Source: an uncultured delta proteobacterium (GTDB lineage Bacteria; Desulfobacterota; Binatia; Binatales; Binataceae). From it: a stretch of DNA of 64,000 bases. The stretch covers positions 864,001-928,000 of the forward strand of contig CAVRVY010000001.1 of NCBI GenBank assembly GCA_963724765.1, given 5' to 3'. The position numbers and the translations under genes are program-made. The notes under the pieces are model-generated. The model saw nothing but the letters and a program-made list of their open reading frames with translations. It had not been told where the DNA came from and searched no databases. Numbering within the stretch: the first letter of the stretch is position 1; each line of letters starts with the position of its first letter. Shown piece after piece: positions 1 to 64,000 of the stretch.

Positions 1-2095
1 CCGCGTAGGAGCGGTACTTGTCGATGATCGGCTTGAGCGCCGCGTACGAGCCCTGGACCCCGAGCGTAACGCGATGCGATTGCCCGGGCGCGAGCATCAG
101 GCCGTCCAGCATCAGGCCCGGAGTCGGAGAGCTGCGCAGCAAGGGGCCTCCTACCCAGTTGGGCGGCAGCAAGCCCGCCTGCTGGGCGGCGAGAGGAGAC
201 AAATCGGCGAGCCGGTGGCCGCCGGCGACGTAGCTGTAGGCCGCGGCGAGCAGAGTGTCGAAGCGGACGGCCGCGGCGCGCGCCTGGAGCATGACCGGAT
301 CCTCGCTGGGCCATTGCGATCGTATTTGCGCCGGGAGTTTGTAAAGCGTGACGCCGCCGACGTTTTGGGCCGGGACGTCGAGGCCGTCGAGAATTATCTT
401 CCACACCTCGCGGTCGCGCGGCGCGATCGGACCGCGATGCCAGATGCCCGGGCCCCAAGCATGGCTGACCTCGATTGCGTGGTCGCCCTCGCCGGCGAAG
501 ATCACCGCGTCCACGTTGTGGCTCTTGAGGAAAGCCCTGAACTGGCCGCCCGCATCGGGAATCGGCGCAACGTCGTACAGTGCGTCGACGATCGGCCAGC
601 GCTCGTACTCGGCGGGAATCGGCGGCGCAAATCCGGTGTACCCGCCCGCCATCCGGAAATGGAACGCGCAGAGCGCCTGCCACAGCATCCCGTCGCCCTC
701 GAACCCGTACGGCAGGATGACCACCGTTTCGCCCGGGTGGAGATACTGTCGATAGAGCCCGGCGGAAAAGAATTCGGGCGTCGCCATCGTCGTGGCCCAG
801 AACGAAGCGTCGAGGCTCGGCAGAAGCGAAAGCGCGATCAGCGTCCCCGCGAGCCATCTGGGAGCTGCGCGATTCGGCGCGCGGGGCGACCCGGTGCTCA
901 TCCACATCGCGCACAGAATCGCGATGGCGAGGAACATGTAGACCGTCAGCCGCGCCGGCATCGCCTTGGCGATGAGCGGCAAGGTTGAAACGAGCATCCA
1001 GGGCATCGGCACGATGAAACAGCCGCCCACCTGCATCCACGATCCCATCGCGAGCACGCCGATCGCCGCGGCAAACAGGATTAGCAGCCGCACCGCGGGC
1101 TCGTGCCACCTCCGCCATGCCATCGCGATTGCGACTACCAGCGTCAGGCCGAGATAGGCGTCGGTGTCGTAGATCCCGGCGCGGAAGTTCATTGAGATGG
1201 CGCGCATCGCGTCGAGGCGGCCAAGCGCGTTAGTGGGCACGGGCACCACAAAGTTGAGCAAATCGATCGAGCCGGTGTTGGTCGACCAGATCGTGCCATG
1301 GGGGAAACCGAAGGCGAAGAGATAGTAGAGATAAGGCGCAAGCAGAAACATCGCGAGCGCATAGCTGAGCGCGATCGGCGCGATGAGGGCGCGGACACGG
1401 CCGCGATCGCTCTCGCCGGTCACCAGCAGCGCGATCGCGATCGCAATCGCAGCGCTCATCGTCATCGTCGCGAAGGTCTCGATGAAGAGCAAAAATTGCG
1501 CGCACAGTACCAGCGCGAGCAGCATGATGAAGGTTCGCCGGCGGATGCTTGCGTCCAGCGCACGCAAGGTCAGGTACACCGCCAGCGGCAGCATCGGGAC
1601 CATCGCAAGATCGACGTCGCCGAGCAGCTTGCAAAGCAGGTACGGCGAAAAGCCGAAGACGAAACCGCCGAGCAACGCCGGCGCGAACTCGCGCACGATG
1701 TGCCGGCAAAGTATGAACGTGGCCCATCCAACCACCGCCGGGCAGAGCAGGCAGAGGATGTTGTAAGTGGCCACCGCACCCAGCGCGTGAGTGACCGGAA
1801 GCATCAACCACGCGGCGAGCGGGATGTTGGTCGTCCAGGCGAGATTGAAGCCGGCGGGCGCCCACACCGCGTGCGTGAAGAGCGGGTTGACGCGAGCAGC
1901 CAGCGCGTGCGCCCACCAGGCCAGGAACCAGATCGATTGCGGCGGGTCGGGACCGTTGCCGACGTAGAATGAAGACAGGCCGCCGCCTAGCGCGCGCCCG
2001 AAAAAGAGCACCGAGAACGCCAGGTAGATGAGCAATGCGGCGGCCCCGCCGCGCCATCCCGGCGTGCCCGCCGAGACTTCGCCGGATGCGCTCAT
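1..2095 (-). CDS. GT-C/YfhO-like polytopic membrane glycosyltransferase, paralog copy 1 (3' end beyond window)
   Basis: Not in the ORF track because the frame has no stop inside the window. Manual translation from ATG 2095 (ATGA overlap with the copy 2 stop) gives MSASGEVS...GNGPDPPQSIWFLAWWAHA...NPLFT..VWAPAGFNLAWTT...MLWQA..FRMAGGY...VTLGVQGSYAALKPIIDKYRSYA, the same motifs as the other copies. Confidence 0.8.
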   Translation of the reverse strand, partial: MSASGEVSAGTPGWRGGAAALLIYLAFSVLFFGRALGGGLSSFYVGNGPDPPQSIWFLAWWAHALAARVNPLFTHAVWAPAGFNLAWTTNIPLAAWLMLPVTHALGAVATYNILCLLCPAVVGWATFILCRHIVREFAPALLGGFVFGFSPYLLCKLLGDVDLAMVPMLPLAVYLTLRALDASIRRRTFIMLLALVLCAQFLLFIETFATMTMSAAIAIAIALLVTGESDRGRVRALIAPIALSYALAMFLLAPYLYYLFAFGFPHGTIWSTNTGSIDLLNFVVPVPTNALGRLDAMRAISMNFRAGIYDTDAYLGLTLVVAIAMAWRRWHEPAVRLLILFAAAIGVLAMGSWMQVGGCFIVPMPWMLVSTLPLIAKAMPARLTVYMFLAIAILCAMWMSTGSPRAPNRAAPRWLAGTLIALSLLPSLDASFWATTMATPEFFSAGLYRQYLHPGETVVILPYGFEGDGMLWQALCAFHFRMAGGYTGFAPPIPAEYERWPIVDALYDVAPIPDAGGQFRAFLKSHNVDAVIFAGEGDHAIEVSHAWGPGIWHRGPIAPRDREVWKIILDGLDVPAQNVGGVTLYKLPAQIRSQWPSEDPVMLQARAAAVRFDTLLAAAYSYVAGGHRLADLSPLAAQQAGLLPPNWVGGPLLRSSPTPGLMLDGLMLAPGQSHRVTLGVQGSYAALKPIIDKYRSYA

Positions 2096-4308
2096 TGCGC
2101 TGCCCCGTCGGCCGCCGCTGAAGAACTTTCGTTGCGCGCTCGTGCCGCTGCGCGCGCGAGGCCTTCAGCGTTGAAGGTCATCACGAGCCGTCCTCGAAGA
2201 TCGTCTTCCCCGCCGCGCGCCGGCTGGTCCAGGTCGCGGGGCACAAAGCCGATCGCATCGGCTCGATAATCGCTCAGCACCGCGCGCAACGCCGGATACC
2301 AGCCGGCCACGCCGACCTCGATACGGCCCTGCTCGTCGACGGCGAGCCACATGTCGTCGAGCTGATGCGGATCGTTCGCGTGGCGCGGCAGATTCAGCCC
2401 GCCTTGGTCCCACGGCGGCTCGGTCTTTTTCGGCACGACAATCCATCCGGACGGCATCAACCCCAGCTTGCGAACTTCGGCGGGAGTTAACGCGGCTAGT
2501 GGGCGTCCGTCGTGCAGGTAACTCTCGGCCGCGAGCACGAGCGCCGCGAAGCGCGCCTTGTCCAGGCGCGTTTCCATCGCGAGTGCGGTCGCGTTTTGCC
2601 AGGGAGCGAGTTCCGCTGGTGTCGTGCGATAGACCGTCATCCCGCCCGCCTCGATCGGCGCCGTGCCCAGCGTCGCCATCAGCGGACGCCATACCTCAGC
2701 TTCGCGATCGTCGACCAGGACAGCGGTGGCGCGATGGGTGGCGAGGAAAGCCTTGAGCTGATCGCCGGCGGCGGGAAGCGCGACCGTGCCGACGCGATAG
2801 AAGACCCGCACTATCGGCCATTGACGAAACTCAAGCGGCGGGTTGCCCGCATAGCCCCCCGCCATTCTGAAATACCAGTCGCTTTGAAGTTGCCACATCA
2901 TGCTGTTGCCATTGATGCCGTAAGGCAGCACCACAACCGTCTCTGCGGGCGAGAGATATTTCGCGTAAAGTGCTTCGCGGAAAAAGTTCCGTACGTCGAT
3001 CGCGGACGTCCAGAAGCTCGCGGACAGATTTGGCAGCATCGATGCCACCACTACAAGCGCCGCCACCACGCGGACCCATCGCGATGTGGCGCCACTGTTA
3101 AGCCATAGGGCTGTGATGATGGCTAGCGCGAGGAAGGCGTACAGCATCAGGCGCACCGGCAGCGCCTTGCCGATAAGCGGCAGTGCGCTGACCGCGAGGC
3201 CCGGGAGCGGAATAATCGGCCGCCCGCCGACGACCAGGAACGGTCCGAGCGAGAGCACGACGGCGACGATCAGCACCAGCACGAGCGAGCGGGCCCATCC
3301 TTCGTTCCAGTGACGGCGCGCGAACATTGCGGCGACCAGCATCAGCGGAATGCCGATATAGCCGCCGGCCTCGAAGATAAAGCCGAGAAAGTGCTGCGCG
3401 ATCGCGTGCAGTGGGGCTGCGCGGCCAAGCTCCATCGTGGAGGTCGGGATCACCAGGTTGAGCAGATCGCTCGAGTAGAGCAGCGGGGGATGCTGCGTGC
3501 CGGGTTCATAGCCCAGAGCGACCATGAAGTAGAAGAGCGGGCTCAAAGACACCAATGCGATCACATAGCTGAGCGCGACGGTCGGCAGAAGATTCACCGC
3601 TCGCGTTTTCTCGGCGCTCGAACCGGCCACCAGCACCACGATGAACGCGATGCCCGTGAACAGGGTCATCGTCGCGAACAGCTCGATGAACATCAAAAAC
3701 TGTGCGACCAGCACGAGCGCCAGCCCGGCGACCAGCGCCCGCCACGCGATATCCGCCCGGAAACCCCGAATCAGCAATAACGTGAACAATGGGATTGGAA
3801 AGATCAGCAGCAGATCGAGGTGAGCAAGGGTCTGGCCGAGCATGTAGGCGGAAAAGCCGAGGATGTAGCCGCCAACCAGCGACGCGCAATACGCGCCGGT
3901 CAGGTAGCGGCACAGAACGAACGCGGTCCAGGCGGCCAGTGCGATCGCGAGCAGGCAGAGCAGGTTGTAGATCGCAATCGGTCCCGTGATAGTGGCCGGC
4001 GCGGCCGCGATCAGGCTCGCCAGCGGCATCGAAGTGGCCCAGGCGAGATTGAGACCGTGCGGAGCCCAAATCGCGTCGGTGAAAAGCGGATTGAGACCAT
4101 GCGACAGGGCATGCGGCCACCACGCCATCAGCCACATCAACTGAGGTGGATCGACGCCCTTGCCGATATAGGCAGTCGAGAAGCGCCCGTCCAGGCCGCG
4201 GGCGAAAAAGAGCGCGGCCAGCACGAAATAGAAGGCAAGTGCGCAGAGACCTCGAAGGTCGAACGCCGAGCGCGGTCGCCGAATCCTTTCTGCCATCGAT
4301 GCCACCAT
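2092..4308 (-). CDS. GT-C/YfhO-like membrane glycosyltransferase, paralog copy 2
   Basis: C-terminal ~740 aa of ORF 2092..4809; likely start ATG 4308 or 4296. Many TM helices; GKGVDPPQLMWLMAWWPHA, NPLFT..WAP.GLNLAWAT, WQ..SDWYFRMAGGY. Confidence 0.8.
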   Translation of the reverse strand: MVASMAERIRRPRSAFDLRGLCALAFYFVLAALFFARGLDGRFSTAYIGKGVDPPQLMWLMAWWPHALSHGLNPLFTDAIWAPHGLNLAWATSMPLASLIAAAPATITGPIAIYNLLCLLAIALAAWTAFVLCRYLTGAYCASLVGGYILGFSAYMLGQTLAHLDLLLIFPIPLFTLLLIRGFRADIAWRALVAGLALVLVAQFLMFIELFATMTLFTGIAFIVVLVAGSSAEKTRAVNLLPTVALSYVIALVSLSPLFYFMVALGYEPGTQHPPLLYSSDLLNLVIPTSTMELGRAAPLHAIAQHFLGFIFEAGGYIGIPLMLVAAMFARRHWNEGWARSLVLVLIVAVVLSLGPFLVVGGRPIIPLPGLAVSALPLIGKALPVRLMLYAFLALAIITALWLNSGATSRWVRVVAALVVVASMLPNLSASFWTSAIDVRNFFREALYAKYLSPAETVVVLPYGINGNSMMWQLQSDWYFRMAGGYAGNPPLEFRQWPIVRVFYRVGTVALPAAGDQLKAFLATHRATAVLVDDREAEVWRPLMATLGTAPIEAGGMTVYRTTPAELAPWQNATALAMETRLDKARFAALVLAAESYLHDGRPLAALTPAEVRKLGLMPSGWIVVPKKTEPPWDQGGLNLPRHANDPHQLDDMWLAVDEQGRIEVGVAGWYPALRAVLSDYRADAIGFVPRDLDQPARGGEDDLRGRLVMTFNAEGLARAAARARNESSSAAADGAAQ

Positions 4309-4325
4309 GAGCGCGCGTGGGCGGA

Positions 4326-6575
4326 TCAGCGCGGCGCGCTCGACTGGGTCCGCCCGCCGTAGGTGGCATCCGGCGCGGAGCCGGTACTTGCGAGGGCGCG
4401 CGCCTGGCGAGCGGCGCTGGCGAGCCCGCTGCGGTCGAACGTCATCACCATCAGTTCCAGTTCTTGTTCGCCACCAGGATTTTCGGCGGTCACGATCGGT
4501 GTTGCGCGGATTTTCAGCGCGTCGTCCCGATACGTCGCGCTCAAGGCGGAGAGCGCACCGCGCGAGCCGAAAGTCCCGACGTCGATTGTGCCGCCGCGAT
4601 GGCTTTGCGCCCAGAGCCCGTTGGAGATGCGGATGCTGGGACCGCCCAGCCAGTCGTCGCGAATAAAGCCTGCCTGCTCGAGGCGCTTTGGGCTGAGTTG
4701 AGCCAAATCGGCGCCGCTCTGAACGTATTGATCGACGGCGTCGAGCAGCGCGCCGAATCGTGCCAGGTCGACACGGCGTTCGAGGTCGAGCGGCTTCAGA
4801 TCGCGCCAAGGGGCGAGCGCGGCGGGCGTAAAGCGATAGATGAGAACTCCGCCAGCCATAGCCGGCGCGGGACCCAGCGCGGCCAGCACGGTGCGGTACT
4901 GCTGGCGCTGCTGCGGGTCCGGACTATCCTTGATGGAGGCGTCGAGCAGCGCGGCGGTCACCTGATGAGCCGCCAGAAACGCCTTGACCTGCAATTCCGG
5001 ATCGGGGAGATAACTGCCGTTGAATAGCGCGACCATCGCGGGCCAGCGCTCGAACTCCGCCGGCGGCGGCCCGGTCCATGCGCCGGCCATGCGAAAGTAC
5101 ATGTCGCTCTGCGCCTGCCACATCAGGCTGTTGCCCCGCCATCCGTAGGGCACCGGCAGTACGATTTCAGTGGGCTGCAGATAATCGCGGTACGCGCCAC
5201 TTAAAAAAAACGGTGGCGTATCAACCGGCGTGTCCCAGAATGTTGAGGACAGACGCGGCATCGCGAACAACACTGCGGCGAGCGCGACGGTATACTTGAC
5301 CGCGATGGAGGCGCTACTCGAGGCGAGCCACATCGCGACGATTAGCCCAGCGAGAAATGCAACATAGAGCGTGAAGCGAACGGGCATCGCGTTGCCGATA
5401 AGCGGCAGCACGCCGAGTAGCGCTCCTGGCATTAGCATAAGTCGGCGACCGCCGACGCTAAGCCATGGACCACAGGAAAGGATGGTGGTGATCAGCATCA
5501 TCCACAGCAGGAGCCGGGTACGCGCCTCGCGCCAACGCCGCCACGTGAAGACGGCGATGATCGCGAGCAGCACCGGGCCGAGGTAACAGAAGCCGACGTA
5601 GGTTACGGTGCTTGGCACCCGCTCGAACGCTTGCGCCACCACGCCAAGGCGGGCGAGTTCGCCCGTCCACGAGGGCAGTACGAGGAAGAGCAGATCGGCG
5701 CTGAATAGGAACGGCTGCCACATCGGGGCCTTGGGCGCCGCCGTGGAGAAGAAGAAATAGAGGTAGGGCGAGACCACGGCCAGCGCGATGACGTAGCTGA
5801 TGACAATCGGCATGATCAATGCGCGCAGGCGCCGGCGCCGGCGCGTATCGCTTTCGAACAGGATGAATGCAAGCGCGAATGCAATCCCGCTGACGATCGT
5901 GGCCATCGCAAAGACTTCCAGCGAGATCAGAAATTCTATGACCAGCATGGATGCCAGCGCTCCGACGAAGCCTTGCGGCCCTATCTCATCGTTGAACGCG
6001 CGCAGCACGAACCACAGTGACAGGACGATCGGGAAAACCAGCAGAAGCTGCGGGTCACCTTCCCACAGCCAGTGGATCATGTAGCCCGAGAAACCGAACA
6101 AGTATCCGCCAATCAGCGATGCCCACCACGATCCAGTGACATAGCGGTAGAGCACAAACGTGCTCCAGGCGCTGAGCGGAAGCGCGAGCAGGAATACCAC
6201 GTTCAGGGAGGCGACCGGCCCCAGCGCACGGGTGATCGGCGCCAGTATCAGGCCGATCAGCGGCATCCAGGTCGTCCACGCCATATTGAACGTCGCCGGC
6301 GCCCATAACAGATTCGTATGGAAAGGATTTATGCGATGCGCGACCGCATGCGCCAGCCACTGCAAAAACCACGCGATCAGTGCGGGATCGCCCACGGCCT
6401 TGCCCACGTGCCGAGTGGTGAAGTGTCCGACGAGGCCGCGTCCGAAGAACAGCATCGACAACGCGAGGTAGACGCCGAGCGCGCCCAGTCCGTAGCGATC
6501 GCGAGCCGACGCCCGTTTTATCGCAGCCGCCGGCGGATGACAGTCGCGGGCGGGCGCGTCAAGCGATGCGCTCAT
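4326..6575 (-). CDS. GT-C/YfhO-like membrane glycosyltransferase, paralog copy 3
   Basis: 749 aa; GDPALIAWFLQWLAHA, NPFHT..WAP.TFNMAWTT, MWQAQSDMYFRMAGAW. Start overlaps the methyltransferase stop (TGATG). Confidence 0.8.
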   Translation of the reverse strand: MSASLDAPARDCHPPAAAIKRASARDRYGLGALGVYLALSMLFFGRGLVGHFTTRHVGKAVGDPALIAWFLQWLAHAVAHRINPFHTNLLWAPATFNMAWTTWMPLIGLILAPITRALGPVASLNVVFLLALPLSAWSTFVLYRYVTGSWWASLIGGYLFGFSGYMIHWLWEGDPQLLLVFPIVLSLWFVLRAFNDEIGPQGFVGALASMLVIEFLISLEVFAMATIVSGIAFALAFILFESDTRRRRRLRALIMPIVISYVIALAVVSPYLYFFFSTAAPKAPMWQPFLFSADLLFLVLPSWTGELARLGVVAQAFERVPSTVTYVGFCYLGPVLLAIIAVFTWRRWREARTRLLLWMMLITTILSCGPWLSVGGRRLMLMPGALLGVLPLIGNAMPVRFTLYVAFLAGLIVAMWLASSSASIAVKYTVALAAVLFAMPRLSSTFWDTPVDTPPFFLSGAYRDYLQPTEIVLPVPYGWRGNSLMWQAQSDMYFRMAGAWTGPPPAEFERWPAMVALFNGSYLPDPELQVKAFLAAHQVTAALLDASIKDSPDPQQRQQYRTVLAALGPAPAMAGGVLIYRFTPAALAPWRDLKPLDLERRVDLARFGALLDAVDQYVQSGADLAQLSPKRLEQAGFIRDDWLGGPSIRISNGLWAQSHRGGTIDVGTFGSRGALSALSATYRDDALKIRATPIVTAENPGGEQELELMVMTFDRSGLASAARQARALASTGSAPDATYGGRTQSSAPR

Positions 6576-7243
6576 CAGGCGGCCTTCTCGAGCAGCCAGT
6601 TGAAATACAGCGGCAGACCGGGAACCAGGCGCAGCCGCGCATGCCGCGTAACCCGCAAGCCATTGCGATTGAAGGCGTTGGCCACGGCCCGCGGCGTGGT
6701 CACATGGTGGTGGTCGATACTCTTAAAGCCGATCGCGCGAAAGCCCAACTCCATCATCGTGTTTACCGCCGGCATGCCGAGAAGAAAACGGCCACCCGGC
6801 CTGAGCACACGCGCGACCTCGCTCAGTCCCTGCTCGTACTGAAGTAGATGCTCGAAGACAGAGAAGCTGAGCGCCAGGTCGAACTCCGCGTTTTCGTAGG
6901 GCAGTTTATATACACTGCCCCGGATGAGCGTGGCGGTGCGCCCGTGGCTGCCGAGCCACGCGTGCACGGGGGCCGGGTCGGCGTCGAGATCGATGCCGTG
7001 CAGTTCGTCGACGCTGGCGGCGATCGCGAGCAGCACCGCGCCTGCGCCATATCCGATCTCGAGCGCCCGGGCGTAGCGGCGATCGGCGATCATCCGCAGT
7101 CCGAGATTGATCCGTTCGCGAAAGAATCGCCCGATGAGCGGCCGTCTGTAGTAGGCGATCGGATCGGTCGGGCCATTGGGGACGAGGCCCTCCAACAGGC
7201 TCGGAGTCAGTTGTAAATCAGCTTGAGGGCGGTCGTGTGTCAC
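6575..7243 (-). CDS. Class I SAM-dependent methyltransferase (Methyltransf_11-like)
   Basis: LEIGYGAG motif I, GIDLD, LPYENAEFDLALSFSVFEHL, EVARVLRPGG. Likely start GTG 7243; the ORF-track extension overlaps copy 4. Confidence 0.85.
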   Translation of the reverse strand: MTHDRPQADLQLTPSLLEGLVPNGPTDPIAYYRRPLIGRFFRERINLGLRMIADRRYARALEIGYGAGAVLLAIAASVDELHGIDLDADPAPVHAWLGSHGRTATLIRGSVYKLPYENAEFDLALSFSVFEHLLQYEQGLSEVARVLRPGGRFLLGMPAVNTMMELGFRAIGFKSIDHHHVTTPRAVANAFNRNGLRVTRHARLRLVPGLPLYFNWLLEKAA

Positions 7244-7259
7244 GAAGCGATACTCGCTT

Positions 7260-9572
7260 TCATCGGATCTCCTGAGGGTTTGACGGCGTGACGCCTGAAG
7301 CGAGCGCCTCAGACGGCGCCACCGCTGATTCGTGCGGCCCTTCCTCGCCAGTGGCGGCCACTTCGGCCGCGCGAGCAAGCCCCCTGCGGTCGAATTCCAT
7401 AACCATCATTGCCGCGTCGTTGGTCGAGTTCGCGGCCGGCGGCGTCAGGCGCGAGGGGTAGGGGAAATAGATCGTTGAGGCCTGGGCGCTGTAGCGATCG
7501 ATTGTCGATTTCAGCGCCGCGTAGCTGCCCTCGATTCCGACCTCGATAGTGCTGCTCTTCGACACACTGAGAATCGATTCAACATGGAAAATCGGATTAC
7601 CGACGTGGTCGTGGCTGGGAAAGGGCTCGCCGCCGAACCAGTCGAGCGGCACCAGTCCAAGTGCTTGAACCGCTTGGGGTGTCAGCTTTGCCGGATCGCG
7701 GCCTTGAGCAAGATATCGCTGTGCCGCGAGCACTAGCGTTTCGAAGCGCGCGCGTGCGGCGCGCTGCTGCATCTCGAGAGCGGTCAATCGGCGGTACGGA
7801 GCGAGCGTTTGCGGCGCGATCCGGTACAAGGTGATGCCGCCCACCTCGAGCGATGGCGTATCCAGCGAGGCGAGCAGCTTGTCCGTCGCGATATGCTCCC
7901 GGTCAATCGTCGGCCATCGCAGCCACGTCGCGGCAGTGCGCAGACTGCCCAGGCGCAGAACGAGATATTGAGTGCGTGGTCCGACGATTACCGCACTGAC
8001 GTTATGGTTGGCCAGGTAAGCCTTCAACTGATCTCCCGCATCGGGCACGCCGGCGATGCTGTAAAGTCCGGACATAATCGGCCAGCCGCTATCCTCTTCG
8101 GGCATCGGCGGTGCGAGCCCTACGTACCCGCCCGCCATCCGAAAATACATGTCGGTGGTCGCCTGCCACAGCATCCCTTCGCCGAACAATCCAAAAGGCA
8201 GCACCAGCACGGTCTCGCCGGGCGCGACGTATTGGCGATAGACACCACTGCCGAAAAACGCGGGGATTTCGGCCGGCGTGGTCCAGAACGAAGGCGACAA
8301 GTTTGGCAGCATGAACGGGATGATCGCCAAGCCGAGCGTCCAGCGCCAGGCATTACGTCTGTCGTCGCTGTTCTTTCGATCTGAGGCGAGCCACATCGCG
8401 ACGATCACCGCCATAGTCAGGTAGGCGTATATCATGAAGCGCGAGGGCAGCGCTTTGTCGAGAAGCGGTAACACGGTCAGCGCCGCGGCCGGAAGCGGCA
8501 GAAGGCGGTAGCCTGCGATTTCGAGCAAAGGCCCCAAAGCGAGAACGCAGGCGATCGCAAGCATAGAAATCATGAATCTGCCGGTACGATCATGCCATCG
8601 CTCTCGCGCGAACAGCGCGATTATCACAAGCAGCGGCAGGCCCATATATCCGCTGGACTCGGAAAGTTCGGCGAGGAATCGGCGCGCGATTGTACCGCTT
8701 ACCGCAAGGCTGCCGAGCTCATTCGAACTGGTCGGGACAAGGAAGTTGGCCAGGTCAATGGAAATGCGCCAAGGCGAAAAAATCACTCCGTGCGGCGTTC
8801 CAAATGCGAACATGTAGTAGAGATAGGGCAACAGGACCACTGTACTTATGGCGTAGGCCACGATGATCGACGACGCCACCGAACGAAGACGCGTCCACTC
8901 CTCGGCAGACGCGGACCGGGCGGCCAATGCGAAAGCGATCGCGCCGACGAACGCGGCGGTGGCGAACACTTCGGGCGACATCAGGAACTGCGCAAGCAGC
9001 AGCGCCACCACAATGGCCACGAAGCTCCGCGTCTTGAGCTCGCCCGCGAGACGGCGCAACGTCGCCCAGACCGCCAGCGGGAGCGGAAAAACCAGCAGTA
9101 GGAAGACGCTGCCCAGCATTCCGGTCAGCATCGATGGCGAGAAGGCGAAGAGCCACCCGCCGAGCCAGGCCGGCCAGAAGCGATGAACGATGTAGCGGCA
9201 GAGCACGAACGCCGACCATCCTGTGAGCGCCGGCGTGATCAGATGCAGGAGGTTGCAGGCGACGATCGGTCCCCACAGCCGCGTAATCGGATAGAGCGCG
9301 CAACTGGCCAGCGGAAAATCGGTGGTCCACGCAAGGTTGACGCCCGAGGGCGCCCATACCAGCGCGGTAAGAAATGGGTTGAGGCGATGCGAGACGGCGT
9401 GAGCCCACCAAGCCAGGAACCAGATGTATTGTTGCACGTCGGGCCCGCGGCCAACGTATGCGGACGCCGGATGAGCGAAGACTCCGCGCCCGAAGAACAG
9501 GACCGACAGCGCCAGATAAGATAGGAACGCAGCCCCTCCTCGGCGGTCGAAAAGTTGAGCCGCGGGTCTCAT
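7260..9572 (-). CDS. GT-C/YfhO-like membrane glycosyltransferase, paralog copy 4
   Basis: 770 aa intact; GRGPDVQQYIWFLAWWAHA, WAPSGVNLAWTTDFP, MLWQATTDMYFRMAGGY. Confidence 0.8.
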   Translation of the reverse strand: MRPAAQLFDRRGGAAFLSYLALSVLFFGRGVFAHPASAYVGRGPDVQQYIWFLAWWAHAVSHRLNPFLTALVWAPSGVNLAWTTDFPLASCALYPITRLWGPIVACNLLHLITPALTGWSAFVLCRYIVHRFWPAWLGGWLFAFSPSMLTGMLGSVFLLLVFPLPLAVWATLRRLAGELKTRSFVAIVVALLLAQFLMSPEVFATAAFVGAIAFALAARSASAEEWTRLRSVASSIIVAYAISTVVLLPYLYYMFAFGTPHGVIFSPWRISIDLANFLVPTSSNELGSLAVSGTIARRFLAELSESSGYMGLPLLVIIALFARERWHDRTGRFMISMLAIACVLALGPLLEIAGYRLLPLPAAALTVLPLLDKALPSRFMIYAYLTMAVIVAMWLASDRKNSDDRRNAWRWTLGLAIIPFMLPNLSPSFWTTPAEIPAFFGSGVYRQYVAPGETVLVLPFGLFGEGMLWQATTDMYFRMAGGYVGLAPPMPEEDSGWPIMSGLYSIAGVPDAGDQLKAYLANHNVSAVIVGPRTQYLVLRLGSLRTAATWLRWPTIDREHIATDKLLASLDTPSLEVGGITLYRIAPQTLAPYRRLTALEMQQRAARARFETLVLAAQRYLAQGRDPAKLTPQAVQALGLVPLDWFGGEPFPSHDHVGNPIFHVESILSVSKSSTIEVGIEGSYAALKSTIDRYSAQASTIYFPYPSRLTPPAANSTNDAAMMVMEFDRRGLARAAEVAATGEEGPHESAVAPSEALASGVTPSNPQEIR

Positions 9573-9673
9573 GTTAGATAAGTCGATGCGCTGAGTCGGC
9601 CATGCCGCTGGCTAGCGACGCTCCTGCCAGCATATCGTCTCCGGCCCCCTCCTCCGTCATCGGACAGCCCCAC

Positions 9674-11931
9674 TCACTTACCGGTATCGCGCTTCTGCGG
9701 CGTCGGAGGGAAATCAGCGGCCTGGCGCCGCGTCGCCAGCGCGGCGGCGCGCTCCAGCCCTGAGTGATCGAACGTCATCACCATCATTGCCGGATCGCGC
9801 GGCATCGAAGCGGGCGAAAGCGGAACAGGATAAGGAAAATAGATTTGACTGGCATTAGCACGGTAGGTCCGGATCGTCGACTCGAGCAAATCGTACCGGC
9901 CCTCGATTCCCACCGCTATAAGGCCGGCCTGCGATGGGCCGAGGACAGCTTTGAAATGAAAATAATGAGGATTGGCGTTCGTCTCTGTGAATACCGCGCC
10001 ACCGAACCAGTCACCTGGCAGCAGGCCGAGTTGTTGGGCCCGTTCCGGGCTGAGCGAGGCGAGGTCGCCGCCGAGAACGAGGTAGCGCTCGGCTGCGAGC
10101 AGTAGCGCTTCGAACCGCGCGCGGTCCATGCGTCGCTGCATGTCCAGCGCGGTCAGATCGCGATAAGGAACGAGAGTCTGTGGTGAGATCCGGTATAGCG
10201 TAACGCCTCCGATATCGATCGGCTGGGTGTCCAGGGAGGCGAGCAGCTTTTCTGTCGGAACACGCTCCCGATCAATGGTTGGCCATAGCAGCCAGTTATC
10301 AATGACGCGCCGACCGCCCATGCGCGCGACCAGATAGTAGGTACGAGATCCAACTATAATCGCGCTCACGCCGTGGTTGGCGAGATAAGCCTTCAATTGA
10401 TCACCGGCTTGGGGCACACCAGCAACGTTATAAAGCCCCGCCATGATCGGCCAGCCGCTATGCCCCTTGGGTATCGGAGGTGCATAACCGGCGTAGCCGC
10501 CTACCGTTCGGAAATACATGCCCGTTACTGCCTGCCACAGCATCCCCTCGCCGAGATATCCGAAGGGCAGTGTCGCAACAGTCTGGCCCGGAGCGATGTA
10601 TTGGCGATACAGACCGCTGCTGAAGAAGACGGGAACCTCGACCGGTGTTGCCCAGAACGATGCAGACAGGTTGGGCAACATAAACGGAATGATCGCCAAG
10701 CTGAGCGTCCAGCCCACCATTCGTCCCCCGCTCTCTCGACTCAACCACATGGATATCAATACGGCTGCCGCCAGGTAGGCGTATATCGTGAAGCGCCCGG
10801 GCAACGCTTTTTCGAGCAGTGGTATAGCCGCAAGCGCCGCACCCGGAAGCGGCATGATGGCGTGGCCGGCGATTTCGAGAAACGGCCCCATCGCGAGAAT
10901 GCAGGCGCAGGCGAGCATACATATCACGTATCTGCCGACGCGGTCGTGCCAGCGTTCACGCGCGAACAGCACGATGATCGCCAGCAGCGGAAGTCCAAAG
11001 TAAGCGCGGCTCTCCGACAGGTCCGCGCGAAAATAAGAGGCAATGGCGTTGAACAGCGGCAGGCGTCCGAGTTCGTTGACGTTGGTTGGTACGAGAAAAT
11101 TCTAAAGTCCGCTGCGTTGTTTTTGGGCGATAAAATGGTTCCCTCCGGCATCCCGAACACCAGCATGTAATACAGATAGGGCGACAGGATGACCGCACTG
11201 ATTGCGTATGCCGCGCCGATCGACCATGCCGCCGACACAATCCGTCCGTACTCGTCAGGTGAGGAGGCCGTGCGCGCGGCAAGCGTGATCGCGATCGCGC
11301 CGAAGAGTGCGGCGCTGGCGAAAATCTCGACTGACAGCAGAAACTGCGCGATCATCAGCAGCGCCAACAGGGCTACGAAGCTCCGCGCTTTCAACTCACC
11401 GGCGAGGCGTCGCAACGTGCCCAAACCAGGAGCGGTACCGAAAACACCAGCATGAGGAGTCCACCACCGATCATCGCGGTCAACATGTAAGGCGAAAAAG
11501 CGAAGAGGCATCCACCAAGCCACGCTGGCCAGAAGCGCCGTACAACTTCGCGGCGCAGGCACGAATGCGGACCATCCCGCAAGTGGCAAACCGATCAAAT
11601 GCGCGACATTGCAGGAGACGATCGGCCCATATCAAGCCGCGTAACCGGATAGAGCAGACAGCTAGCCAACGGAAAATCAGTGGCCCAGGTCAGGTTGACG
11701 CCCGAGGGAGCCCATATTGCAGTGGTCAGGACCGGATTCAGACGATGCAGAATGGCGTGCGCCCACCAGGCCACAAACCAGATGTTCTGTACCGCGTAGG
11801 GCCGCGGCCGAGATAGGCGGCCGCCGGATCGGGCGAGCACGCCACGTCCGAAGATGAGGAGTGACAACGCCAGGTAGGATAGAAATGCACTCACGGCCTG
11901 GCGGCCAGATAGAAACCGTGGGTGCCGTCAT
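9674..11931 (-). pseudogene. GT-C/YfhO-like paralog copy 5; 5' half frameshifted several times
   Basis: Homology is split over ORFs 11677..11931, 11595..11894, 11391..11582, 10924..11598 and 9674..10972. The C-terminal 432 aa are intact and closest to copy 4. Confidence 0.75.
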
Positions 11932-13591
11932 TTCCCTCGGATCGATAAGTCCAATCGGCCTCCGCGGCTTGTTTCGCTTCGCTTTCGCTTCAACATCGTC
12001 TGAGCCTGCTTTGTCATCGGATGTCCTGTTTCAGTGGCCGACTGCACGCGTCGACGCCGTAGGAACCAAATCAGCTTCTGCTGCTGTATCGTTGCCGCCG
12101 CGGCGTGCTCCAGTCCCGCATGATCGAACGTCATCACCATCATCGCGGGCTCGCGCGGCACCGAAGAAGGCGAGAACGGCTGAGCGGTAGCGGCCTCGAC
12201 CCTGTCTTCCATTCCAGCAGCCAGCTTGGCCTTGGCGCCGAACGCTCCTGAGCGAAGGCCGCAATCCTGCAGCCCTCAGCCCCCAGGGTTTCGCCCAAAA
12301 ACTCGGACAGACTGCTCGCCTCCTTAAATACCCAACCACTCGAGATTGGCGGCATCACGCTCTACCGAGTTGCGTCACAGAAGCGGATTATCGGCTCGAG
12401 CGGGGTGGCCGTCGAACTGAGGGCCCGTACGAGGCTCTCGCCCCGTACCGTAACTTGACTGCGCTCGAGATGCAGCAGCGCGCCTCCGTGTACGTTATGG
12501 TCGGCCAGCGCACCGTGGTCGCCACAACGGGCTGATTTCCTATGCGCAGGACCAGATAGTAAGAGCGAGATCCGACGACAATTGCGCGTACGTCGTGATT
12601 GGCCATGTAGGCCTTCAGCTGGTCGCCAGCCTCAGGCACTCCGAGGTCATTGTACAACCCTGTCATGATCGGCCAGCTTCTATGCTCGGCCGGCACCGGC
12701 GGTACGCCTGACGAATAACCTCCAGCCATCCGAAAATACATGTCGGTTATTGCCTGCCAGAGCATTGCTTCGCCGAGATATCCATAGGGCAATACCATCA
12801 CGTTCTCGCCAGGAACAATATATTGACGATAAAGGCCGCTGCGGAAGAACTTCGGAACCTCGGCGGAGGTTGTCCAGAACGACGCGGACAGATTGGGTAG
12901 CATGAATGGAATGATCGCTAGGCCGAGTCCCCATCGCAGCTCTTTTCGCCCGCTCTCGTCAGCAAGACACGTTGCGACTATTATGGCGAGTGCTAGGTAG
13001 GCGTATGGCATCAGGCGTCCAGGCTGCGCCGTGTCTATTAGCGGCAAGGCCGCAAGGGCCGCGCCCGGAAGTGGCAAGACACGGTAGCCCAGGATCTCAA
13101 GTAGAGGTCCCATCGCGAAGATGCAGGCGGCCGCGAACATGGACACCATGAATCTGCCCCCCGCGGTCGTGCCAGCGCTTACACGCGAACAGCGCGATGA
13201 TCGCGAGCATCGGTAAACCTATGTAGCCGCCGCTATCGTAAAGGGTCGCAATAAACCGATGCGTAGTGGCCCGAAACAGCGGAAGGATACGATCGGCCCC
13301 CACAACCGAGTAACCGGATAGAGGAGGCACGCTGCCAGAGGAAAGTCGCAAGCCCAGGCAAGGTTGCCGCCAGAGGGTGCCCAGACCACCTTGGGTAAGA
13401 GAGGATTCAGATGATGCGAAAGGGCGTGGGCCCACCAGGCCAGAAACCAGATGTAGACCTGCGGGTCTGGCCCCTGACCGATATAGGAGCTCGCCGGATG
13501 GACAAGCACGCCGCGCCCGAAAGATCAGGACCGACCCTGCCAGATATGACAGAAACGCAGCGCCGGCATGGCTTCGCGTCTGCTTGTGCAT
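11928..13591 (-). pseudogene. GT-C/YfhO-like paralog copy 6; internal deletion, frameshifts and scrambled 3' part
   Basis: Starts MHKQTRSHAGAAFLSYL (ATG 13591 after GGAGG). GQGPDPQVYIW in 13219..13509. Jumps from GPIVS directly to LPLFRATTHRF near 13285, losing several TM helices. 12388..13149 is the middle; 12198-12487 is inverted and shuffled; the PREPAMMVMTFDH tail lies in 11928..12212. Confidence 0.75.
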
Positions 13592-13702
13592 CCTCCAACT
13601 CCTACGCAATCAATCCGCCCCGCTGCATCTCCGAGGACGCGCGCTCCGCCGGATGTCAAATCACTTTCCGTAATCTCTTGGAGCGGTAATGGGCCGTCTC
13701 GT

Positions 13703-13731
13703 AATCTACAAGAGGTTAAAGCATCGTACAA
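13703..13731 (-). promoter_or_regulatory. Possible sigma70-type internal promoter upstream of copy 6
   Basis: Minus strand TTGTAC-N17-TAGATT in an AT-richer intergenic gap. Confidence 0.3.
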
Positions 13732-13733
13732 CT

Positions 13734-16057
13734 TTACAAGGCGAGATTGATGCATAAGGGCGGCGGATTTCGGAGGGGGGCGTGGTCTATCGAGTCACGG
13801 GGGATGCTGGCCGGTAACAGCAATGTCGGGTCCGCGTCCTGATGGGCGGCTGATGCGGCAGCGCGGGCGAGGCCAGCGCGGTCGAACGTAATCACCATCA
13901 TTGCCGGTCCGCGCGGGGTCGAAACCGGCAACCAGCGGCGTCGGGTATGGAAAATAGATTCGAGTAGCATCGGCGCGGTAGCTCTGTATTATCGGCTCGA
14001 GCGCATCGTACGAGCCCTCGATTCCCACCGCTGTCCCATCCGGCTGCGCGGGGCCGAGAACAATGCTGGAATGAAAGATCGGGTTGGAGTCGCCGGCGCC
14101 GGGCAGCGCTCCACCGAACCATCCTTGCGGTAGCAGGCCGAGTTGCTGCGCACGTCCGGGGCTGAGCGATGCGAGTTCGCCGCCCATGTCCAGATAGCGT
14201 TGAGCGCCGAACAGCAGTGCCTCGAACCGGGCCAAGTCGGCGCGCTGCTCCATCGCGAGCGCGGTCAGCTTGCGATACGGCGCAAGCGTTTGCGGTGTCA
14301 GTCGATAAAACGTGACGCCGGCAGCTTCGATTCCGGCCACGCCCAGTGAGTCCAGCATCGCTAAAGTCGCGTCGCGCTCGGGCGCGAGTGTCGGCGCTCG
14401 CAGCCAAGTGGTGGCGGTGCGGCGTCCGCCGATCGAGCCGACGCGGTACTGACGGCGCGGTCCGCCGATGACGGCACCGACGTCGTGATTAGCCAGATAC
14501 GCTTTCAACTGATCGCCGGCCGCGGGGACACCCCTTATCTGATACAGCCCCGCAATAATCGGCCAGCGGCTATGTTCCTCGGGCACTGGCGGCGCGAAAG
14601 TCACGTAACCCTCCGCCATCCGGAAATACATACCGCTCACCGCCTGCCACAGCATCCCTTCGCCCAGTATTCCATAGGGCAGCACGATCACGGTCTCGCC
14701 CGGCGCGAGGTATTGGCGATAAACGCCGGCGCTGAAGAAGGCGGGTAATTCGGCCGACGTTACCCAGTACGATGCCGACAAATTGGGGAGCATGAATGCC
14801 ACGATCGCGAGTCCGAGCGCCCAGCGCAGTTTCTTCTTGCGCTGTCCTCGGCGAGCCACATCGCGACGATCACGGCCAGCACCAGGTACGCGTACAACAT
14901 GAAACGCGCGGGCAGCGCCTTGTCGAGCAGCGGCAGGCGAGCGAGTGCGGATCCCGGAAGACCCATAACTATTCGTCCGGCGAATTCGAACCGGGGCCCC
15001 ATCGCAAGCACGCAGACCACGATCAGAAGATGGACGAGGAATCTACCGCCCGGCGCATTCCAACGCTCGCGCGCGAAAAGAATCACGGTCGCAAGCAGGG
15101 GCAGCCCGAGGTAGGCGCCGGTCTCGGCCATCTCGGCGCGGAACTGATGCGCGATCGGAGCGAAAAGCGCCACCCGGCCAAGCTGATTGACCGTGGTCGG
15201 GATAGCGAAGCTCGTGAGGTCGATCGCGAAATGCCAGGGCGAGAAAATTTCTCCAGGCGCAGTCGGGAAGGCGAACATGTAATAGAGGTACGGCGAGACG
15301 ATGACCGCCGCGACCGCATAAGCGGCGGCGATAAGCGTCGCGGTCGCCAGCAGGCGGCGGCGCTCTGGTGGCGCCATTGCGGGCGTCGCGAGCAAAAACG
15401 CGATCGCTCCAAACAGCGTGGCACTGGCGACTATCTCGGCGAACAACAAAAACTGTGCGGCGATGAGAATCGCGAGCGCTGCCACGAAGCCCTGCGCGCC
15501 CAGGTTGCCGTCATCCGCCGCAGCGTCACATACGCGCCGAGCGGTATCGGCCACATCAGAACCAGGTCCATGTTGCCGAGCATCCGGCTCAACACATACG
15601 GGGAGAAAGCGAAGAGCAATCCGCCGAACATCGCCGGCCCCCATCCACCCACGACGTAACGGCAGAGCGCGAACGCACTCCATCCCGCGAGTGCCGGCGA
15701 CAGCAGGCAGAGCAGATTGTACGAGACGATCGGCCCGAAGGCGCGCGTGATCGGATATACCAGCCACGCCGCGAGCGGCATGTTGGCCGTCCAGGCGAGA
15801 TTGACGCCCGAGGGAGCCCAGATGACGCTGGTCAGAAATGGATTGAGGCCGTGCGAGATCGCATGTGCCCACCAGGCCATGAACCCGATGTATAGCTGCG
15901 GATCGGGTCCACGGCCGACGTAGACGGTCGCCGGATGGCCGATGATGGCGCGACCGAAAATGAGCAGTGACAGTGCGAGGTAGAGCAAAAATGCGCCTGC
16001 GGCCTGACGGTCGAAGAGGCGGCGAACGCGGGTTAATTCTTTGGCTTCTTCGGTCAT
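13734..16057 (-). pseudogene. GT-C/YfhO-like paralog copy 7; about three frameshifts
   Basis: Continuous homology across ORFs 15431..16057 (GRGPDPQLYI), 14760..15872, 13795..14859 (MLWQAVSGMYFRMAEGY) and 13734..13970 (PAMMVITFDRAGLARAA). Confidence 0.75.
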
Positions 16058-16111
16058 CCTGAGCGAAGCGAGTCTGCGAATCGACTCCGGCAGCCTTCGC
16101 TCAGGATGACC
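16052..16111. repeat. REP-like palindromic element, copy A
   Basis: Perfect 17-bp inverted repeat GGTCATCCTGAGCGAAG...CTTCGCTCAGGATGACC; related copies at 45127 and 53984. Confidence 0.8.
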
Positions 16112-16232
16112 CAGGAATTGAAGAGCTGAAAAATGATTCCAAGGAGCACAAACGCTTTTTCCGACTCATTCACACTAGCAACCCACGAGTGCCGTCGCTA
16201 TGCAACAGCGGTGCGGGTGAGCGGATCGCGGA

Positions 16233-18500
16233 TCAGCGCGGTGTCAATGTAGCCGAAGAATTCGAGTCGATAGTAGATGTGGACTGATTCGAATGAGATT
16301 TGGAGTCGAGATCGAGCCGCGGCGGCTCTGTGAGCGCCAATGCGGCGGCGCGAGCGAGTCCCTGACGATCGAAGGACATCATAAGTGTGTAATAGTACAC
16401 TCCAGCCGCGGCGAATAAAGTTTCTTTCGGCCGCAAGCGGGAAGGAAAATAGATACGTCGCGCGTACCCACCATAGCGATCGATTAACGGGCGCAAGGCA
16501 GTGCGGGATCCCAACAGCCCGAGCGTGATGATGCCGTCGGGTTCAACGCGCATATACAGTCGATAGTCAGTTGCTCGCGATGGCCTCGGCAGCCAGGCGG
16601 CCGGCAAACGTCCCAGCTTCGCGGCGCTTGTGGGTGAAAGCCCGGCAGGGTCGGCGCCCGAGGCGAGGTAGCCTTGCGCGGCGATCAGCAGCGCGCCGAA
16701 CCGTTGCGCATCCGCCAGCGTTTCCATCCGCGTCCAATCAAGTCCGCGGTAAGGCGCAAGCGTTGCGGGCGGCACGCGGTATAGCGTGATACCGCCCGCC
16801 GCGATCGCCGGCGTGCCCAGCGCCTCAACGATCGGTTCGATTGAAGGAAAATAAACCGGCATGGGATTGTTGACCATAAGGACCGCCGTCACCTGATGGC
16901 TGGCGGCAAAGGCTTTCCACTGATCGGCCGGGTCTGGAATCGTCGCGAGCTGATTGGCAGAGCGGACGATCGGCCATCGAAGATAAGACACAGGGCTGAG
17001 CGGCGGGTATCCGCCGGCCAGGCGAAAGTACATCCCGCTCAGCGCCTGCCACATCATACAGGCGTCGGCCTCGCCCCACGCATACGGCAGCGTCGCGACG
17101 ACCTCGCCCGGCGCAAGATACTGCCGGTAGATCCCGGTCGTAAAAAAACCCGGCGACGGCGCGACACTGTTGGGCTCGGCCCAAACCCGTGCCGACGGGT
17201 TGGGAAAGAGCGACACAAACACCAACCCGCCGGCGATGGCACGCGTCAACGCGCCGCGGTCCGGCGCCGCCAGCCACCTCGTGGCGAGGACGGCCAGCGT
17301 CAGGAACAGGTAAACGGTGAAGCGCAGCGGCAGCGCCTGATTGATTAGCGGCGTGCGATGGAGCAGCGACCACGGGAGCTTAAAGTAGATGTTGCCGGCC
17401 AGGTGGAGCCGCGGACCCATTGCCGCCACCGCCGTGACTATCAGCATCAGGCCGAGCAGTCTCGCCTCCAACGTGCGCCGGCGCTCGAGCGTAAACCAAA
17501 TCGCGATCGCCAGCAGCGGCAATCCAACATAGGCGGCCTGTTCGGCGACGCCGCTGGTGAAGCCGGCGGAGGCGCGGCGAAAGAGCCCGATCGCCGATCC
17601 TAGCGCGACCGTCCTGGTGGGAACCAGGAAATTCAACAGATCGGTGGAGTGCCAGCTCGGCGAATAGATCGGAGTCGTGCGAAAACCGGCGAACAGGTAG
17701 TACAGGTACGGACCGACGAGTATGGCCGTGCCCAGATAAGCGAAAAAAATCGGCACCGCCAGCTCCGCGATACGCCGGCGCAGATCGCGCTCGCCCATCG
17801 CCCACGCCCCTGCCAGCGCAAGCGCGCCGAAGATAGTCATCGTGGCGAGAATCTCAGTCGCGATCAGAAACTGCGCCGTCGTCAGCGCGAGCAATCCCAG
17901 CGTGAAGGTGCGCCTTTCGATGCGCCGCTGCAGTCGCGCCAGTACCAGGTAAACGGCGAGCGGGATGAGGAACGCCGCGAGCAGATTCAGATGCCCGCCG
18001 AACATCTGCGCGAGCATGTAGGAGGAAAAACCGAAGATGTAACCGCCCAGCAGCGAAGGCTCTAAGCGTTCGGTGAGACTGTGGCAAAGCAGGAATGCGG
18101 TCCACGCCGTGAGTGCGGGACATGCGACGCAGAGCAGGTTGAAAGCCGTAATCGGCCCCACGGTTGCGGTCAGCGGCAGCGCGAGCAGGCTTAGCAGTGG
18201 AATCGAGGTCGACCAGGTCAGATTGAAACCGGCGGGCGCGAAGATGAGCTTGCTGATGAACGGATTGAGATGATGGGCGATCGCGTACGGCCACCATACC
18301 AGGCACCAGATGAAGAAGGCCTGATCGATCCCGCGTCCCAGGTAGATGGTGGTGAAGTGAGACGCGTCGGCGCGCGCGAACAGCAACGCCGAGAAGCCCA
18401 GGTAAATAATCAGCGCTGCAAGGCGCGGCCGGCTCTTGACCGCCGCGGCGAGCGCCGCGGAAATGCTTCGCTGGCGCGAGTCGGCCTCCATCACCGGCAC
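16233..18500 (-). CDS. GT-C/YfhO-like membrane glycosyltransferase, paralog copy 8 (first in transcription order)
   Basis: 755 aa; GRGIDQAFFIWCLVWWPYA, NPFISK.IFAPAGFNLTWSTS, GGHLNLL, MWQALSGMYFRLAGGY. Confidence 0.8.
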   Translation of the reverse strand: MPVMEADSRQRSISAALAAAVKSRPRLAALIIYLGFSALLFARADASHFTTIYLGRGIDQAFFIWCLVWWPYAIAHHLNPFISKLIFAPAGFNLTWSTSIPLLSLLALPLTATVGPITAFNLLCVACPALTAWTAFLLCHSLTERLEPSLLGGYIFGFSSYMLAQMFGGHLNLLAAFLIPLAVYLVLARLQRRIERRTFTLGLLALTTAQFLIATEILATMTIFGALALAGAWAMGERDLRRRIAELAVPIFFAYLGTAILVGPYLYYLFAGFRTTPIYSPSWHSTDLLNFLVPTRTVALGSAIGLFRRASAGFTSGVAEQAAYVGLPLLAIAIWFTLERRRTLEARLLGLMLIVTAVAAMGPRLHLAGNIYFKLPWSLLHRTPLINQALPLRFTVYLFLTLAVLATRWLAAPDRGALTRAIAGGLVFVSLFPNPSARVWAEPNSVAPSPGFFTTGIYRQYLAPGEVVATLPYAWGEADACMMWQALSGMYFRLAGGYPPLSPVSYLRWPIVRSANQLATIPDPADQWKAFAASHQVTAVLMVNNPMPVYFPSIEPIVEALGTPAIAAGGITLYRVPPATLAPYRGLDWTRMETLADAQRFGALLIAAQGYLASGADPAGLSPTSAAKLGRLPAAWLPRPSRATDYRLYMRVEPDGIITLGLLGSRTALRPLIDRYGGYARRIYFPSRLRPKETLFAAAGVYYYTLMMSFDRQGLARAAALALTEPPRLDLDSKSHSNQSTSTIDSNSSATLTPR

Positions 18501-18561
18501 GTTTCTACCGACGCGCGCCTGCCGATACGCTCCGGTCGATACGCTCGTCGAGATGCCGGGT

Positions 18562-19638
18562 TCAGCGCTCGGCCGCGGCCGAGCGCGCGCGGCTTGAGGG
18601 CGCCAGCGTTTCCGCCGCTTCGAGGAGGCATCGCTCAGTGGTCGGCCAATCGATACAGGGGTCGGTAACCGAGACTCCGTACTTGAGCTGCGAGCGGTCG
18701 GCCATCAGCGGCTGGTTGCCGGCGCTGATGAAACTTTCGAGCATCACGCCCATGATGGCGCGACTGCCCGCGCGCACCTGTTCGCACAGCGCGGCGAACA
18801 CTTCGGGCTGTTTGCGATAGTCCTTGCTGGTCTGCGCGTGCGAACAATCGACCATCACGCGCGGCTCCAGGCCCGCCTTGCGCAGGATGCGGCAGCATTC
18901 GTCGATACTGAGCGCGTCGTAGTTGGGCGTACGCCCGCCGCGCAGCACCACGTGGGTGTCCGGATTGCCGCTGGTGCGCACGATCGCCGTCATGCCGTCC
19001 TGCGTGATGCCGATGAACGAGTGCGGGCGGCGCGCTGACTCGATCGCGTTGACCGCGACCTGCAGGTTACCCTCGGTGCTGTTCTTGAAACCGACCGGCA
19101 TCGAGAGCCCGCTCGCCATCTCGCGATGGGTCTGCGATTCGGTGGTGCGAGCGCCGATCGCCGTCCATGAGACCAGGTCGGCGATGTACTGCGGCGTGAT
19201 CGGATCGAGCATCTCGGTGCCGGCCGGCAGCCCGAGCGCGTTGATCTCGAGCAGCAGGCGTCGCGCGCGGAACAGCCCCTCGCGCATGTCGCACGAGTCG
19301 TCCATGTGCGGGTCGTTGATCATGCCCTTCCATCCGACGGTGGTACGCGGCTTCTCGAAGTACACGCGCATCACGATGAACAGCCGCTTTTCGAGTTGTG
19401 CGCGCAGGCGGGCCAGGCGCGCGGCGTAGTCCAGCGCGGCGGCCGGGTCGTGGATCGAACAGGGCCCCACGATGCACATCAGGCGCGCGTCTTCGCCGCG
19501 AATGATGCGGCGCACGGTCTGACGAGCCTCGACCACGGTGCGGGCGGTGCGGTCGTCGATCGCGAGTTGCTCCTTGAGCAGGCGCGGCGCGACCAGCGCT
19601 TCAGTGGTAATGACGTGCAGGTCTTGAATTTTTTGCAT
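18562..19638 (-). CDS. aroF: 3-deoxy-7-phosphoheptulonate (DAHP) synthase, class I alpha (AroF/AroG/AroH type)
   Basis: VGPCSIHD, MRVYFEKPRTTVGWKG.INDP, IGARTTESQTHREMASG, DCSHA, YGVSVTDPC. The isoenzyme cannot be resolved from sequence alone. Confidence 0.93.
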   Translation of the reverse strand: MQKIQDLHVITTEALVAPRLLKEQLAIDDRTARTVVEARQTVRRIIRGEDARLMCIVGPCSIHDPAAALDYAARLARLRAQLEKRLFIVMRVYFEKPRTTVGWKGMINDPHMDDSCDMREGLFRARRLLLEINALGLPAGTEMLDPITPQYIADLVSWTAIGARTTESQTHREMASGLSMPVGFKNSTEGNLQVAVNAIESARRPHSFIGITQDGMTAIVRTSGNPDTHVVLRGGRTPNYDALSIDECCRILRKAGLEPRVMVDCSHAQTSKDYRKQPEVFAALCEQVRAGSRAIMGVMLESFISAGNQPLMADRSQLKYGVSVTDPCIDWPTTERCLLEAAETLAPSSRARSAAAER

Positions 19639-19699
19639 CGGACGACCGTATATCTTTACCGGAAAGGGCGACTGATAATAAAGGTACGCTGGCGCGAGG

Positions 19700-33325: not shown

Positions 33326-34369
33326 ATGGATGCCGCGCAGCCGGCCTTTCTCATTCGCGAAGCCCGCGCCACCGACCATCGCCGTCTGCTGCGGCTGGCG
33401 CGCGAACTCGATTCGATCAACCTGCCCACGGATTCGGCCGAGATGGCCGAGACGCTCGCGCGTTCGGCGAAGTCGTTTCGCGGACGGGTCGCCAACCGTG
33501 CGCGCGCCGTCTATATCTTCTGCGCCGAGGAGACAGCGACCCGAGCGATCGCCGGCGCTTCGATGATCATCGGCCAGCACGGTACGCCACAGAGCCCGCA
33601 CTACTACCTCGAAATCGACAGCGACGAGCGTTACTCCAAGCGGCTGCGCAAAATGTTTCGGCATACCTATCTGCGGCTGCGCCATTCGATGGACGGGCCG
33701 ACCGAAACCGGCGGGCTTATCGTGACGCAGGCGATGCGCCATCGCCCCGAGCGGATCGGCAAGCAGCTTTCGTGGGTGCGCTTCGTTTATATCGGACGTC
33801 ATCTCAAACGCTTCCAGGACCGGGTGATTGCCGAAATGCTGCCGCCAAAGATCGGCGATCATGGCAATATCTTCTGGGACCATTACGGAAGACGGGTTAC
33901 CGGGCTGTCATTTCGCGACGCCGACCGGCTCTCGATCCGCGACAAGGAGTTCATCCCCGCGCTGTTTCCTGACGCGCCGCTCTACACCTTTTTGCTGCCC
34001 GACGAGGTGCGCGCGTCGATCGGAGCCGTGCGCGAGGAGAGCCGCGGCGCAGTCAAACTCCTGGAGCAGGCGGGGATGCAGTTTCTAAACCAGATCGATC
34101 CGTTCGATGGCGGCCCGTATTATGGCGCGCCGACCGCCGAACTGATTCCGGTCAGGCAACGGCGAACGCTCAAATTGAGGATGGGCGAGCCGCCCGCCGA
34201 GCACGCACGCCTGTACGTGGTCGCGCACGAAGACTCGCGCCGGGGCTTTCGCGCGGTGCAGGCGAGCGCGCTGGAAGAGGAGGAAGGACGGTTGGTGGTG
34301 CAGGCGGGCGCGATTGAAGCATTGGGCCTCGCCGAAGGCGCGTCGGTCGAGGCCGTCCCCCTGCCGTGA
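33326..34369 (+). CDS. astA: Arginine N-succinyltransferase family
   Basis: INLP, GPTETGGL, RFVYI....RF...VIAE, FW...G.....LSF.DAD.LS...KEFI..LFP..P.Y..LLP, IDPFDGGP. Confidence 0.8.
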   Translation: MDAAQPAFLIREARATDHRRLLRLARELDSINLPTDSAEMAETLARSAKSFRGRVANRARAVYIFCAEETATRAIAGASMIIGQHGTPQSPHYYLEIDSDERYSKRLRKMFRHTYLRLRHSMDGPTETGGLIVTQAMRHRPERIGKQLSWVRFVYIGRHLKRFQDRVIAEMLPPKIGDHGNIFWDHYGRRVTGLSFRDADRLSIRDKEFIPALFPDAPLYTFLLPDEVRASIGAVREESRGAVKLLEQAGMQFLNQIDPFDGGPYYGAPTAELIPVRQRRTLKLRMGEPPAEHARLYVVAHEDSRRGFRAVQASALEEEEGRLVVQAGAIEALGLAEGASVEAVPLP

Positions 34370-34404
34370 CGTCACGTTTTCAGCGCAAGCGCTATGACCC
34401 CTGC

Positions 34405-35796
34405 TTACAGATCGAGCAGCGCGCGGTAGAAACGCACGGCCGCTTCCACGTCGGAAAGAAAGTTGTACTCGTTGGGCGCGTGGATCACTCCGGTCGACGG
34501 CCCCGGCCCGATCACCACCGGCTCGAGCCCCGCTGCGGCGTAGATTCCCGCCTCGGTGCATCCCGCCTTCACGCCCGAGTTGAGCTCGAGCCCCGCGCGG
34601 GCCAACGCGCTCATCGCAATCTCGACCGTCTCGCTCGCCGCCGCGGCGCGGAAGCCCGGATTGGCGCGCTCGTGGCCGAGCGCCACGGATATGCCCACGG
34701 CGTTGCGCGAGATTTCCTCGACCACTCGCGCGACCCCCGCGCGGACCTCATCCAACGCCAGACCAGGCGGCGGGCGCAACTCGAATTCCAGCGTCACCGA
34801 GCCGGAAGCGGATCGGATAACGCCGGGATTGCAGGTCAGTGTGGGTTGCGCGTAGCCGGGCTCGTCGCCGCCGCTGTTGTTGGCATATTTGCTCAGCGCG
34901 GCGATGAACCGGATCGTCGTGGTCACCACCTCGAGCGGAATGATCTCCGCAACCGGTCCGTCGAAGTTCTCGGCCTCGATCGCACCGCCGATCGGAAGGT
35001 CGAGCGCTGCTTCGGTCGCGACCACGACGTCGCATCGCGCCGGCACCACGTTGACCACGGTGCCGCCCGAGATCGCGGCCAGGTTGAGTTTGGGGTTGAT
35101 CGCGATCGCTTCAAGGGCGACTGCGATCGCGTTGATGCCCAGCGCCGGAGTGCTTGAATGGGCGGCCTTGCCGGCAAACGTGAGCCGCCGCCGCGCCTGC
35201 ATCGTCTCGTCAATCCGCAACGGCGTGAAACCGAGCGTCAGCTCGAACACAATCAAACCCTTGTGTGCGGTGATGACCTCCAGGCGCGAGGGCTCACCCA
35301 CGAAAGCCATCGCTCCCGCCGGCAGGATCGCCGCCTCAACGATTTCCTTCGCCCCGGTAAGGCCATGCTCTTCGCCGAAGCTGCCGACCAGGTAAACGTC
35401 GCGCCGCGGCGTGCCGATCGCGGTTAGCGCGAAGACCTTGGCGGCGAAATCGAGCTTGGTGTCGGCGGCGCCAAGTCCGTAGATTCGGTCGTCGGCGACG
35501 CGCGCGGTGAAAGGGTCGCCGACGCAAGCGGTCCATAGATGCGGCGCGCCGGGCGGAACCGTGTCGAGATGTGTGTTGAGCACAAGCGGCTTTAGCGACG
35601 AGTCGCGGCCGCGGATCGCCGCGACCAGGTTCACCTGCTCGGCGCCCTCGCGGGTCGAGGGGATGAGACGTGCTGCGATTCCCGCCGGCGCAAGCATCTC
35701 GGAGGCGCACAATTGCGCGATCTGCCGCGTGCCCTCAGCCGTGACGCTGCGGCATGCGATCAGCCGCCGGCACCATTCAAGCAGCGCCGTGTCCAT
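34405..35796 (-). CDS. M20 family metallopeptidase/deacylase (ArgE/DapE-like)
   Basis: LNTHLDTVPPG, YGLGAADTK, EEHG, GEPS, GKAAHSS, IHAPNEY. Alternative start GTG 35835. Confidence 0.88.
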   Translation of the reverse strand: MDTALLEWCRRLIACRSVTAEGTRQIAQLCASEMLAPAGIAARLIPSTREGAEQVNLVAAIRGRDSSLKPLVLNTHLDTVPPGAPHLWTACVGDPFTARVADDRIYGLGAADTKLDFAAKVFALTAIGTPRRDVYLVGSFGEEHGLTGAKEIVEAAILPAGAMAFVGEPSRLEVITAHKGLIVFELTLGFTPLRIDETMQARRRLTFAGKAAHSSTPALGINAIAVALEAIAINPKLNLAAISGGTVVNVVPARCDVVVATEAALDLPIGGAIEAENFDGPVAEIIPLEVVTTTIRFIAALSKYANNSGGDEPGYAQPTLTCNPGVIRSASGSVTLEFELRPPPGLALDEVRAGVARVVEEISRNAVGISVALGHERANPGFRAAAASETVEIAMSALARAGLELNSGVKAGCTEAGIYAAAGLEPVVIGPGPSTGVIHAPNEYNFLSDVEAAVRFYRALLDL

Positions 35797-36664
35797 CGCT
35801 CCCAACGCGCTCGACGCGTCCCTCGCGATCGCCACGGCCGGAGCGCTCGGGCGCGCCCGGCTTCACGGCATAATGGATCGCAACCGTGCCGAAGCCAGTC
35901 AGACGATAGCCGACCTCGCCGAGCCCCGCCGCGCGCATGATCGCGGCCATCGTCTCGGCATCGGGATGCGGGCGCAGCGACTGGCCCAGCCATCGGTAGG
36001 CGAAGTAGTGGCCGCTTACCGCGCCGCCCAGAAGCGGAACGATGCGCCCGATGTAAAAGCCGAAGAGTCCATGCAGCGGGCCGCGCGGCGGCGTGAGGTC
36101 GAGACAGGCGAGCCGCCCGCCCGGCTTGAGCACGCGTCCGAGTTCTCCGAAGGCGGCGGGCAGGTCGGTTACGTTGCGCAACATGAAGCCGTTGACGATG
36201 CAATCGAAAGTGTCGTCATGGAACGGAAGGCGCGTGGTGTCGCCGGCGACGAAGGTAATCTTGGCGGCGTCGTCGTCGCGCGCGGCCTTGGCCACCGCCG
36301 CGGTCAGCATGTCGGCGCAGAAATCCGCGCCGACCACGCGGCGCGCGCCCTGGCGTGCGAGTTCGAGCGCGAGATCGCCGGTGCCGGTTGCGATGTCGAG
36401 CGCGAAGGCGCCGGACGGCCGCGTTAGCGCGGCCGTCGCGCGGCGCCATCGCCGGTCCAGTCCCATCGTCATCAGGCGGTTGACGAGGTCGTAGCGCGGC
36501 ACGATGCGCGCGAACATCGCGCGCACGAAAGCGGCCTTGCCAGCGGCGCCGTCGGCGCCGGCGGGCAAGGCCGAGGTTGCGCCAGGCGCGGCCGGGCTCG
36601 CGGCGGAGCGATCGTTGGTGATGGGTGCCGGCGGATTCGTCACGTGGTCACGCGTGGAGCGCAT
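35777..36664 (-). CDS. ubiE: Demethylmenaquinone/ubiquinone methyltransferase (MenG/UbiE)
   Basis: VRAMF..I..RYDL.NRLM..GLD..WR, LDIATGTGD, F.LRNV.D, RVLKPGG, Y..L..S. Confidence 0.88.
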   Translation of the reverse strand: MRSTRDHVTNPPAPITNDRSAASPAAPGATSALPAGADGAAGKAAFVRAMFARIVPRYDLVNRLMTMGLDRRWRRATAALTRPSGAFALDIATGTGDLALELARQGARRVVGADFCADMLTAAVAKAARDDDAAKITFVAGDTTRLPFHDDTFDCIVNGFMLRNVTDLPAAFGELGRVLKPGGRLACLDLTPPRGPLHGLFGFYIGRIVPLLGGAVSGHYFAYRWLGQSLRPHPDAETMAAIMRAAGLGEVGYRLTGFGTVAIHYAVKPGAPERSGRGDREGRVERVGSDGHGAA

Positions 36665-36798
36665 CAGCGCCGGGGACGCGCGCCGCTTTGCGGCGCGCGT
36701 CCCTGGCGCGATGCTCTAGCTGAGAAGGTAGGCAATTGGCGCTCCGCACTCAACCCGCGCCGCGAGGTAGCTGCGGCGGCCGTCGGCCGCCGCAGCGC

Positions 36799-39558
36799 TC
36801 AGTGCGGGACGCCGTTGACCCGCGTGTCCGCGGGCTCCGGCGCGGTGGATGCGGCCAGTGCGAGCTTGGCCGCGCCCGCGCCGACCAGGACGAGAGTTTC
36901 ATTGATCGCGGCGAGCAGCGTCGCCTTGCGCACGGGCTTGGCGATGTGCGTGTTGCAGCCTGCATCGAACGCGCGGCGGATGTCATCGTCGAGCGTCGAG
37001 GCGGTCAGCGCCAGGATCGGCGTCGCGGGCCGCCGATGCTCAGCTTCCCAGGCGCGGATAGTCCTCACCGCTGTGTAACCGTCCATCACAGGCATCTGGA
37101 TGTCCATCAAGACCAGGTCGTAGCGGCCAGAGATGAATTTCTCGACCGCGACTTTCCCATCTTCGGCGGTTTCGACCTGGTAGGGAAGGCGCCTGAAGTA
37201 GGCTGCGATCAGCAGACGATTGTCCGGCGAATCCTCGACCAGCAGGATACGCAAGGACGGCGTGGCGGCCGCGGGAGTGGCTTGCGCAGGCGTGGGGGGT
37301 GGCAGCGACGATGCGGCCAGAGCGGTGGCCATGTCCTCGCGGCAGACTGGCGCGGGCGTGGCTGCGTGCTTGAGGCTTTGCGCGGCGCGCGAAATTACCT
37401 CGAGCAGGTCCGAGCGGCGCACGGGCTTGAGCAGATGGCTCTGGAAGCCGAGGCGGCGCAAGCGCGCGAGCTTGGAGTTCAGATCGTCGGTGGTCAGCAT
37501 CGGGATAATCATTGCCGCGCCGCAAGCGCATCCGTCCTTTGCCAGATGCTCGATCTGCTCGATTCCTGGCATCTGGCAGTCGCCGAATACCAGGTCGAAT
37601 GGCCGCTTGAAGCGCAGCGCTTCGCCGAGCGCCGCGATTGTCTCCGGTACGGTGGACGCCTGCACGACCGTTGCGCCGTAATGACTGAGCGTCTCAACGA
37701 AGATGCGCCGGTTGGTGGCGTTGCGATCGGCCACCAGGGCGCTCAGGCCGTGCAGGTCATAGGTTGGGGTGGCTTCGCTCACAGAATTGGATACCTCCAG
37801 CGTTGCGGTGAAGTTAAAGGTGCTGCCCTTGCCGAGCGCGCTCTCGACCCAGATCCGCCCGCCCATCAGCGCCACCAGCCGCGACGCGATCGCCAGGCCG
37901 AGCCCGCTGCCGCCATACTTGCGCGTATCGGAGGAATCGCCCTGGGTGAAGTTGGAGAAGATTGCGCCGAGCTGGGCCGCTTCGATTCCAATGCCGTTGT
38001 CGGCGACCGAGAAGCGCAAGACGCCGGGCCTGGTCGCGTCTTGCTCAGCGTTTTCGGCCGTGACCGTCAGCTCGACCGCGCCCAGTTCGGTGAACTTGAT
38101 CGCGTTGCCGATCAGATTCATCAGCACCTGGCGGAGCCTGAGCGGATCGCCCAAACGCTGCGTCGGCATGCCGGGCGCAATCCGCGCCACCAGTTCGAGC
38201 CCCTTGCCGTGAGCGCGCACCGCAAGCGTTTCGACGGTCTTCTCGACCAAGTCGCCGAGGTCGAATTCGACCTCCTCCAATCGCAGCCGGCCATTCTCGA
38301 CCTTGGCCAGATCGAGGATATCGTCGAGCAGGGTGAGCAGCGTGCCGCCGTTGAAACGCATGATGTCGAGGTAGCGGCACTGTTCGGCGTCGAGGCTGGT
38401 TTCCGACAGCGCTTCGGCCATCCCGAGGACCGCGTTCATCGGTGTGCGGATCTCATGCGACATGCTCGAGAGAAACTCGGATTTGGCGCGCGAGGCGATG
38501 AGCGCCTGCTCGCGCGCCTCCACCAGTTCGTCCTGCGTGTGCTTGAGCGCGGTGATGTCGCGCGCCATTACGATCGCGCACAGCTCGCCGTCAAGTTCGA
38601 CGGTCGAGCCCGACAGCAGAAACGGCGCGAGCGTGCCGTTGCTATTTCGTACCTGGACGTCAACGTTGCGCAGGATGCCTTTGGCGCGCAGCTCGCGAAG
38701 AAAGCGCCGGCCGTGCTCTTTGCTTCCCCACACCGCCAGATTGCCGTGCGCAGCCGCGAGCGCATCTGCGCGGCTGTAACCAGTGACCCTGGTGAACTCG
38801 CTGTTGACCTCGACAGTGCGGCCGTCGACCAGGCTGAAGATCGTGATCGCGTCGCTGGTCGACTCGAAGATTTTGCGGAGTTTGGCCTCGCTCTCGGCGC
38901 TCCGCCGCTCGCTCTGCGCCAGCGCCTCGTAGCGCCCGGTGAGGCCGCGGCGATAGAGAGTGGTCAGATGGGCCGCCAACTGGGCAATGGCGACGGCGGT
39001 CAGCATCGCCAGCCAGCGGAAGTAGATGTAGGGATCGTGAACTGATATCAGCGCTTCGTCGATCGCGAATGCGGCCAGCGCAAAAATGTTCAGCGCCGCC
39101 TGCCAGCATTCGCTCCATGGGATGAGGCAGCCGGTTCCGGTCGCAAAAAGCAGCACCACGGTGAACAAGGGAATGTCCTCGTGATGGATAACGTTGATCG
39201 CGGCGGTGCCACCGATCACTGCCCAGCACATCACCAGCACGATTGCGCGCCAATAGCGTGCCGACCGCGGGTTAAAGCTGAGACCGAATGCAAGGCCGAC
39301 AACCCCGACGTTGAGAAGATGCAAAGCAACCGCTGCGGGCCAGTAGTTCGGCGAGTTCAGTTCGTTGAGGAGATACGCGGTCTGAAAGACAAATATCACT
39401 ACCGCACTGACACGGAGCATCAGCGCGCCCCAGTACTCGTTGTTGATCGTCAATAGCTCGGTAAGGCTGGCCGACCGCGTGGCCGGCGCCTCAACCGCCG
39501 CGTGCGTGGCTGGTTCGGAACGCGAGCTTGACCAGAGAATTTCTGCAGCCGATACCAT
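36799..39558 (-). CDS. Membrane-bound hybrid sensor histidine kinase (TM-PAS-HisKA-HATPase-REC-REC)
   Basis: AKSEFLSSMSHEIRTPMN, NLIGNAIKFT, DNGIG, GGSGLGL, LVLMDIQMPVMDG. Confidence 0.93.
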   Translation of the reverse strand: MVSAAEILWSSSRSEPATHAAVEAPATRSASLTELLTINNEYWGALMLRVSAVVIFVFQTAYLLNELNSPNYWPAAVALHLLNVGVVGLAFGLSFNPRSARYWRAIVLVMCWAVIGGTAAINVIHHEDIPLFTVVLLFATGTGCLIPWSECWQAALNIFALAAFAIDEALISVHDPYIYFRWLAMLTAVAIAQLAAHLTTLYRRGLTGRYEALAQSERRSAESEAKLRKIFESTSDAITIFSLVDGRTVEVNSEFTRVTGYSRADALAAAHGNLAVWGSKEHGRRFLRELRAKGILRNVDVQVRNSNGTLAPFLLSGSTVELDGELCAIVMARDITALKHTQDELVEAREQALIASRAKSEFLSSMSHEIRTPMNAVLGMAEALSETSLDAEQCRYLDIMRFNGGTLLTLLDDILDLAKVENGRLRLEEVEFDLGDLVEKTVETLAVRAHGKGLELVARIAPGMPTQRLGDPLRLRQVLMNLIGNAIKFTELGAVELTVTAENAEQDATRPGVLRFSVADNGIGIEAAQLGAIFSNFTQGDSSDTRKYGGSGLGLAIASRLVALMGGRIWVESALGKGSTFNFTATLEVSNSVSEATPTYDLHGLSALVADRNATNRRIFVETLSHYGATVVQASTVPETIAALGEALRFKRPFDLVFGDCQMPGIEQIEHLAKDGCACGAAMIIPMLTTDDLNSKLARLRRLGFQSHLLKPVRRSDLLEVISRAAQSLKHAATPAPVCREDMATALAASSLPPPTPAQATPAAATPSLRILLVEDSPDNRLLIAAYFRRLPYQVETAEDGKVAVEKFISGRYDLVLMDIQMPVMDGYTAVRTIRAWEAEHRRPATPILALTASTLDDDIRRAFDAGCNTHIAKPVRKATLLAAINETLVLVGAGAAKLALAASTAPEPADTRVNGVPH

Positions 39559-39682
39559 CCTGATACGCCACGCAGAGCGGTGACAAAGTAAGAGAGAGCA
39601 AAAGCGATGCCCGAAAAACGCGCGGGTAAGCAAAGATTAGACTTGCAGGGGAGAGCGCGATGTCGGCAAATGAGACGGCGCC

Positions 39683-39700
39683 GTGTCACCAAAGTGACAC
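39683..39700. promoter_or_regulatory. Perfect palindrome GTGTCAC-N4-GTGACAC, candidate operator upstream of the hybrid kinase
   Basis: 7-4-7 inverted repeat in the intergenic gap. Confidence 0.3.
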
Positions 39701-39737
39701 AGCGCTTTGAGCGGCTGTTCCGTGCGCGAATCAGCGC

Positions 39738-40496
39738 TTAAGGCGCGAGCACCAGTTCCTGCCGCGCCGCGTAGCCGTCGATTTCCAGCTCCAGCCCGAT
39801 CACCGGCGGCCGCGCGTAGTGCCATCGGATGCCACGATACGCCGCCGTGCCCAGCGCCGGCAGCAGATCGGTCGCGAACAGCGGATGCATGTCGTGGACG
39901 GTGTACAGGTTCACCGCCGACGCCTCGCTCCATCCAAGCTTCATCTCGCGCAAAAGCCCGCCGAGCGCTTCCAGGATGCAGGCGTTCTTGCGCCGCAATC
40001 CTTCGAGCGAGACGTCGGCGGCCGCGACGACCTCTCTTTTTCCGCCTTCGCGTGAGACCACCTCGGGCACGCCCGCGAGCACGAAGGCCGGCCGCCCGGC
40101 GCCCACCGCCGGTATCGTGTAGCAGAAGCCATAGAGGGACGGCTCGGCGAGCGGGCTTGAGGCCGGCGCGACGTTGGTGCGCGCGACCGGGTTCAATCCG
40201 TCCACCATCACGCCCCAGGCCGCCAGCCGCTCGATATAGCCGCTGTTGAATTCGTCGAACCCGGCGGGCGTAAGCGGTGCGGGGATGCGTAACTCGATAC
40301 CGCATACGGCGTTGATCGGGCGGCTCGCCTCGCGCATGTGGCGCTCGATTAGTCCGTAGCCGTCGGCCAGCCGGACGAGCGGCTTGAAGGTCGCGTGGAC
40401 GATCTCGAATCCGGAGTTGGCCAGTGCGCCTGAGGAAAAAGGCGCGCCATAGCCGCGGACGAATTTGTAATCTCCCCTGGCATTGTCGAGCAGCAT
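39738..40496 (-). CDS. cnbZ: CnbZ-like 2-aminomuconate deaminase (2-amino-5-chloromuconate deaminase family)
   Basis: Y.F..G..PFSSG.....GFEIVH, ELR.P.P....GF..FN..Y...L..WG.....NPVARTNV, F.YT.P, YTVHD, ARPPV.GLE.E.D. Confidence 0.75.
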   Translation of the reverse strand: MLLDNARGDYKFVRGYGAPFSSGALANSGFEIVHATFKPLVRLADGYGLIERHMREASRPINAVCGIELRIPAPLTPAGFDEFNSGYIERLAAWGVMVDGLNPVARTNVAPASSPLAEPSLYGFCYTIPAVGAGRPAFVLAGVPEVVSREGGKREVVAAADVSLEGLRRKNACILEALGGLLREMKLGWSEASAVNLYTVHDMHPLFATDLLPALGTAAYRGIRWHYARPPVIGLELEIDGYAARQELVLAP

Positions 40497-40727
40497 AGGT
40501 CGCGTTCCTCCCGCGCGGCCATTATGGCGCGCCGGCGGCGCCGGAGTGAAACGCTATAGCGTCATTTTTCGGCCTTTTCCGTCTCGATGCGGACAACTCG
40601 CGAAACTGGCCATCTGGAAAAACAGGGGCCGACTGCGCTACACAGAAGAAGGGTCTCCGCAGATCGTGACGGCACTGCGGCCGTACACGGACAAAGCCGG
40701 CGACCGACACCACATTAGGAGAATGCC

Positions 40728-41849
40728 ATGCACGTAGGCTACGGAGCAGCTTTCCAAAATCCCAACAACGCGCATTCCGACGCCGAGGTTTACCGCAACG
40801 AACTGCGGTTTGCCGAGATGGCCGAGCCACTCGGATTCGACTCGGTCTGGTCGGTCGAGCATCACTTCGACGATTACACGATGTGCCCCGACGTGTTGCA
40901 GTTCCTGTCGTACATGGCGGGCAAGACCAGGCACGTGAAGCTCGGTTCGATGGTGGTCGTGCTGCCCTGGCACGATCCGATTCGGGTCGCCGAGCAGGCC
41001 TCACTGCTCGATCATCTCTCCAACGGGCGCTTCATCCTGGGCCTCGGCCGCGGGCTTGCGCGAATCGAGTACGAGGGCTTCCGTCTCGATCAGAACGAGG
41101 GCCGCAATCTTTTCGTCGAGTATGCCGAATTGGTGCTCAACGCGCTGGAGAAGGGCTTCATGGAGGGCGGTCGTCATACCAATCAGCCCCGGCGCGACAT
41201 CCGGCCCTTTCCGGCCCGTTCGTTCCGCGGCCGTAGCTATGCCGCGGCGGTCTCGCCCGAGTCGATGCCGATCATGGCGAAGCTGGGCGTCGGCGTGCTG
41301 GTGATTCCGCAGAAGCCGTGGGACGCGGTCAAGAAGGATTTCGAGATCTACCACAAGGTCTGGCGCGAGGTTAACGGCACCGAGCCGCCGCCGCCGCTTT
41401 CGGGCGGGTTCATCTTCGTCGACGAGGACCGCAGCCGCGCGCAAGAGATGGGGATGAAGTACATCACCGACTACTACCACACGGCGATGAAGCACTATGA
41501 GATGACCTCGGAGAAGTTCGGACAGAACAAGAGCTACGAGTTCTATAGCGGAGTCAGCAAATATATCGCGCGCCACGGGATGGATAACGCGGCCAAGGAC
41601 TTCGCCTCGCTGATGCCTTTCGGGACGCCGGCCGAAGTGCTTGAGAAACTCAAGTTCATGCAGGAGACGATCGACAACAACGGCATCCTGGGCAACTTCA
41701 GCTACGCCGGGATGCCGTTCGACGAAGCCGAGCGCAACATCAAGTGCTTCGCCAAGCACGTGCTGCCGGAGCTCAAGAAATGGAAGACCGCGCCGCTGCC
41801 GGAGCCGGCGGAACTCAAGTTGCCGGCGGAGCCGGCCCGCGCCGCCTAG
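40728..41849 (+). CDS. Luciferase-like (LLM) flavin/F420-dependent oxidoreductase
   Basis: AEPLGFDSVWSVEHHF, VLPWHDPIRVAE...LDHLSNGR..LGLGRG. Confidence 0.92.
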   Translation: MHVGYGAAFQNPNNAHSDAEVYRNELRFAEMAEPLGFDSVWSVEHHFDDYTMCPDVLQFLSYMAGKTRHVKLGSMVVVLPWHDPIRVAEQASLLDHLSNGRFILGLGRGLARIEYEGFRLDQNEGRNLFVEYAELVLNALEKGFMEGGRHTNQPRRDIRPFPARSFRGRSYAAAVSPESMPIMAKLGVGVLVIPQKPWDAVKKDFEIYHKVWREVNGTEPPPPLSGGFIFVDEDRSRAQEMGMKYITDYYHTAMKHYEMTSEKFGQNKSYEFYSGVSKYIARHGMDNAAKDFASLMPFGTPAEVLEKLKFMQETIDNNGILGNFSYAGMPFDEAERNIKCFAKHVLPELKKWKTAPLPEPAELKLPAEPARAA

Positions 41850-41877
41850 ACCGCCGCGAAACTCATCTTTGATCTGG

Positions 41878-41915
41878 AGGGGGGGCGATTTATCGAATCG
41901 TTCCCTTTTCTTTTT
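41878..41915 (+). terminator. Intrinsic terminator between the convergent LLM and amidase genes
   Basis: GGGGGCGATT-TATCG-AATCGTTCCC followed by TTTTCTTTTT. Confidence 0.6.
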
Positions 41916-41930
41916 ATGCCGCCGCGCGAT

Positions 41931-43322
41931 CTATTCCAGCGGCGGATGCCGATCGTGCCAGGGCCGCGCTTCCTCGAACGCCGCGGCGAGCGCGATTATT
42001 CCGGCCTCGTCGCTGGGCCGGCCGACTATCTGAAGTCCGATTGGCAAGCCGGCGCGGCTTAGCCCGTTGGGCAGTGAGATCGCGGGCTGGCCGGTCGCGT
42101 TGAAGGGAAACGTGAACGGCAGCCAGGCCAGTGCCTCCTCGACATAGCTCTCGGGCCGCGACGGCAACGCGCCAATCAGCATCGCCGGGCGAGCCAGCGT
42201 AGGCGTGAGCAGCGCGTCGTAGGGCATCAGGCTCTGCACGATCGTGCGCGAGGTGTTGTGCAATTCGAGCTGTGCGGCGATGTACTGCGGCGCGCTCATT
42301 TTTTGTCCCGCCTCGTAAAAGACCCGCACCATCGGATCTATAAGCTCTGGATCCTTGAACGGAACCGCAGCGATGCCCGCCGAGACCACGGCGCCGAAAG
42401 ATTCGGCCAGCCGCGCCGCCGGATCGATATCGACCGGCTCCAGTTGATGGCCCATCGCGCGGAACGCCGCGCAGGCGGCCTCGAAATTGTTAAGCGTGTC
42501 GGCCTCGATCGGGCCGAGCGCGCTGCGGCTGAGCGTCGCGAGACGGAGTTTTTCGGGCCGCCGCTCGAGCGGGCTTTGAAAACTCCGCGCCGGGCGCGGC
42601 GCAAAGTATGGATCGCCGGGCACTTCTCCTGCCATCACGTCCAGCATCAGAGCGGCGTCGCGCACCGATCTCGCGATCGGGCCGTTGGTAAAGAGCCCGC
42701 CCCATAGCTCGCCCCATATAGGCGCGAGGGTGATTCGCCCGCGCGACGGCTTAAGCCCCACCGTGCCGCAACAGGCCGAGGGGATGCGCACCGAGCCGCC
42801 GCCGTCGCTGCCTTCGGCTAGCGGATGGAGTCCCGCGGCGACCGCTGCCGCGGCGCCGCCGCTTGAGCCGCCGGTGGTGTAGGCAAGGTTCCATGGATTG
42901 TGCGCCGGCGGACAGAGCCCACCTTCGGTGGTCGGCCGTCCGCCGAATTCGGGCGTCGCGGTTTTGCCGAGCAGGATACCGCCGGCGTTATGCAAACGCA
43001 CGGCAAGTTCGGCGTCCGCGTCGGGCACGTTAGCGACGAAATTGCGCGAGCCGAAGGTAGTGAGGATTCCCCGCGTCGGGGTCAGGTCCTTCAGCGAATA
43101 CGGAACGCCATAGAGCGGCATCGCGGCCGCGTCCTTTTTTTCCAGACGTGCGGCGTCGGCCAGCGCGCGCTCGGCGGTCACGGTGACGAAGGCCTTGAGC
43201 TTGGGATCGAAGCGCTCGATGCGGGCCAGAAAGAACTCGGCGACCTCTTTCGGCCGCAGCTCCTTTTTGACTACCAGTTCACGCAGCTGCCACGCTTCGA
43301 TATGTGGATCGAGCATTCGCAT
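41931..43322 (-). CDS. Amidase-signature family amidase (aryl-acylamidase/6-aminohexanoate cyclic dimer hydrolase-like)
   Basis: GVPYSLKD, GKTATPEFG, GGSSGG, GSDGGGSVRIPSACCG (Ser-Ser-Lys triad). Confidence 0.92.
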   Translation of the reverse strand: MRMLDPHIEAWQLRELVVKKELRPKEVAEFFLARIERFDPKLKAFVTVTAERALADAARLEKKDAAAMPLYGVPYSLKDLTPTRGILTTFGSRNFVANVPDADAELAVRLHNAGGILLGKTATPEFGGRPTTEGGLCPPAHNPWNLAYTTGGSSGGAAAAVAAGLHPLAEGSDGGGSVRIPSACCGTVGLKPSRGRITLAPIWGELWGGLFTNGPIARSVRDAALMLDVMAGEVPGDPYFAPRPARSFQSPLERRPEKLRLATLSRSALGPIEADTLNNFEAACAAFRAMGHQLEPVDIDPAARLAESFGAVVSAGIAAVPFKDPELIDPMVRVFYEAGQKMSAPQYIAAQLELHNTSRTIVQSLMPYDALLTPTLARPAMLIGALPSRPESYVEEALAWLPFTFPFNATGQPAISLPNGLSRAGLPIGLQIVGRPSDEAGIIALAAAFEEARPWHDRHPPLE

Positions 43323-43561
43323 GTCCTCCGTCGCAAACGAATTTCACGAGGCGGGCAAAGGCCGCCCCGGCGGCATCATACTACGAACGGCGAGATGCCG
43401 ATTTCAAACGATGTGGGCAAACGCGCCGCGGCGGACAGCGGCGCCGCCGTTTGCCGTCTGGCATCGGTTACGACAAAGTGCTACGGATGCGCTCAGTTCA
43501 CGCGATGCCCCGGTTGTCCGCGACGCGGACGGAGCAGCGCGATGCGGAGGATCCACGCAAC

Positions 43562-44071
43562 ATGGAAAATCCGAAAATGATGCGGCGCAAGACGCGCTTC
43601 GGATCGCTCGAGCACTACGAAAAAGGCGGCGTCGAGGTTATCAACGACGATCCTCGCAACTACGCCTTCTCGAACATCTTCGAGGTAGCATCGAAGTCCG
43701 AGCCCTACGAAAAAGTCGCGGTGGGCAAAAACCTCAAGTACGTGCTCGAAGCGATACGAGCCGAGGGAACCTCGCCGTGGTATACCGCCTCGCACGACGA
43801 GTCGGCGATTATCATGGACGGCGAGGTCGAGATTCGCCTCATCAAGCTCGACACTCCTGCCGTGGCCGACGAGCACGAGGGCACCACGATGCTGGAGGGA
43901 ACGCCCAAGGGCAAGCGGATGGGTTACATCGTGGCGCGGCGCGGCCATATGGCGCTGTTGCCCAAGGGTGCGGCATACCAGTTCCACGCGGCCAAACCGG
44001 GCGTAATCCTGCTCCAGGGCGTGCTCGGCGACCTCACGCTCGAGCGCTGGCGGGACATCTGTCAGAAGTAG
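43562..44071 (+). CDS. hqdA: Hydroquinone 1,2-dioxygenase small subunit (HqdA/PnpC1/HapC-like)
   Basis: T.FGSL..YEKG.VE.I.DDP..Y.FSN.FEVA..S.PYEKVAVGKNL.YV.E..RAEG.S.W....HDE, GHMALLP.GAAY.F. Confidence 0.85.
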   Translation: MENPKMMRRKTRFGSLEHYEKGGVEVINDDPRNYAFSNIFEVASKSEPYEKVAVGKNLKYVLEAIRAEGTSPWYTASHDESAIIMDGEVEIRLIKLDTPAVADEHEGTTMLEGTPKGKRMGYIVARRGHMALLPKGAAYQFHAAKPGVILLQGVLGDLTLERWRDICQK

Positions 44072-44110
44072 ATATCTGCCAAAATAGTTCCTGCGAGGGA
44101 GGACTGAGTA

Positions 44111-45100
44111 ATGGCGGCGACCAAACAGTCTACGAGAGAGTCTGATAGCCCGCTCAACGATTTTGGCTATCGGAGTTTTGCACTTGGCGGATTCAAGTTC
44201 GAGCGCGACGAGTATTTCGCGCATATCACGTGGCCCGGCGGGACTCACTCGATGCCGGTGGACCTGTTCCTGCGCGCGATGATCCGCGATCTGGCCTGGA
44301 GCTTCTTTTACGGCACCGTCAATTTCGACAACGTCTTCGGCACCACCAATCACTACGGCAACGTCGACGTCTTCGCCGGGCTCTACAACAGCGGCTACCG
44401 CAAGCAGAACCGGGAGCACGTCGAGAATTTCAGGAGCGACGAAGTAAAGGCGATGTTCGAGGCGCTGCTCGAGGACTGGACCAACGAGGGCTTCGACCCG
44501 TTCGCCGCGCCGCAGGAGACCGCCACCGCATTCGGCCCCAAGCACGGCAGCAACAGCAAGGCGATAACGCGCAAGCGCTTGACCGCCAAGCGGATGGTCG
44601 GGATGAAGGACGACATCCCGCTGCGCTCCGACGCGGGTGGCAATCCGGTCAACCGCCAGCTCGCCGACGTTGCGCAGGACCAACCCGAGGTGCACGCGGA
44701 GCCGGGCTTCGAGAACGAAGTCCACGCCTTCAATTTCTTCGGCTACGTGTCGCGCTCGGACGTCACGTGGAATCCGTCGGTATGCGCGGCGGTCAAGGAC
44801 AGCCTGATCTGCGCGACCACCGAGGAGTACATGCTTCCGGTCATCCACGGCAACGACCGCGTAGAGTGGTTCGTGCAGTTGACCGACGAAATTCAGTGGG
44901 ACGTGAGTGATCGCGACACCGGTGAGCCGCGGGCGCGGGTGGTGATGAAGGCGGGCGACGTTTCGGCCATGCCGGCCGACATCCGGCATCAAGGCTATTC
45001 GCCCAAGCGCTCGATCCTGCTGGTGTGGGAGAACAACGACGCCGCGTTGCCCGAGCTTTACGCGAAGAAGCGCCTGAAATCGAACCCGGTGGATTTCTAA
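44111..45100 (+). CDS. hqdB: Hydroquinone 1,2-dioxygenase large subunit (HqdB/PnpC2/HapD-like)
   Basis: RDEYFA...WP, AW.FFYG.VNFD.VFGT.NHYG, LPV.HGNDRVEWF.QL.DEI.W, MPADIRHQGYS.KRS.LLVWEN. Confidence 0.9.
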   Translation: MAATKQSTRESDSPLNDFGYRSFALGGFKFERDEYFAHITWPGGTHSMPVDLFLRAMIRDLAWSFFYGTVNFDNVFGTTNHYGNVDVFAGLYNSGYRKQNREHVENFRSDEVKAMFEALLEDWTNEGFDPFAAPQETATAFGPKHGSNSKAITRKRLTAKRMVGMKDDIPLRSDAGGNPVNRQLADVAQDQPEVHAEPGFENEVHAFNFFGYVSRSDVTWNPSVCAAVKDSLICATTEEYMLPVIHGNDRVEWFVQLTDEIQWDVSDRDTGEPRARVVMKAGDVSAMPADIRHQGYSPKRSILLVWENNDAALPELYAKKRLKSNPVDF

Positions 45101-45126
45101 TGAGCCTTCGTGGGTTAGCCCCTTCG

Positions 45127-45176
45127 GTCATCTTGAGCGAAGCGAGTCGGCGCGCGGAGTCGAAGGATCTCGCGCG
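45127..45176. repeat. REP-like element, copy B (left arm)
   Basis: GTCATCTTGAGCGAAGCGAGTC...GGAGTCGAAGGATCTCGCGCG. Confidence 0.7.
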
Positions 45177-45262
45177 TAGTCCATCAGCCAGGCGCGGGAC
45201 GCCGCACGGTTCGCGGCCGAAGCCCTGTTCACTATTTTATAGGGATCGGAAGTAATTAAATT

Positions 45263-46732
45263 ATGCAGCTGCAAAATAAACTATTCATCGCGGGCGAATT
45301 CGTCGATGCCGAGGCGCGCGGCAGAATCGAAGTCTTCAATCCGCACGACAACTCGAAAATCGCCGATGTGGCCGAGGCCCGCGAGGCCGATATCGACAAG
45401 GCGGTGGCGGCTGCAACCAAAGCCTTTCCCGCCTGGCGCGGGATCGCGGCGGCCGACCGCGGGCGGCTCCTGCTGAAGCTCGCCGACGCGATCGAATCGA
45501 GAGTCGAAGAGCTGGCGCACGTCGAATCGATCGACACCGGCCATCCGATCCGCGACACGCGGATGCTCGACGTGCCGCGCACCGCCGCGACCTTCCGCTA
45601 TTTCGGCGGGATGGCCGACAAACTCCAGGGACGCCTGGTGCCGGTGGATCCCGGCTTTCTCAACTACGTCGAGCACGAGCCGTTGGGCGTGGTGGGACAG
45701 GTCGTGCCGTGGAACTTTCCGATCATGTTCACGAGCTGGAAGATGGGGCCGGCGCTGGCCGCCGGCAATTGCGTGGTGATGAAGCCGGCCGAGCTGACGC
45801 CGCTCAGCTCGCTCAAGATGGCGGAGTTGATGCGCGAGGTCGGCTTTCCGCCCGGCGTGGTCAATATTCTTCCTGGCTACGGCAACATCGCTGGCCAGTA
45901 TCTCGCCGAGCATCCGCAGGTGCAGAAGATCGCGTTCACCGGATCTACCGCAACCGGACGCAGAATCGTGCAGGCTTCGTCGGGAAATCTCAAGCGCGTG
46001 CAGCTCGAGCTCGGCGGCAAGGGCGCGAACATCGTGTTCGACGACGCCGACCTCGACGCGGCGCTCAATGGCAGCGCGTTCGCGATCTTTCACAACCAGG
46101 GCCAGGCCTGTATCGCGGGCTCGCGCCTGCTGCTGCACGAAAAGATCGCGGACAAATTTCTCGACCGCTTCTTGAAACTCGCGGCGTCGATCAAGCTCGG
46201 CAATCCGCTCGATCCGCAGACCGAGATGGGGCCGCTGACTTCGCTGGCGCATCGCGATCGCGTGCTTTCCTATTGCAAGGTCGCGCGCGAGGAGGGCGGC
46301 GAAATCCTGCTCGGCGGCAAGGCGCCCGCCGACGCCGAGCTGGCGAAGGGATGTTACGTGATGCCGACCGTGGTTCGCGCGCGGCCCAAGGATCGCGTTT
46401 GCCAGGAGGAAGTCTTCGGCCCTTTCGTGACCGTCACCACGTTCAAGGATGAAGACGAAGTGATCGCCATCGCCAACGATACGGTCTATGGCCTGGGCGG
46501 CGGATTGTGGACCAGCAACCTTTCGCGCGGGCATCGCGTGGCCCGGCAGATCATCACCGGGATGGTCTGGATAAATTGCTACAAGCGCGCCAATCCAGGA
46601 TCGCCGTTTGGCGGAGTGCGCAGTTCCGGCTACGGCCGCGACCTCGGTATCGAGTCGATGGAGGAATACACCAGTCCGAAGTCGGTGTGGGTCAACGTGG
46701 ACGCGAAGCTTCCGCCGTATTATCAGCGTTGA
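45263..46732 (+). CDS. Aldehyde dehydrogenase, likely 4-hydroxymuconic semialdehyde dehydrogenase (HqdC/PnpD/HapE)
   Basis: PWNFP, FTGST, LELGGK, FHNQGQACIAGSR, EEVFGP; lies directly after the dioxygenase subunits. Confidence 0.88.
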   Translation: MQLQNKLFIAGEFVDAEARGRIEVFNPHDNSKIADVAEAREADIDKAVAAATKAFPAWRGIAAADRGRLLLKLADAIESRVEELAHVESIDTGHPIRDTRMLDVPRTAATFRYFGGMADKLQGRLVPVDPGFLNYVEHEPLGVVGQVVPWNFPIMFTSWKMGPALAAGNCVVMKPAELTPLSSLKMAELMREVGFPPGVVNILPGYGNIAGQYLAEHPQVQKIAFTGSTATGRRIVQASSGNLKRVQLELGGKGANIVFDDADLDAALNGSAFAIFHNQGQACIAGSRLLLHEKIADKFLDRFLKLAASIKLGNPLDPQTEMGPLTSLAHRDRVLSYCKVAREEGGEILLGGKAPADAELAKGCYVMPTVVRARPKDRVCQEEVFGPFVTVTTFKDEDEVIAIANDTVYGLGGGLWTSNLSRGHRVARQIITGMVWINCYKRANPGSPFGGVRSSGYGRDLGIESMEEYTSPKSVWVNVDAKLPPYYQR

Positions 46733-46742
46733 CGCGACGGCG

Positions 46743-47621
46743 ATGGCGCTGATTCTCGATCTGCGGGCGGCAATCCGCGAATTCGTCCGCGACGGCGACA
46801 TCGTTGCGATGGAGGGGTTCACCCATCTGATTCCATCGGCCGCCGGCCACGAGATCATCCGCCAGCGCCGGCGCGACCTGACGCTGGTGCGGATGACGCC
46901 CGACCTCATCTACGATCAGCTCATCGGGATGGGATGCGCGCGCAAGTTGGTGTTCTCGTGGGGCGGCAATCCGGGCGTCGGCTCGCTGCATCGGCTGCGC
47001 GACGCGATCGAGCACGGATGGCCGCGGCCGCTTGAAATCGAAGAGCACAGCCACGCCGGCATGGCGACGGCCTACGCGGCGGGCGCCGCCAATCTTCCCT
47101 TCGGCGTCCTGCGCGGTTACCTCGGCTCCGATTTGCCGAAATACAATCCGCGCGTGAAATTCATCGAGTGCCCGTTCACCGGCGAGCGGCTTGCCGCAGT
47201 GCCGGCGATTCGCCCCGACGTCGCCGTCATCCACGCGCAGCAGGCCGATCGCAAGGGCAACGTCCTGCTATGGGGCATCGTGGGAGTTCAGAAGGAAGTC
47301 GTGATGGCGGCGCGGCGCTCGATCGTCACGGTCGAAGAGATCGTTAATCGTCTCGAGGCGCGGCCGAACTCCGTGGTGTTGCCCGGATGGGTGGTCAGCG
47401 CGGTATGCGAAGTACCGGGCGGCGCATTTCCGTCCTACGCGCTCGGCTATTACGCTCGCGACAATTTCTTTTATCAGCGATGGGATGAGATCGCGCGCGA
47501 GCGCCAGGGCTTTACCGATTGGATCGAGCGCCACGTGCTCGCGACCGCGGACTTCTCGGAGTTCCGGCAAAGCCTCGCTCCGGCGGGCGGCAAGCGGCCG
47601 CATCAGACGGTCAATGGCTGA
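46743..47621 (+). CDS. pcaI: 3-oxoadipate CoA-transferase subunit A (CatI/PcaI, glutaconate CoA-transferase type)
   Basis: EGFTHLIP.AAGHEIIRQ, RMTPDLIYDQLIG.G, FSWGGNPGVGSLHRLRDA. Confidence 0.88.
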   Translation: MALILDLRAAIREFVRDGDIVAMEGFTHLIPSAAGHEIIRQRRRDLTLVRMTPDLIYDQLIGMGCARKLVFSWGGNPGVGSLHRLRDAIEHGWPRPLEIEEHSHAGMATAYAAGAANLPFGVLRGYLGSDLPKYNPRVKFIECPFTGERLAAVPAIRPDVAVIHAQQADRKGNVLLWGIVGVQKEVVMAARRSIVTVEEIVNRLEARPNSVVLPGWVVSAVCEVPGGAFPSYALGYYARDNFFYQRWDEIARERQGFTDWIERHVLATADFSEFRQSLAPAGGKRPHQTVNG

Positions 47622-48405
47622 GCCGCAATACAGCGCCGACGAGATGATGACGGTCGCGGCAGCGCGCATGCTGCGCGACAAAGTGGTGTGCTTCGTCGGC
47701 ATCGGGTTGCCGAGCGCGGCAGCCAACCTGGCCCGGCTTACCCACGCGCCCGAGGCGGTGCTGATTTACGAATCGGGCACGATCGGCGCGAAACCGAGCG
47801 TGTTGCCGCTCTCGATCGGCGACGGAGAGTTGGCCGAAACCGCCGACACCGTGGTCTCGATCACGGAGATCTTCGCTTACTGGCTACAAGGCTGCCGGGT
47901 GGACGTCGGCTTTCTCGGCGCGGCTCAGATCGATCGCTTCGCCAATCTCAACACCACCGTGGTCGGGGACTACCGCTCGCCGCGGGTGCGGCTGCCGGGC
48001 GCCGGCGGCGCAGCCGAGATCGCATGCAGCGCGCGCGAGGTCTTGATCATGCTGCGCCAGAGCAAGCGCGCCTTCGTCGCCAGGCTCGACTTCGTTACCT
48101 CGGCCGGATTTCTCGACGGCGGCGACAGCCGCGATAAGCTCGGCATGCCGGGCCACGGCCCGAGCGCCGTGATAACCGACCTCGGAATTCTCACACCCGA
48201 TCCCCAGACCAAAGAGCTTACGCTTACCAGCCTGCATTCCGGAGTCACGGTCGAGCAGGCGATCGCGGCCACTGGATGGCCACTGAGGGTCGCGGCGAAC
48301 CTCGCGCGGACCGCGCCGCCATCAGCCCCTGAACTGGCGGTGCTGCGCGATCTGAATGAGCGCACTGCGCGTGCACATGCAGGAAATGTCACGCAGGCAA
48401 AATGA
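47614..48405 (+). CDS. pcaJ: 3-oxoadipate CoA-transferase subunit B (CatJ/PcaJ)
   Basis: EMMTVAAAR, CFVGIGLPSAAANLARLTH, LIYESG, GFLGAAQIDRFANLNTT, RLPGAGGA. Confidence 0.88.
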   Translation: MAEPQYSADEMMTVAAARMLRDKVVCFVGIGLPSAAANLARLTHAPEAVLIYESGTIGAKPSVLPLSIGDGELAETADTVVSITEIFAYWLQGCRVDVGFLGAAQIDRFANLNTTVVGDYRSPRVRLPGAGGAAEIACSAREVLIMLRQSKRAFVARLDFVTSAGFLDGGDSRDKLGMPGHGPSAVITDLGILTPDPQTKELTLTSLHSGVTVEQAIAATGWPLRVAANLARTAPPSAPELAVLRDLNERTARAHAGNVTQAK

Positions 48406-48430
48406 GGCAATAGTAAGGAAGGACTGAGAA

Positions 48431-49633
48431 ATGGCCGAGGCTTTCATCTGCGATGCGGTGCGGACTCCGATCGGACGTTACGGCGGAGCGCTCTCCGGGG
48501 TAAGGACGGATGACCTCGCAGCGATCCCGATAAGGACGCTCATCGAGCGCAACGCCTCGATCGATTGGAGTCGCGTCAACGACGTCATTTTAGGCTGCGC
48601 CAACCAGGCCGGCGAAGACAATCGCAACGTCGCCCGTATGGCGGCGCTGCTGGCCGGATTGCCGGTCGACGTCAGCGGCGTCACTGTCAACCGCCTGTGC
48701 GGCTCCGGGATGGAGGCCGTGGTGCAGGCGGCCCGCGCGGTCAAGACCGGCGAGGCCGGCCTGGTGATCGCGGGCGGAGTGGAGTGCATGTCGCGCGCGC
48801 CGTTCGTGATGCCCAAGGCGACGAGCGCCTTTTCCCGCAACGCCGAGATCTACGACACGACCATCGGATGGCGCTTCGTCAATCCGCTGATGAAGAAGGC
48901 CTATGGCGTCGACTCGATGCCCGAGACCTCCGACAACGTGGCCGCGGATTTCGAAGTCTCGCGCGCCGACCAGGACGCGTTCGCCTATCGCAGCCAGATG
49001 CGCGCGAAACAGGCGCAGGTGGCGGGCCGCTTCGCCGAAGAGATCGTGCCGGTCAAGATCGCCGGGCGGTGCGAGACCGTCACGGTAAGTATCGACGAGC
49101 ACCCGCGCCCCGAAACCACGCTCGAAACGCTGGCTAGGTTGCCGGCGCTGTTTGGCCCGTCAAGCTCGGTGACCGCGGGCAATGCGTCGGGCGTCAACGA
49201 TGGCGCCGCGGCGCTCATCGTGGCTTCGGAAGCCGCCGTAAAGGAATTCGGACTGAAGCCGCAAGCGCGAGTTGTCGGCGCCGCGACCGCCGGTGTGCCG
49301 CCGCGAATAATGGGAATCGGGCCGGCGCCGGCCTCGCGCAAAGCGCTTGAGCTGACCCGTATCGCCCTTCGCGACATCGACGTGGTCGAACTCAACGAGG
49401 CGTTTGCCGCGCAGTCGCTCGCGGTCCTGCGCCAGCTCGGGCTTCCTGATGACGCCGAGCAGGTCAACCCCAACGGCGGTGCGATCGCGCTCGGCCATCC
49501 GCTGGGGATGAGCGGGGTGCGGCTGATGCTGACCGCGCTCCGCGAACTGGAGCATCGCAAGGCGCGCTACGCCCTCTGCACGATGTGTATCGGGGTGGGG
49601 CAGGGGATCGCGTCCATCATCGAACGCGTCTGA
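48431..49633 (+). CDS. pcaF: 3-oxoadipyl-CoA thiolase
   Basis: GCANQAGEDNRNVARMA, NRLCGSG, DTTIGWRFVN, NEAFA, GHPLG, CIGVGQG. Confidence 0.93.
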   Translation: MAEAFICDAVRTPIGRYGGALSGVRTDDLAAIPIRTLIERNASIDWSRVNDVILGCANQAGEDNRNVARMAALLAGLPVDVSGVTVNRLCGSGMEAVVQAARAVKTGEAGLVIAGGVECMSRAPFVMPKATSAFSRNAEIYDTTIGWRFVNPLMKKAYGVDSMPETSDNVAADFEVSRADQDAFAYRSQMRAKQAQVAGRFAEEIVPVKIAGRCETVTVSIDEHPRPETTLETLARLPALFGPSSSVTAGNASGVNDGAAALIVASEAAVKEFGLKPQARVVGAATAGVPPRIMGIGPAPASRKALELTRIALRDIDVVELNEAFAAQSLAVLRQLGLPDDAEQVNPNGGAIALGHPLGMSGVRLMLTALRELEHRKARYALCTMCIGVGQGIASIIERV

Positions 49634-49672
49634 AGTCGAAAGGCCGGCCGCCCTTGCCCGCAGCCGCAAGTT

Positions 49673-50212
49673 TCAGCGCAGTGTGCTCAGCACCTTGTCG
49701 GCCAGCACCGTGTACGCAGGGTAATTATAACCCGCGTAGCGGCTGCCGATGATTGCTCCAGCAAGCGCCACGACTGCCAGACTGAGAGCGAGCGCCGCGC
49801 CCCGCTTTGGGTTGCGCGCGACTTCCGGCTCGCTGGGGGGCGCCTTGATGAGCGGCGAGAGTTTCTCGTAAATGGACGGGTACGCATCGCACACCGCTGA
49901 GATCATTGAGGCGCTCACCTGTTTTGGATTTTCAACGCCCTCACCGGTGAAGCTGAAGATTTCGCGAAATTGTGCGAGAGTCTTGTCCGCATTCTCAGCG
50001 ACGATGTTCAGATCTTCCGGAGCCAAATGCAGCAGATTGGACTGCGCTACTTGTCGGAACAGGCTCAGGGTGCGCTCGAACTGCGGAAGACCCTTGCGAA
50101 GGATCGACCTTCGGCGGTCCGTTTGTGCCAGCTCAGCCGGCTTGAACGCCGCCAATCTCGCCAAACAGACACTAAGACGTTGGCGTGTCTCCCGCTCGAA
50201 ATTGGTGGTCAT
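49673..50212 (-). CDS. Hypothetical protein with C-terminal TM anchor
   Basis: 179 aa ORF filling the gap; hydrophobic LALSLAVVALAGAIIG near the C-terminus; GGGAG upstream. Confidence 0.6.
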   Translation of the reverse strand: MTTNFERETRQRLSVCLARLAAFKPAELAQTDRRRSILRKGLPQFERTLSLFRQVAQSNLLHLAPEDLNIVAENADKTLAQFREIFSFTGEGVENPKQVSASMISAVCDAYPSIYEKLSPLIKAPPSEPEVARNPKRGAALALSLAVVALAGAIIGSRYAGYNYPAYTVLADKVLSTLR

Positions 50213-50450
50213 CGTCGATCAGCTCCCGTTCGAATGATGAGCGAAGCTCAGCGATCGGTTCTTAGCATGACAATTTCTGCGAATATAGTCCTGTCTCTTG
50301 CTAAACCAGTCGTACCTTGTAGTAAAAGCGATTCGCTTAATAGAGCGCAAATAAACATTGAAATGACGCAAGAATGGGGTGAGCGGCGAGCCAAGACGTG
50401 CCGGGTGCGTGACGAGTTCCGAAAAAGCTGCGATTGAGGATGGCGGCGCG

Positions 50451-51680
50451 CTAGATCTCGTTGGCGCGCGCGATACGGCCCAGCCATTCGGCGCTCGGCT
50501 TGACCCTGCGGCGTTGCGTTTCACGGTCGACTGCGATCAGGCCGAATTTTGGATGGTAGCCGAATAACCATTCGAAGTTGTCGAGCGTGGACCAGTAGAA
50601 GTACCCCCGCACGTCGATCTTGTCGCTGACGCATCGCGCGATCCCCGCCAGCGCGCGTTTGACGAAGGCGATTCTTCGCGTGTCGTCGTCGGTGGCGACG
50701 CCGTTTTCGGTTACGATAACGGGCAACTGAGTATTGGCGCTCGCATAGCGGATTGCCGCCTCGAGCGCTTCGGGCCAAAACTCGTAGCCCATCTGGGTGA
50801 ATTCGACTCCCGCTTCCGGGGGCAACATGCCGTGCGGGCCGTAGCGCTGGCGCGCATAGCACTGCACGCCGATAAAGTCGTCATGCCGCGCGGCCTCGAG
50901 GAATATATCCTCGGCGTCGTGACGGTCGTGGTCGCGAAGATGCTCGCCGCTCGCCACCGCTTGCATGTCTCTCATCGCGAGCGTCATCCCGATCGGGAAC
51001 TTGCCGGGGCCCGCGCGCAACGCCTGAACGCCCAGGCGATGAGCCTCCAGCAACACGTCGCGCGACCGCGCACGCACGCAAAACGGAAAGCTTGAAAACA
51101 TCTTCGGCTCGACGCCCATCGCGCGGGCCGCCGCCGCCCGCATCGGGGAGCGCAGAACTGTCTCGTCACTATGAAGGATTCCCGTCTGATGCAGGTAAAC
51201 TCCGAGGTTGAGTTCGTTGATGGTGCAGGCCAGGTCCACGAGATCGCCAAGGTGGCCGATGGCGCGTTCGCAAAAGCGCGCGAACAAGCGCGCGGTCTCG
51301 CGCGATTCCCACCCGCCGCGCGCCGCCAGCCATCGCGGCGAGGTAAAATGATGCAGCGTCACGATAGCCTTGAGCCCGTTTTGCTGGCAGGCCGCCAGCA
51401 TCCGCCGATAGTGCTCGAGTTGCGCGAGCGAAAACTCACCCTGTTCGGGTTCGATCCGCGCCCATTCGATCGAGAAGCGGTACGCGTTGAAGCCGAGCGT
51501 CGCGAGCAGTGCCATATCGTCCGCGTAGCGATGGTAGTGATCGCAGGCGTCGCCTGAGGATTCGGTATAGATGGTGCTGTCGAGATGCTCGAGCAGCCAC
51601 GAATCGCAGTTTATATTGCCGCCCTCGACCTGATGCGCCGCGGTCGCCGTGCCCCAGAGAAACCCGCTCGGAAACTTCAT
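50451..51680 (-). CDS. Glycoside hydrolase family 1 beta-glycosidase
   Basis: FLWGTATAAHQVEG, YRFSIEWARIEP, TINE (acid/base), TENG (nucleophile), DNFEW. Confidence 0.95.
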   Translation of the reverse strand: MKFPSGFLWGTATAAHQVEGGNINCDSWLLEHLDSTIYTESSGDACDHYHRYADDMALLATLGFNAYRFSIEWARIEPEQGEFSLAQLEHYRRMLAACQQNGLKAIVTLHHFTSPRWLAARGGWESRETARLFARFCERAIGHLGDLVDLACTINELNLGVYLHQTGILHSDETVLRSPMRAAAARAMGVEPKMFSSFPFCVRARSRDVLLEAHRLGVQALRAGPGKFPIGMTLAMRDMQAVASGEHLRDHDRHDAEDIFLEAARHDDFIGVQCYARQRYGPHGMLPPEAGVEFTQMGYEFWPEALEAAIRYASANTQLPVIVTENGVATDDDTRRIAFVKRALAGIARCVSDKIDVRGYFYWSTLDNFEWLFGYHPKFGLIAVDRETQRRRVKPSAEWLGRIARANEI

Positions 51681-51710
51681 CGTTGTGGCGCCCTCCCAGG
51701 CGCCTTCTTA

Positions 51711-52937
51711 TCAGGCCAGCGCGCGAAATGCAGCGGTCTCGGATTCACCGGGCGCCGCATCGATGAGCGCTTCGAGCAGGTCGGGAATTTCAAACACTGC
51801 GCGGTTGTTGAGCGCGCCGGCGCGCGAGCGAAAGTGCACGAGGCGCTGCGGGTCGAGCATCTGCTTGAATCCGGCCACGATGTCGTTGAACGAGCGCAGC
51901 ACCACTCCAAGCTGGTGCCGCTCGATCCACTCGGTATTATAACGCTCCTGCACCATGGTCCGGACGTTGCGCTCGACGATCACCGGCAGGTTCATCACCA
52001 GCGCCTCGCTCAGGCTGCCGGGGCCGGGCTTGCCGACGAAGTAGTCACTCAAGTGCATAAGCCGGGGTATGTCTCGCGTGAAGCCCTCGACGTGACACGG
52101 GAACGGCAGCTTCATCGCCAAAAGCTGCTCACGCAGCCGCTGATTATGACCGCACAAAAAGATCAGCTGAGTCTTCACCGCGGCCTCGGCCACGCGCCGC
52201 GCGATCGTCAACATCCGGCGCGAGCCGAATCCTCCGAACATCACCAGGCCGGTGGGGAGATCGGGACGCAATCCGAGCCGGCGGCGTTCCTCTTCGCGGC
52301 TGATATCCAGTCGGCAATAAAACTCGGGCCGCACGATCATCCCCGACGTGCGGATCACGCGTCCGGGCGGATAGCCCATCGCCAGCGCCTGCCCGGCCGC
52401 CTTTGCGGTGCCGCAGATGAGGTATTGCTTTTGACGCTCGATCCAGAAATGCGGAGGACAGTCGGCGAAGTCGGTGAGAATAGTGACCATCGGCGTGGGC
52501 GGTCGGCGACGCTCGCGATTCGCGAGGCGCAGACCCTCGAAGATCGCGCGGTTGAAATTAGGTATCAGCGATACCACCAAGTCGGGGCGCCTCTGCTGCC
52601 AGTAGCCGGACAACAGCGCCACATTGCGCGGATGCATCCGCCGAATCAGAAACTGGACCGCGCGCAGCATCGGCCCGGTCCCGATAGTCAGTCCGTACTT
52701 GAGCATCCGATTGTACAAATCCTCGACCCGGACGCCAGTCAGGCGATGGAAGATGTCGATCGGTTCCAGGATGTCGCGCAGATTAATCATCCGGATCTGC
52801 CAACCGCGCTGTTGCTGGTCGGCGAGCGCCTTCAGGGCGGTTGCAGAGGCGCGATGGCCGCCGCCAGCGTCGAAGAAGATTAGATCGATTTGCGAAGCGC
52901 GCAGCGCAGTCGTCGGTAAAGCGCGCGCGATGTTCAT
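51711..52937 (-). CDS. MGDG-synthase/UgtP-like diacylglycerol glycosyltransferase (GT28)
   Basis: DAGGGHRASA, PDLVVS, T.LTD, CG.N, GKPGPGSLSEAL, QERYN. Confidence 0.85.
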   Translation of the reverse strand: MNIARALPTTALRASQIDLIFFDAGGGHRASATALKALADQQQRGWQIRMINLRDILEPIDIFHRLTGVRVEDLYNRMLKYGLTIGTGPMLRAVQFLIRRMHPRNVALLSGYWQQRRPDLVVSLIPNFNRAIFEGLRLANRERRRPPTPMVTILTDFADCPPHFWIERQKQYLICGTAKAAGQALAMGYPPGRVIRTSGMIVRPEFYCRLDISREEERRRLGLRPDLPTGLVMFGGFGSRRMLTIARRVAEAAVKTQLIFLCGHNQRLREQLLAMKLPFPCHVEGFTRDIPRLMHLSDYFVGKPGPGSLSEALVMNLPVIVERNVRTMVQERYNTEWIERHQLGVVLRSFNDIVAGFKQMLDPQRLVHFRSRAGALNNRAVFEIPDLLEALIDAAPGESETAAFRALA

Positions 52938-53803
52938 GACAGCGCCGTCTCAGCAGCCGGATCGTACGCCGTGCGACGGCCCGGCGCGCGGTCCCAGCGC
53001 AGCAGCGCGAGCACGCCGTTTCGATCTTCCGCCACCGCGGTGCAACTGCTCACCCAATCGCCGTCATTGATGTACCAGATGGATCCGATAAGACGCTGTT
53101 CGGGGCGATGAATGTGGCCGCATATAACACCGTCGGCCCGGTGGCGGCGCACGGTCTCGGACACCGCGCGATCGCTGAAATCGGTCAGGTATTCGACCGC
53201 CTTTTTCACCCCGCCTTTGAGATACGAGGAGAGCGGACCGTGGCGCTCGCGCCGCGGCTTGCCGTCGCCGTTGTACCAGCGGTCGATACGCATCGCGGTC
53301 AGATAGGCCTGGTTACCCATCCTGAGGAACCAGCGGTTGGGGTTGAGCGATCCGTCGAATTGATGGCCATGGATCACGAGCATCCGGCGTCCTTCGGCCG
53401 TCTGATGAATCAACTCGGTCAGGACGGGTATTGGGCCAAAAAGGGATTGAACGAGGTCGGCGCTGAACTCGTCATGGTTGCCAGGCAGAAACACGACGCG
53501 CGTGCCGCGCCGATACCACGCTGCTATCTCTTCGACCACCGCGGCTTGCGCCGGGCTCCAGTACCACGAGGGGCCGAGCACCCAGCCGTCGACGATATCA
53601 CCGACCAGGTAGAGGTTGTCGGCCTGATAATGACGCAGGAAGTCGTAGAGCGCCTCGGCCTTGCAGCGCGGGGTGCCGAGATGCAGATCGGAAATCCAGA
53701 TCGAGCGATAATAGTTGCTTGTCGCCCCCGGCGGCGCGGCGGCGCGGGTGAGCCACTCGGCCCACCCTGACGATGAGAAGCGGTCTAGCCCGACCCCTTC
53801 CAT
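52934..53803 (-). CDS. LpxH2/PlcP-like calcineurin-type metallophosphoesterase
   Basis: YRSIWISDLHLGT, LYLVGDIVDGW, PGNHDE, IHGHQFDG, DGVICGHIH, Y.NDGDWV.SCTA..E. Confidence 0.88.
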   Translation of the reverse strand: MEGVGLDRFSSSGWAEWLTRAAAPPGATSNYYRSIWISDLHLGTPRCKAEALYDFLRHYQADNLYLVGDIVDGWVLGPSWYWSPAQAAVVEEIAAWYRRGTRVVFLPGNHDEFSADLVQSLFGPIPVLTELIHQTAEGRRMLVIHGHQFDGSLNPNRWFLRMGNQAYLTAMRIDRWYNGDGKPRRERHGPLSSYLKGGVKKAVEYLTDFSDRAVSETVRRHRADGVICGHIHRPEQRLIGSIWYINDGDWVSSCTAVAEDRNGVLALLRWDRAPGRRTAYDPAAETALS

Positions 53804-53881
53804 CGGGGATCCGCCTCAAGCGTAGATTGACTCTGGAAGTACACATTATCGTAAGTATGGGATCGAAGAGACGAAATCGAT

Positions 53882-53928
53882 AGTATATCTTGACGATCTG
53901 AATAAGAGATTATTATGTGGATATTAAG
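53882..53928 (-). promoter_or_regulatory. Candidate activator-dependent promoter: 11-bp periodic repeats plus -10 TATACT
   Basis: Minus strand CTTAATATCCA-CATAATAATCT-CTTATTCAGAT-CGTCAAGATAT, with TATACT at 53887-53882. Confidence 0.35.
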
Positions 53929-53983
53929 CGAACGATCGCGTTGAATCGATTCCAGGGTTCCATTAACAAGTTACCAAAAGAGA

Positions 53984-54070
53984 GTCATCCTGAGCGAAGC
54001 GAGTCCGCGAGCGGAGTAGAAGATTCGCGCGCGGCATTTGTTTAGGGCTCAGCCCGCCGCTTGGAATGAC
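53984..54070. repeat. REP-like element, copy C
   Basis: GTCATCCTGAGCGAAGCGAGTCCGCGAGCGGAGTAGAAGATTCGCGCG...CCGCTTGGAATGAC (degenerate right arm). Confidence 0.7.
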
Positions 54071-54104
54071 GGCTTGGGCATTTGTTCTTGCATGAGGTTG
54101 CGCT

Positions 54105-54674
54105 TCAGCGGACGACAAGGATTTTATCGACCCACGCCGCGAAGGCTTCCATGAAGCTTTTCAAAAACTTTCGTGTGCCTTCGTTCGTGATATTTCCGTC
54201 CTTGTCGAACAGTGCCGCGGCGCCTCCGATGTAAGCCTCCGGCTGCGGCATCGCGGGCACGTTCAGAAACACAAACGATTGGCGCAGGTGATGATTGGCG
54301 CCGAAACCGCCGATCGCACCCGGCGAGACGCTGACCACGCCCCCCGGCTTTCCATCCCAAGCGCTATGTCCGTAGGGGCGCGAGCCTACATCGAGCGCAT
54401 TTTTCAGCACCCCCGGAACCGACCGATTGTATTCGGGCGTCACGAACAGGACCGCGTCGGCCGCCTTGACCTTCGCGCGAAACGCCACCCACTCGGGACG
54501 CGGGGCACCATTATCGTCGTCGTCCTGGTTATAGAGAGGGAGCTGTCCAATCTCGACAATTTCGAGTTGAAGCTCCGCGGGCGCAAGTGCCGCCAGTACT
54601 TTGGCAGTCATGCGGTTGAACGACCCTTTGCGCAGGCTGCCAACGAATACGGCCACTGTTCGTGTGTTGCGCAT
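54105..54674 (-). CDS. NAD(P)H-dependent FMN reductase / chromate reductase (ChrR-like)
   Basis: VGSLRKGSFN, TPEYNRSVPGVLKNALDVGSRPYG, GGFGANHHLRQ. Confidence 0.92.
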   Translation of the reverse strand: MRNTRTVAVFVGSLRKGSFNRMTAKVLAALAPAELQLEIVEIGQLPLYNQDDDDNGAPRPEWVAFRAKVKAADAVLFVTPEYNRSVPGVLKNALDVGSRPYGHSAWDGKPGGVVSVSPGAIGGFGANHHLRQSFVFLNVPAMPQPEAYIGGAAALFDKDGNITNEGTRKFLKSFMEAFAAWVDKILVVR

Positions 54675-54867
54675 TGCGCATTCTCCCTGGTCGATTTTGC
54701 GAAACGGTTGATGGGGCCCGGCGGCGCGGGATCCACAGCAACAGCGCTAGCATGCTATTTCGGTCTTGCGCCACCGTGAGGCGCCCGCTGATCCCGAATC
54801 TTGGAATTTCGCGATTAAGTGTTACCGTGGCTCAAGGGACAGCATAAATCGAAAGGCGGCATATCCG

Positions 54868-55974
54868 ATGAAAAGCATCAAGCTGAACTATGGCGTTCGA
54901 TGCGCCGCGGAATCTGCAAAGGGCCACAATCGCTGGCATTGCGATATCGCCCCCGCCCTGGAAGTCGAGCCGGGCGAGGAGGTCGAGCTCGAGACCAGGG
55001 ACGCGCTCGACGGCCAGGTCACCGCGGCGACCGCCGCCGCCGACTTGCTCAAGCTGGACATGAGCGTGGTGCATCCGCTCACCGGGCCGGTGTTCGTGAA
55101 AGGGGCGGAGCCGGGCGACCTGCTCGAAGTGGATATCCGCGAGCTCAAGCCCGCGAACTGGGGTTTCACGATTCAGACGCCGGGTTTCGGGTTTCTGCGC
55201 GATGAATTTCCCGACCCTTTCATCGTGAAGTGGCGAATCGCCGAGGGCTGGGCCACTTCGCCCGACCTTCCCGGAGTGCGACTGCGCGACAGTTCGTTCA
55301 TGGGCACCATCGGCATCGCGCCGTCCGAGGATCTGCGGCGTGAGATTGTGCGGCGCGAAGAGGCCCTGCGCGAGCGCGGCGGCTTTGTGCTACCGCCGGA
55401 GGCGGCGGGCGCGGTGCCGGCGCGCGAGCCGATCGCGTCTGAGGGGCTGCGCACGATTCCGCCGCGCGAGAATGGCGGCAATCTCGACATCAAGCAATTG
55501 AGCGCAGGCGCGCGGCTGTTGCTGCCGGTGTTCGTGCCGGGCGCGCTGTTTTCGGTCGGCGACGCGCACTTTGCGCAAGGCGACGGCGAATCCTGCGGCA
55601 CCGCGGTCGAGATGTGTGCGTCGGTGGTGGTGAAGTTCGCGCTGCGCAAGGGCGAGGCGGCGCGCCACAAGATTCGCTTCCCGCGCTTCGAGCGCGACGA
55701 CTACTTTATGCCGCCCGAACTGGCGGCACCCAAGCGGCTTCTCGCTACCACCGGGATGTGCATCCGCGACGGCATCAACGAATCGGAAAATGCGACCATG
55801 GCGGCGCATCACGCTTTGATGAACATGATCGCGCTGCTGATGGAGCGCGGCTGGAGCCGCCAGCAGGCCTATGCGATTTGCAGCGTGGCAGTGGACTTGC
55901 GGCTGAGCGAAGTGGTCGACGTGCCCAACTTCGTGGTCTCGGCGCTGCTGCCGCTTGCGATCTTCGATAAATAG
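54868..55974 (+). CDS. Acetamidase/formamidase family protein
   Basis: HNRWH, HPLTGPV.V.GAEPGD, PPRENGGNLD, GDAHFAQGDGE.CGTAVE, VVDVPN. Confidence 0.92.
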   Translation: MKSIKLNYGVRCAAESAKGHNRWHCDIAPALEVEPGEEVELETRDALDGQVTAATAAADLLKLDMSVVHPLTGPVFVKGAEPGDLLEVDIRELKPANWGFTIQTPGFGFLRDEFPDPFIVKWRIAEGWATSPDLPGVRLRDSSFMGTIGIAPSEDLRREIVRREEALRERGGFVLPPEAAGAVPAREPIASEGLRTIPPRENGGNLDIKQLSAGARLLLPVFVPGALFSVGDAHFAQGDGESCGTAVEMCASVVVKFALRKGEAARHKIRFPRFERDDYFMPPELAAPKRLLATTGMCIRDGINESENATMAAHHALMNMIALLMERGWSRQQAYAICSVAVDLRLSEVVDVPNFVVSALLPLAIFDK

Positions 55975-55996
55975 CAGCGAAAGAAAGAGAGGCGCC

Positions 55997-56938
55997 GTGG
56001 AATATCGCAACATGGGAAAATCCGGGCTCAAGGTTTCCGCCGTGGGCCTCGGCTGCAACAATTTCGGAATGAAGTGCGATGCCGAACAGACGCGGGCGGT
56101 CGTGCATCGCGCGCTCGACGAAGGCGTCACGCTCTTCGACACCGCCGACATGTATGGCAACCGCGGCGGCTCGGAGGAGTTGCTGGGCAAGGCGCTTGGC
56201 CAGCGCCGGCGCGAGGTCGTCGTTGCGAGCAAGTTCGGGATGCTGATGGGCGACGGTCCATATCTCCACGGCGCATCGCGCCGCTACGTAATGGCCGCCG
56301 CCGAGGACAGTCTCCGGCGCCTGCACACGGATTACATCGACCTCTATCAGCTTCACACGCCCGATCCCGAAACGCCGCAGGAGGAGACGCTCGAGGCGCT
56401 GGCCGACCTGGTTCACGCCGGCAAAGTCCGTTACATCGGATGCAGCAACTTCGCCGCGTGGCAATTGGCCGAGGCGCTGGGGATCTCGCGCGCCCGCGGC
56501 CTTCCGGCCTACATCTCGGCGCAAAATGAATACAGCCTTCTCGACCGCCAGATCGAGCGCGAGCTGCTTCCGGCGTGCCGCCATTTCGGCGTCGGTATCC
56601 TGCCGTATTTTCCGTTGGCCAGCGGCTTTCTGACCGGCAAGTACCGGCGCGGCGTGAAGCCGCCCGCGGGCACGCGGATGGCGCTGTTGGAGCGGGCCGC
56701 GCAGCGGACGCTCACGGAGCCGAATTTCGACCTGCTGGAAAAGCTGGAGAACTTCGCGCGCGAGAGTGGCCATTCGCTGCTCGAACTCGCGGTCGGATGG
56801 CTGGTGTCGGAGCCGCAGAACTCAAGCGTGATTTGCGGCGCCACTACACCCGAGCAGGTGAGCCAGAACGTGAAGGCGGGAGAATGGAGGCTGAGCGCGC
56901 AAGAGCGCGAGGCGGTGGGCAAGCTGACGCATCGCTGA
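55997..56938 (+). CDS. Aldo/keto reductase
   Basis: GKSGLKVS.VGLGCNNFG, FDTADMYG, SLRRL.TDYIDLYQLH, GKVRYIGCSN. Confidence 0.93.
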   Translation: MEYRNMGKSGLKVSAVGLGCNNFGMKCDAEQTRAVVHRALDEGVTLFDTADMYGNRGGSEELLGKALGQRRREVVVASKFGMLMGDGPYLHGASRRYVMAAAEDSLRRLHTDYIDLYQLHTPDPETPQEETLEALADLVHAGKVRYIGCSNFAAWQLAEALGISRARGLPAYISAQNEYSLLDRQIERELLPACRHFGVGILPYFPLASGFLTGKYRRGVKPPAGTRMALLERAAQRTLTEPNFDLLEKLENFARESGHSLLELAVGWLVSEPQNSSVICGATTPEQVSQNVKAGEWRLSAQEREAVGKLTHR

Positions 56939-56996
56939 GCGCGCTGACGAGGGCGAGCCAGGGTCATGGCGCGGATCTGCGGGAGGCCGGCCGGAT

Positions 56997-57506
56997 TTAC
57001 AGGTCCAAGCGGGCGCGGATCGTATCGGCGATTTGCTCGGGCGTCTCCGAGATATCGACGACGATCGCATCCGCCGGTTCTTCCAGCGTATCGAATTGGC
57101 TCTGCAATAGCCGCTGATCGAAGAAATGGCCGGCGCGCTGAGCGAGGCGCCGCGCAATCAGCTCTCGCGATCCTTTCAGATATACCAGCTTGACCTTCAC
57201 CGTATCGACGATTAGCAAGTCCCGGTATGCCTGCTTAAGCGCCGAGCATGCGACCACCGCGGATCGGTTCGCGGCAAGGCATCGCTGCACGAGCTCCCTC
57301 ACCGCGTGCAGCCACGGCGCTCGATCTTTGTCGCTGAGCGCGATGCCGCGGCGCATCTTTTCGCGATTTTGCGGCGAGTGAAGATCGTCGGCATCGTGGA
57401 ACTCATATTCAAGGCGCGCGGCCAGGATGTGACCGACAGTAGTCTTCCCCGAACGCGCCACTCCGATAAGGATTATGACCATCGACGCCAGCGTGCTCGC
57501 GGACAT
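56997..57506 (-). CDS. gntK: Gluconokinase (GntK/IdnK family)
   Basis: GVARSGKTTVG P-loop, DADDLH...N..KM..G..L.D.DR.PWL, ACSALK..YRD, HFF...LL.SQF.TLE.P. Confidence 0.9.
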   Translation of the reverse strand: MSASTLASMVIILIGVARSGKTTVGHILAARLEYEFHDADDLHSPQNREKMRRGIALSDKDRAPWLHAVRELVQRCLAANRSAVVACSALKQAYRDLLIVDTVKVKLVYLKGSRELIARRLAQRAGHFFDQRLLQSQFDTLEEPADAIVVDISETPEQIADTIRARLDL

Positions 57507-57575
57507 CCATCAGAAACCGGCCAGGTTCAACGGATCCACGCCGGCATGGTGAAGGGCGTCGCCGTTCAGTTCAGA

Positions 57576-58238
57576 TTAGCGCACCCACGATTGCGGCGGC
57601 GGCAAGTAGGTTGTTACGCGCACCGGCACCTGCACGCGGTGTCCGTTACGCAGAACGTTAAAATAGACAATTTCGCCTGGTTGGACCTCGCGCATACAGT
57701 AGTAAAAATCCAGAAAGTTAGTAACGCGCGAGCCATCGACCCCGATTATCAGGTCGTAGCTCTCGCCGAGGGGAACAGACTCAATGATGGGCATTACCAT
57801 TGCCGCCGGCGGAAATGCCATCGTGGCCAGCATACCCACACCGCTTAGAATGTCTCGCGTGGGTTGGCGGAACGGATGCAGTCCTGCGTCCGCTCCCGGA
57901 CTTCCTGGCGCGATATCGACGACCAACAGTCCCTGGATTTCCTTCTCCACTTTGCGCCGTTCTATCCGCATGTCTACGCCGAAGAGCGAAATCTCTTCGT
58001 TCGCGTCCAGGTATTCCTGTAGTCCCGGGGGATCCGGTCGATTTCCATCCTGCTCCATCTGATAGGTTGCAACGTCGCCGCTGACCGGAGGCGGCGGCGC
58101 ATACACGCTCTCCACTTGAGAGGCCGGCGTCGACGAAATTTCAGCGGTCTCCGCCGCGAAAGAACGCTCCGCATGCGTCGCTCCGAGGAACAGGCTCGCT
58201 ACACATAGAAGCAGGCTGATCGGGTTCGATCTTCGCAT
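57576..58238 (-). CDS. Secreted PDZ-domain protein
   Basis: Signal peptide; GLLVVDIAPGSPG..AGL, DLIIGVDG.RV, PGE.V...VLRNG. Confidence 0.75.
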   Translation of the reverse strand: MRRSNPISLLLCVASLFLGATHAERSFAAETAEISSTPASQVESVYAPPPPVSGDVATYQMEQDGNRPDPPGLQEYLDANEEISLFGVDMRIERRKVEKEIQGLLVVDIAPGSPGADAGLHPFRQPTRDILSGVGMLATMAFPPAAMVMPIIESVPLGESYDLIIGVDGSRVTNFLDFYYCMREVQPGEIVYFNVLRNGHRVQVPVRVTTYLPPPQSWVR

Positions 58239-58660
58239 CTGACTGGAACCTGCCGGTCGTTCGCTTAAACAACGAGCAAACGGAAAGCCATCAAATCACG
58301 TCAGTACGCGTAATGCCACAGCCGAAATCTCGCACTCCAGCCTGCGCATCGACAGTGCCAGCCGGCAGCCACGAGCGGGTCATCGCCATGGCCGATGAAT
58401 TTAAATTAAAGGCGCAGCGAATGCGGCGAATAAAAGTAGAGGCGTCCTTCCTGCGCACGAGGCATGCTTGCCGAGCCGTCCTCATGCGCCGTTGTGTAGA
58501 ATACGCCGCGCTCGGCGGCTAGCTGCTTACCCAGCCTGTGCTAACCGCATTTGTGGTCTCCCAGAGAACATTTCAAAGAGGTTCGACGAACGTCACTAAG
58601 CCTGGAGCCATCAGCCCTCCGGCTATGCGAGGTAGAATACCTGCTCAGACCGTTCGTGTC

Positions 58661-59554
58661 TTAGTCTGTTTCTATTGGCAGCGAGTGATCTTTCGCCCAT
58701 TCGCCCATCGATCCGTCGTACAGCGTAATGCGGTCATGCCCGAGTTGATACAACATAAACAAATCAACTGTCGCTGAAATGCCGCCCCCATAGTAGCAGA
58801 TTACGCCCTTGGATTTGTTAATTCCGGCCGCTTCGAAGGCTGCCCGCGCCTGCGCCAGAGATACAAACGCTTTCGTTTTGGAATCGAGTAAAGTCCCTGC
58901 GTATACATTCACACTGCCCGGAACGCGGCCCGGACGACCATAGCGGCTGGGAGCCTTGCCGCTATGCATCTCCGGCGGCAACGCGTTTACGATGACAGTG
59001 GCGGGATCGCCGAGCGCCGCCGACACTTGCTCCTTACCCACGAGCATCCCCGGGCGTGGGCGGCTGACGAATTCGGCCGGTGGATACGCGCACGGCTCGA
59101 TCGAAACCGGGCGGTTCTCGGCCCGCCATTTATCCCAACCTCCGTCCAAAACCGCTGCATGGTCGAAGCCGAACGCCCGCAGCATCCACCAGACTCGGGT
59201 CGCCCACATGATGCTGCCCGCGCTATATAGAACGACCCGCGCCGCTTCGCCCACACCATGATGCGACATGGCGGCTGCGAAATGGTCCGCCGAAGGCATC
59301 GCAAACCGCAGCTTCGTGGTGTTGTCTGAGAGCGCTCCCTGGATATCGAGGAATCCAGCGCCCGGAATATGCCCCGCGTCATATTCCGCTCTTGCGCCGA
59401 CCACAAGATACGGCATATCGCTGCCCGGCTCGACAGGTTTTAAATGTGTCGTGCAATCGAAGATGCGCAAGCCGGGGTCGCCCAGATGAGCCTCGAGCCA
59501 ATCGGTCTGCACCAGACTCTCAGGGTCGCGATATTCGATTTTTTCGTCCGCCAT
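58661..59554 (-). CDS. Tandem-rhodanese sulfurtransferase (TST/MPST-like) with altered active-site loop
   Basis: YDAGHIPGA, RVWWML..FG, LDGG...W, GRVPGSVN, LYDGSMGEW. The loop reads ICYYGGGISAT where xxYCGGG is expected. Confidence 0.88.
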   Translation of the reverse strand: MADEKIEYRDPESLVQTDWLEAHLGDPGLRIFDCTTHLKPVEPGSDMPYLVVGARAEYDAGHIPGAGFLDIQGALSDNTTKLRFAMPSADHFAAAMSHHGVGEAARVVLYSAGSIMWATRVWWMLRAFGFDHAAVLDGGWDKWRAENRPVSIEPCAYPPAEFVSRPRPGMLVGKEQVSAALGDPATVIVNALPPEMHSGKAPSRYGRPGRVPGSVNVYAGTLLDSKTKAFVSLAQARAAFEAAGINKSKGVICYYGGGISATVDLFMLYQLGHDRITLYDGSMGEWAKDHSLPIETD

Positions 59555-59613
59555 GACCTGCTCCTCGGTGACTGTCGCTCTCTCAGACTATGCGAGTGAA
59601 TTGTACCGCAACG

Positions 59614-60591
59614 CTAGAACGAATATCTTTTGCCGACAACGGAGGGCTCGACCACGCTGTCTCCGAAAGCATTGGTAAGCGCTACGACAGCCCGCCAGCC
59701 AGTGCAGTGTCCGGCGGCGACGGTTCCCAGCTTGAACTCCGACAGCGCCCCAACGGTCTCGGGTATGATCTCTTCGTTGGCGCCGGCAAGATGAAAACCG
59801 CCCATCACCGCGTGGACTGGCGCTCCGTCGGCACAATCGCGGGCGTGTTTCAAGACGTTTACCACTCCAGCGTGAGAACATGCGGTGAATACTACGAGCC
59901 CCTTTTTTTCGACATTCACCATCAGGAATCGCTCGTCCAGGAGCAAGGGATCCGGTTGCCAACTTTCATCCTCGGACCTTTGATAATGCGCAGGCAGGCC
60001 GCGCTCGAATGGTGTCACGCGCGGGATTTCGCCACTCAAGTAGAACATGCCGTCAAGAAGGACACGGGATTCTCTGGTACAGTTGACGTCCGCGCCATGG
60101 GCGGTGAGGGCTTCGATGCTCGGAACATCTTTCATGGGCATGAATTCGCCACCAGGCGATCGGCGTGCCCTGGAGCGAAACATGCCAGGGTGGGCGTAGT
60201 ACGGGACTGACCGCCCGCCGTTGCGGGCGCGAACGAGGTCGAGCGCCTTCAGCATTCCTCCGGCATGGTCCCAGTGGCCATGGGAGAGCACGACGCTCTC
60301 AACCAGTCCCAGGTGAAGGCCGAGCCGGCCCGAGTTACGCTCGAACGCATATTCCTCCGGTCCACTGTCGAAAAGAATGCTGTGCTTCAAGTCTCCCCAG
60401 GTCGCCGTGATCAGCAGGGAAAGCCCGTGGCACGCACAACAAAGCGAGTCACCGGATAGTTCCTGCATCCCGTGCCGCTCCAGGTACGCGAACTCTGATT
60501 CTGCGTGGGCGGGAATGGAGGAAAGACTGTCAGTCGCATTGTCGACCAGAACCTGAATTTCCACGTTATCAACCAACGCCAGATTGCCCAT
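59614..60591 (-). CDS. MBL-fold metallohydrolase (7,8-dihydropterin-6-yl-methyl-RFA-P synthase-like subfamily)
   Basis: VLVDN, HGLSLLI, LFDSG, LSHGHWDHAGG, ACSHAGVVN, GGFHL, GHCTG. Confidence 0.85.
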   Translation of the reverse strand: MGNLALVDNVEIQVLVDNATDSLSSIPAHAESEFAYLERHGMQELSGDSLCCACHGLSLLITATWGDLKHSILFDSGPEEYAFERNSGRLGLHLGLVESVVLSHGHWDHAGGMLKALDLVRARNGGRSVPYYAHPGMFRSRARRSPGGEFMPMKDVPSIEALTAHGADVNCTRESRVLLDGMFYLSGEIPRVTPFERGLPAHYQRSEDESWQPDPLLLDERFLMVNVEKKGLVVFTACSHAGVVNVLKHARDCADGAPVHAVMGGFHLAGANEEIIPETVGALSEFKLGTVAAGHCTGWRAVVALTNAFGDSVVEPSVVGKRYSF

Positions 60592-60654
60592 CGAAACCTC
60601 TTCTCATGGAAGGTCGCAGGTCCATGGAACGGAACCGTTCGAACCAACCGGCTG

Positions 60655-61224
60655 TCATCCACGCCCGAGCGAGTAGAACTCATCGTTCGGCCGCATGTCG
60701 CTGACATTGGCCAGGCGATTCGACATGGCGAAGAATGCGGCTATCGCGGCGATGTCCCAGACGTCGTCCTGACTGAAACCGTGACTTTTGAGTCCCTCGA
60801 ACTCCTGCTCTCCGATCGCGAAGGGCGCGACCGCGACCTTCAACGCGAAGTCGAGCATCGTTTTCTGTCTTGGCGTGATATCCGCTTTGCGATAGTTGAC
60901 GGCCACCTGATCCGCGATCAACGGGTTTTTCGCCCTCACGCGCAGAATGGCGCCATGAGCGATCACGCAGTAGTGGCATTGATTGGCACCGCTGGTGGCG
61001 ACCACGATCATTTCGCGCTCGGCCTTGGTGAGGCCGCCAGCTTTGTCCATCAGCGTGTCGTGGTAAGCAAAGAAGGCGCGGAATTCATCCGGACGATGCG
61101 CCATGGCGAGGAACACGTTCGGAATGAATCCGGCCTTTGCCTGCACCTGCTCGATCCGGCTCCGGACATCGTCGGGCATCTCCTTCAGTGCAGGAACCGG
61201 AAACCGGCTGATAGGGTGACTCAT
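60655..61224 (-). CDS. Peroxidase-related AhpD/CMD-family protein
   Basis: GFIPNVF..MAHRPDEFRAFFAYHD.LM, EREMIVVATS..NQC.YCV.AHGA.LR, SNRLAN. Confidence 0.9.
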   Translation of the reverse strand: MSHPISRFPVPALKEMPDDVRSRIEQVQAKAGFIPNVFLAMAHRPDEFRAFFAYHDTLMDKAGGLTKAEREMIVVATSGANQCHYCVIAHGAILRVRAKNPLIADQVAVNYRKADITPRQKTMLDFALKVAVAPFAIGEQEFEGLKSHGFSQDDVWDIAAIAAFFAMSNRLANVSDMRPNDEFYSLGRG

Positions 61225-61248
61225 GAAATACCTCAATAGCGGCCGGGA

Positions 61249-61689
61249 TTATCTGGCCGCCTTCAGCGGATCTGCGAATTCAGTGGCAAAGTTGCAGGCC
61301 TTGAGCGCCTCGAGGCAGCAGGCGATGTCCTCGTCGATGGTGCCGCCGCTGACGCCGACGGCGCCGAGAAATTCGCCGTTTTCCACGATCGGCAAACCAC
61401 CGGCGACCATGCAGATGCGCGGATCGGTATGCTGTAATCCATAACCCATCGCATCGGGCATCATCACCGCCCGCACCATCGCGGTGGGACGCTTGAACGC
61501 GATTGCCGTCCACGCCTTTTTGATTGCGATATCGACGTTGGCGATCCGGCCGCCCTCGGGCCGCTCCAGTCCCCGCAGATGGCCGCCGAAATCGACGATC
61601 GCCGTGGTGCTGGGCTTGCCACTTCGTTGAGCCTCGCGTCCGGATGCCTCGAGCATCCTGCGCACTTCTTCAAGCTTGATTTCACGCAT
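61249..61689 (-). CDS. GlcG/HbpS family heme-binding protein
   Basis: AIVD.GG.L....R, IA..KAWTA, GGLPI...G..LGAVGVSGG...ED..C. Confidence 0.88.
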   Translation of the reverse strand: MREIKLEEVRRMLEASGREAQRSGKPSTTAIVDFGGHLRGLERPEGGRIANVDIAIKKAWTAIAFKRPTAMVRAVMMPDAMGYGLQHTDPRICMVAGGLPIVENGEFLGAVGVSGGTIDEDIACCLEALKACNFATEFADPLKAAR

Positions 61690-61740
61690 CGCAGATCTCC
61701 ATTTTTCTCGAAAGCATTCGCGCGCGCGGCACCATGGTTC

Positions 61741-63137
61741 TCACAGGCCCAGAATTTGCGGGCTCATGATGCCGTTAGGATCGAGCGTCTTTTTCAGCCT
61801 GGCAAGAGTGGTGTGATAGCGCCCGAACTGATCCATCATTGGCGCCCAGACCCGCCCCGACTTGTAGGGCACGCATCCGACAGACAGCAGATCGCGGCAG
61901 CACCGTTCGGAGGCCACTCGAATCTCGTCCCACTGCTCGCGCTCATCGTAAAAGACAATAACGGCGCCGTGTACGCCGCGTCGACAAAGCACCAGGCCCC
62001 CGGCCCAGATGAATTGAGGATAAGCCCGGCGGTTGCGCTCGATCATACTGAAAAAGCGCGGGATGTTCTCGTTCGCCATCGAGCACATCAGCAGCGCGCA
62101 CATCGAGCGGCCGAAATATCCGGCGTACGAGTACCAGAAACTGTTGTCGCGACGCAGTGTGGCGAAAAAGATTTCATCGAATATTGCGAACTCGCCGCCG
62201 CCAAAGCGGCCACTTTCGGCCACTATACGAGCGCGGTCGCGAGCCACTTCTTCGCGTGTGCCGCGGGCGTCCAGGGCGAGACAAAAGCGCGGCAGACTAC
62301 TTCGATCGAACTGCGGCCGCGCGGCCATCACCCGGGCTTCGATCGCCTTGTCTTCGTAGCCCGCGCCATACCAGAGATTGTGCGTCAGGTCTTTGATCTG
62401 CAGTGCGGAGATAAAGCGCGCGCCCGACTCATAGTCGGGAAAGCCTAAGGCGAAGGTCTCCTGATATTCGGGCTTGGGATGGACCCACAGCGCGATCCTG
62501 GTAATCACACCCAGGCATCCGTTGGCACCCAGGAACATCCCGGTCAGGTCAGGTCCCACCGCGTAGCGTGCGAAGAAACCCGCATCGGCCAGCGCCGCGC
62601 TGCCGGTGCGCATGAGCTCTCCGATGGGCAACACTACTTCCAGCCCCGCGACCTCGTCCCCCGTGCTCTGATAGCGTGGCGAGCCGGTTCCCAGGCCATG
62701 AGAGGCGATAGCGCCGCCCACTGTGCCAGCCGCGCCGGTGAGCGGCACCACGCCCAAGGTCAGTCCGCGCGGGCTCAGTTCCGCCAGCAGCGCGCCGTAG
62801 GTCACGCCCGGCTCGACCAGCACGAGTCCGCGATCTTCATCGATCTTAAGGACACGGTTGAGCGCCGACATATCGAGCACTATCGCGCCGTCGCAGGGAT
62901 TCGCGCCGCCGGCATAAGTCGATCCGGCAGCCGCACGTACAGCGGCACTTTGCGGCGATTGGCGGTGCTGACTGCGGCGACCACATCGTCCACGCTACGA
63001 GCGATAACCGCTGCTGCCGGATTGCCGCCAGGCGCGATCGAGGTGTCGCGCCGATAGCCAAGCAGGTCGACCTTGTCTTCGAGGACGGCCGCGCCGCCCT
63101 GGCCGGCGAGTTCCGTTCCCAGTTGGCTCAGTTTCAT
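61741..63137 (-). pseudogene. GlcD-like FAD-linked oxidase with a single frameshift near 62931
   Basis: The N-terminal ORF 62880..63137 (PAAAVIARSVDDV...VPLYVR) continues in another frame as AAGSTYAGGANPCDGAIVLDMSALNRVL into 61741..62880 (VEPGV, TVGG, GLEVVLP.G, G.LGVIT, LDPNGIM). A sequencing indel is possible. Confidence 0.75.
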
Positions 63138-64000
63138 GACGAAATCGACCTCAGGCGGAAGTGAGTATCGATGAATTCAAACAGTCCCATCACCGGGGGC
63201 AAGCCCGCCATTTGCGACCGGTGCAGATGGGCGGCACAAAGCGGGCTGGCGCTCAGTACCACGGCCGCGCCAGCGCGGGCAAAGGATTGCAGCTTGCCCT
63301 CGGCCATGCGCGCCGCGGATTGCGGGCTTACCTGCGGCATTCCGCCGGCCGCGCCGTAGCAGACAGCATAGTTCGCCTCGTCCGCAACCGAGGCCGTTTT
63401 GCATCCCAGGCGCGCCAGCAACGCACGTATCCGGTGCGGAAAGTTCGCGGCGCCGGCAACGCCGTGGCTTTTCTTGCTCAGATGGCAGGGATCGAGAAGG
63501 CCCACCGCGCCGGCAACCGCGACGCCCGCCTTGGACTCAAAGCCGGCCCGGCCCTCTGCGACCGCGCGCTCGATTAGATCGAAAGCGTGAACCACCGCGA
63601 GCCCATCGGCGAGTTGCGCGCCAAGATTTTCCAGGCATTCGGCTCCTGAGGCTACGACACTGCGGCATCCGCTGCGGGCGACCGCCGCGCTCAAAGCCTG
63701 GCGCTCGTTCTCGGCTTCGGCCGCGTAGCCGATCTCACCAAGCGGAGCGCCGCAGCAGCGCGCCTGAGCGGGGGGCAGCAGCCTCACTGGCACGCCGGCT
63801 TGATGCAGAATCGACACGGTTGCGCGCGCCTCGGCCGGCGCATCGTAACTTGCGGCGCATCCGGGAAGATAGAGAGTCGCGGCGTCAGCGGCGATGCCGT
63901 CGAGCCCCTCGGCCCACCGGTTGCGTGCTTCGAGCGGTGCGCCCGCTGGATTGTGATGTTCGGCGACGTTAACGCCAATAGCGGCAATCGGCTCGGGCGC
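63134..64000 (-). CDS. CCG-domain Fe-S oxidoreductase (GlcF/HdrD-like), 5' end beyond window
   Basis: Frame open to the window edge: HNP.G, LYLPGC, RCCGAPL...G, LDPCHL, CYGAAGG. The stop overlaps the GlcD-like start (ATGA). Confidence 0.8.
   Translation of the reverse strand, partial: APEPIAAIGVNVAEHHNPAGAPLEARNRWAEGLDGIAADAATLYLPGCAASYDAPAEARATVSILHQAGVPVRLLPPAQARCCGAPLGEIGYAAEAENERQALSAAVARSGCRSVVASGAECLENLGAQLADGLAVVHAFDLIERAVAEGRAGFESKAGVAVAGAVGLLDPCHLSKKSHGVAGAANFPHRIRALLARLGCKTASVADEANYAVCYGAAGGMPQVSPQSAARMAEGKLQSFARAGAAVVLSASPLCAAHLHRSQMAGLPPVMGLFEFIDTHFRLRSISS

Follow-up and report, generated by a model that had tools for sequence, protein, structure and literature searches.

A tandem array of GT-C-fold membrane proteins in a member of the Binataceae, likely periplasmic glycosyltransferases using polyprenyl-phosphate sugars

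Introduction

In mycobacteria, embCAB and other sets of GT-C enzymes carry out the extracytoplasmic assembly of arabinan and mannan, and their paralogues, partly arranged in tandem, act successively on one polymer with polyprenyl-phosphate monosaccharides. The mycobacterial arabinofuranosyltransferase AftD (PDB 6w98; GT-C_AftD, PF11847), whose donor is decaprenyl-phosphate arabinose, consists of an N-terminal GT-C membrane domain followed by a large extracytoplasmic part, and spans about 1,300-1,400 aa with several carbohydrate-binding modules. In the YfhO/CsbB/GtcA systems of Firmicutes, as outlined in PMC8035078, a GT-A enzyme forms the C55-P-sugar and a flippase moves it; its transfer outside the cytoplasm is the task of the product of one GT-C gene, which has 8-13 TM helices and bears an acidic motif in an outer loop. 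The GT136 pentofuranose system of Citrobacter O antigens is summarized in PMC11127046 as having three components, including a polyprenyl-phosphate sugar synthase and a GT-C enzyme that carries a C-terminal acceptor-binding module; the flippase in this summary is not GtrA.

Here we describe an array of membrane proteins in a 64,000-nucleotide stretch of DNA (the window). The host is an uncultured soil bacterium of the Binataceae. The array proteins share the two-part layout of AftD at a smaller size, about 750 aa. Eight genes stand in tandem here, in contrast to the single GT-C gene given for the YfhO/CsbB/GtcA and GT136 loci, and the 8-10 genes of this uncultured Binatota member compare with three in embCAB. 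The donor synthase of the GT136 system is also of a different type, a comparison that follows its published description only.

Results and discussion

Layout of the array

Positions 1-18500 of the window are filled by eight paralogues (A-H), co-oriented as an earlier note on this DNA had described and all on the minus strand (Table 1). Five of the eight (A, B, C, D and H) are open in the assembly, encode 738-770 aa and show 39-49% identity to D in an alignment of these five with a copy on contig C4. The shared motifs that the note had picked out proved invariant or nearly so in this alignment, where G41, D45, W51, W55, A59, N65-P66, A74-P75 and W82-T84 are near-invariant, as are P459/G464, W469-Q470, F477-R478-A480-G481 and M725-F727...L732-A733-A735-A736. 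Both reported kinds of gene overlap were found, ATGA at the B stop and A start, and TGATG at the methyltransferase stop and C start.

Table 1 Features of the array in the window
Feature	Position	Strand	Description
Paralogue A	2095..-190 (1..2095 inside window)	-	761 aa; last gene of array
Paralogue B	2092..4308	-	738 aa; ATG start at 4308
Paralogue C	4326..6575	-	749 aa
Methyltransferase	6575..7243	-	class I SAM-dependent; 222 aa from the likely GTG start at 7243; between C and D
Paralogue D	7260..9572	-	770 aa; copy used for structure model
Paralogue E (D subfamily)	about 9674..11930	-	full length, 6 single-base indels
Paralogue F (D subfamily)	about 12078..13612	-	remnant, ~1.5 kb, internal deletions
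Paralogue G (D subfamily)	about 13795..16084	-	full length, 3 single-base indels
Paralogue H	16233..18500	-	755 aa; GTG start; first gene of array

Two details had to be revised. The array had been taken as open at the left edge of the window, yet it closes 190 nt beyond it: the last 63 codons and the stop of A lie at C1:863811-864000 (190 nt), and a whole-genome search found no further family copy to the left of A. Orthologues of A in three genomes (G010, G013 and G007) share 72-84% identity with it, and the left flank beyond the array holds three convergent plus-strand genes of a different membrane family of ~470 aa. Likewise, what had been counted as at least eight copies are exactly eight positions, one of them a remnant (F) and two frameshifted (E and G). 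An assembly artefact, raised at the outset as a possible source of the array, is improbable for the whole array, given that its gene order is conserved across the genus, the same order being found in independent genomes.

Sequence profiles and predicted fold

Scans with Pfam and NCBIfam profiles brought no array copy to threshold (Pfam, 0 of 6 paralogues). Among Pfam families a signal came from YfhO alone: against its profile D scored 23.2 bits, below the cut-off of 28.5, and 6 of 60 homologues matched the same region, also sub-threshold. A profile search against PDB sequences yielded 0 matches at E <= 10, a search of the genome with PF11847 gave no match, and hhalign of the family against an ArnT-like profile returned a probability of 1%. 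The locus had been called a candidate undescribed one, which does not wholly hold for the family, since D and most homologues are marked DUF6311 (PF19830.5) in the precomputed annotation of a newer Pfam build, and the family comprises 12,602 representative clusters. In the ESM Atlas the clusters are named 'DUF6311 domain-containing protein'; DUF6311 is present in 20-41% of their members, and in 80% for one related cluster. The PF19830.4 profile matched none of 6 paralogues at E <= 10, none of 80 homologues at E <= 0.01 and nothing in the whole genome at E <= 0.001. We found no paper on DUF6311 in the literature, and the family is without described function.

We modelled D with AlphaFold2 from 111 sequences (mean pLDDT 91.1, pTM 0.91). 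Foldseek of the model against the PDB gave 24 matches at E <= 1e-3, and those listed are all GT-C enzymes (STT3, AglB, AftD, PglB, DPY19, AftA and ArnT). With VIA-align, ranks 1-40 (Z >= 7.6) are all of GT-C type and the next row falls to Z 4.9. The array proteins as modelled thus have the GT-C fold that the earlier note had proposed, and most resemble AftD, the catalytic subunits of oligosaccharyltransferases (STT3, PglB, AglB) and YfhO. AftD is the best-aligned solved structure (6w98_A, Z 21.4, 470 aligned, rmsd 4.2; model 9-684 against chain 8-700) and, when language-model features are compared, also the closest of the named families (0.96), at a sequence identity of 13%. The Emb proteins match more weakly than AftD or the oligosaccharyltransferases (Z 9.7-11.2).

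STT3 (8age_A) reaches the same score as AftD (Z 21.4, 454 aligned, rmsd 4.9), with AglB at 18.6 and PglB at 17.9. These top scores could mean that the array proteins are oligosaccharyltransferases of the STT3/PglB/AglB kind, which would take a glycan already assembled on a polyprenyl-diphosphate carrier and transfer it to proteins; the alignments do extend into the periplasmic domain, to about model residue 588, and residues 433-586 weakly match the C-terminal globular domain of AglB (3vu0_A, Z 4.4). We regard this as unlikely. The WWDYG-type motif that defines oligosaccharyltransferases is absent, with WWD present in 0 of 111 family sequences, and AftD, which scores equally, is a monosaccharide transferase. 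The genomic neighbours and the fusion partner described below are GT2s of the monosaccharide-phosphate-polyprenol synthase type, and to our knowledge there is no precedent for eight to ten oligosaccharyltransferases in one operon.

Topology and candidate active site

We drew the topology by hand, setting the TM bounds manually and applying the positive-inside rule. D has 11 TM helices (residues 10-420) followed by a periplasmic domain (427-741), with the N terminus predicted inside and the C terminus outside. Over the 111 sequences, the K+R density was 0.183 in loops called cytoplasmic versus 0.047 in those called periplasmic. This rule would place both the Asp that follows TM1 and the C-terminal domain outside the cytoplasm, as had been anticipated. 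D45 (conserved in 107/111), E201 (110/111), D273 (103/111) and R378 (111/111) would all face the periplasm. Of 20 representatives, 2 have a Redoxin/AhpC-TSA domain in place of the C-terminal part.

The shared fold is no proof of catalysis, as PIG-U-type non-enzymes are among the matches. PIG-U chains appear at Z 8.4-8.9, loop 1 has a single conserved acidic residue (GxGxD-P) rather than a DxD motif, and the array contains no donor-making gene, all of which would suit proteins that retain the GT-C fold and serve as a scaffold, lipid-carrier binder or chaperone, as PIG-U does in the GPI transamidase. We nevertheless find such a role very improbable. D45, E201 and R378, kept in 107-111 of the 111 sequences, are charged and lie within the membrane domain or at its border, where active-site residues would be expected. 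Moreover, enzymes far outscore PIG-U (Z 15-21 versus about 9), and fusion and adjacency to GT2 favour an enzymatic role.

Links to donor-side genes

A Streptomyces protein of 814 aa carries a GT2 domain (PF00535, E 1.7e-26, residues 16-151) and then the full family module (hhalign probability 99.9, E 3.8e-35; family columns 11-587 = residues 249-813). A structure search of the ESM Atlas returned similar GT2 fusions with TM 0.85-0.89 over residues 1-440. We also surveyed the neighbourhoods of 72 Binataceae loci. GT2 genes lay at most two genes from a family member in 7 of them, and 7 others had a GT2 at a greater distance but still within the co-oriented cluster; methyltransferases lay at most two genes away in 25, and one locus held a GT2-methyltransferase fusion. 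Three neighbour GT2s were scanned against the PgfS and ArnC profiles. Two match both over the full length (E 4e-65 to 7e-83; 3e-37 to 6e-53) and the third does so along the greater part of its sequence (E about 1e-12); all three remain below the equivalog cut-offs.

In or beside the array itself we found no GT2, flippase or nucleotide-sugar gene, and the window contains no GT-A priming enzyme, as had been reported. The closest genes for an ArnC-like GT2 lie about 470 kb away or on other contigs, one of them in an Arn-like cluster, and the genome (97% complete) yielded no flippase of the GtrA family. In this the locus differs from the YfhO/CsbB/GtcA systems, whose logic, as far as outlined, is otherwise like that proposed here. 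Since the GT136 flippase, as summarized, is not GtrA, the absence of GtrA does not exclude a system of that sort.

The embedded methyltransferase was confirmed by a Pfam scan (Methyltransf_11, E 5.6e-16), and three other genomes have it in the same place, with the C group on one side and the D group on the other. Its translation contains no signal peptide or TM segment, and methyltransferase-like genes in relatives adjoin, or are fused to, a cytoplasmic GT2; this suggests that it would act on the lipid-linked donor and not, as the capping role put forward in the earlier note would have it, on the completed glycan.

Taken together, we consider it likely that the array encodes periplasmic glycosyltransferases using polyprenyl-phosphate sugars, and that gene birth and death have expanded the set. 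A GT2 of the ArnC/PgfS/CsbB type would load a monosaccharide onto polyprenyl phosphate at the cytoplasmic face, and the lipid-linked sugar would then be flipped across the membrane. The conserved cytoplasmic methyltransferase would most likely modify the lipid-linked sugar. The array proteins would move the sugar to a periplasmic acceptor held by the ~330-aa C-terminal domain. D45, which lies in the first outer loop, would presumably make up the transfer site together with E201, D273 and R378. The acceptor or the linkage may vary among the paralogues. This reading gives a testable role to a widespread family so far without described function.

Expansion and the broken copies

Family matches number 3-19 per genome within the genus (16 of 16 genomes searched) and 1-3 in each of 8 genomes from other genera of the Binataceae, while in the other families of the class a single genome out of 16 has one, which bears out the suggested lineage-specific expansion. 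In a phylogeny of the kind that the earlier note had called for, orthologues from other genomes group with each of A, B, C, D and H in a separate clade, at an SH-like support of 100. The array would grow and shrink through duplication and decay, chiefly in the C and D subfamilies.

F lacks about residues 165-351 and 660-763 and contains a small inverted piece at 12303-12487, its C-terminal motif still being present at 12078-12179. The indels of E lie at about 11830, 11795, 11632, 11559, 11420 and 11103, and those of G at about 15512, 14835 and 13932. One possible reading, to which we give less than even credence, is that E and G are true pseudogenes like the structurally rearranged F, so that a decaying array would hold five working genes and the frameshifts would be neither assembly error nor strain difference. 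All nine indels fall in E and G (about 4.6 kb), with 0 in A-D and H, which together span about 12 kb; GC3 of E, F and G is 0.66-0.68 (0.76 in the N-terminal part of G) versus 0.74-0.85 in the open copies; and fragmented copies with stops also occur in the arrays of other genomes, e.g. G014, G013 and G004. Against this, E and G show zero in-frame stops after frame correction and are 77% identical to intact orthologues, similar to the intact D (74%) and H (77%), and two nearby compensating pairs account for four of the six E indels.

We further compared the window with short-read contigs from four public runs of one study. The contigs listed, which did not span 11795, 11420, 11103 or the three G sites, carry indels at three of the six E sites and at one F site (11558, 11632, 11830 and 13520), each in the frame-restoring direction, which also argues against true pseudogenes. 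Because the contigs restore the frame at E sites, the E gene found in nature, or that of a close strain, is probably intact. With three of the contig indels applied, the open stretch in 11380-11960 grows from 110 to 187 codons.

Layout of the array

Using an ORF listing together with tblastn of copy D against window positions 1-19000, we found eight homologous units, A to H in array order, minus strand throughout, in a host genome of 5.4 Mb and four contigs, where the window occupies C1:864001-928000. The named closest protein matches of the window belong to Candidatus Binataceae. B overlaps A through ATGA, and the methyltransferase gene overlaps C through TGATG; orthologue alignments and the sequence place the start of the methyltransferase gene at a GTG (position 7243), for a product of 222 aa. 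Scans for promoters (5 sites versus 5.1 in shuffled sequence) and terminators (15 versus 16.6) showed no excess.

The earlier note's description of the array proved largely right, and the motifs it had picked out are invariant columns of the alignment, including G41, D45, W51, W55, N65-P66, A74-P75, W82-T84, W469-Q470, F477-R478 and M725-F727 (numbering of D) among others. Its view that the array is still open at the left edge did not hold, because a whole-genome search shows no copy further left. The same search located two family copies outside the array, one intact and one fragmented, both on contig C4. Identity to D is 39-49% among the other open array copies and the intact C4 copy. The fragmented one, the tenth family copy of the genome, consists of matching pieces separated by two gaps of ~1.1-1.3 kb, which may be insertions. 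A complete rRNA operon accounts for the low-GC, high-skew stretch to the right of the array.

Coordinates of the array, its neighbours and related genes. Positions are those of the window unless a contig (C) is named; negative positions lie left of the window edge; L013 is the locus that includes this left flank.
Feature	Position	Strand	Description
Copy A	2095..-190	-	761 aa, extends 190 nt beyond the window
Copy B	4308..2092	-	738 aa
Copy C	6575..4326	-	749 aa
Methyltransferase	between C and D		class I SAM; Methyltransf_11, E 5.6e-16
Copy D	9572..7260	-	770 aa
Last small beta domain of D	~7360-7580		residues ~665-737, includes the MMVMxFD motif
Copies E, F, G	between 9674 and 16084	-	broken
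Indels in E	~11830, 11795, 11632, 11559, 11420, 11103		six single-base indels (frameshift-aware alignment)
Remnant F	12303-12487; 12078-12179		inverted; C-terminal motif kept; residues ~165-351 and 660-763 missing
Indels in G	~15512, 14835, 13932		three single-base indels (frameshift-aware alignment)
Copy H	18500..16233	-	755 aa
~470-aa family	-4589..-230 (L013:15411-19770)	+	three tandem paralogues, convergent to A
Left-flank group	-19237..-12502 (L013:763-7498)	-	GT21 glycosyltransferase, B12-binding radical SAM, LPG_synthase_TM protein, ArnT-like protein (PMT_2 + Arnt_C)
rRNA operon	21280-26971		16S, tRNA-Ile (GAT), tRNA-Ala (TGC), 23S, 5S; 2.8 kb right of the array
Adjacent genes	50451-53803	-	GH1 beta-glucosidase, MGDG-synthase/GT28-like glycosyltransferase (weak matches), metallophosphoesterase
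Intact outside copy	C4:372814-375024		family member
Fragmented outside copy	C4:1086598-1091100		family member
ArnC-like GT2	C3:1450416		adjoins a PMT_2 protein
PMT_2 + GT2 pair	C3:1450416-1452843		see text
ArnC-like GT2	C1:390686		within an Arn-like cluster
ArnC-like GT2	C4:148546		adjoins UDP-glucose dehydrogenase

The array proteins share the GT-C fold

We modelled copy D with AlphaFold2 from an alignment of 111 sequences (mean pLDDT 91.1, pTM 0.91). The model shows TM1 at residues 10-32 and two helices in loops (44-61, 87-100); the ten other TM helices reach to residue 420, and residues 427-741 make up a periplasmic domain. The helices of the model match an 11-TM scheme drawn by hand from hydropathy. 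Foldseek against the PDB gave 24 matches at E <= 1e-3, and all the matches shown are GT-C proteins, in the order STT3 (5.1e-7), AglB, AftD, PglB, DPY19, AftA and ArnT, followed by Pmt4, ALG12, PimE and Emb. VIA-align gave the highest Z scores to STT3 (21.4; 454 residues aligned, rmsd 4.9) and AftD (21.4; 470 aligned, rmsd 4.2), ahead of AglB (18.6), DPY19 (18.4), PglB (17.9), AftA (16.6), Pmt4 (15.6) and ArnT (15.4). Ranks 1-40 (Z >= 7.6) are of GT-C type throughout, and rank 41 falls to Z 4.9. D thus has what defines the GT-C superfamily, a domain of ~8-13 TM helices, here 11, that superposes on solved GT-C enzymes. The earlier note had offered a model of any other fold as one way to overturn its assignment; the GT-C reading came through this comparison and is well supported.

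The array proteins resemble AftD at the level of structure only: with GT-C_AftD (PF11847, cut-off 26 bits), a Corynebacterium control was positive and the genome had no match at E <= 0.01. Oligosaccharyltransferases (STT3, PglB, AglB) are defined by a WWDYG-type motif in the extracytoplasmic domain, and WWD occurs in 0 of the 111 family sequences.

The conserved residues were placed relative to the membrane by charge. K+R density across the 111 sequences is 0.183 in the loops called cytoplasmic versus 0.047 in those called periplasmic. Four charged residues stand out by conservation, D45 (107 of 111 sequences), E201 (110), D273 (103) and R378 (all 111), and by the positive-inside rule these, together with the C-terminal domain, are predicted to lie outside the cytoplasm. 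D45, a single Asp 13 residues past TM1 in a GxGxD-P motif, would accordingly correspond to the acidic DxD motif, or variant of it, that GT-C enzymes carry in the first extracytoplasmic loop. A cytoplasmic location of this Asp, which the earlier note had named as evidence against its proposal, is not what the positive-inside rule predicts.

A large family lacking an assigned function

At the sequence level, the Pfam version that we scanned recognized no family above threshold in any of the six paralogues (the five open copies and the intact C4 copy), and NCBIfam matched none of A, B, C, D and H. The closest approach was YfhO (PF09586, cut-off 28.5 bits), which D missed at 23.2 bits (E 2.7e-5; residues 105-348 on model positions 91-322). 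The other five paralogues gave no YfhO match, and 6 of 60 homologues reached a sub-threshold 15-23 bits over the same region. PF19830.4, the build of DUF6311 in that version (gathering cut-off 27 bits), had no match among the 6 paralogues at E <= 10, among 80 homologues at E <= 0.01 or in the genome at E <= 0.001. The precomputed annotation of D and most homologues carries PF19830.5 (DUF6311), so a newer build of PF19830 seems to cover the family. Consistent with this, the ESM Atlas clusters found with P0073, a homologue 50% identical to D, are named 'DUF6311 domain-containing protein'. Our literature search returned no paper that names DUF6311.

An exhaustive profile search sized the family at 12,602 representative clusters (50% identity; E <= 1e-3), of which 2,670 pass E <= 1e-30. 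Members come in a long form of ~700-770 aa and a short form of ~560-600 aa that ends before the last ~170 residues; a Redoxin/AhpC-TSA domain replaces the C-terminal part in 2 of 20 representatives. Source records call them 'hypothetical protein', or 'peroxiredoxin' in the case of the Redoxin/AhpC-TSA fusions.

A profile of the family alignment found nothing among PDB sequences at E <= 10. By hhalign it paired with an ArnT-like profile (25 sequences) at 1.1% probability and with the neighbouring ~470-aa family at 0.3%. These values carry no weight, since the test is insensitive here: the ~470-aa family paired with ArnT at only 0.3% as well, although their DE motifs aligned and one copy has a sub-threshold PMT_2 match. 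For a profile of the C-terminal domain, the PDB yielded one weak match, an E2 acetyltransferase (7b9k_A, E 3.8e-4) whose three lipoyl domains each align at an i-E of only ~4-5. We treat it as unproven: the last beta domain of D may be barrel-sandwich-like, or the match may be due to chance.

Links to lipid-linked sugars

The links to a polyprenyl-phosphate-linked donor are indirect, namely a gene fusion and the gene neighbourhoods of relatives. Searching plasmid records by tblastn with a short-form representative, we found a Streptomyces CDS of 814 aa (WP_329448944.1), annotated 'dolichyl-phosphate beta-glucosyltransferase'. In this protein a GT2 domain occupies residues 16-151 (E 1.7e-26), and residues 249-813 align with the family profile (hhalign probability 99.9, E 3.8e-35), D45, E201 and R378 being matched. 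GT2 fusions were also recovered by structure in the ESM Atlas (TM 0.85-0.89 over residues 1-440).

We then surveyed 72 loci collected with the six-paralogue alignment, nearly all from Binataceae-type MAG records (3 of 72 bear other names). Our filter found a family ORF in 67 of them. In 25 of the 72, a family member has a class I methyltransferase within two genes, and in 7 it has a GT2 of 330-380 aa at that distance; 7 more loci have a GT2 in the same co-oriented cluster, and one encodes a 510-aa GT2-methyltransferase fusion. Three neighbouring GT2s were compared with NCBIfam: two match PgfS and ArnC over their full length and the third over most of it (E ~1e-12), none of the three reaching an equivalog cut-off. 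Enzymes of this PgfS/ArnC-like kind make polyprenyl-phosphate sugars in multi-component glycosylation systems (PMC8035078).

A cluster recurs in Binataceae loci (L051, L059, L062, L065, L070, L071, L075, L094 and L099, some of incomplete gene content), composed of PMT_2, an ArnC/PgfS-like GT2, one or more methyltransferases, a second PMT_2/ArnT-like gene, a methyltransferase and a family member. It holds two kinds of GT-C and one GT2, and the donor-making enzyme is therefore common to both. Only the PMT_2 and GT2 pair of this cluster is retained in the host genome, on contig C3.

The array itself differs from a three-component glycosylation system, where the GT-A synthase is encoded with the GT-C: no GT-A enzyme making a polyprenyl-phosphate sugar lies in the window or in the 20 kb leftward of it. 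ArnC-like GT2 genes do occur elsewhere in the genome, at three sites. The GtrA flippase (PF04138) had 0 matches in the genome, with 8 of 14 control genomes positive; flippases of other types can fill this role, as seen in the GT136 system (PMC11127046).

Based on the fold, the conserved residues, the neighbourhood and the GT2 fusion, we hypothesize that the family consists of GT-C transferases fed by polyprenyl-phosphate sugars. The enzyme type itself is established, and we see in the family a branch of it that has gone unstudied rather than a new kind of system. What sets the locus apart is the length of its tandem array, its conserved methyltransferase and the fact that no donor-making or flipping gene was seen there. 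A testable role is thereby proposed for a large family, and culturable Actinomycetota carrying the GT2-fused form offer a place to test it.

Two further gene groups lie in the left flank. The ~470-aa family is polytopic (~455-484 aa, 45-48% mutual identity), with an invariant DE-x-ASW motif past TM1 and, in the second copy, a sub-threshold PMT_2 match (E 9.4e-5); it is probably a second GT-C family. Its genes are found with the expanded arrays of the genus and are missing where other genera have one or two copies. Further left, the minus-strand group, interrupted by one small plus-strand ORF, resembles a hopanoid-associated set of the hpnI-J-L type.

Distribution and turnover of the copies

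The family was present at E <= 1e-10 in all 24 other Binataceae genomes, with 3-19 matches per genome in the same genus (16 genomes) and 1-3 in the other genera (8 genomes); among other families of the class, 1 of 16 genomes gave a match. In a FastTree phylogeny of 37 rows (midpoint-rooted, no bootstrap, restricted to ORFs of at least ~700 aa that contain the FR[ML]AG motif), A, B, C, D and H each cluster with orthologues from other genomes at an SH-like support of 100, and the duplications are therefore older than the species of the genus.

Gene order is kept in three related genomes (G010, G013 and G007): X genes, A, B, one or more C, the methyltransferase, one or more D, H, DAHP synthase and an RskA-like gene. 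In G010 ten copies are open, three of them C-like, four D-like and the others A, B and H; the window's E, F and G are the counterparts of the extra D-like copies of G010. At the corresponding site, flanked by DAHP synthase and NAPRTase, Candidatus Binatus and other genera have one or two copies, in one case with a GT2 and a methyltransferase immediately upstream. Several arrays hold fragmented copies. Taken together, copies are gained and lost in a birth-and-death manner, with the C and D subfamilies at its centre.

To our knowledge, eight to ten co-oriented GT-C genes exceed any described set. An array of this length may indicate that Binataceae have an extracytoplasmic glycan pathway. Five terms on the cell envelope or glycosylation, looked for in the main genomic survey of the phylum, do not occur there. 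We think it unlikely that the 8-10 tandem DUF6311-type GT-Cs, the three GT-C-like neighbours and the methyltransferase together constitute an extracytoplasmic glycan assembly line. If they did, a complex, partly methylated polymer would be built stepwise in the periplasm from polyprenyl-phosphate monosaccharides, and turnover in the C and D subfamilies would alter it between species, giving surface variation under phage or predator pressure. Mycobacteria assemble arabinan and mannan stepwise in this way outside the cytoplasm; the host here belongs instead to an uncultured Gram-negative-type phylum.

Sequence and read evidence on the broken copies

We checked E and G by frameshift-aware protein-to-DNA alignment against four orthologues each, with D and H as controls. 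E has no internal in-frame stop and keeps 586/760 identities (77%) to its G010 orthologue; G likewise has no in-frame stop and keeps 591/764 (77%). The controls D (566/769) and H (594/767) showed no real frameshift. One further candidate in G, at ~14103, was rejected: no query other than the G013 orthologue gives it, and the C-terminal frame of that orthologue produces it as an artefact.

Read evidence was drawn from Logan contigs of four public runs of one study, in which 9-12% of sampled words are present, and was judged where the contigs cover. They are identical to the window at many places within 9500-16300. They omit 1 base at 11558 (in two runs), 2 at 11632, 1 at 11830 and 1 at 13520, which are exactly three of the E sites and one F site, and each omission restores the frame. 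With the three E differences applied, the longest open stretch in 11380-11960 grows from 110 to 187 codons. Differences between contigs and window cluster at 11500-11920 and 13520-13650, as indels with adjoining A/G swaps (for example at 11544, 11555 and 11558, and at 11907, 11908 and 11914/5), which suggests either errors in the local consensus or a mixture of strains where the array varies most.

We take E to be probably intact, either in nature or in a closely similar strain; that E and G have truly decayed is possible but somewhat doubtful. The pattern of indels in E to G illustrates that apparent pseudogenes in long-contig metagenome genomes call for checks at the read level. F is a remnant that we read as a dead copy. 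GC3 is 0.66-0.68 in E, F and G (0.76 in the N-terminal part of G) versus 0.74-0.85 in the open copies.

What the first reader, a model, noticed from the sequence alone, without database searches (positions are those of the whole stretch)
12198..12490. A ~290-bp piece of copy 6 is cut into about six short blocks, mostly inverted, out of order and joined at microhomologies
Seen: inside a minus-strand gene, the PLUS strand encodes paralog peptides DPVFHSSSQLG (12198-12230; cf. NPIFHSSIVLG in copy 7), LGAER.LSEGRNPAALSPQGFAQKLG (12231-12307; cf. AAERYL..GGDLASLSPERAQQLG), SDRLLASLNTQPLEIGGITLYRVASQ (12303-12380; cf. TDKLLASLDTPSLEVGGITLYRIAPQ), GVAV..EGPYEAL (12402-12439) and LAPYRNLTALEMQQRAS (12437-12487). 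LEPIIR (12383-12400) stays on the minus strand. The native order A-B-C-D-E-F appears as D,C,A,F(rev),E,B, which one inversion cannot produce. Junctions share short overlaps (TCGGA, CTC, tandem CTTGGC, palindromic CTCGAG). Inference: serial template switching (MMBIR/FoSTeS-like) or end-joining repair in a bacterium; the alternative is an amplification or assembly chimera.
Basis: seen in the sequence. Interest (0 to 1): 0.75.

Follow-up and report, generated by a model that had tools for sequence, protein, structure and literature searches.

The report
Scrambled, mostly inverted scar in dead gene
About 310 bases near the end of a dead gene copy in a soil bacterium are cut into short pieces, mostly flipped and reordered, which looks like a one-off DNA-copying accident but cannot yet be told from a sequencing artefact.

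Summary
Window 12184-12495 lies in copy 6 of eight tandem minus-strand paralogs, which encode DUF6311/YfhO-like membrane proteins. Here the plus strand carries paralog coding sequence. Blocks A+B (nhmmer E 1.6e-23) and C (7.7e-8) are secure. E and F are short but beat 200 of 200 shuffles. D is weakest (5 of 200 shuffles reach it).

One refinement: A and B are a single inverted 132-position segment. It is split exactly at one point by a 53-nt insert made of F (native strand) plus E (flipped).

The native order, flankL-F-E-D-C-B-A-flankR, is kept in 11 of 11 loci from relatives. Reaching the observed order takes at least 6 simple inversions, plus the loss of about 130 nt. Plus-strand paralog hits occur nowhere else in the 20-kb array.

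Copy 6 is independently dead, with a 565-nt deletion and a frameshift.

My best reading is one serial template-switching event (FoSTeS/MMBIR-like or serial slippage) in a pseudogene transcribed head-on to replication. Microhomology, inferred from paralogs, appears at about 4 of 7 junctions. Ku and LigD are present, so end-joining stays possible.

No independent reads or assemblies cover the junctions, so an amplification or assembly chimera is not excluded (about 0.25). No function is implied, and interest is moderate to low.

The parts
12031..13600 (-). Copy 6 of the paralog array. It is a pseudogene remnant of a gene for a ~750-aa DUF6311/YfhO-like membrane protein.
   Evidence: tblastn with c4 finds four separate pieces: aa 13-27, 27-105, 298-333 and 331-556. 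The C-terminal piece matches c5 aa 384-417.
12055..12183 (-). Native-orientation C-terminal flank (flankL).
   Evidence: nhmmer profile positions 504-610 on the minus strand, E 4.4e-17. tblastn against c5, 12179-12078, E 5e-12.
12184..12230 (+). Block D, flipped. It corresponds to the native ..NPIFHSS..LG stretch.
   Evidence: blastn against c7, 12199-12219, 85.7% of 21 nt. tblastn 12180-12230 against c7 aa 252-269, 55.6% identity, E 0.15. 5 of 200 shuffles reach its score. This is the weakest block.
12231..12308 (+). Block C, flipped. It carries one internal frameshift.
   Evidence: nhmmer profile positions 229-304 on the plus strand, E 7.7e-8.
12307..12381 (+). Block A, flipped. It is the first part of one continuous inverted segment A+B.
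   Evidence: nhmmer profile positions 77-208 on the plus strand, 12307-12490, E 1.6e-23, with a 53-nt insert state. tblastn E 1.2e-7.
12382..12402 (-). Block F, in native orientation but displaced. It forms the left part of the 53-nt insert.
   Evidence: nhmmer profile positions 443-465 on the minus strand, E 0.0056. 16 of 16 nt match c7. 0 of 200 shuffles reach its score.
12403..12440 (+). Block E, flipped. It forms the right part of the insert. Its core is 12419-12440.
   Evidence: blastn against c7, 86.4% of 22 nt. 0 of 200 shuffles reach its score.
12435..12490 (+). Block B, flipped. It resumes exactly where A stopped in the profile.
   Evidence: nhmmer alignment. blastn against c4, 12437-12484, 85.4% of 48 nt, E 5.4e-11.
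12496..13158 (-). Native-orientation flank (flankR), corresponding to c4 aa 331-556.
   Evidence: tblastn E 5.5e-102, 64.6% identity.
13284..13285 (.). Junction of a ~565-nt internal deletion (c4 aa 105 to 298), with 2-3 nt of microhomology.
   Evidence: The blastn pieces of the closest relative abut in the window but lie 567 nt apart in G014.
13285..13564 (-). N-terminal remnant of copy 6 (c4 aa 13-105), with a frameshift at about 13520.
   Evidence: tblastn frames change at 13520/13521. A short-read contig lacks one base at 13520.

Best explanation
The stretch is a real, non-functional scar in a dead gene copy. It was made in one event by serial template switching during DNA synthesis, of the FoSTeS/MMBIR or serial-replication-slippage type.

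Inferred course of events: replication here runs from low to high coordinates, head-on to the array genes. The growing plus (leading) strand left its template near the end of flankL. It then copied three successive pieces of the opposite (lagging-strand) template, each starting further ahead: D, then C, then A. Next it made a short excursion, copying F on the original strand and then E on the opposite strand. It returned to exactly the base where A had stopped and copied B. Finally it went back to its proper template at flankR.

The result is blocks flipped 'in place', about 130 nt skipped, and one small displaced insert.

Shown: the block structure, its uniqueness, and the dead state of the gene. 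Inferred: that there was a single event, that it was replicative, the strand assignments, and the microhomologies.
For: - Block map: flankL(-), D(+), C(+), A(+), F(-), E(+), B(+), flankR(-).
- A and B are one profile-continuous inverted segment. The 53-nt insert falls between adjacent profile positions, which is what a switch-and-return excursion leaves.
- D, C and A+B keep their native left-to-right order while each is flipped. This matches piecewise copying of the opposite template.
- At least 6 simple inversions would otherwise be needed, within 312 nt.
- There are no other plus-strand paralog hits in the 20-kb array.
- Microhomology inferred from paralogs: C|A 5 nt, F|E 3-4 nt, E|B 5-7 nt, B|flankR about 4-8 nt imperfect.
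- Copy 6 also has a 565-nt deletion with 2-3 nt microhomology and a frameshift, so the scar sits where selection would not remove it.
- The plus strand is the likely leading strand. GC skew is positive across the region and the rRNA operon lies on the plus strand 9 kb away. The array is therefore head-on to replication.
- Most other genes in the window give full-length Pfam matches, so the assembly is not generally garbled.
- Complex, microhomology-joined rearrangements with inverted parts are documented in E. coli lac amplification (PMC2621351, passages read).
Against: - No read or independent assembly spans any junction.
- Three junctions (flankL|D, D|C, A|F) show 0-2 nt of inferred microhomology. 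At D|C a 6-nt motif is present twice rather than consumed.
- No segment is duplicated beyond an ambiguous 6 nt or less. The hallmark copy-number gain of replicative mechanisms is therefore absent, and A|B and E|F reuse single native breakpoints, which also fits cut-and-paste.
- The ancestral sequence is unknown. The closest relative is only 75-85% identical, so breakpoints are uncertain by a few bases.
- Block D is only weakly supported.
- The same features (inverted pieces, intervening deletions, short complementarity) describe in-vitro MDA chimeras (PMC1855051, abstract read).
Confidence: 0.45

Rival explanations
1. Sequencing, amplification or assembly artefact. A chimeric molecule made in vitro by polymerase strand switching (for example MDA), or a faulty consensus, was built into the contig. 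On this reading the organism carries an ordinary, possibly just truncated, copy 6.
For: - The genome is a single 4-contig assembly.
- No independent support was found. The public short contigs of >=99% identical strains cover 22 of 30 bins of 11200-13800 but none of 12157-12504.
- Two exact-pattern scans of metagenome contigs gave 0 hits.
- The junction-spanning ORF has no near-identical protein from another contig.
- MDA chimeras are mostly inverted sequences with intervening deletions, primed at 2-21 nt of complementarity (PMC1855051 abstract), which is the same pattern.
- Short contigs disagree with the window by 1-2-nt indels at 5 sites in the array, so local consensus quality is open to question.
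Against: - A 1.43-Mb contig implies consensus over many long reads, which outvotes single chimeric molecules.
- Seven junctions in 312 nt would be extraordinary for an artefact too.
- The scramble sits in a copy that is independently dead, whereas 5 of the 8 array copies are intact.
- Other genes in the window look intact.
- Junction overlaps of 0-7 nt are far too short for graph or overlap misjoins.
Confidence: 0.25
2. Local shattering followed by end-joining. Several close double-strand breaks released fragments of about 20-130 bp. Ku/LigD non-homologous end-joining re-ligated them in random order and orientation and lost some of them, like chromothripsis on a miniature scale.
For: - Ku (173.7 bits) and an 895-aa ORF with a LigD polymerase domain (300 bits) are present.
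- A|B and E|F each reuse one native breakpoint with no base lost, as clean cuts would.
- There is net loss and no duplication.
- Three junctions have 0-2 nt of overlap.
Against: - Fragments of 20-50 bp are unlikely to survive and be re-ligated.
- Five of six blocks share one orientation, and D, C and A+B keep their native order, which is not the random outcome expected.
- Return to the exact base after the F+E insert is more typical of a polymerase excursion.
- I know of no precedent in bacteria. One literature search found no primary report among the 12 titles listed of 21 hits.
Confidence: 0.12
3. Stepwise decay. Several independent small in-place inversions occurred over time in a neutrally evolving pseudogene. 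Each would be a single short template switch between tiny inverted repeats, accompanied by separate deletions and one small transposition.
For: - Single in-place micro-inversions are a known mutation class (PMC5453318, passages read).
- Earlier notes of this scan report them in other genomes (unchecked).
- Copy 6 has had time to collect a deletion and a frameshift.
Against: - This needs at least 6 inversions, or 3-4 inversions plus a transposition and 4-5 deletions, all inside 312 nt.
- The other roughly 19.7 kb of the array, including two other decaying copies, shows no flipped block at all.
Confidence: 0.1
4. Programmed multiple-inversion switch (shufflon-like) acting on the gene's C-terminal end.
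For: There are several short invertible-looking blocks at the 3' end of a gene in a multigene family.
Against: - No inverted repeats of 12 nt or more flank the blocks. Only 4 weak pairs are found in 12000-12700, and none pairs block borders.
- No recombinase family appears among the 47 ORFs of >=180 aa scanned in 21-64 kb or in the array.
- The blocks are consecutive parts of one domain, not alternative ends.
- The plus-strand frames carry stops.
- The gene is dead.
- Relatives always show one order, in 11 of 11 loci.
Confidence: 0.02

Closest known systems
FoSTeS / MMBIR complex rearrangements (Hastings et al. 2009, PMC2621351), including complex E. coli lac amplicons
   Same: Both show several template switches in one event. 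The segments come from nearby sequence in both orientations and are mixed with deletions. Junctions carry 2-15 nt of microhomology. The process is documented in a bacterium.
   Different: The scale here is tens of bases within about 450 nt, not kilobases to hundreds of kilobases. There is no duplication or amplification. It is a natural fixed allele in a pseudogene, not a selected amplicon. Microhomology is only inferred, and at about 4 of 7 junctions.
Short-range template-switch mutations. These include the quasipalindrome/Ripley mechanism and the four-point model of Loytynoja and Goldman 2017 (PMC5453318), as well as serial replication slippage (Chen et al. 2005, known to me only as cited in that paper).
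   Same: The scale is the same and the outcome is the same: a stretch replaced by its reverse complement in place, copied from the opposite strand within one fork.
   Different: The four-point model describes one switch-and-return. Its authors explicitly do not model multiple successive rounds. Here at least three adjacent flipped blocks plus an inserted excursion are needed.
MDA chimeras (Lasken and Stockwell 2007, PMC1855051)
   Same: Both show inverted sequence with intervening deletions, and priming at a few complementary bases.
   Different: MDA chimeras are in-vitro products seen in single reads, usually with one junction. Here seven junctions sit in the consensus of a 1.43-Mb contig. 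Whether the library was amplified is unknown to me.
Chromothripsis with end-joining
   Same: Both are clustered, show random-looking order and orientation, lose fragments, and reuse breakpoints.
   Different: This case is about a million-fold smaller and lies in a bacterium. The orientation and order are not random-looking, and there is an exact return after the insert.
Shufflons and other multiple-inversion systems (R64 Rci shufflon, Min of p15B; recalled, not from a call)
   Same: Both involve several small segments inverted at the 3' end of a gene.
   Different: There are no crossover repeats, no recombinase, no alternative open ends, and no variation among relatives. The gene is dead.

Membership tests
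FoSTeS/MMBIR-type complex rearrangement | Several junctions created together, joining segments from nearby sequence in direct and inverted orientation. | tested here: met
   There are seven junctions in 312 nt, and all blocks come from a native stretch of about 450 positions. That they arose together is inferred from the minimum of 6 inversions otherwise needed and from the absence of flips elsewhere in the array.
FoSTeS/MMBIR-type complex rearrangement | Microhomology of a few bases at the junctions. | tested here: inconclusive
   Inferred from paralogs only: 3-7 nt at C|A, F|E, E|B and B|flankR, and 0-2 nt at flankL|D, D|C and A|F.
FoSTeS/MMBIR-type complex rearrangement | Replicative copying that leaves duplicated or triplicated segments. 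| tested here: not met
   No block is present twice. Only an ambiguous 6 nt or less is shared by E and F. There is a net loss of about 130 nt.
Single short template switch (four-point model) | One switch-and-return with a single reverse-complemented fragment. | tested here: not met
   Five flipped blocks in non-native arrangement need at least 6 inversions.
Site-specific multiple-inversion switch (shufflon-like) | Inverted crossover repeats at segment borders. | tested here: not met
   The repeat finder on 12000-12700 gives 4 weak inverted pairs (11-19 nt, 74-92% complementary), and none brackets a block.
Site-specific multiple-inversion switch (shufflon-like) | A recombinase gene nearby. | tested here: not met
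   None of the 47 ORFs of >=180 aa in 21-64 kb matches a recombinase family at E <= 1e-5. ORFs under 180 aa were not scanned.
Ku/LigD end-joining product | The host encodes Ku and LigD. | tested here: met
   Ku PF02735 scores 173.7 bits. ligD_pol TIGR02778 scores 300 bits in an 895-aa frame. This is permissive only.
Ku/LigD end-joining product | Blunt or 0-4-nt overlap joints without templated copying. | tested here: inconclusive
   Junction overlaps range from 0 to 7 nt as inferred from paralogs.
Amplification or assembly chimera | The junctions are absent from independent unamplified reads. | not testable with these tools
   Only Logan contigs of 151-235 nt from 4 runs of 1 study were available, and none lies on 12078-12507. 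The source reads are not available to me.
DUF6311/YfhO-like membrane protein family (the gene that carries the scar) | Significant match to the family model. | tested here: inconclusive
   Intact paralog c4 matches Pfam YfhO at 23.2 bits, below the 28.5 cut-off. NCBIfam gives 0 families for 3 paralogs. Atlas feature search puts DUF6311 clusters first, score 0.97.

The most novel reading that the evidence does not exclude
This is a natural, fixed, single-event rearrangement with seven junctions, a miniature 'chromoanasynthesis', in a wild soil bacterium. It would be the footprint of a stalled leading strand that repeatedly copied the lagging-strand template piece by piece, in a gene array transcribed head-on to replication next to an rRNA operon. 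If so, serial inter-strand template switching operates at the scale of tens of bases in bacteria outside the laboratory.
Probability: 0.4. Interest if true: 0.55.

Novelty: new member of a known kind. Interest (0 to 1): 0.35.

Why it matters
If the junctions are real, this is a rare natural record of a multi-step template-switching accident at base-pair resolution in an environmental bacterium. It survives only because it struck a gene that was already dispensable. Such scars show which error-prone replication or repair routes actually operate in the wild. They also warn that clusters of 'substitutions' in pseudogenes can be rearrangements.

The scar has no functional consequence for the organism and does not define a new system. 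If it is an artefact, its value is as a caution about local errors in long-read metagenome genomes.

Tried and rejected
- **Public reads.** The look-up of sequencing runs gave 4 runs of one study, holding 0.10-0.16 of the sampled words. Read laying at 90% likeness laid 14 short contigs (151-235 nt). None lay on 12078-12507 and no joints were reported. This gives no verdict on the junctions either way.
- **Metagenome contigs.** I made two exact-pattern scans, one across the A|F junction and one in the native flank 12507-12536. Both gave 0 hits. The tool warns that records of the same or a very near genome may be left out.
- **Protein search.** I searched with the ORF that reads through junctions (12391-13149, minus strand). 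Only the window's own protein matched at 100%, and the next hit was at 64%. No independent assembly was found.
- **Earlier findings.** Look-ups by place and by sequence returned nothing. The first word search returned nothing. The second gave only single-inversion cases in other genomes.
- **Rfam.** A scan of 11000-14000 gave 0 matches, so the stretch is not a known RNA.
- **Another copy of the segment.** blastn of 12150-12520 against the whole genome found only itself and the native A and B pieces of copies 4, 5 and 7, in opposite orientation.
- **Shufflon or phase switch.** Rejected: no repeats, no recombinase, no variation among relatives.
- **Inverted duplication followed by deletions.** Rejected by reasoning. 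The order D, C, A on one strand cannot be a subsequence of any single inverted copy.
- **CTCGAG sites.** I considered the three CTCGAG sites as recombination sites. They are native Leu-Glu codons, present at the same places in the paralogs.
Full report
**Setting**

The window is G000:C1:864001-928000 of a 5.4-Mb, 4-contig genome. Positions 1-18500 hold eight tandem minus-strand paralogs of a ~750-aa polytopic membrane protein:
- c1: 2-2095
- c2: 2092 to about 4300
- c3: 4326-6575
- c4: 7260-9572
- c5: 9674-11912
- c6: about 12031-13600
- c7: 13795-16057
- c8: 16233-18500

A methyltransferase gene sits at 6575-7378. The family is uncharacterised. Pfam YfhO matches c4 below its cut-off (23.2 against 28.5 bits). 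NCBIfam gives nothing for 3 paralogs. A feature search puts DUF6311 clusters first. Copies c5, c6 and c7 are broken into several frames. Further family members lie on contig C4.

**Checking the observation**

tblastn of the paralog proteins against 11500-13800 gave:
- native minus-strand matches up to 12496 (c4 aa 331-556, E 5.5e-102);
- native minus-strand matches again from 12179 downward (c5 aa 384-417, E 5e-12);
- plus-strand matches between them: A at 12303-12428 (E 1.2e-7 against c4, 1.75e-8 against c5), B at 12431-12490 (E 3.2e-6 against c7), D at 12180-12230 (E 0.15), and E at 12419-12445 (E 0.70).

At the nucleotide level, against the window's own paralogs:
- A: 76.6% of 64 nt (E 8e-9), flipped
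- B: 85.4% of 48 nt (E 5.4e-11), flipped
- E: 86.4% of 22 nt, flipped
- D: 85.7% of 21 nt, flipped
- C: 88% of 17 nt, flipped
- F: 16 of 16 nt, in native orientation

I built a DNA profile from the native region of 10 paralogs, three from the window and seven from relatives. nhmmer placed:
- profile positions 77-208 on the plus strand at 12307-12490 (E 1.6e-23);
- positions 229-304 on the plus strand at 12231-12308 (E 7.7e-8);
- positions 443-465 on the minus strand at 12402-12380 (E 0.0056);
- the two flanks on the minus strand.

Shuffle controls: 0 of 200 shuffles reach the score of the E+F stretch or of E alone. 5 of 200 reach the score of D. D is therefore the weakest block.

As a control for the whole idea, tblastn of seven paralog proteins against window 1-20000 gave plus-strand hits (E <= 0.01) only in 12279-12490, 6 of 6 hits.

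**Refined anatomy**

The nhmmer alignment shows that A and B are one continuous inverted segment. The profile runs straight through, and 53 nt (12382-12434) are inserted between two adjacent profile positions. The insert is F in native orientation followed by E flipped.

Reading the plus strand from low to high, the order is:
1. flankL(-), up to 12183
2. D(+), 12184-12230
3. C(+), 12231-12308
4. A(+), 12307-12381
5. F(-), 12382-12402
6. E(+), 12403-12440
7. B(+), 12435-12490
8. flankR(-), from 12496

The native order is flankL-F-E-D-C-B-A-flankR, all on the minus strand. So D, C and A+B are each flipped roughly in place and keep their mutual order. F+E has moved into the A|B boundary, with E flipped.

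The native distance between the flanks is about 450 profile positions, but the observed distance is 312 nt. About 130 nt, in four or five small gaps, are missing.

A breadth-first search over signed permutations gives a minimum of 6 simple inversions to reach this order.

**Is it unique to this copy?**

In all 11 loci fetched from relatives, B lies on the strand opposite to the query's flanks. The same holds for:
- A, in 5 of 5 loci with a hit;
- C, for the 2 in-gene hits (two further 17-nt hits at E 0.026 in L009, one on each strand, look like chance);
- E, in 2 of 2.

F lies on the same strand as the flanks in 6 of 6 loci with a hit. D gave no hit at E <= 0.05 in any of the 11. The order in the relatives is always flankL, F, E, C, B, A, flankR.

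All 16 same-genus genomes searched hold the family, and none shows A or B co-oriented with the flank. The scrambled stretch has no second copy in the genome.

**Junctions**

I used the best-matching paralogs as stand-ins for the lost ancestor. Shared bases appear at:
- C|A: a 5-nt motif present at the end of native C in c4, L005 and L008 and just before native A;
- F|E: 3-4 nt;
- E|B: 5-7 nt, a motif that occurs natively at both the A|B and the E|F boundaries;
- B|flankR: about 4-8 nt, imperfect and inverted.

The other three junctions (flankL|D, D|C, A|F) show 0-2 nt. At D|C a 6-nt motif stands twice in tandem (12225-12236), so it was not consumed as an overlap.

All junction statements carry an uncertainty of a few bases.

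**State of the gene**

Copy 6 is dead independently of the scramble.
- About 565 nt (c4 aa 105-298) are deleted at 13284/13285, with 2-3 nt of microhomology.
- The frame shifts at about 13520.
- The longest remaining ORF (12388-13149) ends inside the scrambled stretch.
- The plus-strand frames over the blocks contain stops.
- No Rfam family matches 11000-14000.

Nothing suggests a function.

**Real or artefact?**

This is the weak point. The four public runs found (one study; shares 0.10-0.16) hold only 151-235-nt contigs. Nine of the 14 laid contigs match without any difference. None lies on 12078-12507, and no joints were seen, so they say nothing about the junctions.

Two exact scans of metagenome contigs gave 0 hits. 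The junction-reading ORF has no near-identical protein from another contig.

For reality:
- The contig is 1.43 Mb, so it is a consensus of many long reads.
- Most of the 28 Pfam-matched ORFs among the 47 scanned elsewhere in the window are covered end to end by their models, for example aldehyde dehydrogenase 1-461/461, amidase 1-443/445, and thiolase over both domains.
- The scramble sits in one of the three decaying copies rather than the five intact ones.
- Junction overlaps are far too short for assembly-graph misjoins.

For an artefact:
- The pattern (inverted pieces, intervening deletions, a few complementary bases) is exactly that of MDA chimeras (PMC1855051, abstract read).
- The short contigs differ from the window by 1-2-nt indels at five sites in the array: 11558, 11632, 11915, 13520 and 13645. 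That is either strain polymorphism or local consensus error.

I put the artefact at about 0.25.

**Mechanism**

GC skew of the plus strand is positive across this part of the contig. A complete rRNA operon lies on the plus strand at 21280-26971. Both suggest that the plus strand is the leading strand, so the array is transcribed head-on to replication.

On that reading, the block order has a simple interpretation. The growing leading strand leaves its template near the end of flankL. It copies three successive pieces of the lagging-strand template, each beginning further ahead (D, C, A). It makes a short excursion (F on the original strand, E on the other). It returns to the exact base where A ended, copies B, and rejoins its own template at flankR.

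This is serial inter-strand template switching within one fork. It belongs to the FoSTeS/MMBIR family of models, which draws partly on E. coli lac amplicons. Those amplicons have 2-15-bp microhomology, and about 25% of them are complex (PMC2621351, passages read). It also extends the short template-switch model, whose authors explicitly leave out multiple successive rounds (PMC5453318, passages read).

Points against a purely replicative reading:
- No segment is duplicated.
- Two native breakpoints are each used twice without loss.
- Three junctions lack microhomology.

These features fit cut-and-rejoin, and the genome does encode Ku and a multidomain LigD. Stepwise independent inversions are unlikely, because they would all have to fall within 312 nt while the remaining array shows none. 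A programmed inversion switch is rejected.

**Novelty and verdict**

Complex microhomology-joined rearrangements and single in-place micro-inversions are both known. Earlier unchecked notes of this scan report single in-place inversions in other genomes. A seven-junction event at this scale, fixed in a natural bacterial genome, would be an unusual example of a known kind rather than a new kind.

One search for bacterial shattering-type events returned no primary report among the 12 titles listed of 21 hits. That is weak evidence of absence.

No function is involved. The deciding experiment is a look at the source reads.

Noticed in passing
window 21280-26971 (+): There is a complete rRNA operon: 16S at 21280-22845, two tRNAs at 23125-23198 and 23261-23333, 23S at 23641-26649, and 5S at 26854-26971. 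It lies about 3 kb beyond the paralog array and on the opposite strand to it.
   Followed up: partly
window 11544-11634, 11907-11915, 13520, 13645: Short public contigs differ from the window by 1-2-nt indels at five sites. These same records also carry nearby substitutions. The pair at 11632 (2 nt) and 11558 (1 nt) brackets the out-of-frame stretch of copy 5. The site at 13520 is the frameshift in copy 6. These frameshifts are therefore either polymorphic in nature or consensus errors.
   Followed up: partly
window 13284/13285: Copy 6 lacks about 565 nt (c4 aa 105-298), with 2-3 nt of microhomology at the joint. The closest relative, G014, has the full stretch.
   Followed up: yes
window 9674-11912 and 13795-16057: Copies 5 and 7 are full-length but split over three frames each. 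The closest relative's counterpart (L002) is also frameshifted in its C-terminal region. The middle of the array therefore seems to be decaying in more than one species.
   Followed up: partly
window 6575-7378 (-): A class I SAM-dependent methyltransferase gene (Methyltransf_11, E 5.6e-16) is embedded between copies 3 and 4 of the array. It may work with the membrane proteins.
   Followed up: no
window 2092-4809 (-): The ORF of copy 2 runs about 500 nt upstream of the homologous start (c4 aa 8 aligns at 4263) and overlaps the end of copy 3. This is probably a spurious high-GC extension.
   Followed up: no
window 50451-51680 (-) and 61741-62880 (-): The glycosyl hydrolase family 1 ORF matches in two stretches and is shorter than the model (409 aa against 453). 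The FAD_binding_4 ORF starts at model position 47. Both are possible truncations or frameshifts.
   Followed up: no
G000:C3:709032-710226 and C3:1449356-1449895: An 895-aa LigD-like frame lies next to a short Ku-like match, and a full Ku gene lies elsewhere on the same contig. A second partial ligD_pol match is at C3:1595156-1595482.
   Followed up: no
G000:C4:372814-375027 (-) and C4:1086643-1091178 (+): Three or so further members of the same membrane-protein family lie outside the array.
   Followed up: no
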